56,189 nucleotides of DNA from the IMG/VR virus record IMGVR_UViG_3300027779_000014; one strand, 5' to 3'. Source of the stretch: an uncultured virus (IMG/VR IMGVR_UViG_3300027779_000014). Taxonomy: Duplodnaviria > Heunggongvirae > Uroviricota > Caudoviricetes. Positions 1 to 56,189 of this stretch are shown one piece after another. The position numbers and the translations under genes are program-made. Numbering within the stretch: the stretch's first letter is position 1; the number at the start of each line of letters is the position of its first letter. The notes beneath the pieces are model-generated. The model had not been told where the DNA came from and did not search any database. It saw only the letters and a list, made by a program, of their open reading frames with translations.

Positions 1-165
1 TATGTGGTCGCATTCAGAGCCGCAAAATTTGGTAGGCGCTATTTTCTTAACCACTCCAACTATGAAGGAATCAAACTTCCCAATCCGTCCGAAATCAAAT
101 GATTTTATTCTATCTCCGACTTTTAACTCGGATCTATTTTTCTCTGCTATCTCTGTTTCAGTCAT
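1..165 (-). CDS. hypothetical protein, runs off window edge
   Basis: ATG at 165 preceded by AAAACC; open to position 1 (MTETEIAEKNRSELKVGDRIK...). Confidence 0.6.
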   Translation of the reverse strand, partial: MTETEIAEKNRSELKVGDRIKSFDFGRIGKFDSFIVGVVKKIAPTKFCGSECDHI

Positions 166-175
166 GGTTTTGTCA

Positions 176-340
176 TTATACAATATAATGTTCACCTTCG
201 ATGTATATGGTCTTAACTCTACCATCTTCGTGCATCTTCAAGTAACATGCCTTACACAAATCACCAAACTCTGGTAGTGCATAGAAGTAAGGTTTTCCAC
301 ATTGATATTGTTCACATATTCTCTCTCTAGTTTCTGTCAT
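176..340 (-). CDS. small Cys-rich protein (54 aa)
   Basis: Motif-defined start; MTETRERICEQYQCGKP...CKAC; below ORF-track cutoff. Confidence 0.7.
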   Translation of the reverse strand: MTETRERICEQYQCGKPYFYALPEFGDLCKACYLKMHEDGRVKTIYIEGEHYIV

Positions 341-349
341 GGTCAGTTT

Positions 350-628
350 TTAGTACAATATCTCTTGTCTAGTTATTCCAACTGAATCACAGTGTTTGTG
401 AAACTCTAACTCAATATTATTCAAATATTTTAATTTAGATTTTATTTGACTGTAAGATAACTCGCCGTCACACGCAAGATTTTCTGGTGAAAGTCTGCTT
501 CCTAAATGATTGGCGATGTCCTTTGCCGTATTTTCATTAAGAGGGATCGTAATGTCGGTCCCTCCTGTTATGTTATTCCATCTGTTTATATCTTGGATGA
601 AATTTCTTAAATTTTCTATTTTTGTCAT
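350..628 (-). CDS. hypothetical phage protein (LSPENLxCDGE family)
   Basis: ORF with motif start; LSPENLACDGE motif recurrent in phage proteins. Confidence 0.8.
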   Translation of the reverse strand: MTKIENLRNFIQDINRWNNITGGTDITIPLNENTAKDIANHLGSRLSPENLACDGELSYSQIKSKLKYLNNIELEFHKHCDSVGITRQEILY

Positions 629-639
629 GGTCAGTCCTC

Positions 640-954
640 CTAATCGGAGAGTTTGCTTTCATAGAAGAGCGAATCCCATAACTCGCGGGGTTCCCCTAGT
701 TCTTCCCTAGCATGGAATGTCATGGTATCGTGATCCAGCATTTCATCAAGAAGGCAAATTAACCCATGCAAAGCCTCTAATTTATCTAAAAACAAAGGTG
801 CGTCTGCCATAAGTTGCCTATCTGTGTCACTAGCAGGTGTATCATCGTCCAGATAGATTGCTTTCAATCCATCGGCCCAAACTATTTCTTGCCATTTGCT
901 AGTAGGTGTGCGTCCGAGGTATCGTGCCTCGTCAATTTTTCTATGTTCTGTCAT
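640..954 (-). CDS. hypothetical protein
   Basis: Start moved to motif ATG at 954; LMADAP motif. Confidence 0.75.
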   Translation of the reverse strand: MTEHRKIDEARYLGRTPTSKWQEIVWADGLKAIYLDDDTPASDTDRQLMADAPLFLDKLEALHGLICLLDEMLDHDTMTFHAREELGEPRELWDSLFYESKLSD

Positions 955-978
955 GGTCAGTGGCAATTCTAGTTGCAT

Positions 979-1176
979 TTAATCTTGTTCTGGGCCTTCT
1001 AATTGGAAGGCTGCGAATGCTTTCTGCATCATTTCTAGCAGTTTTGATGTTCCTGCTTGGACTAGATAAGCGCCGTTTTGATTCCATTGTTCCCACATTT
1101 GTTCATCTATGTAAAATTTTATTTCTTTTCCATTGGACATATGTATTGTCCCTTTGATTTTTTCTATATCTGTCAT
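979..1176 (-). CDS. hypothetical protein
   Basis: Motif-started ORF. Confidence 0.75.
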   Translation of the reverse strand: MTDIEKIKGTIHMSNGKEIKFYIDEQMWEQWNQNGAYLVQAGTSKLLEMMQKAFAAFQLEGPEQD

Positions 1177-1185
1177 GGTCAGTAG

Positions 1186-1599
1186 TTAAGCAGCCCTCTG
1201 TAAGAGCTGCTTAATTTGTTCTGCGGTGAATTTGAATTTCTTCCCGTCATTTCTTGTAACGGAAATTGGATACTTTCTCCTTTTTCCGTTTAATCCTGAG
1301 ATCTTGAAGGTATGGTCGTTCTGCGTGAATTCCTTTCCTAGATCGTCTGGTGACAATCCATAATGGATAGCATTTGTCTTGAAATCTTTAACCTCTTTTG
1401 TCTCAATTGTTCCGTCATCGTTTGTTGCAGATACTTCAATTTTGAAGGTTATAGGAAATATGCTGTCACCTGTGTAACTGGCGTTTCCTAATTTTACCTG
1501 CAGTCCTTCATGGATGTTATCAAGAGAGCCATCATTGATTTTGGCTTCAATGGTTCTTCTTAACCTCATTATAACATCACTGGCTTTTTGCTTTGTCAT
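1186..1599 (-). CDS. hypothetical phage protein
   Basis: Motif-started ORF, 137 aa. Confidence 0.8.
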   Translation of the reverse strand: MTKQKASDVIMRLRRTIEAKINDGSLDNIHEGLQVKLGNASYTGDSIFPITFKIEVSATNDDGTIETKEVKDFKTNAIHYGLSPDDLGKEFTQNDHTFKISGLNGKRRKYPISVTRNDGKKFKFTAEQIKQLLQRAA

Positions 1600-1814
1600 G
1601 GTCAGTTTACCTTGTTAGGGCACCCTTCTTGATAGCATTCATCGGGATAATTTACCGCGAAATTTGCTTCTATAGGTTTGCCACATTTTGGGCAAGTATA
1701 ATATCTGCTTGGACTCAATGTATCACTCCGCAGCATCTATTACATGAGACTGGATGACTTCCTCTGTATCGAGGATGAGGTTCATCGCATTCACATTCTG
1801 AGCTAATTGTCATC

Positions 1815-2108
1815 TTATTCACCTAGTATTGGCTCCATTCGGCCTTCCTTCGGTTTTACTGTGATAGTATAACCCTTTCTAGTAACATCTGCATCCCAGG
1901 CTATTTCGGGGTTGGTTACTTTCCGAATCATAGGATCCAGAAGTTCGTCAGTCACTTCTTGTGCTATCTTTCTCGCAAGATAGTCGAAATCTTCTTTTCC
2001 ATCCAATATTAGGCTGAACCTCTTCCACACCATTCGGTGTAGCTTACGGTAACGCCTGGCTTGTTCCTCTATTTTGAGGGTGTTTGGATTTTGAATTTTT
2101 AGTTTCAT
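1815..2108 (-). CDS. hypothetical protein
   Basis: Motif-started ORF. Confidence 0.75.
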   Translation of the reverse strand: MKLKIQNPNTLKIEEQARRYRKLHRMVWKRFSLILDGKEDFDYLARKIAQEVTDELLDPMIRKVTNPEIAWDADVTRKGYTITVKPKEGRMEPILGE

Positions 2109-2119
2109 GGTCAGTCAGG

Positions 2120-2476
2120 TCAATTGTCCCAATTAATAAGAGTATTAGGCTTGGCCTTTCTTAGAGTTTTTTTAGCATTTTCAATTGCTTCCTTATCCTC
2201 AGAGTGTAGGTAATTTATCTTGTTAAATCTGGAAACCAATTTTATAATTGCTGCATACATCTCTGGTGCTGCTGAGATAAGTTCTGCTATTGCGAAACCC
2301 TCATCCCTTTCATTCAGTTCTCCTGCTTTGGCAAATCCAGTCTTGGACTTGCTTTGCGATTTGACAAGGGCGATGTTGTCGCCTAGTTCCGATTCTATCA
2401 TCCAGGGATAATTTCCTTGGATGATTCTAAGATCTATTTTGCTTGTTTTTGTCGTGGCTACGGTCCATCTATTCAA
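2120..2476 (-). CDS. hypothetical protein
   Basis: TTG start behind GGTGA SD; LISAAP motif. Confidence 0.65.
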   Translation of the reverse strand: MNRWTVATTKTSKIDLRIIQGNYPWMIESELGDNIALVKSQSKSKTGFAKAGELNERDEGFAIAELISAAPEMYAAIIKLVSRFNKINYLHSEDKEAIENAKKTLRKAKPNTLINWDN

Positions 2477-3011
2477 TATTTTCACCACTTAGGTGTTCGT
2501 ATTCTTCGATTTGGGCATCGAGCCATTTTGTTTGATCTTTCGCAGAAAGACTTCTAAAGAACAAATTCAATCTTAAGATTGTAACTATTTCTGTTCTCGA
2601 AAAGACTTTCGTCTTGATTTCGTACTGTGTCTTTTCTTCATCGTTTAATAAACAGTATCTTCTAAATTCTAAGTGTTCTCCATCTTTAGAAAGTGCGTAT
2701 CTTAATTCCTTCTTCATTGAAGGTTTACTGCCGTTGAGTGTAAAATCACTTAACGGATTACTTCCCATAGGGGAAAGAAATTCTTGTTTTCCTTCCCACT
2801 CGTCTATTATCTCTATTCTATGCATGTAACTGGATAGATATTCTTCTGCAAAGGCCTCTTGAGGCCTTATTCCTAGCATCAAGCAGTCTTTGTATAGGAT
2901 TGGTCCCATAACAATTGCTACTTTTTCTGCTAAATTAGCAATTATGTCACTTTCTCGTAGTTCTTTCCAATCCATTCCTTCATAGAATAGTATTTTTTGT
3001 TCTGTTGTCAT
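2469..3011 (-). CDS. hypothetical protein
   Basis: Motif start at 3011. Confidence 0.75.
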   Translation of the reverse strand: MTTEQKILFYEGMDWKELRESDIIANLAEKVAIVMGPILYKDCLMLGIRPQEAFAEEYLSSYMHRIEIIDEWEGKQEFLSPMGSNPLSDFTLNGSKPSMKKELRYALSKDGEHLEFRRYCLLNDEEKTQYEIKTKVFSRTEIVTILRLNLFFRSLSAKDQTKWLDAQIEEYEHLSGENIE

Positions 3012-3019
3012 GGTCAGTT

Positions 3020-3283
3020 TCACTGGAGAGCCGATAAAATTGCTTCGGCGAATGATTCTCTATCAAATGGCACAAGCGGCTTTATTATTGCTTGCTTCAT
3101 TACTTCTAATGGAATTATGCCCTCGTTACCAGGAAATTTTTCTGCTTTGACTAATTCGCATTTCCAAGTTGGCTTCATTACTGCCATCGTTGAAATTATG
3201 TCATTAGCGAATTTATATGATTTTTTTTCCACGATAAGAGCCATTTTTGGCTTTCTTGGTGGTTTTACATATAGTACATGCAT
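3020..3283 (-). CDS. hypothetical protein
   Basis: Motif start at 3283. Confidence 0.7.
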   Translation of the reverse strand: MHVLYVKPPRKPKMALIVEKKSYKFANDIISTMAVMKPTWKCELVKAEKFPGNEGIIPLEVMKQAIIKPLVPFDRESFAEAILSALQ

Positions 3284-3290
3284 GGTCAGT

Positions 3291-4034
3291 TTATTTCGGT
3301 ATCTTAATGAAAAAGATCCAGTATGTGCCATGTTGGGCACTTACGCTTTTCTTTGTTCTTGTACCGTGTAAAGGTGTTTCTGGAAATTGTCTTAACATTT
3401 CTGAAACGGAGATATGTAGATCGCACCACTTGAACACTAATGTTCCGTGTGGTTTCAATACTCTCCAAATTTCTTTGAATCCTCTTTGGACATCGTTTTT
3501 CCAATCGTGCCCTAGTTTCCCGTATTTCTGTAACATTATTCCGGCTCTAGCTTCTAGAATGTGCGGAATGTCCCACATTACATGGTGAAATGTTTCGTCT
3601 TTGAATACCATATCGCGATAATCGCCAATAATGTCCGGTTCAACCGACCATCCTGGTTGTAATGCAATTGTCCCTGGTAATTCTTCTCGAATATCCATGT
3701 AAATTGCATCAGTGTGTTTTTTATCGAACCATATTGATCGGCCTCCACAACATGCGTCTAGCAGCGTTTTGCCGTTTAGGTTTACTTGTATTCTCCAATA
3801 CCCCTTTTCTAATCCTGTTTTATGTACGCGCCCTTTTCCCTTTAGAGTTTGGAGTGCGTTTCTTACTTTATGTTGCCATTCAAGTGATTCTTTCCAACCA
3901 GTAGTGCAAATTACTTCATCGCATATGTTTGGAAATGCTTCTTGAACATAATCATATATCACTTCAATATGATGTAATCCATCAGGGACACATTTCATAT
4001 TGGTTTGTGTTAATTCTTTTTGTAAGCTAGTCAT
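3291..4034 (-). CDS. SAM-dependent (DNA) methyltransferase with N-terminal winged-helix-like domain
   Basis: LLDACCGGRSIWFDK motif I, WDIPH catalytic-like motif, WRVLKPHG; N-terminal WQHKVRNALQTLK. Confidence 0.75.
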   Translation of the reverse strand: MTSLQKELTQTNMKCVPDGLHHIEVIYDYVQEAFPNICDEVICTTGWKESLEWQHKVRNALQTLKGKGRVHKTGLEKGYWRIQVNLNGKTLLDACCGGRSIWFDKKHTDAIYMDIREELPGTIALQPGWSVEPDIIGDYRDMVFKDETFHHVMWDIPHILEARAGIMLQKYGKLGHDWKNDVQRGFKEIWRVLKPHGTLVFKWCDLHISVSEMLRQFPETPLHGTRTKKSVSAQHGTYWIFFIKIPK

Positions 4035-4050
4035 GGTCAGTATTAGATGT

Positions 4051-4248
4051 TCAAGGTTTCCAGTCTCCTGGCTCGTAGTTGTGAGAATTCAAACTATCTA
4101 GTATGATTTTCTCAAACAATGTTTTTTCAGAATGTCTATCGATTAGAAACCAACCAATAATACCTTCTGTTCCATTTTCATATACTTGACGGATTTCACT
4201 GAAACCTTCGGAGTCAGGTTCGTCCATTACAAATTTTCTTTTTGTCAT
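4051..4248 (-). CDS. hypothetical protein
   Basis: Motif start at 4248. Confidence 0.7.
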   Translation of the reverse strand: MTKRKFVMDEPDSEGFSEIRQVYENGTEGIIGWFLIDRHSEKTLFEKIILDSLNSHNYEPGDWKP

Positions 4249-4888
4249 GGTCAGTATCACTCTTTATCTTAATATAGATAATAGTCATGTTGTCATTGGT
4301 GCATGGTTCATTCAAGGTGCCGGTGGCAATCATATCGTCCATCCATTTGTCCAAAGTGGTATCATTCCAATCAAGTTCTGAATCATCAAACAAATTTGTG
4401 CCATTGTATTCTTCATATAGGCTCTCTTTTGTATGTATTTCAACGATTTCTGTTCCGTTCCAGGAGCATAAGAAATAATGTTCGTCTGCTAATTTTATTG
4501 CAACCCTTTTTCTATCTTCAGGAAGGACTTGAATATCCAAACTGTGTGTTTCACAGATTGGTAAACCCTTCAAGTAACTTGAAGAGTAGTCAGGGTGACA
4601 AATGCCTGGAAGAGAGAATGCTAGGCCGCTTAGAAATTCTAATGCGCCCATTTCTCGACCCATTTCGTCTATGAATTCTACATTCAGTTTGTCGAATAAT
4701 GGTTTCATTTCATCTTCCATCCACTTATCAACTATGTCTGCGGGTCCGTCTCCCCAAACCAATTCTGAGTCGGGTAGTGGTGCGTTTGTTGCTACCACAT
4801 TTACTATTCCTGGCATTTTGTTATCGTCATTATTGGATTTACCCCAATTTATTCCACCTGTTCTTATATTTAGAGGCCACCAGCCCAT
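4214..4888 (-). CDS. hypothetical protein
   Basis: 224-aa ORF; reads through the downstream motif. Confidence 0.7.
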   Translation of the reverse strand: MGWWPLNIRTGGINWGKSNNDDNKMPGIVNVVATNAPLPDSELVWGDGPADIVDKWMEDEMKPLFDKLNVEFIDEMGREMGALEFLSGLAFSLPGICHPDYSSSYLKGLPICETHSLDIQVLPEDRKRVAIKLADEHYFLCSWNGTEIVEIHTKESLYEEYNGTNLFDDSELDWNDTTLDKWMDDMIATGTLNEPCTNDNMTIIYIKIKSDTDHDKKKICNGRT

Positions 4889-4939
4889 TTAGGCTTGCCT
4901 CAGTTCATAAAATTTACTTATTGTCATGGTCAGTCAGGT

Positions 4940-5251
4940 TTAGCCCAAGAACCCTTTCGGATATTCTTCTTCATCTACCTGTGTCAATAGTGTTCTTATG
5001 TGACCTTTCCAATAATCTGCTATTTCGTCTATTAGTTGTCTCATTTCTTCTTCACTTTTTGTCACTGGATCTGCCCAAACGCTAGATTCATGCTCTTCTA
5101 TTGGGTATTTCTTCCACATTAGTTTACACATGAGGTCATAGTATTCGTTATGATACCAAGTATCATTTAGTATTATGTCCCAATGTCGATGCGGATCTTC
5201 CTCAAGAAGAGATGGCCCGCCGAGTTTTATTGTTGGTTCTTTATCTGTCAT
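4940..5251 (-). CDS. hypothetical protein
   Basis: Motif start at 5251. Confidence 0.75.
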   Translation of the reverse strand: MTDKEPTIKLGGPSLLEEDPHRHWDIILNDTWYHNEYYDLMCKLMWKKYPIEEHESSVWADPVTKSEEEMRQLIDEIADYWKGHIRTLLTQVDEEEYPKGFLG

Positions 5252-5270
5252 GGTCAGTTTATGTAGAGGA

Positions 5271-5606
5271 TTATTCCTCTTTACACATGATACATTCTGT
5301 GGCACCATCTACGAACTGCCAAGCATATTCGTCTTCTTTCATGAGATTATCTTCAAGACAGGCTTCACAAAAAGCATTGTCCTGAAACTCCCAAGGTCTA
5401 GCCGGCCCACAGGCCATACATTCGAGTATACATTCTGCTGGCTTTTCGCCGCAAAAAGCACACATGATTAGAAGGGGTTTGTGTTTTCCATTTCTCATAA
5501 TCCAAGGCAAATCATAAAATTCGCCTAGTATTATTTTATACACCCCAATTCGTTTCACCGTGTATTCTTCTTCTTTGATTCTATCATAGTTTACTATTTT
5601 AGTCAT
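5271..5606 (-). CDS. Cys-rich zinc-finger-like protein
   Basis: Four CxxC pairs; motif start. Confidence 0.75.
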   Translation of the reverse strand: MTKIVNYDRIKEEEYTVKRIGVYKIILGEFYDLPWIMRNGKHKPLLIMCAFCGEKPAECILECMACGPARPWEFQDNAFCEACLEDNLMKEDEYAWQFVDGATECIMCKEE

Positions 5607-5614
5607 GGTCAGTA

Positions 5615-5854
5615 TTAGTAGGTGGAGAGTGTGTTCTTTGGCCTTTTGAGCCGACTAAACTGTTCTTCGAGGATTTGCTCGTCTGTTTTCTGAGTTCCTT
5701 CTTGCTCCATCCTTTTTAGTGACGCTGGCGAATACATTGCACGCCTGCAACCATCGCAAGTTACGATCACTATGCCTGAACCCTTGTGAATGGGATTGTC
5801 AAACATTTGTTCACATATCTTGCACTTAATTCTTTTTGGTGCTCTACTTAGCAT
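5615..5854 (-). CDS. zinc-ribbon hypothetical protein
   Basis: CKIC...CDGC. Confidence 0.65.
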   Translation of the reverse strand: MLSRAPKRIKCKICEQMFDNPIHKGSGIVIVTCDGCRRAMYSPASLKRMEQEGTQKTDEQILEEQFSRLKRPKNTLSTY

Positions 5855-6086
5855 TGCTACCCTTCCTGGCTTTGTGTTCAGGGGGCAGCGACTTAATTAG
5901 TGATAGTTGCCTTTTTTCGAGTCTATCTTTTATCCTCGATGCTGCTTTAATCCAGCGATCATGGCTGTGTTCATCACTGCCCATTACCTTCTGTAATGGA
6001 TTTAAGTCTTTGAATTCCAAAAGGAATTGTATTATTTCATACTCTGCGTGATCTATATTTCGCGCTCTCGTTGGTTCCATGGTCAT
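5844..6086 (-). CDS. hypothetical protein
   Basis: GGAG SD; overlaps next gene. Confidence 0.65.
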   Translation of the reverse strand: MTMEPTRARNIDHAEYEIIQFLLEFKDLNPLQKVMGSDEHSHDRWIKAASRIKDRLEKRQLSLIKSLPPEHKARKGSNAK

Positions 6087-6184
6087 TTATCTCCATTATT
6101 CTGGTTTTGGTAGCCGTACAATATTTATAGCTATCCATAATAAGGTATTCTCGTAAAATACTCCTAATTTTTCTTTTAACATGA

Positions 6185-6568
6185 TTAGTATTGTGGTACT
6201 GTAGCTGGTGCTTGGGCTTGAGCCCATTTTGCTGTGGGATCATCCCATACCCATAATACACCTTCCCATTGAACATACCACTGCCCATGCATTTGAAATG
6301 GGTCTGAATTTGCCATCATCTGATTAGAAAACGGTGTTGGAGCATTGGGAAGTAAGTTTACTTCTTTTGCCCCTGGAGTTCTGATTAGTTGTGGGATCAT
6401 GCACCATGCTGTTAAAATTCCGTAACCTATCCAAAACACAGGTAATTCAAGTTGTTCAGGAAGATTTAGGCTTCCTAGATTAACTTCTGCTAATCTTGTG
6501 TACCAATAGGCTCCTGCTGCAATCATCAGTAGGACACCAATAAGTCTCCTCATAGTTACGGGCTGCAT
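6185..6568 (-). CDS. membrane protein
   Basis: Motif start at 6568; two hydrophobic segments. Confidence 0.7.
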   Translation of the reverse strand: MQPVTMRRLIGVLLMIAAGAYWYTRLAEVNLGSLNLPEQLELPVFWIGYGILTAWCMIPQLIRTPGAKEVNLLPNAPTPFSNQMMANSDPFQMHGQWYVQWEGVLWVWDDPTAKWAQAQAPATVPQY

Positions 6569-6592
6569 GGTCAGTGGAGAGGTCATAGTCGT

Positions 6593-6778
6593 TTAATTGT
6601 GCTCTAGCACTTGAAAGTGGTCGTCCCAACTGTAAACTGCTTCCATATGTGATGGAGATAGTTTGGAGTTGTCTCCGCCACACGGCATTGGAGGACCCTT
6701 TCTTAATTTTTCTAATTTCTTTCCTGTTTCTGATATTTCAGTGATAATTCCGCAGAATCTACACTTTATTGTTGTCAT
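6593..6778 (-). CDS. small zinc-binding protein
   Basis: CRFC motif. Confidence 0.55.
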   Translation of the reverse strand: MTTIKCRFCGIITEISETGKKLEKLRKGPPMPCGGDNSKLSPSHMEAVYSWDDHFQVLEHN

Positions 6779-7040
6779 TAGAATTTCCTTCTAATTTTTG
6801 TCTTTCTAAATCTGAAAGATTCCAAATGCAAATATCATATCTACCTGTAAAGGACCCAATTCTCTCTGTATTTAGTTTTACGATCTTGGAGTTTTTTGCT
6901 AGGATGTTACCCAATTGTTGCATTGTAGCTCCCCACCGTAGTTCATCATTCACATGTTCGTATATTTGTCTTGAGTTTTGTGGCCCTTTATTTAATAATA
7001 GTTTGACCACCGTTTCTCTTATGCGTTTTGTTCGAGCCAT
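6759..7040 (-). CDS. winged-helix DNA-binding protein (DUF3860-like)
   Basis: GPQNSRQIYEHVN...ATMQQLGNILAK pattern. Confidence 0.65.
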   Translation of the reverse strand: MARTKRIRETVVKLLLNKGPQNSRQIYEHVNDELRWGATMQQLGNILAKNSKIVKLNTERIGSFTGRYDICIWNLSDLERQKLEGNSNDNNKV

Positions 7041-7091
7041 AGGACTACTTCCTATAACCTTCAGTGTATAATACTTGTCTCATGGTCAGTA

Positions 7092-7412
7092 TTACTCATT
7101 ATATCTTTGCATCATTTTCATTTCTAGCCAATCGATTATATCCATTCGCGAGTCTGATGCGAGTATCAGATGTGTGAATCCAGATCTCCAATTGTAGTAT
7201 TGTTTATTCACCCAACTATCTTTGCTCCAGTGTTCATTGTTATCTGATGGAAGAAGTTCGTCTAGAACATCTTCTTCGTTGTCATAGAAAGGACTAGTGA
7301 TCTTTTTGCCGTCGTTGCCTTTCCAGCACAGGAACTCTGCGAAGCCGATGGCTCCGTTATTTTGTTCCCAAGTTTCTGCTATTTTTTTTAGCTGTCGCTT
7401 CATTTCTGTCAT
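7092..7412 (-). CDS. hypothetical protein
   Basis: Motif start at 7412. Confidence 0.75.
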   Translation of the reverse strand: MTEMKRQLKKIAETWEQNNGAIGFAEFLCWKGNDGKKITSPFYDNEEDVLDELLPSDNNEHWSKDSWVNKQYYNWRSGFTHLILASDSRMDIIDWLEMKMMQRYNE

Positions 7413-7419
7413 GGTCAGT

Positions 7420-7692
7420 TCATAGTGTTGGAAATATTTGTTCATTTCCGTCTTTGTGAAGGTGGACAATTACTCCACCGTCGTTTCCTTCGTCATCCAT
7501 TTGTACCAGTAGCGTAGAGCCGTCATCTAACATGATGAGCAGGCTTGCTTTGTACCAGCCGAAGTCCTCGGTCTCTGTGGGCGTAAGGTACCTGCACCCA
7601 GTTATTTTCTTACCTGTTAGGGCTTTATGTGCTTTCTGCGACCATTTTTTCCACAGGTCACTCTGATTGTCTATAGTTATTATAGTTGTCAT
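7420..7692 (-). CDS. hypothetical phage protein
   Basis: Motif start; DDEGNDGG motif. Confidence 0.8.
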   Translation of the reverse strand: MTTIITIDNQSDLWKKWSQKAHKALTGKKITGCRYLTPTETEDFGWYKASLLIMLDDGSTLLVQMDDEGNDGGVIVHLHKDGNEQIFPTL

Positions 7693-7701
7693 GGTCAGTA
7701 G

Positions 7702-8109
7702 TTATCCTATCCACTCTTTTGTGATGTTACCATCTTCGTCTTCTGTAATTAAAGTAGACTGAGGTTCATCAAACATAGATAGTCCTTCGGCGATTATACG
7801 AATGTGTTCTGGCGTATCTGTGTCGCCTCCTTCTCCGTCGCACCCTGCTAATACCATATCACCGTGAAGTGATAGAACATTAGAGATCGGTATTTGCTTC
7901 ATTTCTGCTACAAATTCTCTTGCTACTTGGTTCATTGGTAAGCCCATTAGCCTACCTTCTTCATTAGCCCATAGCGTGTAGTCATCTCCGCCAATACAGG
8001 CTTCGATTAAACCGCCAACTGCTTCTTTAAGTCCTTTATACCCATTTATTTCAATGGGCTCGACTTTTCCGTTTGTCCTGATAATCAGGTTTTTTCTTAT
8101 ATCTGTCAT
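7702..8109 (-). CDS. DUF3846-like protein
   Basis: LKEAVGGLIE...NEEGRLMGLPMN...GDMVLAG signature. Confidence 0.75.
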   Translation of the reverse strand: MTDIRKNLIIRTNGKVEPIEINGYKGLKEAVGGLIEACIGGDDYTLWANEEGRLMGLPMNQVAREFVAEMKQIPISNVLSLHGDMVLAGCDGEGGDTDTPEHIRIIAEGLSMFDEPQSTLITEDEDGNITKEWIG

Positions 8110-8116
8110 GGTCAGT

Positions 8117-8629
8117 TCACCCTTCTAGAGTGATTTGTGCTTTCTCATTCATATATTCCAGGGCATCGTATTGTAGCCCATCTGCTAATTCGTTTGTCCA
8201 AGAAACATATTCTTCTACGAGGTTAGTTAGCTGCTCTTCTTTTCTTAATGAGAGCATTAGCCTAGTAGATTCATTTTTCGCTTTTTTATCTTCCCCTGGA
8301 AGATTTCTTTCCAATTTCTTTAGTTCGTTATTGAGTTCCATGATTTTTACAATTTCTTGTTTAGGGTATTCTCCGATGTCTATATCGACATGAAGCCCGT
8401 TGTTTATTTTTTCAAATGGCCGAGATAGTAGGTATTCTGCTAGTGCAGTCGTCATCCCATAGGCGAATGCTGTACCCGCCATATTTTCTACTCTTCCATA
8501 TCTTTTGTAATCATTTACGGCCATTTCCCACATATTTCCTGAGAAAATTCCTATCTCAATGATAGTTAGCCCTTCTTCTTTTTCTTCATCTTGGCCGCCT
8601 TCGTGGCCTGAGATTCTTAATTTGGTCAT
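8117..8629 (-). CDS. hypothetical protein
   Basis: Motif start at 8629. Confidence 0.75.
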   Translation of the reverse strand: MTKLRISGHEGGQDEEKEEGLTIIEIGIFSGNMWEMAVNDYKRYGRVENMAGTAFAYGMTTALAEYLLSRPFEKINNGLHVDIDIGEYPKQEIVKIMELNNELKKLERNLPGEDKKAKNESTRLMLSLRKEEQLTNLVEEYVSWTNELADGLQYDALEYMNEKAQITLEG

Positions 8630-8641
8630 GGTCAGTGTCAT

Positions 8642-8782
8642 TCATTCTTCTTCAAAGAAGTTTCTGTCGCATATTAGACAAATGTCTAATCGCGGATCTT
8701 CGTTCTTAGGGTGTCCTTCCTTGTACTTCACTCGTCTGAGTGTAGCTCCGCATATACATTTCACAGAATAATTTCCTAACAT
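8642..8782 (-). CDS. small zinc-ribbon protein (46 aa)
   Basis: Variant motif ACTAATC|ATG; CICG...CLIC. Confidence 0.6.
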   Translation of the reverse strand: MLGNYSVKCICGATLRRVKYKEGHPKNEDPRLDICLICDRNFFEEE

Positions 8783-8784
8783 GA

Positions 8785-9132
8785 TTAGTTGGCTGATTCT
8801 TTATATTCAGCCCATAGTTTTGAAATCTCGGCAGTTGCTTTGCCTTTGTGTTTCGTTCTGAATTGAGGCCAGGATAGTCTTACTGGCTCAGGAATTGTTG
8901 AGATTTCTTCCACAGAATCCTCTACAGGTTCTTCTATGGGATTTTCTAATGCATTTGCTTGATTCATCTTGATTTTTTCATAGTTGATCAATCTTTTTCT
9001 TAATGCCTTGATTTCAGTAGTGAGTTTGCTCATCTTGTTTTTGTCTTTTTCTTCATCTGGTCCTCTACGCATTTGTGCTCTTTGCATCTTTAATGCTACC
9101 AATCTTGCATGGTCACTATCTCTCCAAGTCAT
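8785..9132 (-). CDS. hypothetical protein
   Basis: Motif-started ORF. Confidence 0.75.
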   Translation of the reverse strand: MTWRDSDHARLVALKMQRAQMRRGPDEEKDKNKMSKLTTEIKALRKRLINYEKIKMNQANALENPIEEPVEDSVEEISTIPEPVRLSWPQFRTKHKGKATAEISKLWAEYKESAN

Positions 9133-9142
9133 GGTCAGTTCA

Positions 9143-10381
9143 TTAGGTTGTAAGCGGCTTCGTCATTTGAAGATTGCTTAAACACCCTAGTATGAGTTTC
9201 TTGTATAAATCAGAGTTATCTGTAAACATTTGTTCAGAATACCAGTAATGTCCGAAAGAGTATTCCTCTATCATCCATAAGTCATGGTCTACTACTTGTT
9301 TCCATGTGTCGATAACATGGACTACTTTTCCTGCTGCATCGTAACATGCATAATAGTAGTAGTAGGCACTACACACAGGAAATAGCCAGGATATCCAATC
9401 TAATTGGAAAAACCCAAGACGGTTCATGTGTTTATTTTCTAGTGTATCGTTTCGCATATTATTCGATATTTGAGTCGGCATAATTAGATCGTCAGACAAA
9501 TGGCCGTGGATCTCTATATATTGCTCAAACACCTCCTCCCAATCTTTCAAGTCATATCGATATTTTTCGATATCCTCACTGGGAAACAAATGATTTAGGT
9601 CGTCATCTTCAGGATTTAACCATCCGATTTCATTAATGTAACCTTCCCATTCCCATCCCTCATTGCATGATTGGTAATGTTCCGCGAATGCCTCTTGGAA
9701 TGAACTATGCCATCCCATTTCTTTTGCATCTCTTGTGGATGGATATTCTGGTGGTGAGTAATTTCCATCACCATAGAGCATGTCCTTTACAGATAGTTTT
9801 CTAATATCTAATTTATCGTGTTTGTCGCCAAGATATCTTGTATCTTGGTCGGTCCAATGAACCTTCAAGTATTCATTTCTATCTTCGAAATACCCTGGGG
9901 TCGCTTCGTGTCTTTTCATAAACAAACTAGAACTAGGATTTAACATCACTAACATATTCCATTCTCCTACATCTTTCCCCTCGTATAAATTGTGAGGGAC
10001 ATATTTGTGAAGGTTTATCGAGTATTTCCGTAATTTTTCAATTTCGCTCAAGTCTGTCTCGTTTATATCTCGCCAATCATATGGCGGACTTTCATTTTGA
10101 ATCATCCATTTTTCGCTTCTCTCATCGTCTCTGTTTAGGATTATGATCATCTCTAAATCTAACTCTGTTGCGAGTTCGTCTAAGATAGTTTCACATTCCT
10201 GGAATTCAGGAATTATTGTGTAATTTATAATATGTCTTTTCTGACATGAACTACCTAATCCTATTGATTTAGCATAGTCATCTTTTAACACTTTACTACA
10301 ATCTGTGCAGTATTTGAAGTGAGATCCTATTGCTTTTGAGAACGCTTCCATATGGAGATTCTTAAATTCTTTCATTAACAT
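9143..10381 (-). CDS. acidic protein with N-terminal DUF6011-like zinc finger
   Basis: CTDCSKVLKDDYAKSIGLGSSC. Confidence 0.7.
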   Translation of the reverse strand: MLMKEFKNLHMEAFSKAIGSHFKYCTDCSKVLKDDYAKSIGLGSSCQKRHIINYTIIPEFQECETILDELATELDLEMIIILNRDDERSEKWMIQNESPPYDWRDINETDLSEIEKLRKYSINLHKYVPHNLYEGKDVGEWNMLVMLNPSSSLFMKRHEATPGYFEDRNEYLKVHWTDQDTRYLGDKHDKLDIRKLSVKDMLYGDGNYSPPEYPSTRDAKEMGWHSSFQEAFAEHYQSCNEGWEWEGYINEIGWLNPEDDDLNHLFPSEDIEKYRYDLKDWEEVFEQYIEIHGHLSDDLIMPTQISNNMRNDTLENKHMNRLGFFQLDWISWLFPVCSAYYYYYACYDAAGKVVHVIDTWKQVVDHDLWMIEEYSFGHYWYSEQMFTDNSDLYKKLILGCLSNLQMTKPLTT

Positions 10382-10673
10382 GGTCAGTTACTTCAGGCCA
10401 ATACCTTGTCATAGGTAAGGCACAGTGTTTACAATATCCGTGTCCATCTGCCATTACTTCTTCTCTCCACTTCTTCGCTTGTGGTTTGAATTTGTCCCAG
10501 CAAGAACATCTTTTTACTGTACTTTGGTTCATCATTTCTTCCTCCTCCTCAACTCCAACAATTTTTTCATTAATGTCGGATTAGTATGTGTTTCCATAGC
10601 GAGCCATGGATTCAATTTGTTTGGAATTTTAATCTTCATTCTCTCCCTCCTGCTGATTTCCTTGGCGTTACCG

Positions 10674-10934
10674 TCATTTGATAGTTTCCTTTTCGTGTTT
10701 AATGGTTTTTTCATCCCAATTGTCCCAAGATTCATTTGAATCTTCTGGATCTTCTTCTATCTTTTCAATCATATTAAGAGATGAAATGATATCCCATGCT
10801 TCTAATTCTTCCGGATGGAACATTAGTACATGCAACATTTCTCCTAAAATATCTATTTGTTTGGTTAGGTGTATTTGGTAGTAGATTTGAGCAATAATTA
10901 ATCCTACCATTGTACCTATAATGTATTCATACAT
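10674..10934 (-). CDS. small membrane-anchored protein
   Basis: Motif start; N-terminal hydrophobic helix. Confidence 0.7.
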   Translation of the reverse strand: MYEYIIGTMVGLIIAQIYYQIHLTKQIDILGEMLHVLMFHPEELEAWDIISSLNMIEKIEEDPEDSNESWDNWDEKTIKHEKETIK

Positions 10935-10948
10935 GGTCAGTGGAAATT

Positions 10949-11725
10949 CTAGTTCCCATTTAATCTCGGAGCTAAGATGAATCTAATCTCTGCTCCATCT
11001 CTTAGAGTCCAATAAGCGTCTAAAGGCATCCTATTTCCTATATTCATAGTTATCTTCTCAACTTTGGCGGCATTTACATGTCCCGCTAGTCTTTTAATCT
11101 GATTTAAGTCTAAAATTGTTGATGGGAAATTATCCTTGCTTCCAAATGTTTTGCCATGTTTCCATTCGTATTCCCAAACTTCCTTTTGAGCCAAATCTGC
11201 GGCTTTAATTATCAATGATTCATCATTTACAATGAACTCAGCAAGATTGGTTTTACGACCAATCCCATTTATGGCTTCCTTGAACCATTTTACAGGTGCT
11301 TCGACTTCCATCATTTTCAATCCTGAAAAATCTGGTAATTTTGGGCCCTGCGATGGGTTCTCATATGGCTTAATATTTGTTTTTTGATAATCCGTATGAA
11401 TATGGAGCCCTAAATCGTCGTATTTTAATACGACTAAGTCATTGAGCCCTACTGTCTTCATAGAGTGAATTATATCATTTCCATCTGCAATTGTAAACCT
11501 GTTCCAGTCGTCCATAGCGTATTGTTCGAATGCGCTATTAGGCCAAAACAAAGTCATCATAGATGTGTGTTGTCCATTGACAACCTCAACTCTTATTCCG
11601 TCTTCTTTAACTTGGAGTGTGATTTCTTCATTTAATGAAGTTAAATGCTTAAACACATTTTCCACTTGTCTCCTAGTTGCTTTAATTTCCCAGAGTATCT
11701 CTGGTGTATTTTTTTGTATTGTCAT
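10949..11725 (-). CDS. pcn: PCNA-like DNA sliding clamp
   Basis: 258 aa; EEITLQVKEDGIRVEVVNGQHTSMMTL and C-terminal IRFILAPR typical of PCNA. Confidence 0.85.
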   Translation of the reverse strand: MTIQKNTPEILWEIKATRRQVENVFKHLTSLNEEITLQVKEDGIRVEVVNGQHTSMMTLFWPNSAFEQYAMDDWNRFTIADGNDIIHSMKTVGLNDLVVLKYDDLGLHIHTDYQKTNIKPYENPSQGPKLPDFSGLKMMEVEAPVKWFKEAINGIGRKTNLAEFIVNDESLIIKAADLAQKEVWEYEWKHGKTFGSKDNFPSTILDLNQIKRLAGHVNAAKVEKITMNIGNRMPLDAYWTLRDGAEIRFILAPRLNGN

Positions 11726-11732
11726 GGTCAGT

Positions 11733-12830
11733 TCACTCGTTTTCTGTATCTTTCAATATTTTACGGGCGATGTGCTCTTTGATTGTTTTTCTAATCGTTC
11801 CTTTAGCGTGTGGCTGTTTTCCTTCATTCGGATATCTGATCTGAATTAGGGTTGCCTGGCCGTGTTTGTTGTGGTCTGAACATTCAGGATGTTCGCAATA
11901 ACCAGTAGCGTAGGGCTGCCGGTGATGGCCTGCGAAGCAACCTCCTCCTTTGTTCAAAGGTTTGCCTGCTTCATGCCATAATGCGTGTTTATCTTGTTTA
12001 TAGAAGCCTTGTTCTATTGTTAGAGCTTCTATTAATCCCTTGCTAAATCCACCTTCTGCTTCAATTAGCCTATCCACTTCCCATTCTTTTGAGAATGGGC
12101 ACCACATACAGGAACTTTTCTGAACTTGTGTTCCATCACCCCGATAGTCCCAACCAAGGTGGCTGAGGATATCAAGAAGGTCTACTCGATTCATTTTGAG
12201 TGCCATTAGCGGGTAGTGGTACTCGTGACCGAGTATTTTCTTACCTTTACTGTCAGATTTCTTACGGTTTGCTGTGAAACGATCTGAACGGCCTTCTTCT
12301 TCGGCTTCTATACCTAAATACCAATTTTTTGTGCATGTTTCATGTGTTCCAAATGTTTCATCGGCCCACTTTTGCATAACTTCTCCCTTGAATCTCATAC
12401 TGCAGACATGTCCGCCTCCAGGCATAAGTGGGAATGCGCGGCTATCTCTAAGCCACTCAAAAATTGTATAGGGTTCTTTTCGTTTCTCATAGTCTTCTCG
12501 TTCCGATTCGGGAAGGAGAAGCCATTCTTTTCGCCGTAAAGCATCTCCCGTTACATTGTGAAAGTAACGGTTGTAGTGATGCCTGACTACTGCTAGTTCT
12601 ACGCCTTTTTCGGCGCATCTTTTCTTAGCGTACTCAATATTTTCATATGTTTCCGGCCATTCGCTACCTGGATCGGAGAATACTGCCGCAGCAAAGGGAG
12701 GGAATGCTTCATCGAGTTGTATTCGACTGATTCCCAAATATGCTGCTGCCTTATCTCTTTCTAGGTGCATTGCCAGTAGTGCGGAAGAATCCACACCGCC
12801 GCCAAAGGCCAGTAAGTTTATTTCGTTCAT
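11733..12830 (-). CDS. PAPS-reductase-like adenine nucleotide alpha-hydrolase family protein
   Basis: AFGGGVDSSA PP-loop, FSDPGSEWPETY, KSSCMWCPF. Confidence 0.75.
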   Translation of the reverse strand: MNEINLLAFGGGVDSSALLAMHLERDKAAAYLGISRIQLDEAFPPFAAAVFSDPGSEWPETYENIEYAKKRCAEKGVELAVVRHHYNRYFHNVTGDALRRKEWLLLPESEREDYEKRKEPYTIFEWLRDSRAFPLMPGGGHVCSMRFKGEVMQKWADETFGTHETCTKNWYLGIEAEEEGRSDRFTANRKKSDSKGKKILGHEYHYPLMALKMNRVDLLDILSHLGWDYRGDGTQVQKSSCMWCPFSKEWEVDRLIEAEGGFSKGLIEALTIEQGFYKQDKHALWHEAGKPLNKGGGCFAGHHRQPYATGYCEHPECSDHNKHGQATLIQIRYPNEGKQPHAKGTIRKTIKEHIARKILKDTENE

Positions 12831-12838
12831 GGTCAGTT

Positions 12839-13432
12839 TTACCTTTGATATAGGTATGTGGCATCATTTACTTCGACTTTTTGGTAATTATACATTTGAT
12901 TTTGTGCATAATGCTCCCAGTCGATGTATGATTCCCAAATATCGCCATCTTTGATGTCTCCTAGCATGTAGGCTTCTTCCATAAAGTGGTCCTTGAGGGA
13001 TAGATCCCCTACATGGTAGAGGTCTTCTGCGATTTCTCTGGCTTTTTCACACATTTCTGCTACACTGTGTTCGCCAACATTATAATTGTCGTGATATATC
13101 TTGTAGGCAGCAATGTAGAGTTCTTCTTCATCGTCGTCTCTCTCGATATTTTTCATCATAGCTACCAGTTTTGAAATGCTTGGATTTTCTCCAAGATTCA
13201 TCGAAGAGATAGCACCATCATAGTCTGCTATGTGCCATTCTTCGTGTATTACTGGAAATACTCTGTCTCCTATTTTCATAGTGGGTTCAGCCTTACAAAC
13301 AACTTTTGTCAAGCCATCGTAACCTTTGCTGTACGCCTCTTCTATCTTTTCTGCGTTCATCCACTTGAATGCTAACACTCCTTCGTTGTAGCACCCAAGA
13401 CATTGAACACAGGCTCTTTGTTCATTAGTCAT
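12839..13432 (-). CDS. ardA: ArdA-like antirestriction protein
   Basis: CLGCYNEGVLAFKW, EEWHIADYD, YIDWEHYA; acidic. Confidence 0.65.
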   Translation of the reverse strand: MTNEQRACVQCLGCYNEGVLAFKWMNAEKIEEAYSKGYDGLTKVVCKAEPTMKIGDRVFPVIHEEWHIADYDGAISSMNLGENPSISKLVAMMKNIERDDDEEELYIAAYKIYHDNYNVGEHSVAEMCEKAREIAEDLYHVGDLSLKDHFMEEAYMLGDIKDGDIWESYIDWEHYAQNQMYNYQKVEVNDATYLYQR

Positions 13433-13440
13433 GGTCAGTG

Positions 13441-13656
13441 TTAATCTAGTTTAAGATTTTCAAGGTTAATATCGATTTGTTCTCCAGCAAAGGATCCCAC
13501 TAATGGTTTCACTAATGCTTCAAATGAGCCACATCTAATGACTCTACAAACCGTATTCCTTTGTAATGCACCTTGACTTTCCCTTATTCTAACTATTACG
13601 CCAGATTGAAAGGGAGGTGGTGCTACTGGTCTTTTCCTTGTCTTAAGGCCGACCAT
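13441..13656 (-). CDS. small SH3/KOW-like hypothetical protein
   Basis: GGTGA SD; TAATG overlap with upstream stop. Confidence 0.6.
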   Translation of the reverse strand: MVGLKTRKRPVAPPPFQSGVIVRIRESQGALQRNTVCRVIRCGSFEALVKPLVGSFAGEQIDINLENLKLD

Positions 13657-13868
13657 TACTCTTTCACCTCGATTCTATCATCGATAGTTAATTTGCCGCC
13701 GTCAATCGTGCGGTCAAGAGTAGCATTATCTTTTGCTACTTCTACGGCAAACTCTTCGTTAGATAAATCTTGATCTATCCACTCGTATTCTTTTCTTAAT
13801 TTTTTAGTTACTTCTACTATTTCATCCCAATATACTGTTTGGGACATTAATATTCTGTATTGTGTCAT
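13656..13868 (-). CDS. hypothetical protein
   Basis: Motif-started ORF. Confidence 0.7.
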   Translation of the reverse strand: MTQYRILMSQTVYWDEIVEVTKKLRKEYEWIDQDLSNEEFAVEVAKDNATLDRTIDGGKLTIDDRIEVKE

Positions 13869-13875
13869 GGTCAGT

Positions 13876-14121
13876 TTAGATTGTGTAAATACAATTCATT
13901 TTTATCGGATGCTTTCTTGTTTTACCCGAATTGGTTTTGGGTTTTCCAACCATTGTTACTTGGAAGGCGAACTCTGTGCCGCCTCCGAATGTATTTCGCT
14001 TAATTTGCTTTAAGGTAAGAATTTCCCATTTACATCTGGATTTGGCGTGTTGGTGCCAAGCAGGGAATACTCCCTCTTTCTTTAATTGATTACCAGTATA
14101 TTTTTGTCCAATCTTAATCAT
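13876..14121 (-). CDS. basic hypothetical protein
   Basis: Motif-started ORF. Confidence 0.7.
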   Translation of the reverse strand: MIKIGQKYTGNQLKKEGVFPAWHQHAKSRCKWEILTLKQIKRNTFGGGTEFAFQVTMVGKPKTNSGKTRKHPIKMNCIYTI

Positions 14122-14130
14122 GGTCAGTAT

Positions 14131-14565
14131 CTACTCATCTTCTTCGGGGATCTTAGCATTAGAACGCTGGAGTTTTCCAGAATCCAATAACTTCTCCGCT
14201 TCGCTCATTTTCATGCCTTTTACAGTATGTCTTGGTACTCGAGACTCATCCTTTGCGGATTGAATCGTGTGGCGTAGCTTCATGTCTGGATCTGCTTTCC
14301 AGTTTTCTTTTCTCTTTTGTTGATCCCTTTCCACTCTAAGAGAGTGTTCGAGTGTTCCTGGTACATATTTCCGGCGAGCGTTCTTCTCTCTTTGCTTTTT
14401 TCGAGATTCTTCGTTCACCCAATAATGTACCATGCCTCTTGAGAGAGGGATTTCTTCGACAAGCAATTTCCAAATGGCTGCTTGACTCATTCCCCTTTCA
14501 CTAAGTTCTTGCATTCTTTTCACATCGTCTGCTGTGACTTTGTATCTTTGGTCTTTTGCTGGCAT
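14131..14565 (-). CDS. HTH-containing protein
   Basis: Motif start at 14565; GMSQAAIWK...LSRGMVHYW. Confidence 0.65.
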   Translation of the reverse strand: MPAKDQRYKVTADDVKRMQELSERGMSQAAIWKLLVEEIPLSRGMVHYWVNEESRKKQREKNARRKYVPGTLEHSLRVERDQQKRKENWKADPDMKLRHTIQSAKDESRVPRHTVKGMKMSEAEKLLDSGKLQRSNAKIPEEDE

Positions 14566-14572
14566 GGTCAGT

Positions 14573-15052
14573 TCATTCTTCTGCAGGTTCATACTCTGCT
14601 TTGAATGTAGATAGATCTTGCACGCTTTTACCATCCCAATACTTTCCAGTAATTTTGAATTGTATATCTTCAACTTTGAAGTGTTCTGGGAGTTCCTGTA
14701 AAACTACAAGGGCGTGTAAAGCCATGTTTTCGTTGATGGCTATTTGCCAAATCTTGTTTCTATACATTATTATCGTATCGTAACTTTCGTGAATACTATC
14801 TTCACGATATGGTAGTCTATCGGTGCTTGTGAAATGCATACTATTGAATGTTCCATTCCAGCCATAATATAAGACTAGGAATTTTTCTTCTGTATCTATT
14901 TCATCATTACCGAATTGCCAGGGAATCAACTCATCGTATTCTTCCCCATACCAACTCCATTCGTTGGTTTCATAATATTCTTCACTATATCCTGTTCTTG
15001 GAGGATAATATTTGTCAAGAAGTTCTTCTTCTTGTTTGTTGAATTTAGTCAT
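14573..15052 (-). CDS. hypothetical protein
   Basis: Motif start at 15052. Confidence 0.75.
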   Translation of the reverse strand: MTKFNKQEEELLDKYYPPRTGYSEEYYETNEWSWYGEEYDELIPWQFGNDEIDTEEKFLVLYYGWNGTFNSMHFTSTDRLPYREDSIHESYDTIIMYRNKIWQIAINENMALHALVVLQELPEHFKVEDIQFKITGKYWDGKSVQDLSTFKAEYEPAEE

Positions 15053-15060
15053 GGTCAGTC

Positions 15061-15366
15061 TCAATCCTCGACATAGCACAGATTTAACTCTGGCTGCCTG
15101 TCATCAGTTTTGTTATTATTGAACACTAGGATTTTGGATCCACCAGGGATCACTATATCTTCATCCGATTTTGTTCTTCCTTCATATGCAACTTTCGAAC
15201 TTCTTTCGTTGGGCCATAGCCCAGAAATTCCAACAATTGCTTCTTTTTTATTTTTCGTGAGTTCTGCTGTCGCTTTGATTACAGTACCAATATCCAAGTC
15301 CCCGTGTGAGTCGTTGAATTCTCCTGCCTCAATTCGATTTTGAATCTCGTCTTCAATAGATGTCAT
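15061..15366 (-). CDS. hypothetical protein, possible OB-fold ssDNA-binding (DUF736-like)
   Basis: GLW...LVFNNNKTDDRQPE pattern. Confidence 0.5.
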   Translation of the reverse strand: MTSIEDEIQNRIEAGEFNDSHGDLDIGTVIKATAELTKNKKEAIVGISGLWPNERSSKVAYEGRTKSDEDIVIPGGSKILVFNNNKTDDRQPELNLCYVED

Positions 15367-15373
15367 GGTCAGT

Positions 15374-15961
15374 TCAGGCGTTGCCTGTTGTTTGTAGGTT
15401 TCGTAACCTCCAGACTGCGGCAGTACCTTTTGGCTCTACGCCAATGGCGCGATGCCTTGCTTTGGAAGAAGCAGTTGGCCTCTTCTCATTGGTCTTGATT
15501 ATGTAATCTGCTTTGTCAAGAATGCCTCGTATGCTCCTTGTTCGATTTGCCCAACCTTTACGGAGGGTTTCTTTGGAGACAGTCGGTTTAGCCCTAAAAT
15601 CGTAGGCTTGCGCGTGAACGCAGCGGTCTGCTAGTTCTTCATCGGTTAATCCTTTCATGCCAGCATCTTCGAATGCTTTCATTACGAATTGATAGTGTTT
15701 GTTGTTGTCTATCTTTTCACCGATACTAGCTTGTTTTGCTGTTATCATTTCTTGTTGTTCGATTCTTAATCTTTCTAAGAGTTCGATGTTTGTTGGATGA
15801 TTACTTAGGTTCTCTAGGCTGATTTGCCACGGCCCCCAAATATCTCTCAATTCTCTTTTCCCTAAGACGGATAAGAGATCGTACTCTGTGCTTGTTAATT
15901 CGATAGTCAGGGCTAAAACCCCATCTTTGTCTATCAGTTTCATTGTACCTGGTATTGGCAT
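15374..15961 (-). CDS. putative winged-helix protein
   Basis: GLTDEELA...RPTASS...AAVWRL. Confidence 0.65.
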   Translation of the reverse strand: MPIPGTMKLIDKDGVLALTIELTSTEYDLLSVLGKRELRDIWGPWQISLENLSNHPTNIELLERLRIEQQEMITAKQASIGEKIDNNKHYQFVMKAFEDAGMKGLTDEELADRCVHAQAYDFRAKPTVSKETLRKGWANRTRSIRGILDKADYIIKTNEKRPTASSKARHRAIGVEPKGTAAVWRLRNLQTTGNA

Positions 15962-15967
15962 GGTCAG

Positions 15968-16150
15968 TTATTCGTCTTTGAGGAGGCTTGTAATCCTATC
16001 TCTCAAGGTTTTCTTTTTGGGAAAAAGAAGATCTGTCACGCTGATTGGTTCTTTCCAATCGAGGCCTGCACCACATACGGGTCCAAATCCTCTTTTTCGT
16101 GAAGTTTCATCTTTTAATTTTTTTCCACATTTTCTGCAATGGCTTTCCAT
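15968..16150 (-). CDS. DUF6011-like zinc-finger protein
   Basis: CRKCGKKLKDETSRKRGFGPVC. Confidence 0.8.
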   Translation of the reverse strand: MESHCRKCGKKLKDETSRKRGFGPVCGAGLDWKEPISVTDLLFPKKKTLRDRITSLLKDE

Positions 16151-16257
16151 GGTCAGTGCGAACTATCAAATGACAGTTACGCTTCCGTGTTTCATGCCAA
16201 CCGAAAATAATTCCGGTGGTATTTTTTTCCGATTCAAACTTAGTAGCGTTAATCAGA

Positions 16258-17628
16258 CTACTCTTTCTCAACATTGTGAGAATTCATCTCTCTGAGTAAT
16301 GTATCAGTAATTAAGGGGATAGCTTTACTCCTACTACCCCAAAACATCTCGCCGCATTCTTCTATAAAAAGTTTGAAGGCTAATCCTTCATCAGTATGTT
16401 CTCCGTGGAGTTCATACGCCGCTTTATACGGGTTTTCAGAAGACAACTTATATCCTTGATTGAGAACACACATTCCGTAGACGGGATTAATCTCTCCTTC
16501 TACTCGTAGTGCTCCTTCTGCCTTCGCTTCGTAATAATCTTCAATACTGTGTCCTAAGAACCAATTTGGTTGATCTGCATAAGCAGCCCTCGTTACTTCA
16601 CTAAACATTTTAATGAATGTATCTGCTGCCCAATCCCCACCAACCTCATAGATTAGCAGGTATAAATTATGTCCCAATTGCCCTTGTAAAGAAGGGTCGC
16701 CGCTTAGGTTGGATATTGAATCATAAAAACTCTGATACATAGGGTTATCATACTCCCCATTTCTAAGTGTTTTTCCTTCGAAAGAACCCTGGAACATAAT
16801 TGTCCAGTCTGGTTCTTCAATAATTTGATGCGTTTTTGTTAAACAATCATCTGAAGTCCATTCGCTTTCGTCTAAGTCTGTATTCCATATTATTCCCCAT
16901 TTGGAGCCAAAATTTCTTAGGGCATCTAAATCAATCTCCTGAACTATCGGTTCATCTGCAATTAATTTTTGATAATAGGGTGGAGAATCTATCGGATAGT
17001 ATATTTCATCCGATTGGATATCTCTCTCGTCGGTTTCAAAATATCCTTTGCTGTGATGCACTAAGTCAAACTTTTCCAATAATAATAATATATCATTATC
17101 ATCAATACGCTCTGACTTTATTGCGACCACTTTCATTGAGAATTTTTTGAAACATGTGTTTCCAATGCCCCTTTCTCTTGAGGGAGCATCAGTTAATTCT
17201 TTATTACATAGTTTGCAGAACATTTGTTCTAGCTTCTCCGTAATAGGCAAATCATCTCCGTCCATGAAGTTTAAGCATTTACACGCTTCTTCCCATGTTT
17301 TATAGTTTTCACCCTCATTTCTGAATTGTGAAATTCCTGTTGCTTGGCAGGATACTTCATAGCACCCGCAGTTGCACATCTCTCCATCTTCAAGTAATTC
17401 ACATCCGCATATTTCCATTTCGTCACCTGATGGGTGTTCATAGAATTCTTCGCAGAAATACATCCCACATACGCCCTCACTATAGTCGTGAGGTATGTCG
17501 TGGTTGTGCTTTACTTTCAAAAGAGATCCACATTCGTCACATTCATTTATTGTTTCCACTTCTGGGAAACTATGTTCAGAGGATGGTTCTTTGCCATTTC
17601 TTTCTTGAATTGAATTGTTTTCATTCAT
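16258..17628 (-). CDS. Cys-rich protein with DUF6011-like finger
   Basis: CKLCNKELTDAPSRERGIGNTC; variant motif ACTGACCATAATG. Confidence 0.75.
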   Translation of the reverse strand: MNENNSIQERNGKEPSSEHSFPEVETINECDECGSLLKVKHNHDIPHDYSEGVCGMYFCEEFYEHPSGDEMEICGCELLEDGEMCNCGCYEVSCQATGISQFRNEGENYKTWEEACKCLNFMDGDDLPITEKLEQMFCKLCNKELTDAPSRERGIGNTCFKKFSMKVVAIKSERIDDNDILLLLEKFDLVHHSKGYFETDERDIQSDEIYYPIDSPPYYQKLIADEPIVQEIDLDALRNFGSKWGIIWNTDLDESEWTSDDCLTKTHQIIEEPDWTIMFQGSFEGKTLRNGEYDNPMYQSFYDSISNLSGDPSLQGQLGHNLYLLIYEVGGDWAADTFIKMFSEVTRAAYADQPNWFLGHSIEDYYEAKAEGALRVEGEINPVYGMCVLNQGYKLSSENPYKAAYELHGEHTDEGLAFKLFIEECGEMFWGSRSKAIPLITDTLLREMNSHNVEKE

Positions 17629-17640
17629 TATGGTCAGTGC

Positions 17641-18465
17641 CTATTCAAGTTTCTCGAACAGGGCTGAAATTTGTCTTATACCATTTGTATCGATTTCGCT
17701 ATGAAGCGACATCAACATAGTATCTAACAGATCTCTTTTGCTGGTAATTAGTTTCTTGTTGTGTAAATTAATCAGAACATTAGGGAGGCCAATTAAGCCT
17801 TCACTTGTTTCTGACATGGTTACCATTTCGAGATACCAAGTCCAGTTTAGTAATCCAGTACCAATTTGGTATGGTAGTAGTGAATCTGCAATTTCAAACA
17901 CCTCTGTAAGATCTGTTTCTTCCACTACGGGTTCTTCCACTACGGTTTCTTCCACTACGGTTTCTTCCACTACGAGTTCTTCCACTACGGTTTCTTCCAC
18001 TACGGTTTCTTCCACTACGGTTTCTTCCACTACGGGTTCTTCCACTACGGTTTCTTCCACTACGGTTTCTTCCACTACGGTTTCTTCCACTACGGTTTCT
18101 TCCACTAATGCTTTTTCATAAATCTTTAGGTTTTCACCCTCATTCTGTTGATTAAGTTCTTCAAGGGGAAAGATTTCTTTTGGGTTCCAATGAAATGAAT
18201 AGAGTTTTTCTATTCCATGCTCTTCCATAATATCGTTTTTTAGATGGTCCATAATTTCTCCCCATGCTTCCTTTATCTTTTCATCAAGTTTTTCAGGTTT
18301 AATTGTGCTACTTTGTGTAAGTAATTCCAATGTGCGATCTATGAGGCCCTTTTTTAGACCCTCTTCAATATCGCACCCATATTCTTCCAATGCGTGTAGC
18401 ATACGGAAGTACGGCCTTAATTCTTTTATCATTGCCAATTGCTTGGCATTGCGTTCTGTAGTCAT
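17641..18465 (-). CDS. acidic protein with (VVEET)n repeat
   Basis: Motif start; 13 pentapeptide repeats. Confidence 0.8.
   Translation of the reverse strand: MTTERNAKQLAMIKELRPYFRMLHALEEYGCDIEEGLKKGLIDRTLELLTQSSTIKPEKLDEKIKEAWGEIMDHLKNDIMEEHGIEKLYSFHWNPKEIFPLEELNQQNEGENLKIYEKALVEETVVEETVVEETVVEETVVEEPVVEETVVEETVVEETVVEELVVEETVVEETVVEEPVVEETDLTEVFEIADSLLPYQIGTGLLNWTWYLEMVTMSETSEGLIGLPNVLINLHNKKLITSKRDLLDTMLMSLHSEIDTNGIRQISALFEKLE
17915..18107. repeat. 15-bp coding tandem repeat, ~13 copies
   Basis: gtttcttccactacg unit. Confidence 0.95.
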
Positions 18466-18474
18466 GGTCAGTAA

Positions 18475-19551
18475 TCACAAGAAGTGAAGTCTTTTCCTCC
18501 AGTTTGAATCTGTTTCGGCCATATTGAGAGCTAACTCAAGTGTCCGTATATCGAACTGGGTTCGTGTCAGGCTTTCTGTCCCTGCGATTTTGTTCAATTC
18601 TAGATCTTCCTCATGTTGCGTTTTGAGGGCGTTTAGGACTTCTTCTTTGATGAATATGTCCATGTGAGGTTTAATTTGTTCTAGAATATTTCTCATGTGC
18701 TCTATTTTCTCCGATTCTGTTAGGAAAAGTGGAACTGTTATGCTTCTGCTTAGATATGCTTCATCAAAGAAACTTTCAGGCAAGTTTGTTATTACAATTA
18801 ATCTGCCTTGAAACCCAAACATTGTTGGGATTTTATTATCCTTGCTTCCTTGCTGCTTTAGGAACTTTTCTGCTTCATCGGGGCTGCCGACTAACTTCAT
18901 GTTAGAACCTTTAGTAGTTGAGGATACAGTTCTCACCGAGTAAGTGTCGGTCATGGCTTTCACCAATTCCCACATATCCTTACCTGTAGTCCCTTTTGCG
19001 AAATTAACATCGTCTAGTATAATTATATTTCCTGGGTGTCGGTATCTTAGTGCTGTTTCGTATAAAGCGGATGGTGTACATTTGCTTGTGAGTAAAGTCC
19101 AATCTTTTCCCTCAATCAGATTGTGTTGTTTAAGGGCCGTCTTGACTGTGTGAGTTTTGCCTATTCCTGCAGTTCCATAAAGGACTACTGAGGTTAGGTT
19201 TCCCTTACACACATCTTGAACGGTTTCGTGCATGTCGTTGAAACGATCTTTTACACTTTTTTCTAGGACTTTCACAGTTCTGATTCCGAATTGTTCTTTC
19301 GGTTTCTTATGTGAGGCGAATATTTGCATCGCCGAACCCATAGCTTTTCTACGGCTTTCCGCCTTTGCGTTGAACAAAGGTGTATGTTTCGGTGTATGAG
19401 AGATTTTACTGTTAGTTCGATCCCTCGGGCCGTCGTCGTTCATTACTTCGGTTTCTTTTGACTTCGTGCCTGCCGTTTTTGTTGCAGATTCCCATAGGGC
19501 TTCTGCACCCACTTCATTTTGTTTTTTCTTTCTGAAAAATGGTATTTTCAT
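18475..19551 (-). CDS. P-loop AAA+/SF3-like ATPase
   Basis: Walker A GTAGIGKT, Walker B IIILDD, IVITN, LSRS. Confidence 0.85.
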   Translation of the reverse strand: MKIPFFRKKKQNEVGAEALWESATKTAGTKSKETEVMNDDGPRDRTNSKISHTPKHTPLFNAKAESRRKAMGSAMQIFASHKKPKEQFGIRTVKVLEKSVKDRFNDMHETVQDVCKGNLTSVVLYGTAGIGKTHTVKTALKQHNLIEGKDWTLLTSKCTPSALYETALRYRHPGNIIILDDVNFAKGTTGKDMWELVKAMTDTYSVRTVSSTTKGSNMKLVGSPDEAEKFLKQQGSKDNKIPTMFGFQGRLIVITNLPESFFDEAYLSRSITVPLFLTESEKIEHMRNILEQIKPHMDIFIKEEVLNALKTQHEEDLELNKIAGTESLTRTQFDIRTLELALNMAETDSNWRKRLHFL

Positions 19552-19562
19552 GGTCAGTGAGT

Positions 19563-20438
19563 TCAATCCATTGAATAGGATTGGCCTCTGATTTCATCAT
19601 CTGGATCATCAATTGTTGATTGATAATCTACATATTCAGTTGTTCTGAATTGCATTATTGGTGTTTTTTTGTAATCTGGATTGGGTACAAGAACATCGTC
19701 CTTCAGAATTTCTTTCTTTAGGTCCCATTCTATATATCCATCAACACTTGGAAAACCGTTAAAATCAAATTTATCATAGATACCATCTAACAATGGATTA
19801 TCTTCTTTGATATGATATTTCCGTAAGTGGATGTATTTATCTTGATTTTGCTGATTTTCAATCGAGAAGAAAGGGTCAGCCCCAGTAGGAGTTTTACCCT
19901 CTATACAATTTTTCGTATACTTTTCAATCATTGATTCTACATCGTAATGTCCCGTCTTCTGAATTGAAGTAGTCTCTGATTCATAATCAATTTCATCGAT
20001 CCCGCCAGAATCATGCCCTCCGCTAAAAGATATACGGCACCATGCCCAACCTAGTTCTTTCATAAGCAAAAATCCTTTTTCAGATTGTTTTTTGTCGCTA
20101 GTGAAAAATGTATTGTTGGGGAATGCCGTACTAAATCTTTTAATTTCTCCTTTTAGTGTCAAAAGGGCATTTTCATTAGAGTTTGAATCTTTTTCTCCCT
20201 CTAATTGTAGCCTAAGATATGACTTTGATTCCCATTCTCGGGCCTCATTGTATTCTGGATAGGTCGATTCTTTCAGTCTTTTCTCGGCTCTTTCCAATCT
20301 TAGTATTTTGTCTTTTGTCATGTATTCAAGTGAAATTCCATAACTTTTAGTTTTCATTAATTCATCATCGTTCATATTGTTCCATTCAGGGAGAGTCTTA
20401 GACTCTACGAGAACTATATTTTCTTTGTATGCTGTCAT
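19563..20438 (-). CDS. hypothetical protein with FSGGHDSG (DUF6878-like) domain
   Basis: Shares FSGGHDSG and PSVxG with 24959..25816. Confidence 0.7.
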   Translation of the reverse strand: MTAYKENIVLVESKTLPEWNNMNDDELMKTKSYGISLEYMTKDKILRLERAEKRLKESTYPEYNEAREWESKSYLRLQLEGEKDSNSNENALLTLKGEIKRFSTAFPNNTFFTSDKKQSEKGFLLMKELGWAWCRISFSGGHDSGGIDEIDYESETTSIQKTGHYDVESMIEKYTKNCIEGKTPTGADPFFSIENQQNQDKYIHLRKYHIKEDNPLLDGIYDKFDFNGFPSVDGYIEWDLKKEILKDDVLVPNPDYKKTPIMQFRTTEYVDYQSTIDDPDDEIRGQSYSMD

Positions 20439-20447
20439 GGTCAGTAA

Positions 20448-20753
20448 TTACAAATGTAAGTTGGCGTAGCCAGCCTTTACAAATTTGGTAATTATTTTGA
20501 TTGCTTCCTTATTGGGATTTGCTGCTGCAGATAATTGGTTTTTCCAATGTAACGGAAATTCTTTATCTTGTATTTCCATTCCGAATAGTTCGTATCGTGC
20601 TTTACGCTGCGCTTGCCATAGTGCAATATATGTTTCAATCGCAATATTCGCTATATTTTCGTTTGTATCGGGAAGCATCTGGAATAATGCAGAGGCCTTT
20701 CGGCGCAATACATCTAGTTCTTCTCCTTTCTTTCTAATAAGTGCTGGTCTCAT
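20448..20753 (-). CDS. hypothetical protein
   Basis: Motif start at 20753. Confidence 0.7.
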   Translation of the reverse strand: MRPALIRKKGEELDVLRRKASALFQMLPDTNENIANIAIETYIALWQAQRKARYELFGMEIQDKEFPLHWKNQLSAAANPNKEAIKIITKFVKAGYANLHL

Positions 20754-20766
20754 GGTCAGTATTAGC

Positions 20767-21027
20767 CTAAAAAGGCAAGTCAAGTGCAATCTTCATGCTG
20801 TGGTCTGGATTTGACTTTACAATTTCATCCCAAAACGGAGATTCAATTATTGCTGATTTGCCACCTGTTTTGTTATAGGTCAAGTCCGTAACTCCATCTA
20901 CGATTAGCCAAGCCTGTAGAAAAAAACCAAAGGTGGGGCTTCTTTCGCCCAATAATCCTCCAGTATCAAATCCGTAAATCACATCAAAGTAATCGTCGTT
21001 TTCAACTTGTATCGTGTATCTGCTCAT
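20767..21027 (-). CDS. hypothetical protein
   Basis: GGTGATTAAATG archaeal SD. Confidence 0.7.
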   Translation of the reverse strand: MSRYTIQVENDDYFDVIYGFDTGGLLGERSPTFGFFLQAWLIVDGVTDLTYNKTGGKSAIIESPFWDEIVKSNPDHSMKIALDLPF

Positions 21028-21037
21028 TTAATCACCC

Positions 21038-21292
21038 TTATGTTTCTATTAGTCCACAGTCATTACAAACCATACCTATCATAGTATCGCTATAATTTAA
21101 GTGTGAACATATCTCGTCTTTCAAGTAATTGTCCCTCTCCTCTTCAGTTAAGAAGTAGTATTCGTCATCTGCGAATCCTAATCCTTTGTTTATGTCGGAG
21201 ATGATTTGTTCAACGGTGATTTCAATTTTCACACCTGCTGATATTCCATACAGTTTGTGTAGGCCTTTGTGGCCGTATGTTTTTTCTGTCAT
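21038..21292 (-). CDS. hypothetical protein
   Basis: Motif start at 21292. Confidence 0.7.
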   Translation of the reverse strand: MTEKTYGHKGLHKLYGISAGVKIEITVEQIISDINKGLGFADDEYYFLTEEERDNYLKDEICSHLNYSDTMIGMVCNDCGLIET

Positions 21293-21299
21293 GGTCAGT

Positions 21300-21401
21300 T
21301 TATTCGTCATCTAAATCCCATAATTCGAAGATGTATTCATCTTTTATTATTCGGAATCTCAATACTCCGAGGTCATCGGTTGGTTCAAACATTGCTTTCA
21401 T
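21300..21401 (-). CDS. small protein (33 aa)
   Basis: Fills exactly the space between two motifs: MKAMFEPTDDLG...DLDDE. Confidence 0.6.
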   Translation of the reverse strand: MKAMFEPTDDLGVLRFRIIKDEYIFELWDLDDE

Positions 21402-21411
21402 GGTCAGTTTC

Positions 21412-22302
21412 TCAATCATCGAAGCGCGTAAGGCCTGTTTGAATGTTCTCCATATCTAGTTCGATACAGACGGCATTTCGACCCGTTTTCAAACAAGCCT
21501 CGGCTAATCCAAGGCCGCCTGCGAATGGGTCGAGGACTATGTCGCCCTCGTCTGTACTGAATTGGAGCATATCTGCCAGTATTTCTATTGGCTTCTCTGT
21601 TTGATGCTTCTTTTTACTGTGACTTGGTCTAGTTGCTACTAGAACATCGTGAACATAGTGCTGTGGATTCGGCTTTCGCTTGAATCCACCCATGTTGTAT
21701 GGTTTTCCTTTGGAGTAGAAGAAGATGAGTTCGTGCCTCGCTCTTCCATAATACCCCATACCAATTTGCACCTTATCCCAAATCCAAGTCCTATTATATC
21801 TGAATCCAGCACCCATTGTTAATTGGCGCTGTTGTTCATTATAATCTGCTGTATCTCCGTACATTGATTGTCCGGCAGCAGGCATGAACACAAACATGTG
21901 TCCACTTGGCTTTAGCACTCTGAATAATTCATTTAGCAAATCTTCGTCAAGATCTCTTGTTTGGAAATCCCAACCACCTCTTCTGTTTCGTTCTCTAGCT
22001 GTTCCTGTTTGCATTTGCTTGTCTAAAGCAGAATACGGGGGATCAGTAATTATCGCATCAAAGTGATTATCGGGGAATGTTGGTAATGTTTCCCATGCGT
22101 CTCCTTCAAGAATGAGGGCTTGATTATCACCACAATGGGCAATATATACACCTCTTTCTATTCTTTGGAAGCACTTTCCTATATTTTCATTTAACCTTCC
22201 ACGAATAGTGGTAGGTAATTCTTCTCCGAAGTTTTGGTAGATCACTTGAAGCGGTTTAGGGTGCTCCAAGAATTCCATTAATCTTTTTCGTAGGCTTATC
22301 AT
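21412..22302 (-). CDS. DNA methyltransferase (N6-A/N4-C, beta class)
   Basis: ITDPPY, HQTEKP, GDIVLDPFAG. Confidence 0.9.
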   Translation of the reverse strand: MISLRKRLMEFLEHPKPLQVIYQNFGEELPTTIRGRLNENIGKCFQRIERGVYIAHCGDNQALILEGDAWETLPTFPDNHFDAIITDPPYSALDKQMQTGTARERNRRGGWDFQTRDLDEDLLNELFRVLKPSGHMFVFMPAAGQSMYGDTADYNEQQRQLTMGAGFRYNRTWIWDKVQIGMGYYGRARHELIFFYSKGKPYNMGGFKRKPNPQHYVHDVLVATRPSHSKKKHQTEKPIEILADMLQFSTDEGDIVLDPFAGGLGLAEACLKTGRNAVCIELDMENIQTGLTRFDD

Positions 22303-22309
22303 GGTCAGT

Positions 22310-22801
22310 TTACTCGAATCCTGATGTAACGGCTACGAAAGCAGCCTTAGCATCTTTTTCATTGAGTATTTCTTTTACAAATTCATATCCCGATGGAACA
22401 CCATCCCAGGCTCCTTCTGCCCATTCTTGTGCGTCACCGTCGCTAGAAATTGTAATTTCATCTCCTAAGTGGTGTTTGGCGAGCAACAAAGTTGCTGTAA
22501 CCAATCCGTCGTATTCCTTTCTCGCAGTCTTGCAGAAATTGAATACCATATCTTCGTCTTTTCTCCAACTACTTTGAATCGGTTTCCTTTCTAAGACGAA
22601 TGTTTCGTGTCCACCGTCGAAACGGATTTCATTATCCGTAATTGTAGGGTCGTTCCAGTGTTCGTATTGATTGTTTTGTTTAGCTCTTTCAATTATTGGG
22701 CTTTCTTCAAGCAGTTGCTTGGCATCCCTTGTCATATTATTCCATTTTTTATCGGACACTTTCTTGTCCTTTTTCATATACCAATAGTGTGTATATCCCA
22801 T
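22310..22801 (-). CDS. conserved phage hypothetical protein
   Basis: MGYTHYW...FCKTARKEYD...ISSDG. Confidence 0.8.
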   Translation of the reverse strand: MGYTHYWYMKKDKKVSDKKWNNMTRDAKQLLEESPIIERAKQNNQYEHWNDPTITDNEIRFDGGHETFVLERKPIQSSWRKDEDMVFNFCKTARKEYDGLVTATLLLAKHHLGDEITISSDGDAQEWAEGAWDGVPSGYEFVKEILNEKDAKAAFVAVTSGFE

Positions 22802-22810
22802 GGTCAGTTT

Positions 22811-23098
22811 TTATTCGTCTTCGTCCCGAGCGACTGGTTCTTTGCCGTCTGAGAACTTTGATTTGTCCCAAGACCATAATGCCTCGAATGCAAGATCGTC
22901 CTTTTGGTCGGGTTCTCCGATGTTAGGACAATACTCCAATAAAGTTTTGATTATTGTCATGGTGTAGCTTCTATCGAAAGCGATTGCTACGCCTTCGTGG
23001 TACCATTTCCCATGGTATTCTCCTAAATATGTAGCCTTATCATCATAATTTTGCCGCGCTTCGTCGATGGCGGCTTTCAACTGTTTTGTTGTTGTCAT
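22811..23098 (-). CDS. hypothetical protein
   Basis: Motif start at 23098. Confidence 0.7.
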   Translation of the reverse strand: MTTTKQLKAAIDEARQNYDDKATYLGEYHGKWYHEGVAIAFDRSYTMTIIKTLLEYCPNIGEPDQKDDLAFEALWSWDKSKFSDGKEPVARDEDE

Positions 23099-23106
23099 GG
23101 TCAGTC

Positions 23107-24162
23107 TTACATCATAAGAGCATGAAATGTTCTTTGTGTGCTTGTAGTGCTTGTCGAACCGCATTGGTTTGGACAAGGCCCACAGTCTGTTACACAACCT
23201 ATTACATGTGCATCTGCTTCTGTAAGTGCGTCTTTATCGTTAAAGTATTTTGGACCACCATAGACCCACCCTGTTTTGAGTTTTGTATTGCCATCTTCAT
23301 CTTTTAAGCCGTACTTTTTGGCTTTGTAAGATTTTGGATGTATCAATATGTCTTTGTCTATGTGTTCCATTCTAGGATCACTCCTTCTCATTTGCCAAGG
23401 GGTTTCAATTATTCTAATTCCTTCTTTTATAGTTAGATTGTAGAAAGCGTCTTGACCATGCCATAGGATATCTCCCATACCTTCTTCGATTGGTTGGTTC
23501 TTTTTCCAGGGGAATGTACATAGCCGCATGAATATCGATTCTTGCGGAGTCATTTTTTTGTATCTCCTGATAATGTCTATAATCACTGGAACTCGGGAAT
23601 TCGGATCGAATTCTCTAGTCCAGTCATACCCTGCTATGACGCTCCAATGTAGGATTGCGCCAGAAAGTGCTAACCTCCCTAGTTGTGATGGACTAGGTGT
23701 ATGCCAAAACTTGGTGATAATCACCATTCTTGAACCAGCCATGCTGACTGTTTCTGCTGCTTTGACTGTTAGATCCCAGTCATATGAGGGATCTCCCATT
23801 ACTCCGTTTCTAACCCATTCCTTCGGAATATCTGTTGTGCTTTTACTACACCTTTCTAAGTGTTTTAGCACATCAGTTTGAAGTTTTACGGGTTCGAGTA
23901 TTTGAGATTGTGGACTGTCGAACTTAATGGCCTGGAATGTGACTCCCATGGAGGATTCGGCATAACAACCGAAACATCCACCTTTGCAGCCTTTTACTGT
24001 GTCCATTATATTCTTGTCTGTTTTATTATTCTCATATAGTCTAATCACTTTGTTAGGGAAAGGCGTTAGTACCGTTCCAGAACCATTTACTTTTTGTGAT
24101 GTCTGCTTTGGTAGAACGGGTAATTCCCATTCTACTTGCAGTTTCATATTTTTTAGTATCAT
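23107..24162 (-). CDS. radical-SAM-like / gp88-like Fe-S protein
   Basis: CKGGCFGCYA (CxxxCxxC), RNGVMGDP, C-terminal CxxxCxxCxxxC. Confidence 0.6.
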   Translation of the reverse strand: MILKNMKLQVEWELPVLPKQTSQKVNGSGTVLTPFPNKVIRLYENNKTDKNIMDTVKGCKGGCFGCYAESSMGVTFQAIKFDSPQSQILEPVKLQTDVLKHLERCSKSTTDIPKEWVRNGVMGDPSYDWDLTVKAAETVSMAGSRMVIITKFWHTPSPSQLGRLALSGAILHWSVIAGYDWTREFDPNSRVPVIIDIIRRYKKMTPQESIFMRLCTFPWKKNQPIEEGMGDILWHGQDAFYNLTIKEGIRIIETPWQMRRSDPRMEHIDKDILIHPKSYKAKKYGLKDEDGNTKLKTGWVYGGPKYFNDKDALTEADAHVIGCVTDCGPCPNQCGSTSTTSTQRTFHALMM

Positions 24163-24177
24163 GGTCAGTTGGTTCAT

Positions 24178-24543
24178 TCATGTTAAGCACCTTCCTTCTC
24201 GGTGCCTATACAATACTTCATCGGATGTATCGCAATACACCCTAAGACAATGCTCGCAGTAGTCTGTCCCATTCTCCCTCAATGCTTCGCCCATTACTTC
24301 GTATGCTTTACGCAACTTCTTGTATTCTGCTAGAATAAGTGGTGCGTCTGCCATCAGGCATCCGTTTATTTGCAATTGTTCTGGTGATTGGTTGTGTTCG
24401 TGCATTTTGCATATACTCTTCCCTTCTGGTTCTGGGATCATTATTTGTGGCGCGTAAATATACGCTTCATCTCCCCAGAGTTCGAGGTCCCAAGGCCCTT
24501 TTGTGTGGCCTTCATATTTACTCAAGTTTATTCTAATTGTCAT
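24178..24543 (-). CDS. hypothetical phage protein
   Basis: HTKGPW...LMADAP; motif start at 24543. Confidence 0.75.
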   Translation of the reverse strand: MTIRINLSKYEGHTKGPWDLELWGDEAYIYAPQIMIPEPEGKSICKMHEHNQSPEQLQINGCLMADAPLILAEYKKLRKAYEVMGEALRENGTDYCEHCLRVYCDTSDEVLYRHREGRCLT

Positions 24544-24706
24544 GGTCAGTTGTGGAGTCTTCTTCAACTCCATCATGGTCTATTTCTAGTAAAGCCATGC
24601 CCATGAAAATTATATTTTCTATGAATTGCCAGTCCTCAACGCCACCGCCTAATATCTTAGCGTGGCTGATCAAGTCTTCCACTATCTCTTCTCTCGTTTT
24701 TGTCAT
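24533..24706 (-). CDS. small hypothetical protein (57 aa)
   Basis: Motif start at 24706. Confidence 0.6.
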   Translation of the reverse strand: MTKTREEIVEDLISHAKILGGGVEDWQFIENIIFMGMALLEIDHDGVEEDSTTDHDN

Positions 24707-24714
24707 GGTCAGTC

Positions 24715-24948
24715 TTATGTTCCAATTATTGCTATTTGAGAATCATCGTCGTGTAGGTATTTGTGCTGGGCCAGAAATCCTCCGCAAGCAGAGATTGTTC
24801 CTATCATGTGCCCATCGCAGTGAGAACAGTATCTTTCTGTTACTGCTTCTGTCCTTTTACCTGTTTTATCTGTTATTGTTACGAGTTTTCCAATTAGTTT
24901 ATGTGTGTATTCTTCGAATACTTCACCTGTTTCGGTAATAATCTTCAT
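24715..24948 (-). CDS. small zinc-binding protein
   Basis: Motif start; CSHC...HKYLH. Confidence 0.7.
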   Translation of the reverse strand: MKIITETGEVFEEYTHKLIGKLVTITDKTGKRTEAVTERYCSHCDGHMIGTISACGGFLAQHKYLHDDDSQIAIIGT

Positions 24949-24958
24949 GGTCAGTTAT

Positions 24959-25816
24959 TCAGTAACTTCTTCCATATACTGAATATTCTATATCATATGG
25001 TTCCCAGGGGTCATCTGGATCTTCATCTTCATCTTCCGAAGGTTCCGCATAGTAGGTCACTACCCCATTAACTGAGGGGTGATTAGCGAAACTTCCAAAG
25101 TTTTCAGTTAGAGATCTGTTCAAAGGGCTATACATACTTATGTATCTAGCATTCATTAAAGTTGCAAGATTGAGTATTTTTCCTTTGGTTTCCCAACCGG
25201 ATGGAGTTAGAGTATGGTTGTCAAATCGACAACTATAAACTTCTAATTCGTTTATATTTAATGGGTGTTTAATGCCCTCCATATCTCCTTTCTTTGTATA
25301 AGTAACTGATTCAAAATAACCTGAATCATGTCCTCCTGAAAACGCGGCTTCGATGTTTTGCCATTCGTTTCTCTTTACAAATTCTCTCATTGCTTTATGA
25401 GGTTCGTCTCCATCTTGTTTCCATAGGGCAAGAACGCTTTCTTTTGCTATTTCCCACTCTTTTTGATTTAGAAATCCTTCTCCTGGATACACTGTTTGAT
25501 TCTTAATGGTCAGAAGGGCTTCTTCTGTCCTTCTGTCATTTACTTCTGAGGTAGTCAAAGTTTCGAACTTTTCTATCTCTTTCTTGTAACCTTCTATCAA
25601 TGGCTGTTGCCACTCGGAAGGTTTTGGATTGTTTACTGCATTTCTAAGCCGTTCCATATCCCTGTTTGTTTTATCATTTAATGAAGAAATAATATCCGCG
25701 AATGATTGAGTATTTTTCAATTCTTCATCGGAAAGGGCTCTCCATTGTTTTTCAGTCATATTTTCAATAGTGAATTTTGTTAATTCAATACCGAGTATTT
25801 CACTTAATAGTGTCAT
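24959..25816 (-). CDS. hypothetical protein with FSGGHDSG (DUF6878-like) domain
   Basis: Motif start; paralogous motif. Confidence 0.7.
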   Translation of the reverse strand: MTLLSEILGIELTKFTIENMTEKQWRALSDEELKNTQSFADIISSLNDKTNRDMERLRNAVNNPKPSEWQQPLIEGYKKEIEKFETLTTSEVNDRRTEEALLTIKNQTVYPGEGFLNQKEWEIAKESVLALWKQDGDEPHKAMREFVKRNEWQNIEAAFSGGHDSGYFESVTYTKKGDMEGIKHPLNINELEVYSCRFDNHTLTPSGWETKGKILNLATLMNARYISMYSPLNRSLTENFGSFANHPSVNGVVTYYAEPSEDEDEDPDDPWEPYDIEYSVYGRSY

Positions 25817-25825
25817 GGTCAGTAG

Positions 25826-26074
25826 TCATGGTTTTTTTTTCCATGATTGTTTTATTACAACTGCTTTCATTTCGATGTAAGCGAAATATCCACATATTGA
25901 ACATAAGGCTTCATATTCACGCCCCCAGCGATCGTAATTTGTGCAATTGAATCCTTCTTCGTCTTCCGAATCTTCGAACCATGGAGCTTCACATGCTGGG
26001 CATGATGAGCCGTGTCCTACTTCGTTGAAATCATCCCCTTCTTTATACGGGAACTTCTTTACTTCTTCTGTCAT
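25826..26074 (-). CDS. zinc-ribbon protein
   Basis: CPAC...CSIC. Confidence 0.7.
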   Translation of the reverse strand: MTEEVKKFPYKEGDDFNEVGHGSSCPACEAPWFEDSEDEEGFNCTNYDRWGREYEALCSICGYFAYIEMKAVVIKQSWKKKP

Positions 26075-26083
26075 GGTCAGTAT

Positions 26084-26419
26084 TTAATCATATTTTTGAT
26101 TAGGAAATTCATCCCTATATTCCTTTATACTTACAATGAAATGTAAGTAGGGTTTCCAACTTCCGTAAGGAAAAATGATGAAATCTACATTATCACCTAT
26201 GATGGCATCTTCTAGTAGAATTGCACCCCATGATTCATCATCGTATGGTGTGTGTGGTGTGTGTAGTTCATCGATTACTCCCTCTGCTTCCTTCTGCGCT
26301 TCCTCTTGAGTGGCGTATGTGCGTAGGAGGCCGTCAATAACATCACAAGCACACCATCCAAACAATTGGTTTTCTGCTACGACCCAAACTTTTGCTGGGT
26401 CTAATTTTTTTATACTCAT
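26084..26419 (-). CDS. hypothetical protein
   Basis: Motif-started ORF. Confidence 0.75.
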   Translation of the reverse strand: MSIKKLDPAKVWVVAENQLFGWCACDVIDGLLRTYATQEEAQKEAEGVIDELHTPHTPYDDESWGAILLEDAIIGDNVDFIIFPYGSWKPYLHFIVSIKEYRDEFPNQKYD

Positions 26420-26425
26420 GGTCAG

Positions 26426-26743
26426 TTATCTGCAATGTTCGCAGTAATCTTGTTTTTGTTCGCTTTGGTAATCGCGGTCTGAGGGACTAAGCATACTAAC
26501 TTCTTCCCAACAATCTTCGCAACAAAGGAATGCTGAACCTTCACCACCCATGTAACCAACAATTGCTTTTTCACCGCAATTGTCGCACATGAAATGAATA
26601 TCGCATTCATCATTTGCACAAGTATTGTTTGCGCCGCTATTCATTGTAGCGTCGACGCATTTTTCGCATACTCCGCCGTCAGGCGTTAATCTTTCACATA
26701 CCCATACTTCGCATTGTATGGGAATCTCTGATAATTTTATCAT
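26426..26743 (-). CDS. Cys-rich protein
   Basis: Motif start; multiple CxxC. Confidence 0.7.
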   Translation of the reverse strand: MIKLSEIPIQCEVWVCERLTPDGGVCEKCVDATMNSGANNTCANDECDIHFMCDNCGEKAIVGYMGGEGSAFLCCEDCWEEVSMLSPSDRDYQSEQKQDYCEHCR

Positions 26744-26758
26744 GGTCAGTAGGTGAAA

Positions 26759-26983
26759 TCACTCTATTAAGTGTGATAACACATAATCAAGGGGCATCCA
26801 TCTGTCGCCGCATTCGTTTAGGAACATATGCTCTTCAAACGGTCCGTCTGTGAAAGTACCCACATCTCCTGCCCAAAGGATAGAATGTATAATGAATATA
26901 TCATTAGGTAGATCGTCTCCGTAGTCTACAACCCATTCTACTTTTTTTCCTAAGTGTTTTTTATATTTTTCAATATCTGTCAT
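26759..26983 (-). CDS. hypothetical protein
   Basis: Motif-started ORF. Confidence 0.7.
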   Translation of the reverse strand: MTDIEKYKKHLGKKVEWVVDYGDDLPNDIFIIHSILWAGDVGTFTDGPFEEHMFLNECGDRWMPLDYVLSHLIE

Positions 26984-26991
26984 GGTCAGTA

Positions 26992-27348
26992 TTAGGCTTC
27001 AAGGCCTAATTCTTTGGCGGTTTTACCGCCTCGTATCATCCAATCTGCTGGTTTGATAGTTTTCATCCAATCTGCTGGAGTCGGAACAAATCCGAAATCT
27101 TCCATAAGATGCTGTTCTCCTATCCATCTTGTTGGTACTTCTTTTCCTGTGCTTTTCACAGTCCACATTGAGCCAAAGACTTGTTCGCAGATTGTGATTC
27201 CTAGTGTGTGATGTAGTATCGATCTATGGGTGAAATTCCATCCATGTTCTTTTGATTGGTCGAACCATTCGTGTATGGACATATAATCTTCCGGCTTTCC
27301 GCCCCATTTCTTAACTGAACTCATCGCATGATGTATTGCTGTACTCAT
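26992..27348 (-). CDS. DUF6915-like protein
   Basis: HHAMSSVKKWGGKPEDY..IHEWFD.SK...HRSILHH...GEQH.MED; variant motif ACTTATC|ATG. Confidence 0.75.
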   Translation of the reverse strand: MSTAIHHAMSSVKKWGGKPEDYMSIHEWFDQSKEHGWNFTHRSILHHTLGITICEQVFGSMWTVKSTGKEVPTRWIGEQHLMEDFGFVPTPADWMKTIKPADWMIRGGKTAKELGLEA

Positions 27349-27366
27349 GATAAGTTCGGATTGACC

Positions 27367-27404
27367 AAAAAAAAGTGCCGAGACACCCATATTGGTGCCT
27401 CGGC
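27367..27404 (-). terminator. stem-loop plus U-tract, putative terminator
   Basis: GCCGAGGCACC-AATATG-GGTGTCTCGGC then ACTTTTTTTT on minus strand. Confidence 0.65.
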
Positions 27405-27414
27405 TTTATTTTAG

Positions 27415-27687
27415 TCATTGGCTCAATTCATCCCATAATTCGAGATTGATTGTGCCGTGGTAACTATCTGCCCAATTGGCAGAATAGTATTTTTCATCAT
27501 TTGTTATTGGATCATCATAAGGACTGCTTTGGTCTAGTTCCCATAATAGAATCTGTTCCTTTACATTCTTTGATGCCCTTTTCTTTTGGTATTCATTACC
27601 AAATTTAATGTCTTGTTCTAGTTTTTTGAAGTACCTTGACTTGGTACTTATGTCTGTTGCTGCTGTTGCTGCTTTTCGATTCGACAT
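27415..27687 (-). CDS. hypothetical protein
   Basis: Variant ACTGACCA|ATG. Confidence 0.7.
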   Translation of the reverse strand: MSNRKAATAATDISTKSRYFKKLEQDIKFGNEYQKKRASKNVKEQILLWELDQSSPYDDPITNDEKYYSANWADSYHGTINLELWDELSQ

Positions 27688-27696
27688 TGGTCAGTA

Positions 27697-28119
27697 TCAC
27701 TTGTAAATTATTTTATTAAGTGCAGAAAGCGGAACAATTTTTTCAACAAATAATTTGGAATTTTTGTGTTCCCATGGCTGAAAATTGTATTGTTCTGTTT
27801 CTCTGTCCCATATTCCTACGCTTAGATTTAGCCCTAGTTTGACACAGGCGTTTACTGTCCCGAATAGGGCAGAAGTAAGGCCTGATGCGTAAAGAGCTAC
27901 TTGTAAATCGTGAAATATGGTTGGATCTTCCTCATAAATTGATTGAATCCTTTTTGTTGCTTTAGCATAGTAAGAATCCGGATTTTTTGGATCTAACTTG
28001 TTAGGATGAACGGGGTCCTTGACCTTACTCTCGTCGAAAACGAGATAGTCAATTGGTGTTCCGTCATTCTTGTTTGGTTGATGCCCTGGTCGGGGCATTA
28101 ACAATATGTGCAATGTCAT
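27697..28119 (-). CDS. hypothetical Rossmann-like protein (possibly CARF/Csx3-like)
   Basis: ACTTACC start at 28119; LYASGLTSAL...WDRETEQY. Confidence 0.6.
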   Translation of the reverse strand: MTLHILLMPRPGHQPNKNDGTPIDYLVFDESKVKDPVHPNKLDPKNPDSYYAKATKRIQSIYEEDPTIFHDLQVALYASGLTSALFGTVNACVKLGLNLSVGIWDRETEQYNFQPWEHKNSKLFVEKIVPLSALNKIIYK

Positions 28120-28202
28120 GGTAAGTAGGCACATAGGTAGTGGTGTGCCTTCCACTGCCCCGAAGGGTCTTGCTTTTTGCCAATTAAGGCTAACGAATTT
28201 GA

Positions 28203-29249
28203 TTATTCGGCTTCCAGTACAAGGTAGTCAACATTTGACTTTTCTCTTACTTTCTGGGTCATATTCTTGGAGATTATCTCAGAAAGGTGTTGTTCCCCTT
28301 TCTTGAGCAATTCTGCTGCGGCTTCTTGATTTATTTTTATGTTGTTTGAGAGCCATTGCTTCTCCGATTTGTCCCAGTCACCTGGATTGCTTGATAAATC
28401 GTTTTTGCAAACATCTGATTCGATGCGTGGTTGCTGTTTTTTCCGATAAAATCTTGTTCTTCTTTGAGGAGGGGCGTGCGAAAGTGATCTTTTAACCCTA
28501 TTAGAATGTTTAACATTTCCTTCTAGGATTGATTCACAAAGTTCACACTTGCCTCTACGGGTGCCCATGATTTCAGAATTCCTTTTCCTGATGTGGCAAC
28601 CTTTCTCTTTAGTAACTTTTTTCAAATGCAGTTTTTCGTCATTCAAACGAGCCTTTGCTCTGCGTGTACGAGAAGATTCTAATTTCTTGGACCTTCTCTG
28701 CATAGCATCTACCCAATTATAGGGTACTTGCGGCGTTCTCGTAGAAGTAGCCATGGCTTCCGCTTTGGGCGGGGCTTCGGATTTGACAACCATCGTGGTT
28801 GCTGTGAATCGTACTGGCTTGAATCTTCCATCGAGTTTCCCTTGTTTATTTGTAGGGATCTCTTCGTTCCATTCTACTTTGCATTTTGCCAATTGTATAA
28901 CTTTTTCAGTCACATGACCGTCATTAGATGCGTCATAAAACAAATTCAATGCATAGTTAATTTTTTGTACTAACACATTCGGTGTCAGCATCTTAGCATT
29001 TTTATTCAGTATTACTACATCTTCTTCTTCGGTAGTGAGGTTATCCAAGTATGGCTTTATTATCGAAATCAATATTTTTAGGTAAGATGCTCTTCTTAGA
29101 GCACTTTTGCCTGCACCGGAATTACGCTTACTTATTTTCATAGCGCGTTTCCTTATGGCGGCTTCTCTTTCAGTTAGAGAAGAGATGCGGCCATTTTGGC
29201 TTGCAATTTCGTTCATTATTGGTTCATTATTCGTGCATTTATCTTGCAT
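28203..29249 (-). CDS. basic hypothetical protein (348 aa)
   Basis: Motif start; K/R-rich. Confidence 0.75.
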   Translation of the reverse strand: MQDKCTNNEPIMNEIASQNGRISSLTEREAAIRKRAMKISKRNSGAGKSALRRASYLKILISIIKPYLDNLTTEEEDVVILNKNAKMLTPNVLVQKINYALNLFYDASNDGHVTEKVIQLAKCKVEWNEEIPTNKQGKLDGRFKPVRFTATTMVVKSEAPPKAEAMATSTRTPQVPYNWVDAMQRRSKKLESSRTRRAKARLNDEKLHLKKVTKEKGCHIRKRNSEIMGTRRGKCELCESILEGNVKHSNRVKRSLSHAPPQRRTRFYRKKQQPRIESDVCKNDLSSNPGDWDKSEKQWLSNNIKINQEAAAELLKKGEQHLSEIISKNMTQKVREKSNVDYLVLEAE

Positions 29250-29684
29250 GGTCAGTTACGGGATTTGTTCACTCGCCACCTATCCCGTATCGGTGGGTCA
29301 TTGTGTCTAGTTGCCCCGAAGGGGCGTAAACCTCGTTCATTATTCACTTGGCCATTCTTTTTTCTAAAAACATTTTAAGTTCATTAGATGGTCCCCAACT
29401 TCCTAACACTTGACGAATAGTCAAGGGAAAGTTGTAACCTATGGCGGCTGATAAATCTAGATCCGTAATATTGTAGACTGTTGGTATTCCGGACATGGAA
29501 GCGAACTTGACTTTTATTTCGTCATTTTCCTTCCATGCAGTTCCGTAACCGGTCTTTATTATTAGTTTTCTTTCGTTCATTGGTTCATTATTCGTGCGTT
29601 TATCTTGCATGGTCAGTTACGGGATTTGTTCACTCGCCACCTATCCCGTATCGGTGGGTCATTGTGTCTAGTTGCCCCGAAGGG
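29207..29684. repeat. ~115-bp direct repeat (29207-29323 and 29571-29684) covering leader structure, motif and first codons
   Basis: Near-identical sequence; both genes begin MQDK.TNNEP. Confidence 0.95.
29344..29610 (-). CDS. hypothetical protein
   Basis: Motif-started ORF. Confidence 0.7.
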   Translation of the reverse strand: MQDKRTNNEPMNERKLIIKTGYGTAWKENDEIKVKFASMSGIPTVYNITDLDLSAAIGYNFPLTIRQVLGSWGPSNELKMFLEKRMAK

Positions 29685-29685
29685 C

Positions 29686-31419
29686 TCAACGCTGCTGTTT
29701 TCGAGCAGGCTTGCGTGTTGGTTTTTTGCTTTGCTTGGCTCGGTGATCGTAAGCATCCTTGGTTAGAGGCACTGCTTTTACTCCGATGACTGTTCTGCCA
29801 CCGATTGTCACCATTGCCGGAGTCAATTGAGACCTATTTCTCCCAATTTTTCCGTTTAAGCCGACTTTTTGCTCTCCTTTAGAACCATTGCTCTTTCCAG
29901 ATAGTTGGGCGTTCTCAAAGCCGAAAGGCCAGAATACGCTATTATCCTTTAATTGTTGCAATGCTTTTACAGTGGACTTATCCTTTTTATTTGCTTTATC
30001 GCCTATTTTTAGTAGGTAAGCGATGTTGGATAATACCCCAGTTGGCTCATAGCCGTGTTGGGCTGTCCTAGACTCAGAAGCTAAGATATTCATAATCGAA
30101 GCTGCTTTGCCTTGTCCTAAAACTTGTTGAAAGTAAAGTTCTGCCAACTTGGCTCCCTTCTTAATATCAGATACATCCCGTGGTTCAAGAGTTTTTCGTC
30201 CTCTCTTATCACAAGACTTTTCTGCTTTCGAACCTCTCATGAAGATTGAACTGTGAACTTCTATGCTATAACCTAGTTTTTGTAGAACTTTGGTTTTCAT
30301 TTCTAGCAGTTGAGACACAATTTCCCAATCAAGGAAGCGAGCGTTCTTGCTCGGATTTCGAGCGAGTTTCAGTGTACCCAAGTTCGGGTCATCTCGATCT
30401 ATTCCGTGATTGATTTGTAAATCTTTAAGGTTTCCAGTCTTAGGTAGTATGGTTTGTCCATACGGAGTTGCAAGTCTGATTAGGTTAAACCTACTCAGTG
30501 CGTTGACGCGATATACCAATATGTCTGCGTACTTTTGATTCTCTTGGCTCAGGTATTGATCCAAGTTAATGCCAAGTAATTCTTGTGCAGTTGGGTTTCT
30601 CTCAGTTATACGAGGTACGCCTTTGCCGACTTTGAACATACCAGGGGTATATTGTGGCGTTACATCATAAATAATCATAGACGCGAATTCTTTGTCGTCT
30701 GTTTCTGCGATGTAGCGCACACTTGTGCCCGCTGGTGCTAGTAACTGGAGGTCTTTTACTAATGAATCAGCATCATCTCGGCTGATTAATCCTGATGTTT
30801 TGGCTGTCTTGCCGTCATCAGATAGTAAATTGGACATCAAGGCATGAACGCTAGGATCTATTCCTATATTACCGAATGACATGGAACCTGACAATAAATT
30901 GCCAGCCACCATATTTCGGCCTTCTTGCGTTGTAGCTCCTTGTGTATCTGCTGCCTCTATAAGAGCGTGGGAAACCCACACTTCTTTATTAGGGACATTA
31001 AATGTTCCATTAGGACCTGTTTTCTCAGTTCTTTCATTTTCTTCTAGGTCTGCAAAGACTTGTTTCTTTGATTGTGCGTGCTCTTTCCCATACAATAAAA
31101 TCTCAACTTTAGAATCTCCTATAAAGAAAGTTCCGTCATTTTCTGATTTTGCATGTTCAAAAGATCTTACACACTCGATAAACTGGTCTGTTGCGTCGTT
31201 TTGCTTTGCGTTGTTTTTTATTTCTTGTGAAATAATTTTTAATGTATCTACGATAGGGCTTTTAGCATTCTTTGGCGTTGCATTTGCAATTTGCTCAAAT
31301 TGAGGCAATTTGCTAATAGCAGCCAAATCTGCTTTTAGACCCTTTAGGGTAAATTCAGTCATTATTTCATCTTTTGTCATATCAGCGTAGATTTCTACGC
31401 TTGCATTTTTCATGTGCAT
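29686..31419 (-). CDS. large hypothetical protein (577 aa)
   Basis: ACTTACC start; long ORF with no family I recognise. Confidence 0.85.
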   Translation of the reverse strand: MHMKNASVEIYADMTKDEIMTEFTLKGLKADLAAISKLPQFEQIANATPKNAKSPIVDTLKIISQEIKNNAKQNDATDQFIECVRSFEHAKSENDGTFFIGDSKVEILLYGKEHAQSKKQVFADLEENERTEKTGPNGTFNVPNKEVWVSHALIEAADTQGATTQEGRNMVAGNLLSGSMSFGNIGIDPSVHALMSNLLSDDGKTAKTSGLISRDDADSLVKDLQLLAPAGTSVRYIAETDDKEFASMIIYDVTPQYTPGMFKVGKGVPRITERNPTAQELLGINLDQYLSQENQKYADILVYRVNALSRFNLIRLATPYGQTILPKTGNLKDLQINHGIDRDDPNLGTLKLARNPSKNARFLDWEIVSQLLEMKTKVLQKLGYSIEVHSSIFMRGSKAEKSCDKRGRKTLEPRDVSDIKKGAKLAELYFQQVLGQGKAASIMNILASESRTAQHGYEPTGVLSNIAYLLKIGDKANKKDKSTVKALQQLKDNSVFWPFGFENAQLSGKSNGSKGEQKVGLNGKIGRNRSQLTPAMVTIGGRTVIGVKAVPLTKDAYDHRAKQSKKPTRKPARKQQR

Positions 31420-31439
31420 GGTAAGTATTTATGATAAGT

Positions 31440-31660
31440 AAGCAAGATTGTGGCATACTTGCTCTCTGCGGTGTCATTGAGAGTCCACCATCCTTTTGTC
31501 CTAAGTCGAGGGTTAGCACGACCAGACTTGGGATCCTTTGTTCGTCAAAGTTTTTTCTCGGCATGTTCGCTGAACCGCAGTAAAAATTGCTGCTTAGATG
31601 CTTCACCAAACCAATTATAGGTTCACCCTTTAATGGTCTGACTTATTCCACACAATATTT
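31440..31660 (-). ncRNA. putative structured ncRNA (~220 nt)
   Basis: Bounded by motif variants; stems agcaag/cttgct, tcctaagtc/gacttggga, ctgcgg/ccgcag. Confidence 0.45.
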
Positions 31661-31683
31661 TATGATAAGTATTTATGGTCAGT

Positions 31684-32100
31684 AGTTCCGTTGAGTAGTG
31701 GAAATTGAGCTTATCATTGACGCCGACCTTTTACAGTCGTCACTCAGTCATTTTCAATCTGCAGATTGTCCATGACTTGCCTTTGAATTTTTACGGCTCA
31801 TAGGTAGTAACCGGATTGATGATTTTTAGTCATCTATCCATTTCTACCCCTGTTGCTCTTTCGAGCATTTTGTGGCCTTTCGGCCTAATGGCATCATTTT
31901 ATCCTCTGGTAGAGGACTGGACTCAATTATCGGATTTCCATTCATCCGACCATTATTTATTGTTGTTGCTCTTTCGAGCGTTGCAAGGTTTCGCTTGCTC
32001 CGAACACCTCTGCAGGGTCGGTGTAGTTATGCTGTATCAACACTCCTCGAACTCTGATCGAGGACTTGTCACACACTCTTGGCTGTGTGAGCGTTTTTTA
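31684..32100 (-). ncRNA. putative structured ncRNA (~415 nt)
   Basis: Bounded by motifs; minus-strand GAAA tetraloop hairpins GCTC-GAAA-GAGC (x2) and GGCC-GAAA-GGCC; further stems. Confidence 0.6.
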
Positions 32101-32375
32101 CATGGTAAGTGCAGTTTGCGCGTACTGCTAGACGCATTATTTTTGGTGTTTGGCAATCTAAGTGTTGCCCATACTGTATATTTGCGTTTTAGTCCATATT
32201 ATCGCGGCCTAAATATACCGACCAAATAATAGTCTGCATATTGATGAATCCCTTTTTCTTTTCTTCTGGGTATTCAACCTCAATCATCTGCCTAATTTGC
32301 TTTCTGGAAAAATTTCGCATGGTAAGTGCAGTTTTGCGCGTACTGCTAGACGCATTATTTTTGGTGTTTGGCAAT
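32101..32375. repeat. ~57-bp direct repeat (32101-32157, 32318-32375) with pseudoknot and ACTTACC motif
   Basis: catggtaagtgcagttt(t)gcgcgtactgctagacgcattatttttggtgtttggcaat. Confidence 0.95.
32189..32320 (-). CDS. small hypothetical protein
   Basis: ACTTACC start at 32320. Confidence 0.55.
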   Translation of the reverse strand: MRNFSRKQIRQMIEVEYPEEKKKGFINMQTIIWSVYLGRDNMD

Positions 32376-32405
32376 TAGGGTTTGCCCAACCCATAAGATG
32401 CGGAT

Positions 32406-32510
32406 TTAGATTCTGCAATTCATTGTGCCGCACTCGCAGATTTTCCATTCTGGGTGCATTGGCAAATCATCATCGTATTCTATTCCGCATGAACATGTAT
32501 GTGTGTACAT
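32406..32510 (-). CDS. small zinc-ribbon protein (34 aa)
   Basis: ACTTACC start; CSCG...CECG. Confidence 0.6.
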   Translation of the reverse strand: MYTHTCSCGIEYDDDLPMHPEWKICECGTMNCRI

Positions 32511-32521
32511 GGTAAGTAAGT

Positions 32522-32848
32522 GTTCCAGGGCAAATTCTTTGGTCTGAAATGAGTGGGGGTCAGCACACTCATTCTCGTTGCCGATCATTACATCTCTGGA
32601 ACGGTAAGTGCCGCCACCTCCAATTAAGGAGGGCGTTAAGCCCGCATTCTCATCTGTCTGGTATAAGAGAGGAGTCCTAGGCGGATTCTGGCGACGGTAA
32701 GTGAGCCTTTTATAGATAATTACCGCGTTCTTGCTCAGGATTCCGCTTGGTAATCATAGACCTCTCATTTGACCGTAGAGAGGCTGGTGAAGGATCCACA
32801 CCCAATTCCCTCTTGCGTTATTAGGAGGGAGGTTTGGTAGATATGGAT
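32522..32848 (-). ncRNA. three motif-delimited small structured RNAs (32522-32602, 32610-32695, 32703-32848)
   Basis: Each begins right after ACTTACC with a paired 5' end (GTTCCAG/CTGGAAC; GTCGCCA/TGGCGGC; ATCCATATC/GGTGTGGAT). Confidence 0.55.
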
Positions 32849-33033
32849 GGTAAGTGCAGTTTGTGGTCATTTTCACTGCGAGACCAGGGTCAACACTGCT
32901 CTTAACTACCGAATTCATCGAGACGGCGCGTGTGCTTGTGTTGAAAATGGGATTTGGTCACTCGCCACCTTATCCCATATCAGGTGGGTCATAGTTCGTA
33001 ATTCAAGAATAAAGAGCTTGTATTTACTGCGGA

Positions 33034-33282
33034 TTAAGAAAACCTTCGATTCATTATTGCTTCTTGAATCAAATATTCTACATCTTTTTCGGCAGTCTTT
33101 AGTGCTTCGCGAGTATCTTTCAATTGTCTCAAGGCATTCCGAAATTTATTTTCGGAAATTTGGCCATTCATAAACAATCGCATTAACTGTTGCTCTAACT
33201 GCGGTTTATTCTTGTTGTTGGTCCTAACTTTACGGTGAGGTACAACCGACCCATCTCTGGGATTTGCCTGCTTATTTTGCAT
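33034..33282 (-). CDS. hypothetical coiled-coil protein
   Basis: ACTTACC motif 3 nt after tRNA CCA; start at 33282. Confidence 0.7.
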   Translation of the reverse strand: MQNKQANPRDGSVVPHRKVRTNNKNKPQLEQQLMRLFMNGQISENKFRNALRQLKDTREALKTAEKDVEYLIQEAIMNRRFS

Positions 33283-33292
33283 GGTAAGTATT

Positions 33293-33369
33293 TGGCGGGT
33301 CATACAGGGTTCGAACCTGTGGCCTTCCGGTTAAGAGCCGGACGCTCTACCTGACTAAGCTAATGACCC
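33293..33369 (-). tRNA. tRNA-Lys(CTT), CCA encoded
   Basis: GGGTCAT/ATGACCC acceptor stem, TCCGG-CTCTTAA-CCGGA anticodon arm, GGTTCGAACCC T arm, GCCA end. Confidence 0.95.
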
Positions 33370-33374
33370 GTTGT

Positions 33375-34098
33375 TCCCTCTACTGAGGGATAGTCGTATT
33401 ACCTTTTTTTAGAGTGGAAAGGTTCCACTTTGCTTTTTTTTATGTTAAGTACCGGCCTAAGCCGGTTATTTTTTCTAACATATCGCACATTTTTGGTTCA
33501 GCACCGTTATTGAACTTCCTCGAACCCACGCCACCCCGAAGGGTTTCCTAGCGTGAAATTCGCGCAAACATCCCTACCCTCGCCCTAAGCGTTAGGTGTA
33601 GTTCATAGCCCAATTTCTGTTCACCACCTTATCTCAAAGAGAAAGATGGTGTGTTGCATATCTAACGAGAGTAAGCGTCCACTGGAAATCCTGTTATTCA
33701 ACTTGAAGTCACCTTAAGGTAATCCTCTTGTTGCAGGGCCAATGTAGCCGTCAGTCTTTCGATTATTCTCTCCATACCGCTGCTGTTGTGTGATATTTCT
33801 GCATTAAGGTACATCTGCTCTATGATGTACCCCGTGTGACTTACTGTTTCCAGATATACGAGCCTCGGGAAAACTATCCTAAGGTGCATCTCGTATTAGG
33901 CTGGTTTGCTGCCAGCCCGTTTGTCATTTAACTTCTACAGGACAAGAAGACGCTAGTCTTCAAAGCATTTGTGGATCCTGTAGGTTTTCAGCCGGTAGAG
34001 TTTGCATCCCTGGTTTTCTCGACGCTTTGCAGGCATCGCTATTCAGGGAACTCCGTGAAGCCCCTTGAGGCAACCGGCTTGTGAGGATTGTCTCCTCA
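33375..34098 (-). ncRNA. putative large structured ncRNA (~700 nt) upstream of tRNA
   Basis: No credible ORF; dense inverted repeats (ggtacatc/gatgtacc, ctacagga/tcctgtag, agccggt/accggct, tacgag/ctcgta, gaagac/gtcttc, accggc/gccggt). Strand inferred from context. Confidence 0.5.
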
Positions 34099-34579
34099 TT
34101 ACATAGGCCACCGGCCCTCTAGGAGAGGGTCTGCGGCTAATATTTGGTAAGTTTTGGACCTGTTAAGGCCTCTTACATTATATAGGCCACCGGCTCTCTA
34201 GGAGAGAGACAGTTTATACTATACAATATGTATTCTAGTACCTATGCCACCGGCATTCATAAAGAAAGCCCTAAAGAGCAATTCTCAAGCTACTGCTTGG
34301 GATCACTCTGGGGTTTTTTGAGCCAGGAGCATCTGTTCCTAGGAACATTATCCTCTGGCAGATCTGTTCCTAGGAACATAATCTTAATGAGTTGGTGGTA
34401 TAAAGCACTTATTCTAGTACCTATGCCACCGGCATTCATAAAGAAAGCCCTAAAGAGCAATTCTCAAGCTACTGCTTGGATCACTCTGGGGTTTTTTGAG
34501 CCAGGAAGATCGTTCCTGGAACATAATTCTTAATGAGTTGGTGGTATAAAGCACTTATTCTAGTACCTATGCCACCGGC
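34097..34579. repeat. Repeat-rich divergent control region: 2x ~35-bp hairpin repeat and 179/146-bp tandem repeat with TGTTCCTAGGAACA palindromes
   Basis: Units at 34097 and 34177; tandem copies start 34231, 34410, 34556; palindromes 34334-34347 and 34365-34378. Confidence 0.9.
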
Positions 34580-34609
34580 TTTTATGATGGGAGCCCCTCT
34601 CCGCAACTC

Positions 34610-35530
34610 ATGAGCGACGCGCTGTCCCTAGGATCTCGGGCTTTCGAGGAATTGTTCTGCGAGTCAGGAGAACCTTCTGGATGTGCCAAGAAAGGAGGGC
34701 AGATAATTTATGAAAATGGGAAATCTGAATGCGCTTTCTGCGGATTAACGACTAAATTCGATTTCGATACATCTCCTACATTCAATAATGATAAAATGGA
34801 AAAGAGGTTCAGTTTAAGCGAAACAGGAGCTAAAAGAGGGAAGAAGCGAGCATTTAACAAATTGTTTGGCGATTCAACATATGTTGCGGCACATGAAGAT
34901 TTTTCAGGAGGCTACAAAGTCACTGACATTGGGCTTGTGAAGAAATTCAAATTGTCTGCTAACGCGGCTGCTGAAACTGAGAGAGTGTTTTATGAGATGC
35001 TGGAGAAGAATTACCAATTAGGAGGCAAGGGGTTGGATGCTGTAGTATATGCTGCTGCATTCCATGGATGTCAATTCGATTACAATTTCGTTCCAATAGA
35101 AAAGATAGTGAGAGACTCTAGTTCTATAAAGAAAGCAAATAGTCTAATCAAAAGAGCTAGGCAAGATGGCATCATTAAACTAGTGCAAAAAGATCCTGTT
35201 GCGATTTTAGAGTCGGCCCTATCAAAGCATGCATCGAGTAATTCTGTTCAAGAATTAGCAATTAAATTCGCAAAGATCTATATTCCTAACTTACGACCAG
35301 ATATTCACGCATCTGGAGCATTATACAAATCTATGAAAATTACGGGAAATAGTTCTGAAAAGAGAATTTCACAGGAAGAAATCGGAAAAAGATTCCATGT
35401 GAGTAGGAAACATGTGGGACAGGGGTATAGAGCAATTAACGAGGCTCTGACGCCTAAATCCAACCCTGGTCATTTGCCAAACATAGGTATTACTGGCGAA
35501 CAGTTGAAACTTTTGAGGGCTTTACGCTAA
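34610..35530 (+). CDS. tfb: TFIIB/TFB-like transcription initiation factor
   Basis: N-terminal Zn ribbon (C...CAFCG), cyclin-like repeats GKGLDAVVYAAAF and RPDIHASGALY, C-terminal ISQEEIGKRFHVS HTH. Confidence 0.75.
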   Translation: MSDALSLGSRAFEELFCESGEPSGCAKKGGQIIYENGKSECAFCGLTTKFDFDTSPTFNNDKMEKRFSLSETGAKRGKKRAFNKLFGDSTYVAAHEDFSGGYKVTDIGLVKKFKLSANAAAETERVFYEMLEKNYQLGGKGLDAVVYAAAFHGCQFDYNFVPIEKIVRDSSSIKKANSLIKRARQDGIIKLVQKDPVAILESALSKHASSNSVQELAIKFAKIYIPNLRPDIHASGALYKSMKITGNSSEKRISQEEIGKRFHVSRKHVGQGYRAINEALTPKSNPGHLPNIGITGEQLKLLRALR

Positions 35531-35945
35531 TTTTGTCTTTTCTCAGATGGTGCATGATATAGTGAACTTCTCGCCTGGAGAATTTACCATTTTCTTTCCT
35601 TTTTGCAGAGATCCACTTATACCTCATTTCAGAACCATCACATAGTTCAGATAAAATTTCATCACTGAACCCATACAATTCCATGATTTGCTCATCATCT
35701 ATTTCATGTTCCGGTATTAACTTCCAGATAGTTGATTTATTGGAATTGCTTGTTACATAGTCGAATGTTCTTATTTGACCTGCTTTGGTAAAAACCCCAG
35801 GATAACTAGATAGCACCCCTGCTATAGCAGAAGGGCCTCCTCCTACATGATCTGCAATAGTGCCAAATTTCAGTTCTTCGGCACCTAATTTATCATAAAG
35901 ACTGATTATTTTTGTGACTAAAGGACTTTTGAATTTCCTTCCCAC
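35490..35945 (-). CDS. putative winged-helix protein
   Basis: AIAGVLSSYPGVFTKAG...TIWKL. Confidence 0.6.
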   Translation of the reverse strand: MGRKFKSPLVTKIISLYDKLGAEELKFGTIADHVGGGPSAIAGVLSSYPGVFTKAGQIRTFDYVTSNSNKSTIWKLIPEHEIDDEQIMELYGFSDEILSELCDGSEMRYKWISAKRKENGKFSRREVHYIMHHLRKDKISVKPSKVSTVRQ

Positions 35946-35947
35946 GC

Positions 35948-36154
35948 TCAGTCCTCCGTTGACATGATGTCTTGCGCCACTACATCGTTCAAACTTTCGA
36001 TTTCGATTTCAAGTTTCATGATTTGCTTAGTCTGAGTTATCTCGGACTCCATGACGCGGTTTATTACTTGGTCAAAGGTTTCTCCTTTCCGGCCTCTTTC
36101 CAGTAATTTTTGATGTGTACCTAATCCAACTGATATGACTTTCTTCTGACTCAA
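35948..36154 (-). CDS. ribbon-helix-helix / archaeal antitoxin-like regulator
   Basis: ISVGLGTHQKLLERGRKGETFDQVINRVM; GGTGA SD. Confidence 0.65.
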   Translation of the reverse strand: MSQKKVISVGLGTHQKLLERGRKGETFDQVINRVMESEITQTKQIMKLEIEIESLNDVVAQDIMSTED

Positions 36155-36257
36155 CTCGTATTCACCGAATGCAGGCTGTTATAGTTGTCGTATAAAGGAT
36201 ATGACTATGATGTAGCCAATAGTAATCGTTTTAGTCCACCCCCCCTTCCACTGGAGC

Positions 36258-36470
36258 GTGGAAAACGAAGGCGATGAATGGCAGCCGGTAATTATGAGAT
36301 GTCTTTCGCGTGTCCGCGATAGTGAATTTGCTGTTGAAGAAGCCTTTAATCTACGAAACGAAATTAAGAAGAGAGGGTTAAACCCAGGTGCTATTGCTTT
36401 ACTACTCCTACAATTAGAGGATGCTGATCCATCCGTGGGGCAAAATAATGAAATTGATGGCTATTGCTAG
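36258..36470 (+). CDS. hypothetical protein
   Basis: 70-aa ORF. Confidence 0.5.
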   Translation: MENEGDEWQPVIMRCLSRVRDSEFAVEEAFNLRNEIKKRGLNPGAIALLLLQLEDADPSVGQNNEIDGYC

Positions 36471-36630
36471 TTGCCCTCGTTGTGGATCTAATCAAGTATC
36501 AATAGAGCATTCCTTGTCTCATTGCATAGTCTGTTCTGAAGCATGGCCCAACAGGGTGATTCTATGAATACTATTTGTGAATTAGTAAATTGCATCCATA
36601 AAGAGAGAGATTTGCAGTATTTCCCTGTTC

Positions 36631-39330
36631 TTGCCGCTGTTGTATCTTCGTGTCAAAACTGTGGACACTCAACGCTACGGCTATACGACAGATACTCTTG
36701 CTAGGGCTGTGAAAGTTGGATTCGCCATATTAGGAAACCCTCCATTTTATCCTACGGGATATGGAACTCAATGCAGGCTGTTAGGTGAAAAACTTGTAGC
36801 TGATGGCTTTGATGTTTGCCATATCTCTGATTGGGAATATTCGGGCCCGATAATGAATTGGAATGGGATTTCAATATATCCTGTAAGTGAATACCCTGGT
36901 ACTTTGACTAGTAGTGATGTCCAAGAAAAGATTGCACACTTCTGCGCTGAAAGAGACTTAGATGATATTATCTGTATATTCCTCGGCGATATTTGGAAAT
37001 GGAATGAGATGGGAACTTACTTACCTAATTCTTTAATCATTTGTCCAGTAGATGGTTCTGGACTGAATCCAAGAGAAGTGATGGCAATGGGATCTTTCAA
37101 ACATATTGCTGCTATGTCTGAACATGGAGTTGATGTAATTGAAGAACATACTGGAATGCGACCTCTTTACTTACCTCATGGATTTGATCCTGAAATTAAT
37201 AATTCAGTATTGAATGACTCTGTTCGAGCAATTAGGTCAAGATGGGTGGACTTGTATGGTAAGTCAGCACGACCACCATCCAAAGGAGATGATTTGTTCA
37301 TTGTCGGATTCTTCGGCGATATGTCAGTGAGGAAAGAACCTGAGATTAACTTGATGGGTTTTAGAAAGTTTGTCGAGAGTTTGGAGCCAGAAGAACAACA
37401 CCTCATCCGACTTTACTTGAAAAGTAAGCCAGATCACGCGCAAGGTCAAGATTTATCCGTCTACCAGAAAGTAGGCATACCTCAACAGTTAGTATTGACT
37501 GTACCCGAAACTACATCTAAACTAGGATTGAATAAACAACAGATGGGCAGATTGCTCAAAGGAGTTGATGTATTACTACATTGTAGTAGCCAGGAAGGAT
37601 TTGGAATTTTCCAGATTGAAGCACAATCCGTTGGTACGCCTGTAATTAATACTGATTTTGGTCCAATGAAGAAACTTAATGCTTGTCAAGATTTGATTTC
37701 ACCTTTGAAATCTCACAGAACTTTCCATTCCACTAATTATGGGCAGACAAGTCCAGAAGAGATTGCAAAAAGATTGCATATCCTATTTAATGAATGGAAA
37801 GATGAATTGTTATGGAAGAGTCGCTGCCAGGTCGTTAGAGATTGGGCTTTGGATTGGACTTATGATGAAGTTTATTCAAAATTCATATCTCCTCAGTTAG
37901 AATCAATCGTACAGGGACTCAAAGCACCCAGAATTGTAATTAGAAAACCTACTGAATCAATTGCCCATATTTGTTTTGTCTCCACATATGGAACAGAATG
38001 TGGGATTGCAACATATACCAAAATGCTTTCCCATGCATTAATTGATGCTGGTTTCAAAGTAAGCATATTAGCAGAGATTACTGCAGAACATCCAGCCTCG
38101 GATGAAATAGAAGAAGACGAACATGGAGTTGAGGTGTACCGTTGTTGGTCTAGAACTGTTCCTCGATGGGTGATGGCCGAGGAAATATTAGAAAAACTTT
38201 CACCAGATATTATTCATGCACAACATGAATGGACTATGATAGGAGATTCTGCACCTGCGTTAAGGTATTTGATAGCCGCATGCAAGGGTGGAAGAGTAAT
38301 CACTTGGCATACTCCAGATTTCCCTGCGAATCCAAGGGCAATGTCTGAATTCATGCTTTATGATTCGATTTGTGATTTGCATGTCCTCCATAACCGTTCC
38401 AAAGTGCCGATTATAGCTAGTCAATGCGTAAATGGAGTAACACATATTGATCATGGCATTCTACCCATGGGTAGGAACCCCGATGCAAGAAGTATTGTTG
38501 GCGTGGCAGAACGGGCACCTATGATATTCACCTATGGTTTCCTCACTGGAGGGAAAGGAGTGCATACTCTATTGAAGGCTGCTGTAGAAGCAGTAAAGCA
38601 AGCACCTTACTTTGAACTTGTTGCGTATGGTGGTGCTCATCCAAAATACCCAACTCATCCAGACTTGCTGAAAGAGTGCCATGATTTAGCATCCAAGTCC
38701 GAACAAATCCACTTTATTCCTGAATTGTTATCCGAGGAAGATATAGATTTACATTGTCAAGCAGCAGATTACTTGGCTTTCCCTTATGAGGGCGAGTTAA
38801 TGACAGGTAGTTCTATTTCCAGTTCATCTGGCGCAGTTTTCCGTGTCCTCGGATCGGGTAAGCCAGTAATTGCTAGTGATGAAGGCCGCTTGAGAGACAT
38901 AATAGGAGGCATACATGGGTGGAAAGTTGCTCAAGGAGATGTCCCCTCCTTAACTAAGGCTATAGTTAATGCAGTAAATACAAGAGTAGATGATGTAAAC
39001 AGATACAGGCAAATGCGCTACGAAGTAACTTTGTTAGCAGATAGTTTGTCTTGGCCTAAAATCGCCGTGAGGCATTCAAATGCATATGAGAAATTAGGAT
39101 CTTTGTGGGGTGTCTATTCCAAAGATGCTACGGGCTCATTTACTGGCATTACTGGAGAAGGTATTGATTTCATGTCGGATTCTAAAATTCAATCATCTAC
39201 TGGAATAGATGAATTATCAGATATTGCTGATGATTTGAAGGAATTACCGATACCCCCTACGCCAGATGAGTTCAAAAGAATGAATATGATTAATCACATA
39301 GATAGTTTAGGTGATGAAAAAGATGCTTGA
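36631..39330 (+). CDS. double GT-B (GT4-like) glycosyltransferase
   Basis: Two GT4-like halves: EGFGIFQIEAQSVGTPVI and GFLTGGKG...SGAVFRVLGSGKPVIASD; true start probably GTG near 36709. Confidence 0.85.
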   Translation: MPLLYLRVKTVDTQRYGYTTDTLARAVKVGFAILGNPPFYPTGYGTQCRLLGEKLVADGFDVCHISDWEYSGPIMNWNGISIYPVSEYPGTLTSSDVQEKIAHFCAERDLDDIICIFLGDIWKWNEMGTYLPNSLIICPVDGSGLNPREVMAMGSFKHIAAMSEHGVDVIEEHTGMRPLYLPHGFDPEINNSVLNDSVRAIRSRWVDLYGKSARPPSKGDDLFIVGFFGDMSVRKEPEINLMGFRKFVESLEPEEQHLIRLYLKSKPDHAQGQDLSVYQKVGIPQQLVLTVPETTSKLGLNKQQMGRLLKGVDVLLHCSSQEGFGIFQIEAQSVGTPVINTDFGPMKKLNACQDLISPLKSHRTFHSTNYGQTSPEEIAKRLHILFNEWKDELLWKSRCQVVRDWALDWTYDEVYSKFISPQLESIVQGLKAPRIVIRKPTESIAHICFVSTYGTECGIATYTKMLSHALIDAGFKVSILAEITAEHPASDEIEEDEHGVEVYRCWSRTVPRWVMAEEILEKLSPDIIHAQHEWTMIGDSAPALRYLIAACKGGRVITWHTPDFPANPRAMSEFMLYDSICDLHVLHNRSKVPIIASQCVNGVTHIDHGILPMGRNPDARSIVGVAERAPMIFTYGFLTGGKGVHTLLKAAVEAVKQAPYFELVAYGGAHPKYPTHPDLLKECHDLASKSEQIHFIPELLSEEDIDLHCQAADYLAFPYEGELMTGSSISSSSGAVFRVLGSGKPVIASDEGRLRDIIGGIHGWKVAQGDVPSLTKAIVNAVNTRVDDVNRYRQMRYEVTLLADSLSWPKIAVRHSNAYEKLGSLWGVYSKDATGSFTGITGEGIDFMSDSKIQSSTGIDELSDIADDLKELPIPPTPDEFKRMNMINHIDSLGDEKDA

Positions 39331-39658
39331 TGAGAAAGAGTTAGATGAAGATCTTGCGGCAGAGCAACAGATGATTAATGACTTGAAGAAGTTTTTGAAT
39401 AGAGACCGTACAGGTAATTCTTGGTTAGATATTAATGGAGATGGAGTAGTTGATCTTGATGATTTACGAGATAGTCTATTGAGGTTTGAATGGATTATGC
39501 TTAGTGGCCTACTTCTCGTCATACTGCCTTTGTTGAATTATTTTAACTTCACCGATATTGACGGAGATTTGTTTTGGTCCCTTGCAGGTTTTTGCCTATT
39601 GATAGAAGGGCTGATTTCTGTATATCAAATAAGAGTATTACGGAGGAAGTATAAATGA
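39311..39658 (+). CDS. membrane protein with EF-hand/dockerin-like loop
   Basis: DINGDGVVDLDDL plus two hydrophobic helices. Confidence 0.7.
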   Translation: MMKKMLDEKELDEDLAAEQQMINDLKKFLNRDRTGNSWLDINGDGVVDLDDLRDSLLRFEWIMLSGLLLVILPLLNYFNFTDIDGDLFWSLAGFCLLIEGLISVYQIRVLRRKYK

Positions 39659-40452
39659 AAGTAAGTATTGTATGTATTACTGCTAGAAATAAACCAGGAT
39701 TAGGGAGATTGTTGGATTCATTAAAGGAACAAACAGTAGAAGATAATAATTTTGATTTTGAATTGGTTTATGGAGATCGTCTGTGGGAAGATAGAGAAGA
39801 GGCAGTTATTTCTTTACTGAAAGAATCTGGTATCCCTTACAAGTATGTCAGAGATACACCCACTCAACCAGGGCCTTGTCCTGCTGGAGCTAGAAATGCG
39901 TGTATAGAAGTTGCTAGTGGTGAATATATCATCAGTATCGATGATTTGACATTCCTAGATAAAGGTACTATCGAGGGACATTATGAATTATTCCGCAGGG
40001 GCTTTGATGCTGTAGCAGGTTCATACCTAACAGAAGATCTTGATGTGGCTGAATTTGGAGATGGATTTATCTGCGAAGATACTAGATTAACTAATGAAGG
40101 AGGCATTGTCACTCCCACAGATCATTCGGTCTGGATGGCATGGTGGGGCATGCACACAGGATTTTCTAAGGCAGCTTGGGAGAATATCAATGGATATGAT
40201 GAAACTTTTGATGGAGTGTACGGAATGGAAGATATTGATTTTGGTCATCGCCTGAAAATGTCAGGTTGTGCTATGGCATGGGAACCTAGTCTATTGGTGA
40301 AATGCGATAGAGGTACGAACCATAATGATACACACGCACAACTTGTCCCGAATAATGCACCAACAAGTTGGACTAGGGGTAGCCTCAAGTGGCGGAATGA
40401 CAAGTTAATAGACTTCTGTCGGGCCATGAACATTGTAAGAGGGAAAAGGTGA
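39655..40452 (+). CDS. GT2 family glycosyltransferase
   Basis: VSIVCIT, ARNACI...SIDD, GYDETF...YGMEDIDF. Confidence 0.9.
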   Translation: MKVSIVCITARNKPGLGRLLDSLKEQTVEDNNFDFELVYGDRLWEDREEAVISLLKESGIPYKYVRDTPTQPGPCPAGARNACIEVASGEYIISIDDLTFLDKGTIEGHYELFRRGFDAVAGSYLTEDLDVAEFGDGFICEDTRLTNEGGIVTPTDHSVWMAWWGMHTGFSKAAWENINGYDETFDGVYGMEDIDFGHRLKMSGCAMAWEPSLLVKCDRGTNHNDTHAQLVPNNAPTSWTRGSLKWRNDKLIDFCRAMNIVRGKR

Positions 40453-40456
40453 GAAT

Positions 40457-40621
40457 ATGAAATTTAGAACAAAAGCAGGGATGACGGAATTCAACAGAGA
40501 ACACATTGCGGCGTGGACCGAACATGGAGAAGGAACTGATGTCCATTTGCTGTGTGGAAGTATATTCACAGTAGATAGAATGGAAAGAGAACTTTTTAGC
40601 GAATGGGTTGGGAAAGCATGA
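40457..40621 (+). CDS. small hypothetical protein (54 aa)
   Basis: GGTGA SD; ATGA overlap with next gene. Confidence 0.55.
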   Translation: MKFRTKAGMTEFNREHIAAWTEHGEGTDVHLLCGSIFTVDRMERELFSEWVGKA

Positions 40622-40848
40622 GCGATAAGAAAGATACGGAGAAGGAGAAAAAGGCTGCTAAACAGCGTAAATATAGTATGGATAATAGAGATAAAGAAAC
40701 TATTCGTTTGCAAAAATGGCGCAAGGATAACCCTGAAAAGAGGGCAGCGCAAAGTAAACGATATCGAGAGGCGAATCGAGAGATTTTAGCGGCCAAAGAA
40801 AGAGAAAGAAAGAAGAGGAAAAAAGAAGAAGGTGAAGGTAATGAGTGA
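40618..40848 (+). CDS. basic coiled-coil protein
   Basis: WRKDNPEK...RYREANRE repeats. Confidence 0.6.
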   Translation: MSDKKDTEKEKKAAKQRKYSMDNRDKETIRLQKWRKDNPEKRAAQSKRYREANREILAAKERERKKRKKEEGEGNE

Positions 40849-41461
40849 TACTAGACTTAATGTTGATTCTTGGGATGCTCACTGCCCTATTTGTAAAGAG
40901 ATAATCGAAAATGAATCATGGCCTAGACATTTGAAAGAGGCTAGACCCGATTCAGAAGTCCCACCGCCACCTTGTCCATTTTGTGAATCAGATGAACTTG
41001 AGTATAATTGGTTAACTGTCCCAAACAAGGCTATGAGAGGTATGACACACAATATGATGTTGTCTTGCCCTTCTTGTGGTAGCGGGCATTTCTATGAAGG
41101 AGTTGATGTAATTACTAACAGATCTAAAGTTACACTTAGAATGCCTCCAGAATATGATTTCAAGGCTGCCCAGAAAGAGATTGATAGTGCATCCGATGAT
41201 GAAAGCAAGCAAAGAGCTAAAGAACATGCTCAAGAGTGCCTACGATTGTCTGCTTTCTTTAGAATACAGAACTTCCCTTGTTTAGATGATGGATGGGATG
41301 CTATGGGATATGGCGTGAGGCCATTGGAAAGAACGGAGATCATGAAGAAATTTTACATCTGGACTAATAAAGAAGCAGTAGGAGAAGCGACCTTGGCTGA
41401 TAACCCCTTAAATAAAGCGAAAAAGAGTAAGAATAAGAAGGGTAAGAATACCTGGTGGTAA
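40841..41461 (+). CDS. zinc-ribbon hypothetical protein
   Basis: Three CxxC motifs; GGTGAAGG SD. Confidence 0.7.
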   Translation: MSDTRLNVDSWDAHCPICKEIIENESWPRHLKEARPDSEVPPPPCPFCESDELEYNWLTVPNKAMRGMTHNMMLSCPSCGSGHFYEGVDVITNRSKVTLRMPPEYDFKAAQKEIDSASDDESKQRAKEHAQECLRLSAFFRIQNFPCLDDGWDAMGYGVRPLERTEIMKKFYIWTNKEAVGEATLADNPLNKAKKSKNKKGKNTWW

Positions 41462-41685
41462 ATCTCAACGCTTATACGACAAAGCCGGTTGCTTTGGTTT
41501 ATGCGTGAACCATACATAAAATTAGCACTGAACTTTACAGATGCAGACGGAAACCCTGGTGTAATCCAGACGGAGTGCGCTCCGAATATCGTTGATCAAG
41601 CATGGGCAGAACTTGTCGATGCTGCTGCAGCTCTAAAGAATAAGGAATAAGTAAAGCCTAAACGGCCACCCCCTCTGCGACCACT

Positions 41686-41979
41686 ATGAGTGGACGACTT
41701 AGTGGGCATTGTATGATGCCTACCTTCTTTCTTTTAGAAGAAGAAGAAGTTAACAACCACCCTATATTGGCTGAACTTGAACCAAGACAGTTACCTAAAA
41801 TATCTATTGATGATCCTGCTGTACTGAGCATAAGACAAGAATTTAATATGTCAGCAGAGGACATTACTGGAAGAGTTATCAAATTCCTTCGACGCTCGTT
41901 GAATGCTGGAACATCTAATTATTACAGGATAGTAGTAGATACGCCAATTGGAGCGAAGACATGGAGTGCGCTAATATGA
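41686..41979 (+). CDS. hypothetical protein
   Basis: ORF in co-oriented cluster. Confidence 0.55.
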   Translation: MSGRLSGHCMMPTFFLLEEEEVNNHPILAELEPRQLPKISIDDPAVLSIRQEFNMSAEDITGRVIKFLRRSLNAGTSNYYRIVVDTPIGAKTWSALI

Positions 41980-42407
41980 TACCCGTTTCAACAGTAAATG
42001 CTTCGAACTACCACCTATTAGGGAATCAACTCAAAGGAGAGAGTCATGCAAAGCGTATGAAGCGAGTTCATGCTGCTGCAAATCTGAATGCCATGCCATC
42101 GACATTACAACCATTGGGCGCTATGGCAGATTCTATCAATCAAATTAGCGGACCGCTTTTCTTGGCGGTAGTTGCAGGTGCAGTTGTTGGGAAAATTCGG
42201 CCAGGTGGAAATGGAAGGAAAAGTTTGTTGTTTTCTGCTGCCGCTGGCGGTATTGCTGGCGCTGTTTTGACGGCAATCCATCCAGAATTCAATTCCAGCC
42301 AGGGTGACAATTTAGGTCAATTAGTGGTATTGGGTGTTTTGGGTAGTGTCGCTGCTTCAGTGTCGCATGGGTTATCGCGAGGCTCAAAAAATTGGCTCAA
42401 AATATAA
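41976..42407 (+). CDS. membrane protein with glycine-zipper helices
   Basis: Three G/A-rich hydrophobic segments. Confidence 0.65.
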   Translation: MIPVSTVNASNYHLLGNQLKGESHAKRMKRVHAAANLNAMPSTLQPLGAMADSINQISGPLFLAVVAGAVVGKIRPGGNGRKSLLFSAAAGGIAGAVLTAIHPEFNSSQGDNLGQLVVLGVLGSVAASVSHGLSRGSKNWLKI

Positions 42408-42660
42408 TAAGCACCTTCAAACGGCAATGACCCTTCCAAAGATTATACTCCAAGTGAGTTGGGTTTTGAATAAATAATAAATTGCAGCATTTCGGCCATA
42501 GTAACATTCTAGGCCTGTGGTGGGTCGAGCAATTTCCCCAACTACTCACACCCTCAATATGTTCCTAGGAACAGATCCATCTGGGAATTATGTTCCTAGG
42601 AACAGATAGAAGACGACTTAAAATAGAATAAGCACCTTCAAACGGCAATGACTCTTCCAA
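42399..42660. repeat. 41-bp direct repeats enclosing two TGTTCCTAGGAACA palindromes
   Basis: 42399-42439 vs 42620-42660; palindromes 42560-42573 and 42591-42604. Confidence 0.9.
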
Positions 42661-43151
42661 GGGACGATAATATGGCAAAACAATCGTTGAATGAAGGAGA
42701 TCAACTAACGCTGAGAATATTCACCCTATTATTGGTGAACTCTTTTTTAATTGGGTCTGCTGTAGCAATCCACGCACAAGGGATATGGTTTCCCACGGAA
42801 GGAGCATGGCCCAAACTAGGTGGATTATGGATGATGGCTGCTACTTTTGTCCAGATGATTGCATTCATGCTTTACAAAGTATTTTTCCAGGAGAGATTAG
42901 AAGATCAATCATATATTCAGAACCTCATGACGCAAACAAGGCGTAATACAAAGAGGATGAACGCTGAATTGCAACGATTCTCCTTATCATTAGAAATGGA
43001 ACAAAAAGAAAGAGAGATGAAAAGAATCATGGAAGCTAAGAAGCATCAGATACTTTCAGAAAGTCCTCAGATGCCAATTCAACAAACATTCCAAGAAGAA
43101 CATATTCCAGTTGTCAGCCTTTCACCTGAAATTAGAAATGATTTGAGGTGA
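42648..43151 (+). CDS. two-TM membrane protein with coiled coil
   Basis: Hydrophobic segments then charged helix. Confidence 0.75.
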   Translation: MTLPRDDNMAKQSLNEGDQLTLRIFTLLLVNSFLIGSAVAIHAQGIWFPTEGAWPKLGGLWMMAATFVQMIAFMLYKVFFQERLEDQSYIQNLMTQTRRNTKRMNAELQRFSLSLEMEQKEREMKRIMEAKKHQILSESPQMPIQQTFQEEHIPVVSLSPEIRNDLR

Positions 43152-43155
43152 ATTC

Positions 43156-43374
43156 GTGGGTGTCTTGGACAGCAGATTATTTCCTGACGATGGCGATCTG
43201 CGAATGTCTCATATGGCTGACGCTTATTCATTTCGTTCATTATGGGATTTAAGAATCTATACTTTGAAACTTTGGTTGTATGTTAGTGGCACTGCAATAG
43301 GTGGAGTCATGGGGACTTCGGCCATTGAATGGTTTTTTGATAAATCGTTAGTCGGATGGCTACTAGGCCTGTAA
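43156..43374 (+). CDS. small membrane protein
   Basis: GAGGTGA SD; C-terminal TM. Confidence 0.7.
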   Translation: MGVLDSRLFPDDGDLRMSHMADAYSFRSLWDLRIYTLKLWLYVSGTAIGGVMGTSAIEWFFDKSLVGWLLGL

Positions 43375-43406
43375 GTTCATACGGCAATAACCTTTAGCAA
43401 TAGTCA

Positions 43407-44207
43407 ATGACAATGACTGCATTTCTACCCTTTGACCGTAAACCACAGAAGACCATAGCTTCAATGCTATGTAAATATAGCAATATGGTGGCTAAACCCA
43501 CCACTGGAGCAGAGTGGATGTTCCAGGGTCCCGTCAAAGGAGGCCGAGGTGCTATGATTGTACAGATTGTCGATTTTAGAGACTACATGGTTACTTCTGA
43601 GAGAGAATGGGCAGATGATGTAGGGTGGACTTCTAATTGGGCTATCGCTATCAGCGTATCTCATAAAAGGCGTAGTGACGAAGAATACGCATTCTGGCAC
43701 GCATTTACTTGCGTAATGATGAATGCCTACGAAGGTAATGGCCTGGCATCTAACGAAGTCTGGCTTTCTTCTGATGAAGATGGTTTCCCAACCACTCCAT
43801 TTACAATTGGAGAATTGCTTCCAGATTTAATTTCAAGTGATGCAGAAGATGTGGCGATGAGAGAGGATGAACCGATCATTGAAAGTGAACCTGAATTATT
43901 ACCGCCGCCTCCAAGAATGAGGGCTCAACCTGAACCTGAACCTGAACCTGAACCTGAACCTGAACCTGAACCTGAACCTGAACCTGAAGAAGTTCCAAGG
44001 TTGCGCCTTGTTTCTTTTGATGAAGAGGATGAAGCAGAAGAAGAGGATGAAGCAGAAGAAGAGGATGAAGCAGAAGAAGAGGATGAAGCAGAAGAAGAGG
44101 ATGAAGATTCTTGGTGGGAAGAAGAGGACGATGAAGCAGAAGAAGAGGACGATGAAGCAGAAGAGGACGACGAAGAAGAAGTTTCAGATGCTATCACCGA
44201 CTGGTAG
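43407..44207 (+). CDS. protein with (EP)n linker and very acidic tail
   Basis: 6-bp repeat 43927-43989, 18-bp EEEDEA repeats ~44020-44180. Confidence 0.75.
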   Translation: MTMTAFLPFDRKPQKTIASMLCKYSNMVAKPTTGAEWMFQGPVKGGRGAMIVQIVDFRDYMVTSEREWADDVGWTSNWAIAISVSHKRRSDEEYAFWHAFTCVMMNAYEGNGLASNEVWLSSDEDGFPTTPFTIGELLPDLISSDAEDVAMREDEPIIESEPELLPPPPRMRAQPEPEPEPEPEPEPEPEPEPEEVPRLRLVSFDEEDEAEEEDEAEEEDEAEEEDEAEEEDEDSWWEEEDDEAEEEDDEAEEDDEEEVSDAITDW

Positions 44208-44212
44208 TTAGA

Positions 44213-44962
44213 ATGGTCGGTGAAGTACAGGTTGCTTATGGGGGCATTATTTGGCTTCGACATTTGTGGGCATCCTGGCGCAAACATCGCGTAGGGATAT
44301 ACGGTTATTGGGGTACAGGTAAAACTACTTTGAATAGACAAATCTCCACTACAGGAGAGTTAGAAGTAATAGAAAATGATGACCATGAAACTAGCACCTA
44401 TCACGCATATAATCAAAAACAAAAAAAGTATGTCTTACCTCAACCATCCACTAAACGAGTAAGATTAACTGCTAATGAATTAGTTAGTGCCTCTAGAACT
44501 CTCTCTACTACTGATATAGGAGGCCATGAAGAATACTTTGAGTTATGGCTAGAAGATATGGTTACTAGAAATGTTCAGATTGTAATTTTTTTAATTGACC
44601 ACAGACACATTATCGATCCAACTAATCAAAAGCAACAAGAGACATTCAAGAAGTTTGTTGATGTATTGATTAGTGGTAAATACCCATTCAGATCTAGAAA
44701 GTTGAGGAAAATGGCTAAGAATTACAAACCTAAAATAGTAGGTATTGTTGCTAATAAGGCAGATTTATGGGTTGAGGGTGACTGGTTGGCACACTATCAA
44801 ACTCCGCGTATAGGAGACCACCCTATATTTGGACCATTCAGAGGAGATTTAGTTCGTTTACAAAGATATTTGATGATTCCTACACTCAAAAGAGCGTGTT
44901 CTGCGCTGAGGAATTGGAATGTTGAAAGAGTTATTTGGGATCTTTTACAGTCCAAATCCTAA
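44213..44962 (+). CDS. small Ras/Arf-like GTPase
   Basis: G1 GYWGTGKTT, G3 DIGG, G4 NKAD, G5-like CSA. Confidence 0.8.
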   Translation: MVGEVQVAYGGIIWLRHLWASWRKHRVGIYGYWGTGKTTLNRQISTTGELEVIENDDHETSTYHAYNQKQKKYVLPQPSTKRVRLTANELVSASRTLSTTDIGGHEEYFELWLEDMVTRNVQIVIFLIDHRHIIDPTNQKQQETFKKFVDVLISGKYPFRSRKLRKMAKNYKPKIVGIVANKADLWVEGDWLAHYQTPRIGDHPIFGPFRGDLVRLQRYLMIPTLKRACSALRNWNVERVIWDLLQSKS

Positions 44963-45001
44963 TCCGCCACGCTTAACCGACAAAGACGCTTCCGTGTACT
45001 G

Positions 45002-45718
45002 ATGGCGACTACTTCTGTGTACTACCCTCAAGTTAATTTTGAGTTTGATAATGATCCTGATCCTGTCTTGAGAAGAGAAAAAAATATTAAGAATGCAAGA
45101 AGGGTTTTGATGCCTGCCAGGAGATGGGGGTTGATGGGCACAGGGCCAAAATATAACGAGTACGGACAATGTTGCGTCACAGGGGTTCAACTTACAGGAT
45201 TAGGAGCTGATGCTTTTTCTAAACCGCTACTAGATTCAGATACACTCACCCCATTAGATGATGGCAGGACTTTGTTTACTGAGTTCTTTGCAGATGGGCG
45301 AACTGGAAGGCCTAAAGCATTTATAGCATTAATGGGAGTAGATTCAGGAAGTCCTTTGCGTTCATCATATTGCCCAGAACTTCTGCAACTTTATTGGCTA
45401 TTTAGTCAATGGAAGTCTCAGAAAGAAGAAGAAAGTCTTAATGAAAGGAGTTCGTTCCTTTGGAAGAAGAAGAGGATCAAGATGGTTCCTAAACAAATTG
45501 ACAATACAGTAAAGAAAACTCCTGGAATAGTAAAAGAGTTTGAACCGTTTTTTCAACTTGCTTTGAAATATGAAGGAAAGGGAATTGGAATTAATCAATT
45601 CATTAATACTACTACGGGAGAAGTCGATTTAACAACTATTACTTTAGATTTGAGAGAATTTAGAAGGCAAGAATCATCAACAGGATTAACCGACACAGCG
45701 CCTTCGGAGGTTCGATAA
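45002..45718 (+). CDS. hypothetical protein
   Basis: 238-aa ORF. Confidence 0.75.
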   Translation: MATTSVYYPQVNFEFDNDPDPVLRREKNIKNARRVLMPARRWGLMGTGPKYNEYGQCCVTGVQLTGLGADAFSKPLLDSDTLTPLDDGRTLFTEFFADGRTGRPKAFIALMGVDSGSPLRSSYCPELLQLYWLFSQWKSQKEEESLNERSSFLWKKKRIKMVPKQIDNTVKKTPGIVKEFEPFFQLALKYEGKGIGINQFINTTTGEVDLTTITLDLREFRRQESSTGLTDTAPSEVR

Positions 45719-45719
45719 C

Positions 45720-46472
45720 ATGACTTCCGGATACAACAATTACCTTACTAGTGCTTCACCTGTGGCCGCAGCATCACCCTGGGGCGCGGCTGCTCCAGCG
45801 CAAGCGCCTATGCAGGTTCCTATGCAAATGAGTGGCGCAATGCCACAAATGGGTGGTGCAAACCCCTATTTGACCCCTGATATGTTATATCAGCAATTAG
45901 GGTATTATACCCAGCCTACGGAAGTCGATATTGATGCAGATCTCCTGCAGAATTATAATCCAATGGCCGCATTCCTATCAGAGCAACAAGGATTATTGAT
46001 TATGGCTCAGTTAATTTCCACAGTAGTTGATCATCGCCTTAAGTCATTTTTTGAGAGTTATCACATTAATTTAATGGAAGCAGAAGATGGTTCAGGAATG
46101 TTCCTTAAACCTAAGTTGGAGCAACTTACAGATGAAGGTACTAGATTAAAGGGACTCACCCATACTACAGTACAAGCAGAGATTAACGGACTTGCTGAAC
46201 ACCTTAAGACTTCTTTCGTGGAACCAGGTAAAGCAGTCATCAGCGCACATAAGCAAGCTGCAGCATTGACGGCACAATCTACAGGCATCGCAGGTTTGTT
46301 AGAATCTGCTGCTGGAGGAGATCCATCACAAGGAGGCCCTGGAGCATTATCGAACATAATGAATTGGGGACTTCATGTAGGCACAGGAGGATTAGTTCCG
46401 AGAATTCCTGTAATGCCACCAGGATATGCACCCATGGGTGTGCCACCCATGACTCCACCACCAAGCGTATAA
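45720..46472 (+). CDS. Pro/Met/Ala-rich hypothetical protein
   Basis: 250-aa ORF, GGAGG SD. Confidence 0.75.
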   Translation: MTSGYNNYLTSASPVAAASPWGAAAPAQAPMQVPMQMSGAMPQMGGANPYLTPDMLYQQLGYYTQPTEVDIDADLLQNYNPMAAFLSEQQGLLIMAQLISTVVDHRLKSFFESYHINLMEAEDGSGMFLKPKLEQLTDEGTRLKGLTHTTVQAEINGLAEHLKTSFVEPGKAVISAHKQAAALTAQSTGIAGLLESAAGGDPSQGGPGALSNIMNWGLHVGTGGLVPRIPVMPPGYAPMGVPPMTPPPSV

Positions 46473-46482
46473 GGTGAGTTAA

Positions 46483-46764
46483 ATGACAAATAAAGATGAA
46501 ATTGAAGATATGATGAAGTCATTATTGACTTCTAATGACCCGCAGACGAATATATCAGTACAATCGATGATGGAAGATTGGTTTAACCCTAAGCCAGAAG
46601 TTATGAGACATGTTATTGTAATTCAGTTGATTGCTTGTATGATGGTCGCTACATTCCTCTTAGCTACTGCTTCTTCAACTTTAGAGGCAGATGATATGAT
46701 GTTTGCAATATTTGGATTCTTTATGTTTGTAGGATTGGCAGTAGGCGTCTACGGGCGACTGTAG
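46483..46764 (+). CDS. two-TM membrane protein
   Basis: GGTGA SD; two hydrophobic helices. Confidence 0.7.
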   Translation: MTNKDEIEDMMKSLLTSNDPQTNISVQSMMEDWFNPKPEVMRHVIVIQLIACMMVATFLLATASSTLEADDMMFAIFGFFMFVGLAVGVYGRL

Positions 46765-46817
46765 ACCGTAACGCCGTAACGGGTCGAGTTTATTCCCAAT
46801 AGCCCCTTCGGCTTACT

Positions 46818-47150
46818 ATGATCTCTCCAGTTCGGGACAAAACTAGGAGCGTAATTAATCGAGCAAAACGATCTGGATTAGGCAGTTCTAGACCATTAGG
46901 CGTAGTTGTGAACCGAAGAGTGAGAGATATTGCCTCTGATACATTAGTGAATAAGAGGGCCTATGGCCTTAAGTGGGGAGAAAATAAGCCGCTTGATTTG
47001 ACTATGTTAGTTTTGGGAACTTATGCCCTTGCTCAACTGGGAGCGAGAAGCAGAGTTAACCAGAAAGAAGAACTTTATTCCGATATTGCTTCCGTTGCAA
47101 TAGTAGCAGGGACTATCATGTATCTTATCCCAGCGACTTTGACAATATAG
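46818..47150 (+). CDS. membrane protein
   Basis: Two C-terminal hydrophobic segments. Confidence 0.65.
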   Translation: MISPVRDKTRSVINRAKRSGLGSSRPLGVVVNRRVRDIASDTLVNKRAYGLKWGENKPLDLTMLVLGTYALAQLGARSRVNQKEELYSDIASVAIVAGTIMYLIPATLTI

Positions 47151-47159
47151 GGTGATTGA

Positions 47160-47420
47160 ATGTACGATGTAGGACAAGGACCAGTTGTATTCGAAAAGAG
47201 TTTTGCTCAAGTTCCAAAACCTCCTACACCTGGACTTGGTAATACTGGAACTTATGTACCAGGCAAAGGTATGTTTGCGGGTGCTGTTGCGATTGCTGTA
47301 GCTGCTGCTGTGGCTGCAGTTTTGAAGGGAGAAAAGGCGGACCGTCCAAAAAATGCTAAATTATTAGCAATCACTACTGCTTTTGGCGTAATTATATTAG
47401 TTCCTAGCTTGCTTAAATAG
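47160..47420 (+). CDS. membrane protein
   Basis: GGTGA SD; two TM. Confidence 0.65.
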   Translation: MYDVGQGPVVFEKSFAQVPKPPTPGLGNTGTYVPGKGMFAGAVAIAVAAAVAAVLKGEKADRPKNAKLLAITTAFGVIILVPSLLK

Positions 47421-48008
47421 ATTTTTTACCATTTTAGCAGTAATCTTTTTCTTATCATGGAAGTGATCTGAATTTCTCCAGTGAGCCCATGTCCAAGATA
47501 ATTCATCCACAACTGCTCCGTTACCTCTTGTTCTATCAACTTGTAAGTGTAGAAGTTTTGCATGTGCGTAATCATTATCCTGATTACGGCTGAAATAATC
47601 ACTAATATAATCTAGGGCCATAGGGAGATCCGTTGTTACGGCTTCTATCCCCCAATTTATTCCCTCTCTCCTGGTAGGGCAAGCCTTTTTTGGACACCAT
47701 ACTGGAAGATTGTGATTGAATACTACGAATACATCTTTGTATCTTCTAGTTAATCTTGACCAAAGAGATGGTTTTGATACTAAATCACCTTCCATACCCA
47801 TAAGTAAGGACTGCATTTCCTTAGCATGGTGATCTTTTATTTTTCTAATTTGCTCTTCGTATTTATCTGCAACTACTTGCGTTGCCTTTTGGAAAGCCAT
47901 TTCATCTCCTAAATTAACTAAAGGTGCGGATTTTTCAGCCTGGGGCAACGCTCTTTTTGCACTTGCTCTAGATCTTGATGAATTACTACCTTTTGTTTTC
48001 TTACTCAT
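47397..48008 (-). CDS. hypothetical protein
   Basis: GGAGG SD before MSKKTK. Confidence 0.7.
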   Translation of the reverse strand: MSKKTKGSNSSRSRASAKRALPQAEKSAPLVNLGDEMAFQKATQVVADKYEEQIRKIKDHHAKEMQSLLMGMEGDLVSKPSLWSRLTRRYKDVFVVFNHNLPVWCPKKACPTRREGINWGIEAVTTDLPMALDYISDYFSRNQDNDYAHAKLLHLQVDRTRGNGAVVDELSWTWAHWRNSDHFHDKKKITAKMVKNLFKQARN

Positions 48009-48183
48009 TGTTAAAATTCCTCCAAGATGCTGTTGCTTTGTCATATGACGCTAATAAGACTATTACTATACCAAATGCAATAGGTATGGGGGCTACATTG
48101 GGGCTAATAAGCCCCATCCCAACTAATATTAAACCAATTAGTAGGGCTCTATATTTTATGCTTTCAGATGCTTCACGGATCAT
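48001..48183 (-). CDS. small membrane protein
   Basis: Two TM; overlapping neighbours. Confidence 0.6.
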   Translation of the reverse strand: MIREASESIKYRALLIGLILVGMGLISPNVAPIPIAFGIVIVLLASYDKATASWRNFNNE

Positions 48184-48701
48184 AATTCGTCATCCCAATC
48201 TTTTATCTGTTGAGTAGGCACATATTTTTCACCATTAGATTTACAGTTTCCACAACTACCTTTGAATGGCTGGGAATGTTCGCATTTTTTACACCAATAT
48301 ACTCTGGGAACTTGATAATTTGGTTCGAGATATTCTTCCCATATCATAGGTAAAGTACCGTATGCCCATACATGACCCTTCCAGTCCTTTCCCTGCTCAT
48401 TGAGGATAGAGGGTATCATGTAGGACGCTAATTTTTTATTTTCAAATGGCCCAAACGCCTGCTCTCTTTGGTTCATTATACCAATTGGTGTGAATTCGAA
48501 TGCATTTCCTTGACGGAGAAGTTCTATTGTTTCTGAAATAGCATCTTTCGTATATTCTATACATTCTTCATATTCTTCTTTTGCGGCCTTTGTTGCATTA
48601 ACGATAAAGATCGCTTTGGAAATTTTACTCTTGGCTTTAGTTTGCGGTACAACATTTTCTTTCATTGAAAATTTGCGAGAGTCTTTTTGCTGATTATTCA
48701 T
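48180..48701 (-). CDS. zinc-ribbon hypothetical protein
   Basis: CKKC...CGNC. Confidence 0.7.
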   Translation of the reverse strand: MNNQQKDSRKFSMKENVVPQTKAKSKISKAIFIVNATKAAKEEYEECIEYTKDAISETIELLRQGNAFEFTPIGIMNQREQAFGPFENKKLASYMIPSILNEQGKDWKGHVWAYGTLPMIWEEYLEPNYQVPRVYWCKKCEHSQPFKGSCGNCKSNGEKYVPTQQIKDWDDEL

Positions 48702-48960
48702 TTCTGCCTACCTCATTATCCCCATCCAGGTCTTTTCCTGATAATGTCTCTAGTTCATTTACCCACAGTCCACCCGAAGTTAATCTTTCAAGTTCTTTTT
48801 TGTATTTCCCGACACCTAGCATGTCAATACCCAATAAAATTGTACATATTACCATTAAGGCTACACCGGCTGATTGGATAATACTGTTACCTGACAGTAA
48901 AGACACCGTTAGGATCAGTGTCCCAGCTCCAACAGATATTGTAGCCTCATTCACAATCAT
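48694..48960 (-). CDS. membrane protein
   Basis: Two TM. Confidence 0.65.
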   Translation of the reverse strand: MIVNEATISVGAGTLILTVSLLSGNSIIQSAGVALMVICTILLGIDMLGVGKYKKELERLTSGGLWVNELETLSGKDLDGDNEVGRNE

Positions 48961-49307
48961 TCCTCTTCTGCAGGGGTGATGAATTGCTGCTTGATTGGGT
49001 CAAGGGCCTCAGGGAATGTTTGGAAGAATTCAATCAATTTATCATTGACTTCTTTTCTTGTCGCCCTTATTGTTTGTTTGATTAATAGTTGCGTGAATTC
49101 CCATGATTCATTCATTATTTGAATGCGCTGTTCATTTTCATTCATCCTATCAATGGAAAGACCAGAAGACATCATAGTAATTCCTATGGCGTTTAGTTCG
49201 TCAACTGAGATACTTGGCTTAGTTGGTTCAACCGGATAGTGTTCTTCTTTTTCCGTTGGCGTGCTTTCGTTGGTTTTTTTAGATTTTTTTGATTTTTTTG
49301 ATTTCAT
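48957..49307 (-). CDS. hypothetical protein
   Basis: GAGGAGG SD. Confidence 0.7.
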   Translation of the reverse strand: MKSKKSKKSKKTNESTPTEKEEHYPVEPTKPSISVDELNAIGITMMSSGLSIDRMNENEQRIQIMNESWEFTQLLIKQTIRATRKEVNDKLIEFFQTFPEALDPIKQQFITPAEEE

Positions 49308-49309
49308 CT

Positions 49310-50290
49310 TTATTCCTCCTCTTCGGTTCTGTATGTCCTTCTGACGATTGAATTGTCGTTTAATTGGTTCGTATGTCTAAGCGTCTCCCATACATAATCT
49401 ATGTGAGAAGTAGGGGAGTTCGACACTTCTAATAATTTTGAAGAAATTTCTTCATATTCGTGAGCCAAAAACACTTCTCTTCCCTTTAAGGCCATACCAA
49501 CCCCATAAATTGTTGGCTGTTGTAAAGCCTTACCAAACAAAAAGTCTGAATCTTGAAATTCATCAGTTAGCCCAATGGCTCCGGCTAAATATAATTGACT
49601 ACGATCTAATACCGCCTTGATTGTACTCCTATTCCAGACTAGACTACCACTCCTAGTATAATTTCTGTTCTCAATCAAGTTTGTGATTATTTGGGATGTC
49701 TTGTAACCTCTAACATGCATTTTTAATATTTCATGTACTACCTTTGCTTCTTCTATGTGGGGAATTAAAGAGCCAGGGTTCAACCTTGTACCTTGGGGGG
49801 TATAGTTGTCATCCATTTTATACCCTAGTGGTGGAACTCCAATCCACCTTCCGCTTCTCCTAGCTCCTTCTAGCCCCATTTTAACTCTAGTAGATATGGT
49901 TTCACGCTCCATTTCAGCGAATGCGCCCATTACCTGAATGAAGAATCTTCCTTGGGCTGTTGAGGTATCTACTCTTTCTTCTGTTGAAATGAAATCACAT
50001 TCCTTGGTTCGAAGGTCGTCTAACCATAGGACCATGTTTCGTAAGTTTCTGTGAATCCTATCTAATTTGTATATTACTACTATACGCCATTCTGTACCTG
50101 CTTTGGACATCATTTCTAGATACCCTGGCCTATGCTCGAATGCTGAACCTGATCCTGTGTCGTGATAGTGACCTACGATTTCATGCCCTTCCAATTCAGC
50201 ATATTGATTACATCTTCTTAGCTGTTCCTCTGGAGAATGTCCGTCTTCCTGGTATTCTGTTGATATTCTAGTATATACTACTGCTTTCAC
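49310..50290 (-). CDS. serine recombinase (resolvase catalytic domain plus recombinase domain)
   Basis: YTRIST, DTGSG, YKLDRIHRN, DTSTAQGRF, AEMERETISTRVKMG, PPLGY. Confidence 0.92.
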   Translation of the reverse strand: MKAVVYTRISTEYQEDGHSPEEQLRRCNQYAELEGHEIVGHYHDTGSGSAFEHRPGYLEMMSKAGTEWRIVVIYKLDRIHRNLRNMVLWLDDLRTKECDFISTEERVDTSTAQGRFFIQVMGAFAEMERETISTRVKMGLEGARRSGRWIGVPPLGYKMDDNYTPQGTRLNPGSLIPHIEEAKVVHEILKMHVRGYKTSQIITNLIENRNYTRSGSLVWNRSTIKAVLDRSQLYLAGAIGLTDEFQDSDFLFGKALQQPTIYGVGMALKGREVFLAHEYEEISSKLLEVSNSPTSHIDYVWETLRHTNQLNDNSIVRRTYRTEEEE

Positions 50291-50712
50291 TTTATAGCAC
50301 TCCTGAATGTATGGAAGGATGAGTAAGGTACTTCATCATCATTTTTATCTATAATTTTATTCAATTTTTCAGTAATTTTTCCCATGCGGTAGTAGTATTC
50401 ATCGGTTGGGTTGTCCAACACCTCATTCAAATTGATTAGTAATTCGTGAACAGAAGTTGATTTGGTGTATTCTAGCATCTTTTGGATTTGCTTTTCTTCA
50501 GGATGGACACCCTCAAGCATAGCAAATCTGTCTATAAGACTGCACAGCCATTCAATAGCGAAATATGAATGTCTCAAAATATTGTTCTGAAGCATTAGTT
50601 CTTCTAAAGGCGATAAAGATGTCAATTTAATTAATTCGTTTAGTTCCTTTTCTTCTTCTTCTTTCATTTCATCCTCACTTTCCCGTCTGGTTCGCCAGTA
50701 CCCAGACATCTC
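50287..50712 (-). CDS. hypothetical protein
   Basis: ORF overlapping recombinase start. Confidence 0.65.
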   Translation of the reverse strand, partial: EMSGYWRTRRESEDEMKEEEEKELNELIKLTSLSPLEELMLQNNILRHSYFAIEWLCSLIDRFAMLEGVHPEEKQIQKMLEYTKSTSVHELLINLNEVLDNPTDEYYYRMGKITEKLNKIIDKNDDEVPYSSFHTFRSAIK

Positions 50713-51034
50713 CATAATCACTCATGATCAATTTCTTATCATGTGAAATATAGCCAAAAACCTTTCTTCCGCCTCCCATACCTGGCTCTCTAATCTCCAA
50801 TCTATCGAGTTTGGTTGATACTTTCCCCTTTCCAGGCCATAAGCCTGAAATAGCGATTAGAGCAGTTTCTTGTTTCTGAACGAGGTGTGATTTACAAGTT
50901 GGGCATAGTTCTTTCATTGAACCATGGCAGGTGAAATTGTCATATAATATCTGTGGTGAATTAACATAGGTAGGTTCATGCACATTGAACCCTTTAGGAA
51001 TAAATATCTGATACATACGAACCATGTGGTTCAT
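50675..51034 (-). CDS. hypothetical protein
   Basis: 119-aa ORF; ISGLWP also in 15061..15366. Confidence 0.55.
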   Translation of the reverse strand: MNHMVRMYQIFIPKGFNVHEPTYVNSPQILYDNFTCHGSMKELCPTCKSHLVQKQETALIAISGLWPGKGKVSTKLDRLEIREPGMGGGRKVFGYISHDKKLIMSDYGDVWVLANQTGK

Positions 51035-51417
51035 CTATGGGGCATCCGAGGTTCACCCTCAAAATAGAACAATTCCTATACCTACAACTATCAATTAGAG
51101 GTTAGCACTATTGGTTATAGTTGCAGTAAGTTTTTGGTTATGCAACTATTAACTATGGTTGCCCACTCTATACTCAACCATAGAACCATAAAGACTTTTG
51201 ACTAACTCATGTTTATAGTAATGCTTAATTGCCTTATCTACTCGTATCAATCCTATGTCAGCAGTAGATTTTGGATTTGAACTTCTTTTTATCCTTTTTT
51301 TAGTTCTGGTAAGTATTTTAGGAATCACCATCCTAGGAGCATTCGTAGCAAGTTTATTTTTTGGAATAGTAGCTTTCTCAGGCTGGATTTTCACATTAAC
51401 AGATGGAGGCGGCATAA

Positions 51418-51684
51418 TTGATTAAGGCTAAGAAACGAAATTCTAGGAAAAAACGGTACCTAAAGGAAGCTGCAACTAACTATATAGTAAAGAACGGGCC
51501 TAGTACCGCAGTAGATATTTGTTACTATGGAGTCACTAATGCAGGAACTATGCTCAAAGATCAAAGAAGAGGTGGAGGCGTACACCACGCACAGGCTTTT
51601 GCATGGTTGAGAGTAGATCCAGACTTCCATAGATTGTCTGATAATAGATTTAGAATAAAGAAAGGAGTCCAGGAGGAAGAATAA
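51418..51684 (+). CDS. basic winged-helix-like protein
   Basis: GGAGG SD; NGPSTAVDI. Confidence 0.55.
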   Translation: MIKAKKRNSRKKRYLKEAATNYIVKNGPSTAVDICYYGVTNAGTMLKDQRRGGGVHHAQAFAWLRVDPDFHRLSDNRFRIKKGVQEEE

Positions 51685-51951
51685 TGACATCTAGAGATAA
51701 TATGATAGAATCATTACCTTGTTTTTGTGATAAAGAAAAGAGGCATCCCCTTTGTTCATCGATGACTTGGTATTGCCTATCTTGCGGGCATTTTTATCCA
51801 TTCGAGGGGCTTACTGCATGAATAGTAAAGAATGTCTCGATTGTGGTTTGAAGGCTTCTTTATTTGAAGTTCTAGAAACTGATATACAAGGAAGAAGGAA
51901 GAATCGCTACCTTTGTAAATGCGGGATCCCGATGGATGTTTGGGAATAAAT

Positions 51952-52206
51952 TTAGATGTTTTTATCTATATGCTCTTCATACCACTGGTAGAAGGGTATT
52001 AACCAAAATATTGAACAAAGAGCAAGTGGTAATGCGACGCCTTGATAGTAGAACATTGGATCATCTGTAAACAAATATAAGAAGCTCAAAACTAATGGTT
52101 GATTGGCTGCCCAACCGAATAATGGCCGCAGGGCGACCTTAGTAGTTAGGAGCACAATTTCCGGCTCGCTAATTAGGTTCCTTAAGTACTTTTCATCAGT
52201 TACCAT
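51952..52206 (-). CDS. membrane protein
   Basis: Hydrophobic segments. Confidence 0.55.
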   Translation of the reverse strand: MVTDEKYLRNLISEPEIVLLTTKVALRPLFGWAANQPLVLSFLYLFTDDPMFYYQGVALPLALCSIFWLIPFYQWYEEHIDKNI

Positions 52207-52655
52207 TTCTTCTTTCTTTTCTTTTTTCTTCTAAATAGCAACGACCACATAGCGCCCCCAATCGACCATTACTGCTTGACGATCTTGGCCTTTGAGATTT
52301 ACAATTAAAACAAGCCCAATTTTTTCGAGGGTGACTCATTTTTTATACCTCTCAGTTACTAATGTCCGACCATCATTAAAGTCAGATATTACTTGTAAGA
52401 ACTTGGTATAGTAAGAACTAAAGTAAAAAAATATCAACATAGTTACTATGAATAGTATTAAACTCAAAGCCAAAACAATAAGCAATGTAGTGGCTATAAG
52501 ATCCATACTAGTTAGTCCCTATTATTTGCGTCTATCTCTTGTAATGCATAATCTAGTGGAATTGATTCTCCACAGGTTTCACATCTTAGTGTTATGGAGT
52601 TCCATCCACTTCTGCCCTCACAACGACAGGAGGTGGAGAACATGTTTAGATTTCC

Positions 52656-52838
52656 TTACCTGTTATTCTTATCATCGCTGACCTTTGAACGCACGCTTTG
52701 AGCGTGGTTCTTGGTAGCTTGCATTGCCTTCCTGACGCGCGTACCCGCGCTAGAGTTACCCTTATCGTGCTTTGCTGCATCGACCAAGGTTGCGTTCAAT
52801 AATTCTATCATCTCAGTTACTATTCCCTCTACGGACAT
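52656..52838 (-). CDS. histone H1-like (Hc1-like) small basic protein
   Basis: DAAKHDKGNSSAGTRVRKAMQ; GGTGGTGA SD. Confidence 0.7.
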   Translation of the reverse strand: MSVEGIVTEMIELLNATLVDAAKHDKGNSSAGTRVRKAMQATKNHAQSVRSKVSDDKNNR

Positions 52839-52868
52839 GTTAATCACCACCTATTATTGTCGTATAAT

Positions 52869-53315
52869 CTATTCCCTGCGAAAAAGTGCTATTGGAGTAC
52901 CATAAGGTGAATCTTTGAATACCGATAACCCCTTATGTTCAATTATTCCACCCTGGCCCATTTTAGAATGCCATATATCCCTATCTGGATATTGCTTATT
53001 TCTTTTGGCAGCATGAGTGACATTGTAACCCTCTCCTTTCTTAATTGCGAATAGGGCCACATCTGCTAATTTTTCACTAGAGGTTGGGGTATATCCATGT
53101 TTTCCATAGAATTGAATGAATTCGCTGAGGCTCGATGTACCATCTAAATTAGAATCTATTTCATTCCATACCCAGCGATCAGTTATCCCTATTGACCAGG
53201 CTATACAATTGAATCCTTTGTTGAATCCAGAAATTGTTGCGACCTCTAGATGGGGGAATTCTTCCATATATGTTTGCCATAACATTGGTCTTGAACTAAT
53301 GCCTGCTATTTTCAT
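52869..53315 (-). CDS. papain-like fold protein (DUF7689-like)
   Basis: FNCIAWS, THAA, WHSKMG. Confidence 0.6.
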   Translation of the reverse strand: MKIAGISSRPMLWQTYMEEFPHLEVATISGFNKGFNCIAWSIGITDRWVWNEIDSNLDGTSSLSEFIQFYGKHGYTPTSSEKLADVALFAIKKGEGYNVTHAAKRNKQYPDRDIWHSKMGQGGIIEHKGLSVFKDSPYGTPIALFRRE

Positions 53316-53503
53316 TCCAATTCATCCATTTTTTCGAGGACACCTGGAGCTACTGCTATTTCGTAGTAACAAAGGTCGCATACGATCCAACCTCCATAGT
53401 TGTTCATAGTAACTTCTTCATCGCACTCTCTACAGGTTTCCTCTGAGGTTGGAGCATCGGAAACGAGTTTCCATTTGCCTCCTTCTTTCTTGACTTCATA
53501 CCT
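53312..53503 (-). CDS. small zinc-ribbon protein
   Basis: CREC...CDLC; start uncertain. Confidence 0.5.
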   Translation of the reverse strand, partial: RYEVKKEGGKWKLVSDAPTSEETCRECDEEVTMNNYGGWIVCDLCYYEIAVAPGVLEKMDELE

Positions 53504-53553
53504 CATTTTTTCTATGATTTTTTCACATCCTTCAGAAATTGACATCAATTTTC

Positions 53554-53937
53554 TCATTCCCCCTCTGGCTGCTGCCATTCCATTATAACTTCATTCCATA
53601 CATAACGATTTCCATTATCAGGCATATCTACAGGGGGTTCCCATGAATATGTGGTCTCATTCAATAACCAAGATTCGAAAGGCCTGGGTGTTAAGAATGC
53701 GTCTAATTCTTTATTGTAGGTGTAACCTACGCCTGCGAATCTGACCCTCAAAGTACCATTGTATGATGTTTGATACCAGGTTTTATTTTCTGAATTTTCA
53801 TTCTTGAATATTTTTCGTAAATAAGTCTGCCCTAATAACTCATTGTGCCTTCCATCAGCATCTCTAAGCACATCATCATCCACCACTACTACTCGTAATA
53901 CTTTGTCGTTCTGATCTACTTCTGCGAAATGTGCCAT
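53554..53937 (-). CDS. conserved phage tail-region protein
   Basis: MAHFAE...WYQTSYN...FAGVGYTY...DAF..PRPFESW...WEPPV. Confidence 0.8.
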   Translation of the reverse strand: MAHFAEVDQNDKVLRVVVVDDDVLRDADGRHNELLGQTYLRKIFKNENSENKTWYQTSYNGTLRVRFAGVGYTYNKELDAFLTPRPFESWLLNETTYSWEPPVDMPDNGNRYVWNEVIMEWQQPEGE

Positions 53938-53946
53938 TTATACCCC

Positions 53947-55293
53947 TCATATTATTCTATACTTGATTATTACTGTTCCTGAACCACCATTACCGCCATT
54001 GCCTCTACCAGATGAGCCGCCGCCGCCGCCGCCACCAGAATATTGTCCACCGGCTCCTGCATCACTTCCTCCAGAAGTAGTACTTGTATTAGTTGAAGAT
54101 GAGCCTGCGGAACCTGCATTTGTAGCATCACCGCCACCTAAGCCACCAGTAGATGAACCTCGATTAGAAGCGCCGCCACCGCCGCCGCCTTGCCCTCCAT
54201 CTCCGGCGGAACCACCAGTACCGTAGCCAGAGGATGATGATTCTCCTGCACCTCCGCCACCGCCGCCGTATGACACATGAGAATTTATGAATTTCAATTG
54301 TATTCCTTTGCCACCATGCCCTTGGGGGCCATCAGAGCCGTTGGATGCTGAACCAGCTCCACCTCCTCCAGATCTTGAAGAAGAAACATTTCCATGGTCG
54401 CCGCCTTTGAAACCATCATACGGAATTGTTCTGTGGCCGGTGTTGAAACTGCCGTGTCTGTATGCTGAAACTCCTTGCGCCCCAGTACCAGGGTCAGGTT
54501 GTCCACCACCGCCACCATTTGCAGGTGAACCATCTCCTATATCTTCTGGAGCCGAGGAAGGTCTATCTCCCGTTTCTCCTCCACCGCCGCCGCCTCCAAA
54601 TTTTGCTATCTCTTTGAAAGGGAAACCTAATTCGGGCCAAGTACCTGCTAGGTCTGCTTGTTGGACTACAGAAGAATTAGTCGCTTTTGTTCCTTGCACA
54701 AATGGGTATTCTGCACCTGCTCCGCCAGCCCCTATTATTATCTGATATGGTTCGGCTGAAAATAGTCGTCTTTTCATCAACATAACACCACCTCCGCCGG
54801 CGCCGCCGCCGCCATCAGCGCCGCCACCGCCTCCTCCTCCTACAAGGAGGACATCAGCCCATCCTTCGGCTGTCACATCAAAAATAGTAACTCCGGTGAA
54901 TGTGTGTACTCTATATTGCACTCCGTTTTCTTGGGCGTATGTTGTGATATTCCCGCCTGTTACTTCTATTTCGCTAACTGGCGGATCTTCCAAATGATAT
55001 CCGCCACCTATGACATGCACTTTTTGATTAGCCGTTGGAGATACTGCATACATTAATGCTGTTTCTGAAACAACCATCCCCATTCTCGCATTTTTCTTTA
55101 GTGGAAAACCGGAAGAAGTAGTGACTGTCGAGTTTCCGATATAAACAACATCTGTGTTTTCCGAATCTGCTATAATTTCACTATATTCCACTGGTGCGGC
55201 AGACTCTAGAGGTTGACTTATATTTGCTTCTTCAATAATGTTTGTGAATTTTATTAACTCGTTGGCTAGATCTGCGCCAAATACGAATTCCAT
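53947..55293 (-). CDS. glycine-rich virion/tail-associated protein
   Basis: YRVHTFT, LLVGGGGGGG, GGSGTVIIKY glycine-rich domain. Confidence 0.8.
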   Translation of the reverse strand: MEFVFGADLANELIKFTNIIEEANISQPLESAAPVEYSEIIADSENTDVVYIGNSTVTTSSGFPLKKNARMGMVVSETALMYAVSPTANQKVHVIGGGYHLEDPPVSEIEVTGGNITTYAQENGVQYRVHTFTGVTIFDVTAEGWADVLLVGGGGGGGADGGGGAGGGGVMLMKRRLFSAEPYQIIIGAGGAGAEYPFVQGTKATNSSVVQQADLAGTWPELGFPFKEIAKFGGGGGGGETGDRPSSAPEDIGDGSPANGGGGGQPDPGTGAQGVSAYRHGSFNTGHRTIPYDGFKGGDHGNVSSSRSGGGGAGSASNGSDGPQGHGGKGIQLKFINSHVSYGGGGGGAGESSSSGYGTGGSAGDGGQGGGGGGASNRGSSTGGLGGGDATNAGSAGSSSTNTSTTSGGSDAGAGGQYSGGGGGGGSSGRGNGGNGGSGTVIIKYRII

Positions 55294-55296
55294 CTA

Positions 55297-55506
55297 TCAA
55301 TCCATCCATGTTGGTTTTGTCGGTATGTTAGCATATGCTAATTCCGGTGTTTCGTAGTCTTGGGGTAGTGTTAATAAATCTGTTCTGTATTGTTCTAGTT
55401 CTGTTTTTTGTGTATCTGTTAAGTTATTGTAAGGGATAACCAATTGGTATATATCCATCTGTTTTAGCATTCCTTGTCTAATTCCCCTTAATTCATCCCA
55501 TTCCAT
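55297..55506 (-). CDS. phage tail fibre assembly chaperone-like protein
   Basis: WDELRGIR...YRTDLLTLPQ...PTKP. Confidence 0.75.
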   Translation of the reverse strand: MEWDELRGIRQGMLKQMDIYQLVIPYNNLTDTQKTELEQYRTDLLTLPQDYETPELAYANIPTKPTWMD

Positions 55507-55515
55507 TTAATCACC

Positions 55516-56189
55516 TCAGAAGTTAAACTGGACCCATACTATTGCTTGTGCATTGTTCAAACTTGTTCCACTAGCAGTTCTTTTAAGTTGTACATGGTCG
55601 CCAGCATTGAAAGTTAATCCCACTGATGAGCCAGTTACTACCTTAGTGTATGCAGTACCGTTAGGGTTTGTTAAAGAATTAGATGCCCATGAAAAATCTG
55701 TACCGCTTGCTGCACCGTTTGTTCTCAATCTCCAAGTGTTATTAGTACTATTTGAGGTGATACTTCCACCTGCGAATAAGAAACTTACAGCCATTACTGT
55801 ACCAGCAAACGGCATTGGATAACCATTAGGATTAGCAGAAGAACTTTGAACTGTTGGCACTCTCATATCTACTGTTGTAGTATTTAAGCCAGATCTCTCA
55901 TAGAATAGCGGTGTTAATGTACCTAGTACAACTCCGTCATTATTGCCTTCAACTAAAGTGTTTGCATCGACATACGCCTTGATTGATTGTTGGGAAGCTA
56001 TGGCTGTTGCACTATTCGAACTCATGTTATCTTCATCAACAAAACTTTTACCGTCTAGGATATTGAGTTCTGCAGTGGTAGCGGTTACACCGTCTATCAA
56101 ATTCAGTTCTGCAGTGGTAGCGGTTACACCGTCTAGTTTGTTGAGTTCTGCTGCGGTTGCTGTTACTCCATCGAGAATGTTCAATTCTG
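55516..56189 (-). CDS. tail fibre-like protein, 5' partial, with ELNxLDGVTAT repeats
   Basis: 33-bp repeats at 56050-56189; SQQSIKAYVD motif. Confidence 0.75.
   Translation of the reverse strand, partial: ELNILDGVTATAAELNKLDGVTATTAELNLIDGVTATTAELNILDGKSFVDEDNMSSNSATAIASQQSIKAYVDANTLVEGNNDGVVLGTLTPLFYERSGLNTTTVDMRVPTVQSSSANPNGYPMPFAGTVMAVSFLFAGGSITSNSTNNTWRLRTNGAASGTDFSWASNSLTNPNGTAYTKVVTGSSVGLTFNAGDHVQLKRTASGTSLNNAQAIVWVQFNF

Follow-up and report, generated by a model that had tools for sequence, protein, structure and literature searches.

In mitochondria, polycistronic transcripts are punctuated by tRNAs and cut into units that carry the start codon at their 5′ end, and in E. coli leaderless mRNAs are made through cutting by MazF. 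Repeated start-linked elements are also known from T4-type phages, where the PeSL are sigma-70 promoters within stem-loops that constitute joints for gene shuffling. The SAS of Cluster K mycobacteriophages is a 13-bp sequence located 3-7 bp from the start, with an AGGAG core that base-pairs to the 16S rRNA 3′ end (PMC3203893). In archaea, the 5′ ends of leaderless mRNAs correspond to primary starts located behind BRE/TATA, and positions −3A and +4G matter in haloarchaeal hsp70 mRNAs (PMC4983044, PMC4574771). Many early genes of crenarchaeal viruses have a strong BRE/TATA core with flanks, which covers tens of bases upstream (PMC11065993).

The word described here, ACTGACC, belongs to an uncultured virus of the Caudoviricetes (IMGVR_UViG_3300027779_000014), of which the whole available stretch of 56,189 nt (the window) was analysed. 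The element that bears it is a large marine tailed virus with archaeal-type genes: the proteins of the virus group, encoded in the window and in a complete 128.8-kb relative (G002), include TFB-like, RpoH-like, Rpo1C-like, PCNA-like, and thermosome homologs, and the TFB-like, Rpo, and PCNA-like genes agree with the archaeal setting assumed in an earlier note on this DNA. The small-gene array occupies positions 176..33289, with around 65 genes on a single strand (minus), among them those for ArdA, DUF3846, a PCNA-like protein, and several DNA methyltransferases. On the plus strand, at 34610..35530 and adjoining the control region, a gene encodes a 306-aa TFB/TFIIB-like protein with four spaced, conserved N-terminal cysteines (zinc-ribbon-like) followed by two cyclin-like TFIIB repeats; a homolog adjoining the control region is also encoded by the complete relative. 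Among 11 family members of this protein, two of the cysteines are invariant and the other two are present in at least 90% of members, PF00382 matches were obtained for 4 of the 11 members, and the family profile matched human TFIIB (E 5e-7 over 184 positions) and Pyrococcus TFB (E 4e-4) in the PDB. The AlphaFold model of the 306-aa protein (pLDDT 47) was too poor for use. The window also encodes a 97-aa homolog of the RpoH/Rpb5 C-terminal domain (41686..41979, plus strand; Rpb5_C match) and a serine recombinase (49313-50290). The complete relative encodes an 839-aa Rpo1C/A″-like protein, and no Rpb1_2 or Rpb2_6 match indicative of a catalytic RNA polymerase subunit was found in it. With regard to the traits of magrovirus 'group D', namely thermosome, resolvase, RNA polymerase A genes, and family B DNA polymerase (PMC5434244), this relative gave matches to Cpn60_TCP1 (1.6e-101), Resolvase (5e-36), and Rpb1_5/Rpo1C-like, and no PF00136 match for the family B DNA polymerase in its complete genome. 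A TFB gene is also present on the genome map of a magrovirus, so a TFB-like factor is not peculiar to the viruses bearing ACTGACC.

Quantification of the word extended with the start codon revealed 52 exact copies of ACTGACCATG in the whole window, all of them minus-strand and confined to 338-29617 (first copy at 338-347, last at 29608-29617), in comparison with a mean of 0.07 and a maximum of 1 in 100 dinucleotide shuffles. This result confirms the count and the restriction to the coding strand given in the earlier note. ACTGACC itself was found 55 times, always on the minus strand, vs 4.42 copies expected for both strands summed. No copy was found on the plus strand or to the right of 33.3 kb in the whole window, including the minus-strand genes at 47-56 kb, in line with the previous observation that none of the right-arm gene starts checked carries the word. 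Of the 52 ACTGACCATG copies, 49 begin ORFs of 40 aa or longer and the remaining three begin ORFs of 33, 12, and 12 aa; the second codon is ACA in 23 copies and ACT in 6. The proposed direct contact with the start codon was borne out, with zero spacing to ATG in 49 of the 51 ACTGACC starts whose ORF reaches 40 aa or more. The three minus-strand copies of ACTGACC that do not directly abut an ATG are nevertheless start-linked or in the leader: that at 17632..17638 is separated by ATA from the ATG of a 456-aa gene (3-nt spacing), that at 27689..27695 is separated from its ATG by a single A (1-nt spacing), and that at 31683 is followed by ATA in the leader region. The word was claimed to lie usually 0-5 nt after the previous stop, which can also overlap it: in the window copies, gaps of 0-5 nt were found in 34 of the 52 and overlaps in 6, five of which use the word's own TGA, and in 12 copies the gap was larger than 5 nt, reaching 167 nt.

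Alignment of 344 distinct sites from 22 sequences showed that the word is a sharp 7-mer, with no more than 0.14 bit at each of the upstream positions −40 to −1. This lack of information indicates that there is neither a TATA/BRE at a fixed distance nor a Shine-Dalgarno (SD) sequence, and the A/T-rich box located about 26 nt upstream that would correspond to an archaeal promoter at each gene was not found in the 344 sites. No T-run or other terminator-like signal was observed at the junctions in the same alignment. The C at −1 and the A at +1 do not vary, position −3 is invariably A, and conservation downstream of ATG is limited to +4 R, +5 C, and +6 A, with A or G at +4 in 297 of the 344 sites. 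Predicted pairing at the word and over the initial 25 nt of the ORFs was 0.36-0.43, vs about 0.5 in gene interiors; pairing probability is not raised around the word, and no hairpin of the PeSL kind is linked to it. In 73 of 331 sites, no stop was present in the 5 nt that precede the word (67 gaps of 6-143 nt and 6 sites with no upstream ORF inside 150 nt), and the commonest arrangement, with one base between stop and word, was present in 96 of the 331. The word is thus tied to the ATG and not to the upstream stop, which argues against obligatory termination-reinitiation. Gene starts in the window array comprise 49 with the motif, 4 with a variant, 7 with an SD, and 5 with neither, the corresponding values in the complete relative being 56, 3, 10, and 4. 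SD-like words were found just ahead of ACTGACC in 27 of 369 sites.

These features place the word close to several of the described elements, with differences from each of them. The array resembles mitochondrial tRNA punctuation in that a tRNA immediately precedes the first motif gene, but this tRNA is the only one, and the other ~50 junctions have the 7-nt word. Like PeSL, ACTGACC is a repeated start-linked element of an early region rich in small genes; unlike PeSL, it has neither a hairpin nor a promoter-like upstream signal in the 344 sites. Contrary to the leaderless mRNAs made by MazF, no homolog of such a nuclease (PemK/MazF, PF02452) was found in the complete relative or in a nearly identical contig (G001). 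The likeness to SAS lies in a short asymmetric word placed before many starts, in one orientation and in the non-structural arm only, which prefers ATG, is kept across relatives before unrelated genes, is absent from host genomes, and at times contains the upstream stop; on the contrary, ACTGACC has 7 nt, zero spacing, and no SD content, and occurs in an archaeal-type virus whose RNA contigs break at the word. Its genes share with archaeal leaderless and very-short-leader mRNAs the lack of an SD and an AUG proposed to be at or near the 5′ end, although they have a fixed 7-mer and no promoter signal. They share with the early genes of crenarchaeal viruses the presence of one regulatory word before many anti-defence-type early genes with unrelated coding sequences, the word being in our case a 7-mer that touches ATG, without TATA/BRE.

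Analysis of the head of the array revealed a tRNA-Lys(CTT) gene with encoded CCA (33293..33369, minus strand), followed after 3 nt by the ACTTACC-ATG of the first array gene, and the same arrangement was found in the complete relative. Upstream of the tRNA there is an abundant leader RNA (33485..34130, minus strand as inferred from adaptor orientation), mostly devoid of long ORFs except for one of 63 aa at 33698-33889, with conserved blocks common to the relative and a predicted fold with z = −3.9. Five tandem boxes CCGGTGGC(C/A)TA(T/G), two of them followed by TATA-like words, are located at 34103..34578 on the minus strand and point into the array; six tandem promoter-like boxes were found in the relative. 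The boxes at 34103..34578 are likely the promoter cluster of the array, whose head showed the highest RNA depth.

The nearly identical contig, with 99.98% identity over window positions 1-33146, reaches 3.6 kb further and carries 59 copies of the word, indicating that the array continues past position 1 of the window. In the complete relative, 60 of 61 copies are on one strand, inside a 41-kb array, and five ACTGACC copies were found on the gene strand of its late-gene region (8-49 kb), none of them before ATG. Around 20 marine metagenome contigs contain similar arrays, with 1.5-2.2 copies per kb, and no such array was found across 185,579 species genomes. The suggestion that the word might be associated with gene shuffling is consistent with the comparison of breakpoints: 38 of 100 ends of blastn matches of at least 150 bp between the window array and relatives lie within 12 nt of the word, vs 5.8% of random points, and genes that the window array has in common with relatives such as L094 occur in scrambled order.

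Expression was assessed on assembled contigs, not reads, of seawater metatranscriptomes (X1, X2, and X3), in which a contig stop is a weak hint. Between 47 and 72% of the sampled words were present in three of these runs, and gene-sized RNA contigs were found in runs from three studies. The eight longest pieces listed for X1 lie each inside one of the eight longest genes of the 14.5-34.4 kb segment. Among the 32 pieces listed of 119, none spans a motif with 31 nt on each flank; the listed contigs begin 8-33 nt inside ORFs, within a resolution that does not reach exact ends, and none extends 31 nt upstream of a motif. Some stops recur between studies: 17620 in X1 and X2, at the 456-aa gene with the 3-nt-spaced word, 31405/31404/31399, and 25795/25800/25779. 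Two of the pieces listed have their 3′ side ending inside the word (31678 and 23104), and an X1 piece (29594-31405) extends 17 nt beyond the motif at 29611-29617, where the sequence is duplicated. A motif-led gene (21038-21292) and the SD-led gene that follows it (20767-21027), both on the minus strand, are joined in one X3 piece (20809-21263), which runs across their junction. These data are in agreement with the anticipated breaking of RNA units at the motif, and suggest that the word marks the start of each gene's own short message.

The earlier note had offered two alternatives for this word, an endoribonuclease cut site and a compact initiator, and we lean toward the former. We assign a probability of roughly 0.45 to ACUGACC being an RNA-level punctuation, by which cleavage splits a long transcript into SD-less, near-leaderless mRNAs. 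According to this reading, the cluster at 34.1-34.6 kb, with its five or six promoter-like boxes, would drive transcription leftwards, and the transcript would pass the structured leader RNA and the tRNA-Lys gene, enter the array, and be divided into gene-sized RNAs wherever ACUGACC-AUG occurs. Most likely, this would be done by an endoribonuclease that recognizes a specific sequence and is supplied by the host or the virus, its cut falling on the ACC/AUG boundary or no more than a few bases away. The AUG of the product would lie at the 5′ end or at most 7 nt from it, and its translation would follow the archaeal leaderless or very-short-leader route, for which an SD is unneeded; array genes lacking the word would ride as second cistrons with an ordinary SD. 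As no terminator-like signal exists at the junctions, separate RNAs are more easily obtained by cutting than by termination at each gene. The statistics of the motif, the missing upstream signal, the split of array genes into motif-led and SD-led ones, and RNA contigs of gene size with stops at motif junctions are what was shown; from these observations we infer that the ends originate by cleavage, where exactly the cut falls, and that translation is leaderless. No RNase family was detected in Pfam scans of 209 proteins, in which most array proteins had no family, and in archaea no nuclease is known to us that punctuates mRNAs at a specific sequence. Since a nuclease reading 7 nt would cut the late messages of the complete relative that contain ACTGACC, it would have to read 10 nt or act only early. 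A gene-start mode of this kind was not found in the literature searched. As a side effect, the shared word and unit structure would let genes pass as cassettes between relatives.

The main rival, possible but doubtful in our judgement, is a compact, virus-specific, TATA-less initiator in which ACTGACC would occupy −7 to −1, with +1 at the A of ATG. The viral TFB-like, RpoH, and Rpo1C homologs would reprogram the host RNA polymerase to read it and to make a separate leaderless mRNA for each gene. The TFB-like factor and the two polymerase subunit homologs of the virus family provide a ready mechanism for it, the invariant C at −1 and A at +1 fit the pyrimidine/purine rule that start sites follow in archaea and eukaryotes, and in jumbo phages the start-site promoters recognized by multisubunit polymerases are very short. 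The starts of the listed RNA contigs inside ORFs also speak for initiation; as the contigs have neither 5′ end chemistry nor exact ends, they cannot tell it apart from cutting. Against initiation stand the 344 sites lacking any upstream element, the TFB gene of a magrovirus, and the lack of a catalytic subunit match in the complete relative, and we know of no precedent for TATA-less initiation by an archaeal-type polymerase. Furthermore, initiation alone leaves unexplained the stops of upstream transcripts at every junction, because no terminator-like signal is present there.

An interaction of the word with the ribosome was evaluated on ten 16S genes of the class of a Thermoplasmata-labelled MAG, which may differ from that of the host. 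The 3′ end was GGATCACCTCCT in 10 of 10 genes of this class, with no complementarity of ACTGACC to this tail, in agreement with the statement of the earlier note that the word is not an SD. An unusual SD would account for a word placed where a ribosome-binding site is expected, but zero spacing does not correspond to the ~4-9 nt of an SD, and SD-type array genes and late genes of the same virus use GGTGA/GGAGG words at 4-8 nt, as previously indicated for the motif-less genes, so that this explanation is hardly credible. Docking at an internal 16S segment, by which ribosomes would be recruited to or retained at AUGs inside a polycistronic mRNA, is improbable, even though GGTCAGT, the exact complement, is present at about nt 1136-1146 in 9 of the 10 genes of that class, with a duplex of −11.9 kcal/mol, and a ribosome terminating at the commonest stop position would hold the word just past the A site. 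The chance of a given 7-mer in a 1.47-kb RNA is about 9%, four of the seven rRNA positions are paired in the Rfam consensus structure, the pairing ends at the 7 nt, and the gene-sized RNA contigs would be left unexplained; the segment, which we take to be helix 34 of the head, also fits poorly, given that with AUG in the P site the bases −7 to −1 are on the other side of the subunit. We give even less credit to a signal acting chiefly on DNA, as microhomology or recombinase core site for cassette swaps, with the start-codon location being secondary. The match ends, the scrambled gene order, the serine recombinase, and an X2 RNA contig that diverges immediately past ACTGACCAT at 19550 are in its favor, but a conserved word flanked by diverged neighbors is expected to give such match ends whatever its function, and recombination has no need for zero spacing to ATG (49 of 52), SD replacement, or coincidence with RNA breaks; to our knowledge, recombinase sites are also unlike a sequence of 7-10 bp without inverted repeat. 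Returning to RNA cleavage, a more extended and rather tentative version, which we consider doubtful as a whole, is that an archaeal-type DNA virus would run a private RNA punctuation code: one early transcript of 33-41 kb would be cut at the 7-nt word, exactly before each AUG, into some 50-70 leaderless messages, and the exact complementarity to an internal 16S segment adjacent to the decoding site would not be due to chance, tying cutting or re-use of the message to the ribosome whose termination on the preceding gene has only just taken place.

Regarding variants of the word, fewer were counted than the ~18 previously estimated: six with one mismatch and six with two mismatches were found on the minus strand before ORFs of at least 40 aa, and those with two mismatches may be in part due to chance. 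The one-mismatch starts, all at zero spacing, are ACTTACC at 33289, 32327, 31426, and 28126, AATGACC at 6087, and ACTGAGC before a GTG at 35952. ACTTACC is present 12 times on the minus strand, six of them before ATG, and its located copies are all between 28.1 and 34.2 kb. They are abundant in a promoter-proximal stretch (31420..33289, minus strand) with short or no ORFs and high RNA depth, where ACTTACC precedes ATG at 33289, 32327, 31426, and an ATG-TAA mini-ORF near 32110, the other copies of the stretch being followed by no ATG.

The word ACTGACC together with the start codon that it abuts (ACTGACCATG in its exact form) occurs 52 times in the 56,189-base window, at 338..29617 and in 52 of 52 cases on the minus strand, against a mean of 0.07 and a maximum of one copy in dinucleotide-preserving shuffles (n = 100). 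This recount reproduces the 52 exact coding-strand copies reported in the earlier note. Bare ACTGACC was found 55 times, also on the minus strand only (4.4 copies expected, both strands summed), and 52 of these 55 abut an ATG, in agreement with the almost constant zero spacing described there. The three exceptions, all on the minus strand, are at 27695 (one extra A, then ATG), 17638 (ATA, then ATG) and 31683 (ATA next, in the leader region). An ORF of at least 40 aa is opened by 49 of the 52 exact copies, the remaining three being of 33, 12 and 12 aa. In 34 of the 52 sites the preceding gene's stop codon ends 0-5 nt ahead of the word; the stop overlaps the word in six sites and is farther away in 12 (up to 167 nt), a distribution that bears out the close and at times overlapping stops noted earlier. 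The number of variants was lower than the approximately 18 first proposed: with zero spacing and an ORF of at least 40 aa, six one-mismatch copies were counted on the minus strand, including four ACTTACC, and six more copies with two mismatches, some of which are probably due to chance. ACTTACC as such is present 12 times on the minus strand, the located copies being at 28.1-34.2 kb. No copy of the word was found on the plus strand of the window or in the minus-strand genes at 47-56 kb, consistent with the observation that right-arm starts lack it. A gene head is duplicated at 29207-29323 and 29571-29684 (96.6% identity, motif and 45 nt upstream included), yielding an 88-aa gene that repeats the start of a 348-aa gene.

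The left arm contains about 65 small genes on one strand, whose products include ArdA, DUF3846, DUF6011, several DNA methyltransferases and PAPS-reductase-like and PCNA-like proteins, and the right arm codes for glycosyltransferases, an RpoH/Rpb5_C homologue, a serine recombinase and tail-fibre proteins. The viral contig G001 is 99.98% identical to window positions 1-33146, extends 3.6 kb further past position 1 and carries 59 copies of the word; judged by this identity, it is the same virus. The relative G002, a complete genome of 128,784 bp with direct terminal repeats, shows 65-81% nucleotide identity to the window in scattered genes and, for the product of the first large array gene, an identity of 22%. 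Its 60 copies of the word on one strand span 73.6-113.9 kb, with one more copy elsewhere. The virion genes of G002 partly share the array strand, yet they use GGTGA, GGGGG or GGAGG 4-8 nt before the start; five ACTGACC copies lie on the gene strand of its late-gene region (8-49 kb), none of the five before an ATG. The word is invariant, while the proteins encoded after it have diverged so far as to be barely recognizable.

The sequence context of the word was analyzed in 344 distinct sites with an ORF of at least 40 aa, pooled from the window, G002 and those metagenome contigs that were accepted as genuine arrays. Information content is at background immediately 5′ of the word's first A in the 52 window sites, and in the pooled set every position from −40 to −1 stays at or below 0.14 bit; the slight signals at −4 and −1 stem from stop codons and the base following them. 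These values indicate that no fixed-distance TATA/BRE box, T-run or Shine-Dalgarno (SD) sequence precedes the word. Downstream, a purine stands at +4 in 297 of the 344 sites, C at +5 in 208 and A at +6 in 223, and the following 20 nt or so of the ORF are A-rich. The preferred second codon is ACA in the window (23/52) and GCA in G002, where the 10-mer linking the word's last three bases to ATGGCA has 23 copies. Predicted pairing was 0.36-0.43 across the word and the first 25 nt of the ORF versus about 0.5 in gene interiors, and no hairpin associated with the word appeared in these predictions.

A tally of array genes made with a simple gene call assigned exact-word starts to 49 genes in the window and 56 in G002, variant-word starts to 4 and 3, an SD-type word at normal spacing to 7 and 10, and neither signal to 5 and 4, respectively. 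SD-like words occur within 10 nt before the motif in 27 of 369 sites versus 48 of 1476 control windows. The word is not an SD sequence, and a number of motif-less array genes do use one, as had been claimed. In the pooled set the first base of the preceding stop falls at −4 in 96 sites, at −3 in 50 and at +2, where the word itself supplies the TGA, in 35. It is the ATG, rather than the stop before it, to which the word is linked: 73 of 331 sites lack any stop at 5 nt or less before the word (67 gaps of 6-143 nt and six sites without an upstream ORF within 150 nt), which makes obligatory termination-reinitiation unlikely.

The head of the array, on the minus strand, starts with five tandem boxes CCGGTGGC(C/A)TA(T/G) from 34.6 kb downwards, two of them followed by TATA-like words. 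Between these boxes and a tRNA-Lys(CTT) with encoded CCA (33369-33293) there is an RNA-rich leader mostly devoid of long ORFs (33485-34130), and three bases after the tRNA comes the ACTTACC-ATG of the first gene. The head of G002 is built likewise, with six boxes, then a leader sharing conserved blocks with that of the window, the same tRNA and ACTAACC-ATG. In structure prediction, 20 of 20 shuffles folded less well than the window leader itself (z = −3.9). This leader matches no Rfam family, is not carried by any fetched metagenome locus and has RNA contigs deeper than any others in the stretch (depth 38-60 in the seawater metatranscriptome runs X2 and X3); it could be a new structured viral RNA. 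A fixed spacing from TATA to motif at the head promoter was considered, since ACTTACC is near the predicted start in the window, and was discarded because this is not the case in G002.

Adjoining this control region, a gene on the plus strand (34610-35527) codes for a 306-aa TFB/TFIIB homologue with a counterpart in G002. An 11-member profile of this protein matched human TFIIB across both cyclin repeats (E 5e-7) and Pyrococcus TFB (4e-4); PF00382 was matched by 4 of the 11 members, and near the N-terminus of the family there are four spaced cysteines, of which two are invariant and the other two are kept in at least 90%. Its AlphaFold model (pLDDT 47) was left out of the fold search. The window also codes for an RpoH/Rpb5-like subunit (41686-41976, plus strand), and G002 for an 839-aa protein (69544-72063, plus strand) whose N-terminal 170 residues match archaeal Rpo1C/A″ (PDB E 3e-15). 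Rpb1 domain 2, Rpb2 domain 6 and family B DNA polymerase gave no match in the complete G002. This set of TFB-like, RpoH-like and Rpo1C-like proteins without catalytic domains suggests a partial replacement of host RNA polymerase parts. Other G002 products are a thermosome-type chaperonin (E 1.6e-101), RusA and a serine recombinase. Magrovirus 'group D', for which the available part of its description reports thermosome, resolvase and RNA polymerase A genes and no closed genome (PMC5434244), has these three functions in common with G002; G002 was not placed in that group because a DNA polymerase is missing. The label 'archaeal' for the virus comes from gene content only.

RNA matching the array was found in three seawater metatranscriptome runs from three studies, which contain 72%, 50% and 47% of the words sampled in window 20001-30000. 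The material consists of assembled contigs, which give no direct ends, strand or level, and a contig stop counts as a weak hint; 32 of 119 pieces were listed, and within these bounds they agree with one another. The eight longest pieces listed for run X1 (1812, 1393, 1083, 979, 922, 823, 811 and 727 nt) are each inside one of the eight longest genes at 14.5-34.4 kb, and none of the 32 listed pieces (of 119) extends at least 31 nt on both sides of a motif. Contig stops recur between studies at 31405/31404/31399, 25795/25800/25779 and 16228/16184/16235, and the stop at 17620 is common to X1 and X2. The listed pieces begin 8-33 nt within ORFs, and two stop at their 3′ side inside the word (31678 and 23104). 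An X3 piece (20809-21263) crosses the junction from a motif-led gene to the SD-led gene behind it. As a counter-case, the X1 piece 29594-31405 extends 17 nt beyond the word at 29611-29617, in the duplicated stretch. Adaptor remnants at contig ends have a single orientation throughout, which suggests stranded libraries and a leader RNA on the gene strand. Contig depth, a poor measure, is greatest at the head and declines along the array; depth differences between genes and array parts without RNA contigs were left out of the argument. Two of the three adaptor-marked low-coordinate ends in coding regions (28206 and 24181) lie 0-1 nt before stops (TAA 28205-28203 and TGA 24180-24178), with a one-base doubt because the adaptor's last T matches the reference; such ends could reflect chance, priming bias or A-site cleavage. 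Around 12 copies of an 18-nt-like unit form a tandem coding repeat inside a 274-aa gene (17915-18107), which probably broke the RNA assembly there.

In our reading, the word sets the 5′ end of each message, with the AUG at that end or at most 7 nt from it. We favor, with a probability of roughly 0.45, that these ends are made by cutting: a long transcript from the head promoter cluster would be cut at the word into gene-sized messages, translated by a leaderless or short-leader route, and the SD-led array genes would be internal cistrons. Cutting is preferred because initiation alone would leave read-through RNAs over every junction and no terminator-like signal is present, because the genes are preceded by no promoter element, and because the array head looks as if a long transcription unit that includes a processed tRNA began there. 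Protein-family scans provided no candidate nuclease. The five late ACTGACC copies of G002 without ATG imply either that 10 nt are read or that the activity is confined in time. That the word instead starts transcription of each gene is supported by the TFB-like factor and the homologues of RpoH and Rpo1C that the viruses encode, as well as by the invariant C(−1)/A(+1); it would require a stop at every junction and a TATA-less start, for which we know of no precedent, and we rate it as less probable than cutting. Two further candidates were rejected. If ACTGACC served as BRE and the A-rich beginning of the ORF as TATA, the message would lack its ATG, and RNA contigs begin upstream of the start so predicted. 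For a guide RNA pairing with the word, the window holds no antisense copy besides the sites themselves, and wobble-tolerant matches are scattered.

Pairing with 16S rRNA was also considered. The 3′ end reads GGATCACCTCCT in 10 of 10 genes from the class of the Thermoplasmata-labelled MAG G007, which may not be the class of the host, and the complement of the word, which according to the earlier note would make it an SD sequence, is absent from that end in all ten. The exact complement GGTCAGT is present internally, at about nt 1136-1146, in 9 of the 10 genes (L198-L206), so that the word might pair with this internal stretch. Such pairing seems very improbable, since chance alone would place any one 7-mer in about 9% of RNAs of 1.47 kb, the strand is for the most part base-paired (4 of 7 complement positions in the Rfam consensus, within a long-range helix that we take to be helix 34) and the geometry is unsuited to an AUG in the P site.

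A search of viral contigs for a two-copy pattern of the word returned G001, G002 and chance matches only, and searches with the 577-aa protein or the TFB-like alignment returned G001 and G002 only. Four further viral contigs (G003-G006), from phages of high GC content, were rejected as carriers because the word there serves as an SD spacer or belongs to a duplication. The pattern matched at least 123 stretches of metagenome contigs, of which 80 loci were fetched; among the matches listed, at least about 20 contigs (GC 40-46%) have 1.5-2.2 exact copies per kb on one strand, before ORFs. Other metagenome matches were dismissed as tandem repeats, either satellite or coding (units of 20, 26, 29, 48 and about 240 nt), or as single chance pairs. 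The satellite-like loci L099, L055, L059, L106, L077, L040, L097 and L096 (20, 26, 29 and 48 nt), with ACTGACCATG in each unit, were judged chance catches of the pattern, though the number of distinct families is notable; the 20-nt unit forms a mini-ORF of five codons that is closed by the word's TGA. A scan of 185,579 prokaryote species, each represented by one genome, yielded no array: the 46 matches, including the Thermoplasmata-labelled contig L179, were isolated chance pairs or repeats in coding sequence. For the class of G007, which may not be the host's, 121 genomes contain ACTGACCATG 0-12 times each, approximately as its reversed control. Lack of arrays outside and control-level counts in that class point to a word private to one virus group. 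A scan for an ACTTACC-based sister family gave a coding tandem repeat only, and a thermosome search of the species genomes gave no match.

The ICTV profile of the magrovirus family gives translation as 'Unknown', the available text of the magrovirus papers, whose supplements could hold motif analyses, contains neither 'motif' nor 'promoter', and no earlier description of the word at start codons was found in the literature. Its closest described counterpart, as far as the available part of the source goes, is the SAS of Cluster K mycobacteriophages, a 13-bp element of unknown function located 3-7 bp from the start, with AGGAG inside and confined to the non-structural arm (PMC3203893); the word shares this distribution, but not the SD content and spacing. 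Early genes of crenarchaeal viruses have common BRE/TATA promoter cores according to the accessible text of PMC11065993, whereas the word sites lack such cores. The underlying mechanism stands a fair chance of being of a new type. One highly repeated signal stands in for a promoter and a ribosome-binding site per gene over a third of the genome, in viruses with their own TFB-like factor and RNA polymerase subunit homologues. As a cut site, the word would, as far as we know, be the first case from archaea or archaeal viruses of mRNA punctuation encoded in the sequence, and a source of an RNA-processing activity specific for 7-10 nt; were it an initiator, it would give an archaeal-type polymerase a promoter that has no TATA box. 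Under either route the word is a marker to find this virus group in metagenomes and delimits early anti-defence-type cassettes (ArdA, DUF3846 and many DNA methyltransferases).

The window array was compared by blastn with G002 and 20 metagenome loci, keeping matches of at least 150 bp. Match ends fall within 12 nt of a motif in 38 of 100 cases versus 5.8% of random points, the order of shared genes differs between relatives (e.g., L094), and an X2 contig diverges immediately after ACTGACCAT at 19550. These comparisons fit genes moving as word-bounded units, and the breakpoints at the motif and the changed gene order agree with the gene shuffling suggested earlier; since any conserved gene-start word would give such match ends, exchange was treated as a consequence of the word and not as its function.

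Other observations concern genes outside the array. The serine recombinase of the window (49313-50290, minus strand) has PHROG matches to integrase and DNA invertase and is a few kb from tail-fibre genes (53950-56184, minus strand), an arrangement also found in G002; it may act as an invertible host-range switch or as an integrase. In G002, the chaperonin gene (28242-29744) adjoins giant ORFs at 29896-36351 and 10015-18984, all on the minus strand, coding for proteins of 2151 aa (guanylate kinase, DUF7831 and DUF5754 domains) and 2989 aa, respectively.

Follow-up and report, generated by a model that had tools for sequence, protein, structure and literature searches.

Pseudoknots and hairpins flush with a repeated heptamer in a virus-like gene array as possible 3' structures of upstream RNA units

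Results

Architecture of the heptamer-punctuated gene array

The window, meaning the whole analyzed stretch of 56,189 nucleotides, stems from a marine virus-like element that is probably archaeal. On its minus strand a heptamer, ACTGACC or ACTTACC, heads about 65 genes between 338 and 33289. We refer to the region at 28-34 kb with its 13 heptamer sites as the array head and to the other 52 sites as the body; the body carries ACTGACC, while ACTTACC is found at 10 of the 13 head sites. The features relevant to this study are as follows.

338..33289, minus strand: heptamer-punctuated gene array, 58 of 65 heptamers running directly into ATG
26991..27010, minus strand: body-junction hairpin ATTAGGC-cttgaa-GCCTAAT, ending exactly at heptamer 26984-26990
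28127..28156, minus strand: PK-D, H-type pseudoknot, AGTGG-A-AGGCAC-A-CCACT-ACCTAT-GTGCCT followed by ACTTACC
28158..28170, minus strand: CCC(UUCG)GGG hairpin in the 3' UTR of a 348-aa gene
29258..29296, minus strand: PK-A copy 1, CCACC/GGTGG and ACGGGAT/ATCCCGT; heptamer 29250-29256 downstream
29313..29325, minus strand: GCCCC(UUCG)GGGGC hairpin upstream of PK-A copy 1
29619..29657, minus strand: PK-A copy 2, pseudoknot sequence identical to copy 1; heptamer 29611-29617 downstream
29674..29685, minus strand: UUCG hairpin immediately after the stop codon (29686-8) of a 577-aa gene
32111..32135, minus strand: PK-B copy 1, GCGT/ACGC and GCAG(T)/(A)CTGC; heptamer 32104-32110 downstream
32328..32353, minus strand: PK-B copy 2, loop 3 one A longer; heptamer 32321-32327 downstream
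32856..32886, minus strand: PK-C, TGGTC/GACCA and GCAGT/ACTGC; heptamer 32849-32855 downstream, without ATG
32947..32987, minus strand: PK-A copy 3, diverged (ATGGGAT/ATCCCAT), in the 3' UTR of ORF1, without a heptamer after it
33293..33369, minus strand: tRNA-Lys(CTT), its CCA end 3 nt upstream of the first heptamer-ATG (33283-33289)

The arrangement of tRNA-Lys and first heptamer is identical in G002, a complete 129-kb genome. With regard to TYMV-type tRNA-like structures, which have a pseudoknotted acceptor arm and end in (A)CCA, ARAGORN and the Rfam tRNA model find this true tRNA only; the heptamer itself ends in ACC, 7 nt after the stem. In the window, the upstream stop codon lies 0-3 nt from the heptamer at 28 of 60 junctions, and a distance of 0-10 nt applies to most body junctions (40/60 in the window, 36/65 in G002). 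Junction structures are concentrated where the upstream stop is distant, within spacers of 68-87 nt.

Four pseudoknot elements abut the heptamer

Pseudoknots had been predicted immediately 5' of the heptamer at six sites, corresponding to 6 of the 13 head sites, and all coordinates and pairings were verified on the minus strand. Crossing H-type topology was found for every element, with 5+7 bp and loops 3/1/11 in PK-A, 4+4-5 bp and loops 3/0-1/4-5 in PK-B, 5+5 bp and loops 2/6/3 in PK-C, and 5+6 bp and loops 1/1/6 in PK-D. The stems of the latter are AGTGG/CCACT and AGGCAC(A)/(T)GTGCCT, with stem 2 abutting heptamer 28120-28126. PK-A copies 1 and 2 read CCACC-GAT-ACGGGAT-A-GGTGG-CGAGTGAACAA-ATCCCGT-A followed by ACTGACC; stem 2 becomes flush with the heptamer when read as 8 bp (TACGGGAT/ATCCCGTA). 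The C-UUCG-G hairpins described upstream of three of the sites are present as well (28158-28170, 29313-29325, 29674-29685).

The six copies are real, but they do not represent six independent placements, since they are copies of four elements. PK-A and PK-B were each duplicated together with their junction: PK-A copies 1 and 2 lie within a 118-nt junction duplication (96.6% identical), the PK-B copies within one of 72 nt (93% identical). PK-B and PK-C have 17 nt in common; with CAAACTGCACTTACCAT and GCAGT present in both, the earlier description of largely unrelated sequences was overstated. The third, diverged copy of PK-A is an addition to the original prediction; at its homologous site in G002, PK-A is followed by ACTAATC ATG.

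Comparative evidence identifies PK-A as an RNA structure

PK-A is represented by five copies with four distinct sequences from three elements (the window, contributing twice, contig L125, and G002). All of its pairs (5 plus 6-7) are Watson-Crick or G·U, with zero broken pairs. Two-sided changes affect four pairs, namely stem 1 pair 3 (A-U to C-G) and stem 2 pairs 1, 2, and 4; in addition, one base pair was lost on both strands of the stem, and two pairs are G·U. Loop sequences are conserved and include GGTGAGT (G002) or GGCGAGT (window, L125), a near-complement of the heptamer. Among the H-type elements, compensatory changes were found in PK-A only. PK-A is a real, uncatalogued RNA: within the Rfam 15 covariance models only the tRNA matched, both for the whole window at gathering threshold and for 27900-34400 at E<=5. 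Its two G·U pairs, which would read A·C on the opposite strand, indicate RNA rather than duplex DNA. For PK-B, PK-C, and PK-D, the support is statistical only; their other source is G001 alone, which is 99.87% identical, and no diverged homologs were found. As regards PK-D, the homologous gene in L125 is preceded by a coupled ACTGACC junction.

These observations bear on the view that the inverted repeats form single-stranded DNA hairpins, serving either a promoter as in phage N4 or cassette recombination as in integron attC sites. Several hairpins of G002 are indeed perfect palindromes with 3-nt loops, and junctions have been duplicated and cassettes shuffled between lineages. However, the covarying pseudoknot topology, the sense-strand G·U pairs, and the UUCG and GNRA loops, C(UUCG)G and GNRA being stability motifs of RNA, point to RNA; junction structure is better on the sense strand. 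Unlike the attC core, which pairs with an inverse core within the hairpin, the heptamer lies outside every helix, and at five sites in each genome an adjacent helix of at least 7 bp ends flush with its 5' edge or 1 nt short of it. This led us to reject the attC class. A search for a polymerase found none. A DNA-level signal is therefore highly improbable.

Two further known classes were rejected. Intrinsic terminators do not apply, as pseudoknots and UUCG hairpins alike lack a T-run behind them; a genuine hairpin followed by T8 is located elsewhere in the array, at 27404-27377. Frameshift or read-through pseudoknots, which are located 5-9 nt behind a slippery site or leaky stop within a continuing ORF, do not apply either, with the three PK-A copies starting 29-61 nt and PK-D 46 nt past the upstream stop codon and no overlapping extended frame.

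Placement statistics and extension to simple hairpins

An enumerator of pseudoknots with perfect Watson-Crick stems of at least 4+4 bp, the 3' strand of stem 2 touching the motif, returned structures of at least 9 bp at 8 of 65 heptamer sites (6/13 in the head, 2/52 in the body). Equivalent frequencies in dinucleotide-shuffled sequence had been named as the refuting outcome; in 300 shuffles, the pseudoknots were rarer, with a mean of 0.50 (maximum 3) for all sites and 0.05 (maximum 1) for the head. In an every-position control, 1.2% of head-region positions qualified. Nested-fold z-scores did not flag the pseudoknot sites, and G002 showed no pseudoknot excess beyond PK-A (2 of 75 sites vs. 1.0 expected).

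The rule of a flush helix extends beyond pseudoknots to simple hairpins. In the window, 5 of 65 heptamers directly adjoin the end of a maximal perfect helix of at least 7 bp (0.22 expected); for G002, the count is 5 of 63 with a gap of 0-1 nt between helix and heptamer (expectation 0.18 for each offset). Each genome thus has five such sites at 0-1 nt against an expectation of 0.2-0.4. Other offsets from -6 to +13 are nearly empty, holding single cases at -1, +2, and +9 in the window and at +6 and +7 in G002. Approximately 80% of the junctions are without any helix; therefore, structure is not required for the boundary.

Considering these controls, it is extremely unlikely that a few fortuitous stems were merely copied along with their junctions. 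Such an origin would agree with the duplication of two of the four elements, with PK-B stems of just 4-5 bp, and with PK-B, PK-C, and PK-D being without comparative support. It is contradicted by the shuffle and every-position controls, by the covariation of PK-A in three elements, and by the same abutment in an independent genome.

The sharp offset peak at 0-1 nt is what coaxial stacking or a helix-end ruler requires. An abutting helix might accordingly aid recognition of the heptamer, either by keeping it single-stranded or by stacking coaxially on a helix formed between the heptamer and a trans-acting RNA or enzyme-bound guide, sharpening cleavage or initiation at weakly coupled junctions. 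The preference for distant-stop spacers, as opposed to the many junctions with a stop 0-3 nt away, and the heptamer near-complement within PK-A fit this explanation. Against it, the abundant head RNAs contain no conserved anti-heptamer (2 matches vs. 0.9 expected, and 2 vs. 0.8), PK-A copy 3 has no heptamer, and no partner molecule was identified, leaving this role rather improbable.

Very unlikely is a hand-over of ribosomes, in which folding of the spacer would draw together a stop codon and the next heptamer-ATG, 70-90 nt apart, and permit shunting-like re-initiation. The proximity of stop codons at most body junctions suggests coupling, the knots occur in long spacers only, and one UUCG hairpin starts right after the stop codon. 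Yet the spacers hold two or three separate structures instead of one helix from stop to restart, the distance from stop to first helix ranges from 0 to 41 nt, non-coding RNAs are also headed by heptamers, and unequal depths of neighboring units suggest separate RNAs.

Structures stay with the upstream gene

Comparison between lineages revealed a linkage of the structures to upstream genes. In three of three lineages, a structured spacer lies behind the 577-aa gene and its final helix reaches the heptamer; the spacer contains the UUCG hairpin and PK-A in the window, an 8-bp stem (ATCCTAGG/CCTAGGGT) in L125, and TGCCTA/TAGGCA in G002. A hairpin and a pseudoknot follow the 348-aa gene in two of two lineages (PK-D in the window, PK-A in L125), and ORF1 is followed by PK-A, again in two of two. 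Downstream genes differ among the lineages, and the 140-aa gene is preceded by a pseudoknot in the window alone. The reading frames behind PK-A are those of the 348-aa gene, of an 88-aa and an unrelated 86-aa gene, and a 15-codon ORF, and one copy has no downstream partner.

This pattern is relevant for the reading of the pseudoknots as 5' cis-regulatory elements, i.e., translational operators or initiation tuners of the downstream gene through which a bound protein or the ribosome controls use of the heptamer-ATG. Phage and bacterial mRNAs offer precedents for regulatory pseudoknots 5' of a start; in the T4 gene 32 operator and E. coli rpsO, an H-type pseudoknot lies shortly 5' of the start codon and serves one gene and its autoregulator. 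The short distance to the start codon is shared with our elements, the stem-to-heptamer-ATG distance being fixed at zero, and the conserved loops of PK-A fit a binding site. In contrast to those operators, the knots here move among junctions while staying with the upstream gene. Moreover, the downstream partner of PK-A varies or is lacking, PK-B precedes ATG-TAA, and PK-C precedes an ATG-less heptamer. Including the RNA contigs below, we consider a 5' regulatory role unlikely.

RNA contigs break at the heptamer edge

The RNA data are assembled contigs from four seawater metatranscriptomes, which do not resolve true ends, strand, or local depth. Two uncovered gaps are centered on the 5' edge of a heptamer (28103-28150, edge 28126/7; 31405-31449, edge 31426/7), although they may reflect low cover and one adjoins a repeat. 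The upstream contig X7 28151-29233 passes through the UUCG hairpin at 28158-28170 and reaches 28151, whereas the contig of the gene behind PK-D begins at 28102, inside the ORF and not upstream of the knot, which speaks against a 5' regulator. Depths of adjacent units are unequal (179, 46, 33, and 8.7). Contig X7 31698-32144 joins PK-B, its heptamer (32104-32110, behind which lie ATG TAA and an abundant non-coding RNA), and the downstream RNA, as a 5' regulator would predict, and contig X7 32559-33180 crosses three ATG-less heptamers including that of PK-C. Since contigs bridge the PK-B and PK-C heptamers, read-through RNA exists.

Discussion

Because the structured spacers are linked to upstream genes and contigs break at the heptamer, we read the spacers as 3'-terminal modules: pseudoknots, tetraloop hairpins, and simpler junction hairpins would form the 3' terminus of the RNA unit that precedes the heptamer, an interpretation to which we assign a probability of roughly 45%. 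Two functions had been offered originally. Protection of the 3' end fits better in view of the upstream linkage, the heptamer-less PK-A in a 3' UTR, and contigs stopping on both sides of the heptamer 5' edge; tuning of processing or initiation at the first genes fits less well.

The array would be expressed as units, each starting at a heptamer ACTNACC. The non-coding tail of a unit, or at some junctions a tail within its last codons, would fold such that the final helix is flush with the next heptamer, leaving the new 3' end base-paired. A paired end would resist 3'-to-5' exonucleases, and the pairing may in addition determine where the end lies. We infer a genuine RNA end at the boundary and its stabilization by these structures; the boundary may arise when an endonuclease cleaves a long precursor or when transcription stops and re-starts. 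A search for a nuclease or RNA polymerase able to make this boundary identified none. A more far-reaching and doubtful version sees the heptamer array as a private RNA punctuation system of a marine archaeal virus-like lineage. A head-promoted precursor with non-coding RNA, tRNA-Lys, and about 65 genes would be cut at every ACTNACC by some factor into messages with a fixed 7-nt leader or none, flush knots and hairpins would act as 3' caps setting message lifetime, and the heptamer near-complement of PK-A may also toggle access to the cut site.

Several known systems resemble the proposed 3'-terminal structures in part. In MALAT1 and MEN-beta, RNase P cuts at a tRNA-like structure, and a 3' triple helix beside this site shields the 3' end so produced. 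Common to both is a compact tertiary RNA structure immediately 5' of the boundary, an endonucleolytic cut there and a putative one here; those transcripts are eukaryotic and nuclear, and their cut is set by a downstream tRNA-like fold, not by a heptamer. In mitochondrial tRNA punctuation, polycistronic transcripts are cut apart at recurring tRNAs between tightly packed genes. Packed genes and a recurring separator are found here as well, with a true tRNA-Lys in the head that ends 3 nt short of the first heptamer, but the separator is a 7-nt word instead of a folded tRNA, and the structures are optional and upstream of the mark.

The conserved gene-start motif of Mimiviridae is AAAATTGA. According to the "hairpin rule" of these large DNA viruses, transcripts have their 3' ends in hairpins between the genes (PMC4402537). 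In both cases a short conserved motif signals where the following gene begins and intergenic structures mark upstream 3' ends, the latter being proposed for our array. The differences lie in the eukaryotic giant virus and in its palindromic hairpins, which are cleaved by a viral RNase III and then polyadenylated; they are not known to abut the start motif or to include pseudoknots. We found no account of a mechanism like the one proposed here in archaeal viruses.

PK-A provides a small, covarying, and readily testable RNA, and the abutment rule predicts 3' ends at the 5' edge of the heptamer, which can be checked in existing metatranscriptome reads. Gene callers expecting ribosome-binding sites will mis-start genes in such arrays. 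If the structures do cap the 3' ends of upstream units, they would offer a compact route from a 30-40 kb anti-defense and accessory array to many separately stabilized messages.

The heptamer array and its relatives

On the minus strand of the window, between 338 and 33289, ACTGACC or ACTTACC followed by ATG heads nearly every gene. With up to one mismatch allowed, 67 matches to ACTKACCATG were counted compared with 6.9 expected, 65 of these on the minus strand, and ATG directly follows the heptamer at 58 of the 65 exact array sites. ACTTACC is restricted to the head of the array (first 6 kb), being found at 10 of 13 head sites and none of the 52 body sites. The array begins 3 nt past the CCA end of a tRNA-Lys(CTT) and encodes ArdA, at least two DNA methyltransferases, a PAPS-reductase-like protein and a sliding clamp, the remaining products being mostly without known family. 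As no position from -60 to -1 exceeds 0.13 bits, there is no conserved TATA-like or Shine-Dalgarno-like signal at the heptamers; T-runs are weakly depleted on the array strand (20 vs. 25±4.7 and 19 vs. 32±4.9). Within 34600-56189, whose content includes glycosyltransferases, a serine recombinase and a glycine-rich tail-fibre-like protein, gene starts are without heptamer. Full-text search for ACTGACCATG gave, among the matches listed, unrelated primer or sequence mentions only, and literature on archaeal viruses, start-codon motifs and leaderless genes yielded nothing on such arrays.

There are two diverged relatives besides G001, a 36.7-kb IMG/VR record that is 99.87% identical to the window across the part of the head compared. 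One of them, L125, is a metagenome contig of 4.7 kb with identities of 54% (577-aa protein) and 49% (348-aa protein); a head protein at 59% identity also comes from P0002. The other, G002, is a complete IMG/VR genome of 128,784 bp with terminal repeats. All on one strand, its 63 ACTKACC sites (62 ACTGACC, one ACTTACC) run from 113876 to 73406, and the array likewise spans only ~40 of 129 kb. The order of its head is that of the window (TATA-like repeats, ncRNA, tRNA-Lys, ORF1, the pseudoknot PK-A, second ncRNA, 577-aa gene homolog at 22% identity, E 4e-16), with head heptamers ACTAACC, ACTAATC or ACTCACC. In the viral_contigs collection, neither the PK-A pattern, exact or degenerate, nor a pattern for a conserved ncRNA matched anything but G001, which was also the only relative in single-protein scans. 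A 14-mer scan gave at least 119 stretches, and among the loci examined only those of G001 carried heptamer-ATG two or more times. No relative was found in genome_contigs, and the GenBank phage collection gave no DNA or thermosome match and only a weak clamp match. Four of six other contigs with a two-heptamer pattern (L130-L133) were rejected as relatives, having 0-2 heptamer-ATG sites per strand, as was L141/G003 with only three such sites and no excess over a reversed-pattern control.

G002 encodes an archaeal-type thermosome subunit (L148 8245-9627; TIGR02339 at 1.7e-86 vs. 2.8e-11 for the best GroEL model), the sliding clamp of the window matches archaeal PCNA models (5e-17), and marine group II archaea are reported to have viruses with thermosome genes (PMC5434244); on these grounds the host is probably archaeal. 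In the main text of that magrovirus paper the words "promoter" and "motif" are absent. Pfam search of G002 gave no Rpb1, Rpb2 or DNA polymerase B match. Two giant G002 proteins of 2947 aa (L147 10018-18858) and 2086 aa (L148 9899-16156) are without recognisable function save a guanylate-kinase domain in the latter, and gave no informative match among PDB sequences.

Placement of the pseudoknots at the heptamer

Four types of H-type pseudoknot lie in the head of the minus-strand array:
29258-29296, 29619-29657 and, diverged, 32947-32987 (minus): PK-A
32111-32135 and 32328-32353 (minus): PK-B
32856-32886 (minus): PK-C
28127-28156 (minus): PK-D

All four, together with three C(UUCG)G hairpins, were recovered where the original prediction had placed them. 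Under strict enumeration, with both stems perfect and at least 4+4 bp long and the 3' strand of stem 2 touching the heptamer, knots of at least 9 bp occur at 8 of 65 heptamer sites, six among the 13 head sites and two, both A/T-rich, among the 52 body sites. The same enumeration gave a hit at 1.2% of all head-region positions. In 300 dinucleotide shuffles the mean was 0.50 (maximum 3) overall and 0.05 (maximum 1) for the head, confirming the predicted non-chance placement; mere chance is extremely unlikely. With a relaxed enumerator, 7 of 77 window sites (1.0 expected), two of nine in L125 and only 2 of 75 in G002 (1.0 expected) were positive. Support for PK-B, PK-C and PK-D is entirely statistical, since they are without a diverged homolog. 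For the 50 nt preceding each heptamer, nested MFE z-scores (means -1.13 and -1.26 vs. -0.58 and -0.52 at random positions) do not single out the pseudoknot sites, and are thus a poor test for them.

Six knot-bearing motifs of largely unrelated sequence had been proposed. The six are present, but their independence was overstated, as the PK-A and PK-B pairs are duplicated junctions (118 and 72 nt, respectively); stem 1 of PK-B and PK-C is wholly different, whereas the 3' 17 nt and a GCAGT strand are common to both. The duplications comprise hairpin, pseudoknot, heptamer and the first 14 codons:
29207-29323 and 29567-29684 (minus): PK-A junctions
32101-32171 and 32318-32388 (minus): PK-B junctions

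The 88-aa gene behind one PK-A copy looks like a cassette put in by junction duplication; L125 is without it and has another extra gene elsewhere.

PK-A as a conserved RNA

Comparison shows PK-A to be a genuine RNA, both stems being kept in four distinct versions.

Stems of the PK-A versions
Version; stem 1; stem 2
Window 29256/29617; CCACC/GGTGG; ACGGGAT/ATCCCGT
Window 32987; CCACC/GGTGG; ATGGGAT/ATCCCAT
L125; CTCCC/GGGGG; AGGGAT/ATCCCT
G002; CCACC/GGTGG; TCGAGAT/ATCTCGG

These versions differ by four two-sided changes, the loss of one pair from both strands and two G·U pairs, with no broken pair, and the loops (GAT and CGAGTGAACAA-like) are conserved. Read from the opposite strand, the G·U pairs would become A·C, and the loops of the companion hairpins are of UUCG or GNRA type; selection therefore acts on the structure as sense-strand RNA. 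A DNA-level signal is highly improbable. The only Rfam family matched was tRNA, with no match for PK-A. The PK-A pattern was absent from G003-G006; the same pattern also missed the G002 copy (TGAGTAACA), which was found by reading.

Stem 2 ends 0-1 nt before the heptamer in three of four contexts, each with a different variant (ACTGACC, ACTTACC, ACTAATC). That the structures aid or insulate recognition of the heptamer is rather improbable. The diverged third copy (32947-32987) is part of the ORF1 3' UTR and has no heptamer behind it. The stem-1 3' strand with loop 3 (window 29265-29280; L144 ~8462-8472) reads GGTGAGT in G002 and GGCGAGT in the window and L125. GGTGAGT is exactly complementary to ACTCACC, one of the heptamer variants. 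These strands may pair alternatively with the heptamer, or the match may be chance; anti-heptamers in the head ncRNAs are near chance.

Abutting helices beyond pseudoknots

The abutment rule extends past pseudoknots. When maximal perfect helices are sorted by how far their 3' strand lies from the heptamer, those of at least 7 bp stand at offset 0 at 5 of 65 window sites (0.22 expected); in G002 there are two at offset 0 and three at offset 1 (63 sites; 0.18 expected each). Other offsets (-6 to +13) are near background, with single sites at -1, +2 and +9 in the window and at +6 and +7 in G002. At 6 bp or more, offsets 0-2 hold 8 and 12 compared with about 2-2.5 expected. Many abutting hairpins are formed by the last codons and stop codon of the upstream gene. 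Ribosome hand-over as the role of the structures is very unlikely. In the spacer after the 577-aa gene, L125 has a terminal 8-bp stem (ATCCTAGG/CCTAGGGT) flush with ACTTACC and G002 a terminal TGCCTA/TAGGCA flush with ACTGACC.

A small RNA unit of ~85 nt is conserved between two heptamers (window 32518-32602, minus; L125 298-375). The stem that closes it, GTTCCAG/CTGGAAC, begins directly behind one heptamer and stops 2-4 nt short of the next. DNA-level conservation of the unit exceeds that of the neighbouring proteins.

RNA contigs at the boundary

Being drawn from assembled contigs (four seawater metatranscriptomes), the RNA evidence is weak, and uncovered parts, e.g., 32182-32462, are uninformative. 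At ATG-bearing heptamers, RNA contigs break off on both sides: 5' pieces end at 31405/31404/31399, 32087/32089/32085 and 28102, upstream pieces at 28151 and 31450/31454, and the gaps in cover have the 5' edge of the heptamer at their centre. The piece over the 348-aa gene continues through the UUCG hairpin into PK-D, and neighbouring units are unequal in depth (179, 46, 33, 8.7). Two pieces speak against a clean boundary, one spanning PK-B, the heptamer and abundant downstream RNA, the other three ATG-less heptamers including that of PK-C; such bridging would fit precursor processing. A strong hairpin (11 bp, 8 G-C) with T8 (27367-27404, minus) lies 20 nt ahead of ACTTATC-ATG, the variant heptamer of a DUF6915 gene, with a homologous hairpin and T8 in G002 (L144 ~4640-4700, minus) before ACTCACC-ATG. 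RNA continues past the window hairpin at a depth similar to upstream, which would fit re-initiation at heptamers.

Two head ncRNAs are very abundant; each has a homologous sequence in the head of G002 and no Rfam match:
33485-34127 (minus): contig depth 38-229, adapter-marked ends 33485/33505 and 34051, behind two TATA-like boxes within CTAGAGRGCCGGTGGCCTAT repeats
31685-32100 (minus): contig depth 43-179

Association with the upstream gene

The evidence points to the structures belonging with the upstream gene. A structured tail abutting the heptamer follows the 577-aa gene in three of three lineages, a hairpin plus pseudoknot follows the 348-aa gene in two of two (PK-D in the window, PK-A in L125), and PK-A follows ORF1 in two of two, once without any heptamer. 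The 577-aa protein, whose family has 10 representatives, is without Pfam or PHROG match; its AlphaFold model (pLDDT 72.7) gave no Foldseek match at E<=0.001 and a best VIA Z of 5.4 over 47 residues. A 5' operator for the downstream gene is unlikely: genes downstream of the structures are not conserved, and the 140-aa gene, behind PK-D in the window, has only a plain coupled ACTGACC junction ahead of it in L125.

Tentatively, we regard the structures as 3'-terminal modules belonging to the upstream unit and ending flush with a heptamer-marked boundary (probability about 0.45). The nearest described logic to such abutting structures is the hairpin rule of the Mimiviridae (PMC4402537).

Follow-up and report, generated by a model that had tools for sequence, protein, structure and literature searches.

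A short H-type pseudoknot RNA motif with covarying stems beside the gene-start word of a large uncultured marine virus

Introduction

In a lineage of large uncultured marine viruses, a genome block of 30 to 40 kb holds 52 to 60 genes that each begin with a 7-nt word fused to their ATG. The window analyzed here is the whole 56,189-nt stretch of virus record IMGVR_UViG_3300027779_000014, in which ACTGACC-ATG is a genome-wide gene-start word: it occurs exactly at 52 sites, none of them on the plus strand, against 0.07 expected. An earlier note, made from the sequence, had described three minus-strand copies of an H-type pseudoknot that are kept by compensatory changes, two of them ending exactly at ACTGACC. 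Is this fold a selected RNA, and what could it do at the start of a gene? To our knowledge, control at the RNA level has been described very little for archaeal viruses and not at all for large uncultured marine ones.

Results

The element is a unit of about 45 nt in which an AUGAC head, invariant among the copies, leads into an H-type pseudoknot. All three copies described earlier (29257-29296, 29618-29657, and 32947-32987, minus strand) are present, and the conserved unit starts 5 nt before those limits, with the invariant ATGAC (29297-29301 in the first copy). The full copies lie on the minus strand at 29257..29301 (c1), 29618..29662 (c2), and 32947..32992 (c3). The sequences of c1 and c2 are identical, and since both sit within a 106-nt direct repeat that is 99% identical, we count them as one sequence; the three places stand, but the first two are not separate witnesses. 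Homologs were found in two related genomes, a metagenome contig (L007) and the virus genome G003, which is complete at 128.8 kb, has terminal repeats, and carries a sole copy orthologous to c3. The total is five copies with four distinct sequences in three genomes.

In c1 (covariance model score of 76.5 bits), the fold consists of stem 1 (S1, CCACC/GGUGG), loop L1 (GA), stem 2 (S2, UACGGGAU/AUCCCGUA), a junction A, and loop L3 (CGAGUGAACAA). Across the copies, S1 has 5 to 6 bp, L1 2 to 3 nt, S2 7 to 8 bp, the junction 1 to 2 nt, and L3 9 to 12 nt with a conserved GAGU core; c3 (63.4 bits) has an S1 of 6 bp and an S2 of 7 bp. All four distinct sequences have the crossing order S1-5', S2-5', S1-3', S2-3', and the unpaired parts of the element (AUGAC head, GA of L1, junction A, and GAGU of L3) are unchanged in all four variants. 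By stereochemical rules, an L1 of 2 to 3 nt over 7 to 8 bp and an L3 of 9 to 12 nt over 5 to 6 bp are plausible.

Both stems are retained across the copies, with pairing in 96.2% of 52 cells and double-sided changes at 4 of 14 pairs, a count that was as high in only 1 of 500 shuffles. When the 3' partners were slid by 1 to 3 columns, pairing dropped to 24 to 51% and double changes to 0. The C-G to U-A double change in c3 is as the earlier note had described it, and L007 and G003 contribute three further double-sided changes. Stem 2 carries three double-changed pairs plus a paired 1-nt deletion in L007; its two imperfect cells are an artefact of a one-column shift, as MAFFT and the model both misplace the 3' arm of L007 by one column. 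For stem 1 the covariation is thin (one double change and one wobble), and its complementarity is complete in 4/4 variants despite two changes; these counts are not fitted, because stem 1 was absent from the model that aligned the copies. The paired insertion in c3 (CCACCU/AGGUGG) holds as two 1-nt insertions but not as a conserved pair, since the extra U-A pair is C.A in the orthologous copy of G003. Homologs that break pairing without compensation would speak against the fold; L007 and G003 instead keep both stems. With these independent homologs added, compensation on the transcribed minus strand leaves the H-type structure well supported as a prediction, and stem 2 strongly so; both stems would form simultaneously.

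The same sequences bear on the strand. Both U.G wobbles (in S1 of L007 and S2 of G003) fit only the gene-sense strand, the one that had been proposed, and turn into A.C mismatches on the antisense strand, which offers no comparable H-type fold. In a purpose-made scan for H-type folds, the best fold was exactly the one described, and it was equaled by 0/300 dinucleotide shuffles for c1, 0/300 for c3, and 4/300 for L007.

In four of the five copies, the end of S2 falls at 0 or -1 nt relative to the start word and its ATG, although the word at these abutting copies varies (ACTGACC, ACTTACC, and ACTAATC). As the earlier note claimed, c1 and c2 run directly into ACTGACC on the minus strand (29250..29256 and 29611..29617) and then into the ATG of a 348-aa gene (29247-29249) and of an 88-aa gene (29608-29610), respectively; c3 has no heptamer-ATG behind it and has lost the outermost pair of stem 2. 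Every copy lies at, or slightly upstream of, the head of a block. In interior genes of the block, the word directly follows the preceding stop codon. The word also bounds a tRNA and apparently noncoding units.

Upstream of the element lies a GC-rich hairpin, GCCCC-UUC-GGGGC (29313..29325, minus strand), 11 nt from the head of c1 and after the stop codon of the 88-aa gene; its equivalent upstream of c2 (29674..29686, minus strand) follows the stop codon of the 577-aa gene. The two copies of the 106-nt repeat (29218..29323 and 29579..29684) form a leader cassette that carries the hairpin and spacer, then the pseudoknot and heptamer, and finally the ATG with about 36 nt of coding sequence; c1 and c2 lie 361 nt from each other, on either side of a gene. 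Is the element tied to a particular gene? Three unrelated genes are preceded by the pseudoknot (the 88-aa and 86-aa products, for instance, gave no alignment), and no family was found for the downstream genes, metabolic families included. The orthology of the 348-aa protein to its L007 counterpart, whose gene has a different leader, begins only at residue 11, and thus the cassette replaced the 5' end of the gene. Both c3 and the G003 copy lie behind a tRNA-Lys(CUU) gene (33293..33369, minus strand, in the window) and one small gene.

Several origins and roles suggested by this neighborhood were rejected. The tRNA-Lys of the window ends in ATGACCCGCCA, which resembles the head, as a tRNA- or att-derived origin would have it, but a match with one mismatch is expected by chance, and the tRNA of G003 ends in CTAGACCCGCCA whereas its element keeps ATGACCCACC. 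Reading from ATGACC gives 10, 25, 4, and >30 codons in differing frames, and a leader peptide is not conserved. A frameshift or readthrough signal would need a slippery site, of which there is none, and the hairpin stands between the stop codon and the knot. No intrinsic terminator (GC hairpin plus U tract) was found on the sense strand; all 12 terminator-like sites were on the plus strand.

A second H-type candidate of unrelated sequence, AGUGG-A-AGGCACA-CCACU-ACCUA-UGUGCCU (28127..28156, minus strand), stops exactly at ACTTACC-ATG (ATG at 28119) in a third leader of the window; for this single sequence, 0/300 shuffles were as good. The scan gave no H-type fold in the L007 leaders at 2174 and 4227 or in the window leader at 31419, and thus a pseudoknot is not required for the head position. 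In other long leaders, the word is abutted by plain hairpins, at 2 to 6 nt, or by nothing.

Is the element transcribed? In seawater metatranscriptomes, c2 and c3 are both covered by contigs that show 0 differences from the window. One contig (29594-31405) spans c2 and is continuous with the upstream 577-aa gene, and two others (32559-33180 and 32884-33059) cover c3, so that contigs from RNA libraries bridge the upstream gene and the element. Among the contigs listed, none covers c1 or the second knot. Contigs stop at 29233 and 29594; both positions fall within copies of the 106-nt repeat, so that assembly may account for these breaks, and the contigs carry no information on transcript starts or ends at the element. 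Depth between contigs was uneven (0 to 229 in run X1), which suggests RNA rather than carried-over DNA, although per-contig depth is a poor measure. These data fit equally well an element that is the 3' tail of the upstream unit.

How widespread is the motif? Exact and loose patterns run against viral contigs returned only the window's own strain and four chance matches, and a pattern of the invariant positions returned 15 loci, comprising 3 from the own strain (4 matches), the G003 copy, and 11 chance matches. Applied to prokaryote genomes, the loose pattern matched 79 loci, all bacterial, with the ATGACC head in 0/79. The covariance model search of viromes that the earlier note had proposed added no copy in 22 candidate viral records. 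The 577-aa protein has two relatives in the protein collection, one metagenome locus, and no viral locus besides itself; the 140-aa protein has one relative and led to no new locus. G002, a genome that uses ACTGAAC 69 times, has no copy of the element. For the element, Rfam gave no match at the gathering threshold or, across 29100-34700, at E up to 10; apart from the tRNA, these searches returned just two noise matches.

The virus is a member of a rare group of large marine viruses that carry archaeal-type genes. G003 encodes a thermosome and an Rpo1C/A''-like protein, and the window encodes a serine recombinase (49310-50290). Magrovirus group D has thermosome, RNA polymerase A, and resolvase genes of archaeal type, which these resemble, together with a family B DNA polymerase gene (Philosof 2017, PMC5434244). 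PF00136, the family B DNA polymerase domain, was matched in 0/2 records including the complete G003, with controls matched in 5/14 genomes, and we therefore do not file the virus under Magrovirus group D.

Discussion

The RNA motif described here is new and of a known kind, the H-type pseudoknot. Which known pseudoknots does it resemble? Retroviral frameshift and readthrough knots of the MMTV and SRV-1 type have a 5' stem of 5 to 6 bp, a first loop of 1 to 2 nt, a second stem of 6 to 8 bp, one A at the junction, and a final loop that is long, and they lie within coding sequence 5 to 9 nt after a slippery site or stop codon. The proportions are similar, but the knot described here lacks a slippery site and is intergenic, before a start. 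Type III toxin-antitoxin RNAs (ToxI-like) are repeated pseudoknots of about 36 to 45 nt bounded by a specific short sequence, arranged head to tail beside a ToxN-like endoribonuclease gene. Repetition and the short bounding sequence recall them; however, copies 361 nt apart with an open reading frame between them, and a PADLOC result of 0/10 neighboring proteins, led us to reject such a system.

The T4/RB69 gene 32 operator is a small H-type pseudoknot in a 5' leader that is kept among related viruses; the knot of about 28 nt in T4 is followed by an unstructured stretch of >40 nt with the ribosome site, and it is tied to one gene and bound by that gene's product (PMC535899). The likeness is a small viral-leader pseudoknot retained in relatives. 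Unlike the T4 knot, the element here ends against the start word, only 7 nt from the AUG, and stands before genes that are unrelated to one another.

We tentatively favor, at somewhat less than even confidence, the interpretation that the element is a transcribed, selected RNA acting as a portable cis-acting leader, or junction, module. The pseudoknot module would sit after the GC hairpin that closes the upstream unit, with its 3' helix leading without a gap into the start word that opens the next unit. Because the module folds on itself, it would leave the word and AUG of first cistrons single-stranded and at constant spacing from the end of a rigid helix, insulate them from upstream RNA, and shield the adjacent RNA end against exonucleases. 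Interior genes would need no pseudoknot because there the word directly follows the upstream stop codon.

Could the fold belong instead to the upstream unit? If the RNA were cut or ended between word and AUG, then hairpin, pseudoknot, and 7-nt tail would make a protected 3' end, a structural stop, or an insulator. We regard this as unlikely but worth keeping in view. The word also delimits the tRNA and the apparently noncoding units and may be an RNA boundary rather than a translation signal; the contig running from the 577-aa gene through hairpin, c2, and word ends 16 nt past the ATG; plain hairpins stand 2 to 6 nt from the word elsewhere; and exact abutment would give a tail probably too short for 3' exonucleases. 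However, that contig end (29594) lies inside the repeat and may reflect assembly, each upstream unit is already closed off by its own GC hairpin, 11 nt ahead of the element, and the duplicated cassette couples the element to the downstream start and ten codons.

Rather improbable, in our estimate, is a docking or positioning module for the machinery that reads the word, internal-entry-like, with the helix end stacked on the 7-nt word. A ribosome, or a virus-specific nuclease or polymerase, would be recruited de novo at the first units of a block, and all later genes would depend on the word alone, placed immediately behind the stop codon of the gene before. If true, this would be an archaeal-type virus start-site system without Shine-Dalgarno pairing or a classical leader.

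Does the knot form at all, or only one hairpin at a time, as stem 2 alone or as two stems alternating in a switch? Nested minimum-free-energy folding formed stem 2 alone (with unremarkable z-scores of -1.1 and -1.9), the covariation of stem 1 amounts to the one double change and one wobble, and with only 2 nt in L1 to cross the 8 bp of stem 2, the knot is close to what sterics allow. Against this, stem 1 stays fully complementary in every variant through its two changes, the lengths of L1 and junction are nearly fixed while both stems vary in length, the stems share no nucleotides and need not exclude each other, and the combined stacking of c1 was reached by 0/300 shuffles. We consider such single-hairpin states improbable.

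We give slightly less credence still to a stand-alone small RNA of about 52 nt, from AUGAC to the word, released to act in trans or as a protein-binding decoy. The ATGAC head fits the consensus after the word (next two positions A in 81% and C in 62%; 10% for all sense-strand ATGs), another conserved structured unit (32603-32647 in the window), shared with L007, starts with AUG and ends with the word without an open reading frame, and the element's loops show the conservation typical of RNAs that bind proteins or ligands. But the 7 nt before the head differ from the word, a trans partner was rejected because the sense strand holds no complement to L3 or the word, and 0/10 neighboring proteins belong to a toxin or defense family.

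In size, topology, conserved loops, and start-adjacent position, the element also recalls the riboswitches preQ1-I and SAM-II, compact knots of 35 to 50 nt with conserved loop bases directly before the start codon. A ligand-binding knot that gates the adjacent start is nevertheless very unlikely: Rfam gave no match even at E up to 10, the downstream genes are mutually unrelated and link to no metabolic family, and the start word lies outside the helices, so that the fold does not sequester it. A DNA-level site, whether protein-bound interleaved inverted repeats or a promoter for a virus-encoded polymerase subunit, could draw on the Rpo1C/A''-like protein of G003 and on co-evolving half-sites that mimic covariation, but it is just as implausible, given that the symmetry of the DNA is broken at the two U.G wobbles, half-site spacing is altered by the paired deletion and insertion, two overlapping palindromes would require two dimers per site, and by eye there is no conserved TATA-like box at a fixed distance in the window, L007, or G003.

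The element is a short, defined fold that matches no catalogued family and is already backed by natural mutations, and it is physically joined to an unusual feature, the 7-nt word fused to the ATG of 52 to 60 genes. At 45 nt and with four natural variants, it is readily testable, and it bears on how the word is read: as the start of a transcript, as a site of cutting, or as a signal for translation. The transfer of the cassette together with the first ten codons of a gene shows that expression modules are swapped in these genomes.

Copies of the element in the window and in related viruses

The 40-nt sequence that the earlier note read as an H-type pseudoknot was present on the minus strand at 29257-29296 and 29618-29657, with a variant at 32947-32987. 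The conserved unit starts 5 nt ahead of these coordinates, at ATGAC. The element is thus a minus-strand RNA of ~45 nt, consisting of an AUGAC head and a predicted pseudoknot with stems S1 and S2 and loops L1 and L3, and its copies c1, c2, and c3 occupy 29257-29301, 29618-29662, and 32947-32992. The sequences of c1 and c2 are identical, and both lie in a 106-nt direct repeat (family D17; 29218-29323 and 29579-29684, 99% identical). This repeat consists of a GC hairpin, an 11-nt spacer, the element, ACTGACC, ATG, and ~36 nt of open reading frame (ORF); its 5' border is the GC hairpin, just past the upstream stop codon. As had been claimed, the knot ends at ACTGACC in c1 and c2. The description of a three-copy element held for the number of sites but not for independent sequences, of which the window has two because c1 and c2 belong to one repeat.

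Rfam contained no family matching the element, and the first IMG/VR contig found was identical to the window. A search of 5.8 billion proteins turned up two relatives, at 54-59% identity, for the 577-aa gene lying upstream of c2. Used as an anchor, this gene led to one metagenome contig, L007, with an element copy at 3322-3365 joined to (A)CTTACC-ATG. The word is a 7-nt sequence, such as ACTGACC, that stands at gene starts. A scan for word-ATG sites paired at the distance of a gene recovered G002, a 60.9-kb record, and G003, a genome of 128,784 bp with terminal repeats that is rated complete. G003 and the window align collinearly, with DNA identities of 65-81%. The single element copy in G003 (114451-114495) follows orthologs of the tRNA-Lys and small gene that precede c3, and is joined to (A)CTAATC-ATG; in the covariance-model check that had been proposed, this copy scored 39.5 and 58.6 bits with the first and second models, respectively. 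Pattern searches returned chance matches at 4 of 6 loci in viral contigs, at all 79 loci in genomes, and at 11 of 15 loci in a further viral search, and a model search of 22 further records yielded no new copies.

Covariation and strand specificity of the proposed pseudoknot

We compared the stems in four distinct sequences (c1, c3, L007, and G003), segmented by script. S1 and S2 have five and eight Watson-Crick pairs in c1, six and seven pairs in c3 (with the terminal S2 pair lost), five (one being U.G) and seven in L007, and five and eight (one being U.G) in G003. Relative to c1, S1 differs in L007 by A-U to C-G and C-G to U.G. The compensatory change claimed for c3, C-G to U-A in S2, was confirmed, and the relatives add double changes in S2 of G003 (G-C to A-U and A-U to U.G) and a C-G pair of S2 deleted on both sides in L007. 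The paired insertion claimed for c3 is indeed a U-A there but a C.A in G003, and is therefore not a conserved pair. In a formal count on a model-based alignment, 96.2% of 52 cells were paired, the two imperfect S2 cells arising because L007 is shifted by one alignment column. Two-sided changes were found in 4 of 14 pairs, which was equalled by 1 of 500 shuffles, and slid controls gave 24 to 51% pairing with zero double changes. Outside the stems there is striking constancy in the AUGAC head, the GA of L1, the A at the junction, and the GAGU of L3.

In an H-type scan (limits: L1, 1-4; junction, 0-2; L3, 2-14), the proposed fold ranked best in c1, with stacking of -25.9 kcal/mol. Of 300 shuffles per sequence, none did as well for c1 or c3, and four did for L007. 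On the antisense strand, neither c1 nor L007 produced a comparable fold, in agreement with the claim that the H-type geometry fits the minus strand only.

The element stands at block heads, flush with a start word

The sequence ACTGACCATG occurs 52 times in the window, exclusively on the minus strand (338-29617), against an expectation of 0.07. ACTGACC is fused to ATG at 52 sites in the window and at 60 in G003, there on a single strand at 73.7-113.9 kb; in G002 the version of the word is ACTGAAC (69 occurrences, single strand). Within the block, the gene run punctuated by the word, the gap from stop codon to ATG is 6-19 nt at most sites and mainly 7-10 nt. A sister word, ACTTACC, is used at 31.4-33.3 kb, upstream of the block, and follows tRNA-Lys; the variants ACTTACC and ACTAATC also stand before units devoid of ORFs and after tRNA. 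The bases just past ATG are biased toward ACA in the window, and the extended consensus in the window, G003, and G002 is ATG-ACA or ATG-GCA. No Shine-Dalgarno-like motif was evident at word-ATG starts in these three sequences. Among the matches listed, literature on the start word came from unrelated animal or human-health contexts only.

The fold is placed at the heads of blocks, and its 3' helix directly abuts the start word. The two most upstream ACTGACC sites are the positions of c2 and c1, and long leaders in the block are confined to the first three genes (stop-to-ATG distances of 75, 94, and 83 nt).

The element is independent of any particular gene

The genes behind the element in the window (88 aa, after c2) and in L007 (86 aa) are unrelated. 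Behind c1 lies a 348-aa gene that has a 372-aa ortholog in L007 (49% identity), the orthology covering residue 11 onward only; the first ten codons of the window gene are part of the duplicated cassette. In L007, the leader of the ortholog is of another, hairpin type, and the element lies after that gene rather than before it. The element is a strand-specific RNA fold under selection that is portable among genes.

Leaders of other types were also found. The 140-aa gene is 86% identical between the window and L007, and its leader is 83 nt long in the window and absent in L007. The window leader holds a GC hairpin and a second H-type pseudoknot candidate of unrelated sequence (28127-28156), which likewise terminates precisely at the word (none of 300 shuffles was as good). 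The remaining long leaders carry plain hairpins or have no H-type fold, "long leader" being a crude class here since small upstream ORFs inflate it. Behind the 577-aa gene homolog, L007 (2130-2166) and G003 (~112.0-112.1 kb) carry a long-range CUAGG...CCUAG hairpin leader that ends 2-6 nt short of the word. In the window, the pseudoknot cassette occupies this position, and the leader types therefore appear interchangeable.

A conserved structured unit, AUGCGGGCUUAAC.CCCUCCUUAAUUGGAGGUGGCGGC, at 32603-32647 (minus strand) and nearly unchanged at ~98-142 in L007, ends at ACTTACC without a following ATG or ORF. A 72-nt direct repeat (32101-32171 and 32318-32388, 93% identical), both copies of which end at ACTGCACTTACC-ATG, showed a weak H-type fold in the scan, its last loop too short to convince. 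On the plus strand, a 90-nt repeat occurs three times at 34211-34625, heading plus-strand genes (each GGTGG...ATG...CCACC), with more GCCGGTGGC motifs at 34100-34210. These 90-nt repeats could represent a control region or a second set of repeated leaders.

Affinities of the virus

By comparison with proteins in solved structures, the G003 chaperonin is nearest to archaeal thermosomes (E of 1e-67, versus 1e-44 for eukaryotic CCT), the G003 Rpb1-domain-5 protein to archaeal Rpo1C/A'', and the window clamp to archaeal PCNA. In G003, the thermosome subunit lies at 28242-29627 (-) and the Rpo1C/A''-like RNA polymerase domain protein (839 aa) at 69544-72063 (+). Magrovirus "group D," which is not resolved, has thermosome, resolvase, RNA polymerase A, and DNA polymerase genes in the accessible text of Philosof et al. 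2017 (PMC5434244); three of these four listed genes were found in the present lineage. Because no family B DNA polymerase was detected in the complete G003, we left the virus unclassified. The accessible text of PMC5434244 and PMC11706807 makes no mention of a promoter, motif, or start-codon feature, and our search for literature on Poseidoniales with a pseudoknot found none.

At ~46.8-47.4 kb of the window, the alignment leaves the end of G003 (128414) and picks up again at 1011, at the start of that genome, so that the window covers the position of the termini or terminal repeat of a ~129-kb genome. In-frame tandem repeats lie within ORFs at 17870-18162 and 43924-44199, comprising 15-nt units (~14 copies) and acidic, Glu/Asp-rich units of 9, 12, or 18 nt.

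Transcripts

Parts of the window are contained in 13 RNA runs from seven studies of seawater or other aquatic samples, and contigs were mapped from the best 4 of the 13. Depth per contig ranged from 0 to 229 in one run (X1); we take this unevenness to indicate RNA rather than DNA carry-over, depth per contig being a poor measure. Of the three contigs that cover the element, one (29594-31405) extends from the 577-aa gene across the hairpin, c2, and the word to a point 16 nt past the ATG, and two (32559-33180 and 32884-33059) cover c3. All three have no differences inside the element. One of them lacks 8 nt at 33012, upstream of c3, as does the near-identical IMG/VR record G001; this strain variant keeps the element unchanged.

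Two abundant RNAs were also seen. The first, of ~400 nt (31685-32144, possibly minus strand), was present in all four runs, with a contig depth in X1 of 179 versus 46 for the adjacent gene. Its start lies close to ACTTACC-ATG-TAA (32103); it contains no ORF and is conserved in G003 (114072-114243, 74% identity). The second, a very abundant RNA (33485-34000+, depth of 229 in X1), has no ORF and no Rfam match. In one run sequencing adapter adjoins 33485 and in another 33505; two runs also have contigs that start at 33485, a pattern suggestive of a discrete RNA end.

Possible roles of the element

We tentatively infer, at somewhat below even confidence, that the element acts in cis on the adjacent start. 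The fold would hold the word and AUG exposed at a constant distance from a rigid helix, would insulate them, and may shield the RNA end. The main rival, which we consider unlikely, supposes that RNAs end at the word, in which case the element would form a protected 3' tail on the upstream unit. A hairpin-only or switching fold is improbable. Nested folding gave stem 2 only (-12.6 and -14.8 kcal/mol; z-scores of -1.1 and -1.9), and the knot is favored over it only if the loop penalty is below ~13 kcal/mol, as is usual in pseudoknot energy models. We also give little credence to a released small RNA. A DNA site is very improbable, both of the two wobble pairs becoming A.C mismatches on the opposite strand, and a riboswitch is equally so. 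Riboswitch knots, frameshift knots, and ToxI-type RNAs share the topology of the element, but it lacks the membership features tested for each.

Judging from the accessible text of PMC535899, the nearest documented viral leader knot is the T4 gene 32 operator, which, in contrast to the element, is linked to a single gene and is separated from the start by a long unstructured segment. The element is a new RNA motif with an already known H-type topology, and its interest lies in its coupling to the start word.

Follow-up and report, generated by a model that had tools for sequence, protein, structure and literature searches.

The locus and its virus

The 56,189 bp window (the whole stretch of DNA analysed here, from IMG/VR record IMGVR_UViG_3300027779_000014) was found with Pfam and PHROGs to encode PCNA, DNA methylases, ArdA, glycosyltransferases and a resolvase. 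Its minus strand carries a gene block (340–31426) in which nearly all ORFs begin at ACTGACC^ATG, the caret marking the junction that follows a seven-letter mark, and the marked stretch, a cluster of RNAs included, extends from 340 to 34152. At the head of this one-strand block, which covers ~40 kb in the complete relative G003, lies a 420 nt structured RNA (31684–32103, minus strand; 427 nt with its 3' mark retained), here named RNA-A. Rfam identifies a tRNA-Lys(CTT) gene at 33293–33369 (minus strand), 1.2 kb upstream of RNA-A in the window and in nine homologous loci. A circularly permuted RNase P-like RNA, here named RNA-B (33485–34145, minus strand, 5' end approximate), is 1.4 kb upstream of RNA-A. 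Upstream of RNA-B, GCCGRTGGC repeats and TATA-like words at 34097–34500, also seen in the homologs, make this region a candidate promoter or origin of the block.

The RNA cluster is flanked by two protein-coding genes. A divergent TFIIB-like gene (34610–35530, plus strand), one homolog of which carries PF00382, is transcribed away from the cluster and occupies the same place in L003 and L004. The next ORF downstream of the cluster (29686–31419, minus strand) encodes a conserved 577 aa protein with 10 relatives at 50% clustering.

A 34 nt stretch of the tRNA-Lys gene is an exact match to Poseidoniales-type archaeal genomes; the 13 genomes matched are titled Poseidoniales, Thalassarchaeaceae or unnamed euryarchaea. 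Judged by this tRNA, the virus of the window probably infects marine group II archaea. For the relative G003 the record is a complete viral genome of 128.8 kb, which has terminal repeats and carries a thermosome and a terminase-like gene. RNA-A is encoded by a marine archaeal virus, whose host is probably Poseidoniales, and is a structural, non-coding RNA.

RNA-A is a folded RNA bounded by two marks

An earlier sequence-only reading of this locus had described a ~415 nt RNA between ACTTACC and ACTGACC, opened by a start codon directly followed by a stop. The unit is as described, on the minus strand, with ACTTACC at 32110–32104, ATG at 32103–32101 and TAA at 32100–32098, and with ACTGACC at 31683–31677 as its end, and the distance between the enclosing marks is 420 nt. 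The ACTGACC at the 3' end is the first of two tandem marks (31664–31683), the second being ACTTATC at 31670–31664.

Two copies of a GCTC-GAAA-GAGC hairpin (31979–31968 and 31866–31855) and a single copy of GGCC-GAAA-GGCC (31885–31874) were located where reported. A fourth proposed tetraloop, GCAAGC-GAAA-CCTTGC, is not a GNRA hairpin. Its closing pair would be C.C, so that the element is a 5 bp stem with a CGAAAC hexaloop, and this stem is invariant in 7/7 alignment rows. Counting only loops closed by at least four Watson–Crick pairs, GNRA loops are indeed confined to the minus strand (three, versus none on the plus strand). Shuffled sequences contained a mean of 0.09 such hairpins and none of 500 had three, and the background rate on the minus strand of positions 1–31400 is 0.27 per 420 nt. 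The folding z score is –6.6 for the minus strand and –3.95 for the plus strand. Assignment of RNA-A to the minus strand is based on folding, on these loops and on co-orientation with the tRNA and the ORFs; the contigs from RNA runs described below are strand-blind for RNA-A.

From its 5' end, RNA-A begins with a variable domain whose first hairpin (32069–32090) is present in the minimum free energy structure and has a counterpart in the same place in homolog folds. It is followed by an invariant core (31983–32028) made up of an AACUACA linker, a CCG/CGG helix with an inner hairpin, and the 5 bp stem with the CGAAAC hexaloop. Then come the first GCUC-GAAA-GAGC hairpin (31968–31979), which is of the GGCC-GAGA-GGCC type in the L004 group, a swappable middle module (31886–31955) that folds as a three-way junction, the GGCC-GARA-GGCC hairpin (31874–31885), kept in 9/9 alignment rows, and the second GCUC-GAAA-GAGC hairpin (31855–31866), seen in the sequence. 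A long stem (31802–31851; z = –4.2) has an asymmetric internal loop with GAAA on one side and GGUUA on the other, and a similar stem, matched by eye and not by alignment, is present in homolog folds. The 3' terminal hairpin (31686–31703) is weak on its own (z = +0.8) and its stems vary among homologs, and its loop word, UACUCAA, is found in 7/7 RNAs. The same is true of UGAGUGA (31740–31746), the candidate pseudoknot partner of this loop. As both words are invariant, their pairing comes without covariation.

Rfam contains no family for RNA-A. Over RNA-A there was no match below E 2.5, the tRNA-Lys is the only Rfam family in the window, and at gathering and E-value thresholds the window and five homologs (L003, L004, L058, L065 and L109) returned just tRNAs and weak, unrelated matches. 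Models of the large RNAs GOLLD, ROOL, OLE, raiA and HEARO had no match at gathering or at E ≤ 10 in the window, or at E ≤ 5 in the same five homologs, and the hammerhead, HDV, twister, pistol and hatchet models had none in the window or the homologs scanned. RNA-A is in no tested Rfam family.

A ribozyme, self-cleaving or derived from a group I or II intron, that releases itself or cuts the marks would have the size, multi-domain fold and GNRA loops of RNA-A, and words resembling those of group I introns can be picked out by eye in the window copy. Those words lie in a dispensable module or are missing from homologs, no intron or ribozyme family was detected at the E-value limits given above, and four RNA runs yielded neither splice joints nor circles. 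We regard this explanation as very unlikely. An assignment of RNA-A as a group I intron or group I-like ribozyme, which would call for a conserved P3–P7 core with P, Q, R and S elements, was rejected, as there was no Rfam match and the elements recognised by eye were not kept in homologs.

Homologs share a core and exchange a module

A profile search found RNA-A on at least 10 contigs beyond copies identical to that in the window (L003, L004, L007, L009, L058, L060, L063, L065, L100 and L109). Protein- and pattern-led scans gave at least 138 candidate loci. Only eight RNA-A homologs were among the metagenome pattern loci (at least 118), and the viral pattern loci included three in 14 in one scan and two in 17 in another, all on contigs already known. 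The homologs form approximately three clades when grouped by eye. RNA-A is single-copy in G003 and G002, and the order RNA-B, tRNA-Lys, RNA-A is fixed in all eight loci long enough to tell. Between tRNA-Lys and RNA-A, L058 (1749–1818) and L009 contain a tmRNA-like tRNA mimic with no tag frame; the L058 copy matches RF00023 at E 6e-4 (17 bits; cut-off 47).

Members of the family are 381–593 nt long, fold with z scores of –3.8 to –8.9 (15 shuffles each) and have three to six GNRA hairpins in the sense direction and none in antisense. The surplus of folding and of GNRA loops is thus seen in the window copy and in seven homologs. The core, AACUACACCG...CGGAGCRAGCGAAACCUYG, is kept throughout. For its 12 pairs, 98.8% of cells are paired, compared with 16–44% in slid controls, and two of the 12 show double changes, a count reached by 5/500 shuffles. 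With approximately three clades and a nearly invariant core, covariation is thin.

The middle module is common to the window, L004, L063 and L109, where it shows two double changes. It is absent in L009 and is replaced by other folded inserts in L058/L065, in L003 and in L007, and GGCC-GARA-GGCC hairpins persist where it is missing or swapped. In RNA runs X3, X6 and X7 the module (31889–31954) was also seen, with small indels, on one contig with unrelated flanks, the inner letters of which can pair with one another. The module therefore occurs in another RNA context.

In sum, RNA-A is a folded, virus-specific RNA, present in single copy between two marks, and compensatory changes accompany its conservation. 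Of the earlier description as a tertiary-folded RNA released as its own unit, the folded, non-coding, own-unit part is borne out by conservation, by marks at both ends in 7/7 RNAs and by the RNA-run contigs; tertiary folding we infer.

When a model of the core, R1, was used to search 101 host genomes (a set with no positive-control genome), no match was returned. The best 20 of 53 matching GenBank phage records all matched in the tRNA region. A host origin of RNA-A was rejected after the L004 copy gave two short weak matches in 401 genomes, and the middle module likewise had two short weak matches to host genomes. Searches of the open-access literature returned no account of RNA-A, of the mark or of a viral permuted RNase P RNA.

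The mark is shared by the whole gene block

The pattern ACT[GTA]A[CT]C^RT occurs at 68 minus-strand sites up to position 34200. ATG follows at 61 of these, and 57 open ORFs of at least 30 aa. The ACTTACC^ATG at the start of RNA-A (mark at 32104–32110, minus strand), which had been taken for a local feature, is an instance of this block-wide mark and a putative cut site. In G003, ACTDAMCATG is found 64 times on one strand and five times on the other, compared with 0 in the control, and nearly all marked sites fall at 73.7–114.8 kb, in a block that begins at the RNA cluster. The mark reads ACTGAAC (ACUGAAC in RNA) in G002 and L003. It is not enriched in the two host genomes examined (17 versus 15, and 21 versus 22).

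A TATA-like hexamer is present at –36 to –20 at 2/68 sites and a Shine–Dalgarno-like word at 3/68; the TGA in the mark is the stop codon of the upstream gene in 2/56 cases in the window, 4/53 in G003 and 7/48 in G002; and the bases 5' of the 7-mer show no conservation beyond a slight A/T bias. The genes of G003 that lie outside the block often have GGTGA/GAGG-type words upstream, as judged by eye.

The mark is not restricted to genes. Three small non-coding units of 146, 86 and 85 nt (32848–32703, 32695–32610 and 32602–32518; together 32518–32848, minus strand) have no start codon, and a closing stem opens each of them at the base directly 3' of a mark. Marks also occur in tandem 13 nt apart, flank the closing stems of 85 nt units on both sides and, in L003 and L007, overlap the CCA of a tRNA. 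Because marks bound units that have no start codon, occur in tandem and overlap CCA, a cut site is a better fit than either a promoter or a site of ribosome binding. On this sequence evidence, the mark is most likely a cut site that would free RNA-A and leaderless mRNAs.

In a different account of how the units arise, the mark would act as an initiator that is particular to the virus and recognised by a viral TFB, each unit having its own transcription start with no cutting. The TFIIB-like gene next to the cluster would supply the factor, the C^R junction suits a pyrimidine–purine initiator, and the contig ends near ATGs reported below suit starts equally well. However, an initiator is at odds with the near lack of conservation 5' of the 7-mer, with marks only 13 nt apart or abutting closing stems on both sides of 85 nt units, and with the overlap with tRNA CCA. 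We consider it unlikely.

The start codon of RNA-A is to be seen in the same light. The reading of ATG TAA (32098–32103, minus strand) as a start-stop fails in the homologs, in which the ATG is kept and the immediate stop is not. The frame opened by the first AUG is one codon long in the window and 40, 128, 99, 121, 9 and 9 codons long in six homologs, so that the immediate stop is a feature of 1/7 RNAs. With frames of 1–128 codons, neither the start-stop nor any encoded peptide is conserved. An AUG does stand directly 3' of the mark in all eight RNAs that include the 5' end, as a leaderless AUG UAA that loads, stalls or traps ribosomes would need. Yet an AUG after the mark is the rule throughout the block, the stop at that point is peculiar to the window, and bases 3–5 are predicted to be mostly paired in the seven RNAs folded; ribosome trapping is highly improbable. 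If the cut lies just 3' of the mark, the AUG of RNA-A would belong to the cut signal and the UAA would be incidental.

Transcripts of the region in environmental RNA

Parts of the region were listed from 14 RNA runs, all marine or aquatic, and four runs, X1, X3, X6 and X7 included, were compared, as contigs only and with no DNA-run control. Two X6 contigs cover RNA-A from 31678 to 31835 and from 31848 to 32065, and one X6 contig, at a depth of 2, ends at 31678, inside the 3' mark. Among the matches listed, all eight X1 mRNA contigs stop 14–33 nt inside a marked ATG, though one of these ends (29233) falls on a 106 nt repeat, and of seven X3 mRNA contigs only four end close to a start. Two contigs run through a mark, one from X1 that extends to 29594 and one from X3 that extends to 17650. 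Contig ends near marked ATGs are thus weak support for cutting. In X1 and X3 the bins with the greatest summed contig depth are those of RNA-B and RNA-A, but expression levels cannot be ranked from contigs, and this peak is not counted as evidence. In all four runs, contigs of RNA-B end at 33485/33484.

RNA-B resembles a permuted RNase P RNA

Toward its 3' end, RNA-B contains AGAUAUGC, a hairpin, ACAGAA...GGCUAU, a closed stem and then GAGGAAGUU. We take these segments to be CR-IV, P19, CR-V, P1 and CR-I of RNase P RNA in a rotated order, with CR-IV at ~33663–33656, CR-V and one strand of P4 at 33620–33607, and CR-I and the other strand of P4 at 33521–33509 (all minus strand). The C-domain elements P1, P2, P3, P19 and CR-IV are present in permuted order, with P1 closed by a loop, and the words of CR-I, CR-IV and CR-V are invariant. 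P1 reads CCCUAAC/GAGGG, which resembles the IC3 tetraloop receptor.

In eight related sequences, with the structure named from one row, 99.5% of 207 cells in P1, P2, P4 and P19 pair, with eight double-changed pairs, compared with 32–44% when the strands are slid. P4, the CR-I/CR-V pseudoknot, has 8/8 pairs in 8/8 rows, and four of these are double-changed. RNAalifold, unaided, recovered P4, P19, P1, P3 and P5/P7-like helices, and GGTGAACAGAAA is common to RNA-B and host RNase P genes. The list of C-domain contents used for these labels was checked against PMC4919922.

RNA-B departs from archaeal RNase P RNA (RF00373), with which it shares the CR-I, CR-IV and CR-V words and the paired P1, P2, P4 and P19, in the permuted order, in the replacement of the S-domain by ~410 unrelated nt and in P4. 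A bulged U in P4 is a feature of RNase P RNA and is kept in the host RNase P genes compared, but in the covarying register of RNA-B it is absent and there are two invariant G.U pairs instead. With no canonical S-domain, RNA-B also scores far below the RF00373 cut-off: the best match (9.7 bits, E 0.034; cut-off 84) was obtained with G002 only and covers exactly CR-IV/P19/CR-V. A profile of 30 host RNase P genes reached E 0.7 at best. From its sequence, RNA-B looks derived from RNase P RNA, though it falls outside strict membership, and it is a candidate for the cutter that acts at the marks. As an RNase P it would be expected to cleave in a metal-dependent manner and to leave a 5' phosphate.

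Scanning of block proteins turned up no nuclease family. The 577 aa protein, viewed as a nuclease candidate, belongs to no Pfam or PHROG family and had Atlas matches of ≤0.79; its whole-protein model (pLDDT 71) returned no fold match at E ≤ 0.001, and the best Z, 5.4, involves residues 1–72 only.

RNA-A could also be a second subunit or regulator of RNA-B, the two together cutting at ACUGACC^AUG. The fixed gene order and the ~410 unrelated nt in the place of the S-domain would accord with such a partnership. In 7/7 pairs tested, an invariant AACUA in RNA-A is complementary to UAGUU, an invariant loop of RNA-B, and the ACUACAC linker of RNA-A, as read in the sequence, is one mismatch from the mark consensus. 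However, there are 52 conserved intermolecular helices of at least 4 bp, eight of them of at least 5 bp, and AACUA/UAGUU never covaries. With so many conserved short helices available, this pairing may be due to chance. Moreover, in neither RNA-A nor RNA-B does any aligned segment vary in step with the ACUGAAC mark of L003 and G002, and the best complement to the mark, AUGGUCGG, sits in a stem of the dispensable module. We judge it unlikely that RNA-A is such a partner.

A guide or internal guide sequence for the mark was sought in RNA-A and RNA-B as contiguous pairing of at least 5 nt on MAFFT alignments, and was rejected because nothing covaried with the ACUGAAC viruses. RNase P can be steered to mRNAs by external guide sequences (PMC11143913). 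Such guides, however, base-pair with the target RNA, and here the stretches that follow the AUG vary.

Proposed release and function of RNA-A

We propose that transcription of the block yields long RNAs, which would be cut just 3' of ACUKAYC^RU, freeing leaderless mRNAs and non-coding units, RNA-A included, and that the cutter may be RNA-B, 1.4 kb upstream of RNA-A. That long block transcripts are cut 3' of the mark, giving RNA-A and leaderless mRNAs, we consider likely. Processing of phage polycistronic RNA is familiar from the early RNA of T7, cut by RNase III, and from RegB of T4. The viral block is like these in its long early transcript with inferred cuts at marks between genes. It differs in having a 7 nt mark directly before the AUG at ~60 genes, with no hairpin and no Shine–Dalgarno sequence, and in that non-coding RNAs would be freed too.

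Once freed, RNA-A may act as a scaffold with a tertiary fold, much like GOLLD and ROOL, which form RNA-only homo-oligomeric cages. These RNAs are found near phage tRNA islands and are assembled via kissing loops and A-minor contacts (PMC12286853). RNA-A resembles them in being large, multi-hairpin, virus-encoded and tRNA-adjacent, and in having conserved and variable regions and a variable internal linker. It differs in its shorter length (381–593 nt), in belonging to an archaeal virus, in its variable part, which is an exchangeable module with a fold of its own flanked by repeated GARA hairpins, and in its ends, which are defined by a sequence mark common to the whole block. The fold would be held together by the core, the GARA hairpins and the UGAGU/ACUCA pseudoknot, which would probably also promote self-assembly, and exchangeable folded modules would be displayed between the GARA hairpins. 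Points in favour of a scaffold are the size of RNA-A, the tRNA nearby, the presence of GNRA hairpins and a candidate pseudoknot, and the variable insert. Given release by cutting, a scaffold function has, in our estimate, an even chance of being correct. A released scaffold of the GOLLD/ROOL type is our best explanation of RNA-A overall, put forward tentatively and at somewhat less than an even chance.

The number of GNRA hairpins per RNA (three to six), the exchangeable modules and the position at the head of the block among variable small RNAs, including the tRNA mimic of L058, would also suit a multivalent decoy or sponge that titrates host RNA-binding or defence proteins via its GARA hairpins, A/C-rich linkers and foreign modules. 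However, the invariant core and candidate pseudoknot suggest a defined fold, not beads on a string. A decoy seems to us quite unlikely.

Taking the scaffold together with RNA-B and the mark, the virus may have an RNA-based expression system of its own. A permuted ribozyme derived from RNase P, with a rebuilt specificity domain, would cut a 30–40 kb transcript at the 7 nt mark before each AUG and so yield ~60 leaderless mRNAs and a freed cassette of non-coding RNAs, where RNA-A would have the part of a second subunit or of a modular scaffold whose folded domains are exchangeable. This full picture is doubtful. A large ornate viral RNA beside a tRNA and the processing of polycistronic viral transcripts are both of kinds already known. 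A ribozyme-run expression system, if there is one here, which we hold to be rather improbable, has no described precedent in the literature searched.

With RNA-A, archaeal viruses contribute a family of large structured RNAs to the few large non-coding RNAs that lack a known function. RNA-A has natural plug-in modules and a size suited to direct cryo-EM and probing, and its surroundings outweigh it in importance. If the mark is a cut site and RNA-B the cutter, RNase P would have switched from recognising the shape of tRNA to reading sequence and, if true, this would be a viral route by which early genes reach leaderless translation. Both ideas are open to in vitro work that does not need the host in culture.

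Small repeated elements near the marks

Small duplicated elements that are candidate H-type pseudoknots were seen at 32111–32135, 32328–32353, 29618–29660, 29257–29299 and ~32945–32990 (minus strand). Mostly they end right at a mark, and they may be exonuclease blocks; the folding of the small pseudoknots 5' of marks is not significant (z = –0.8 to –1.4). In L009, L058, L063 and L065, tandem units that open with ATGCGATAC directly after a mark lie between or after the RNAs and, as judged by eye, may fold as pseudoknots that hide their own AUG. The segments 29218–29323 and 29579–29684 are a 106 nt duplication (99% identical), as a result of which two ORFs share an upstream element, a mark and an N-terminus.
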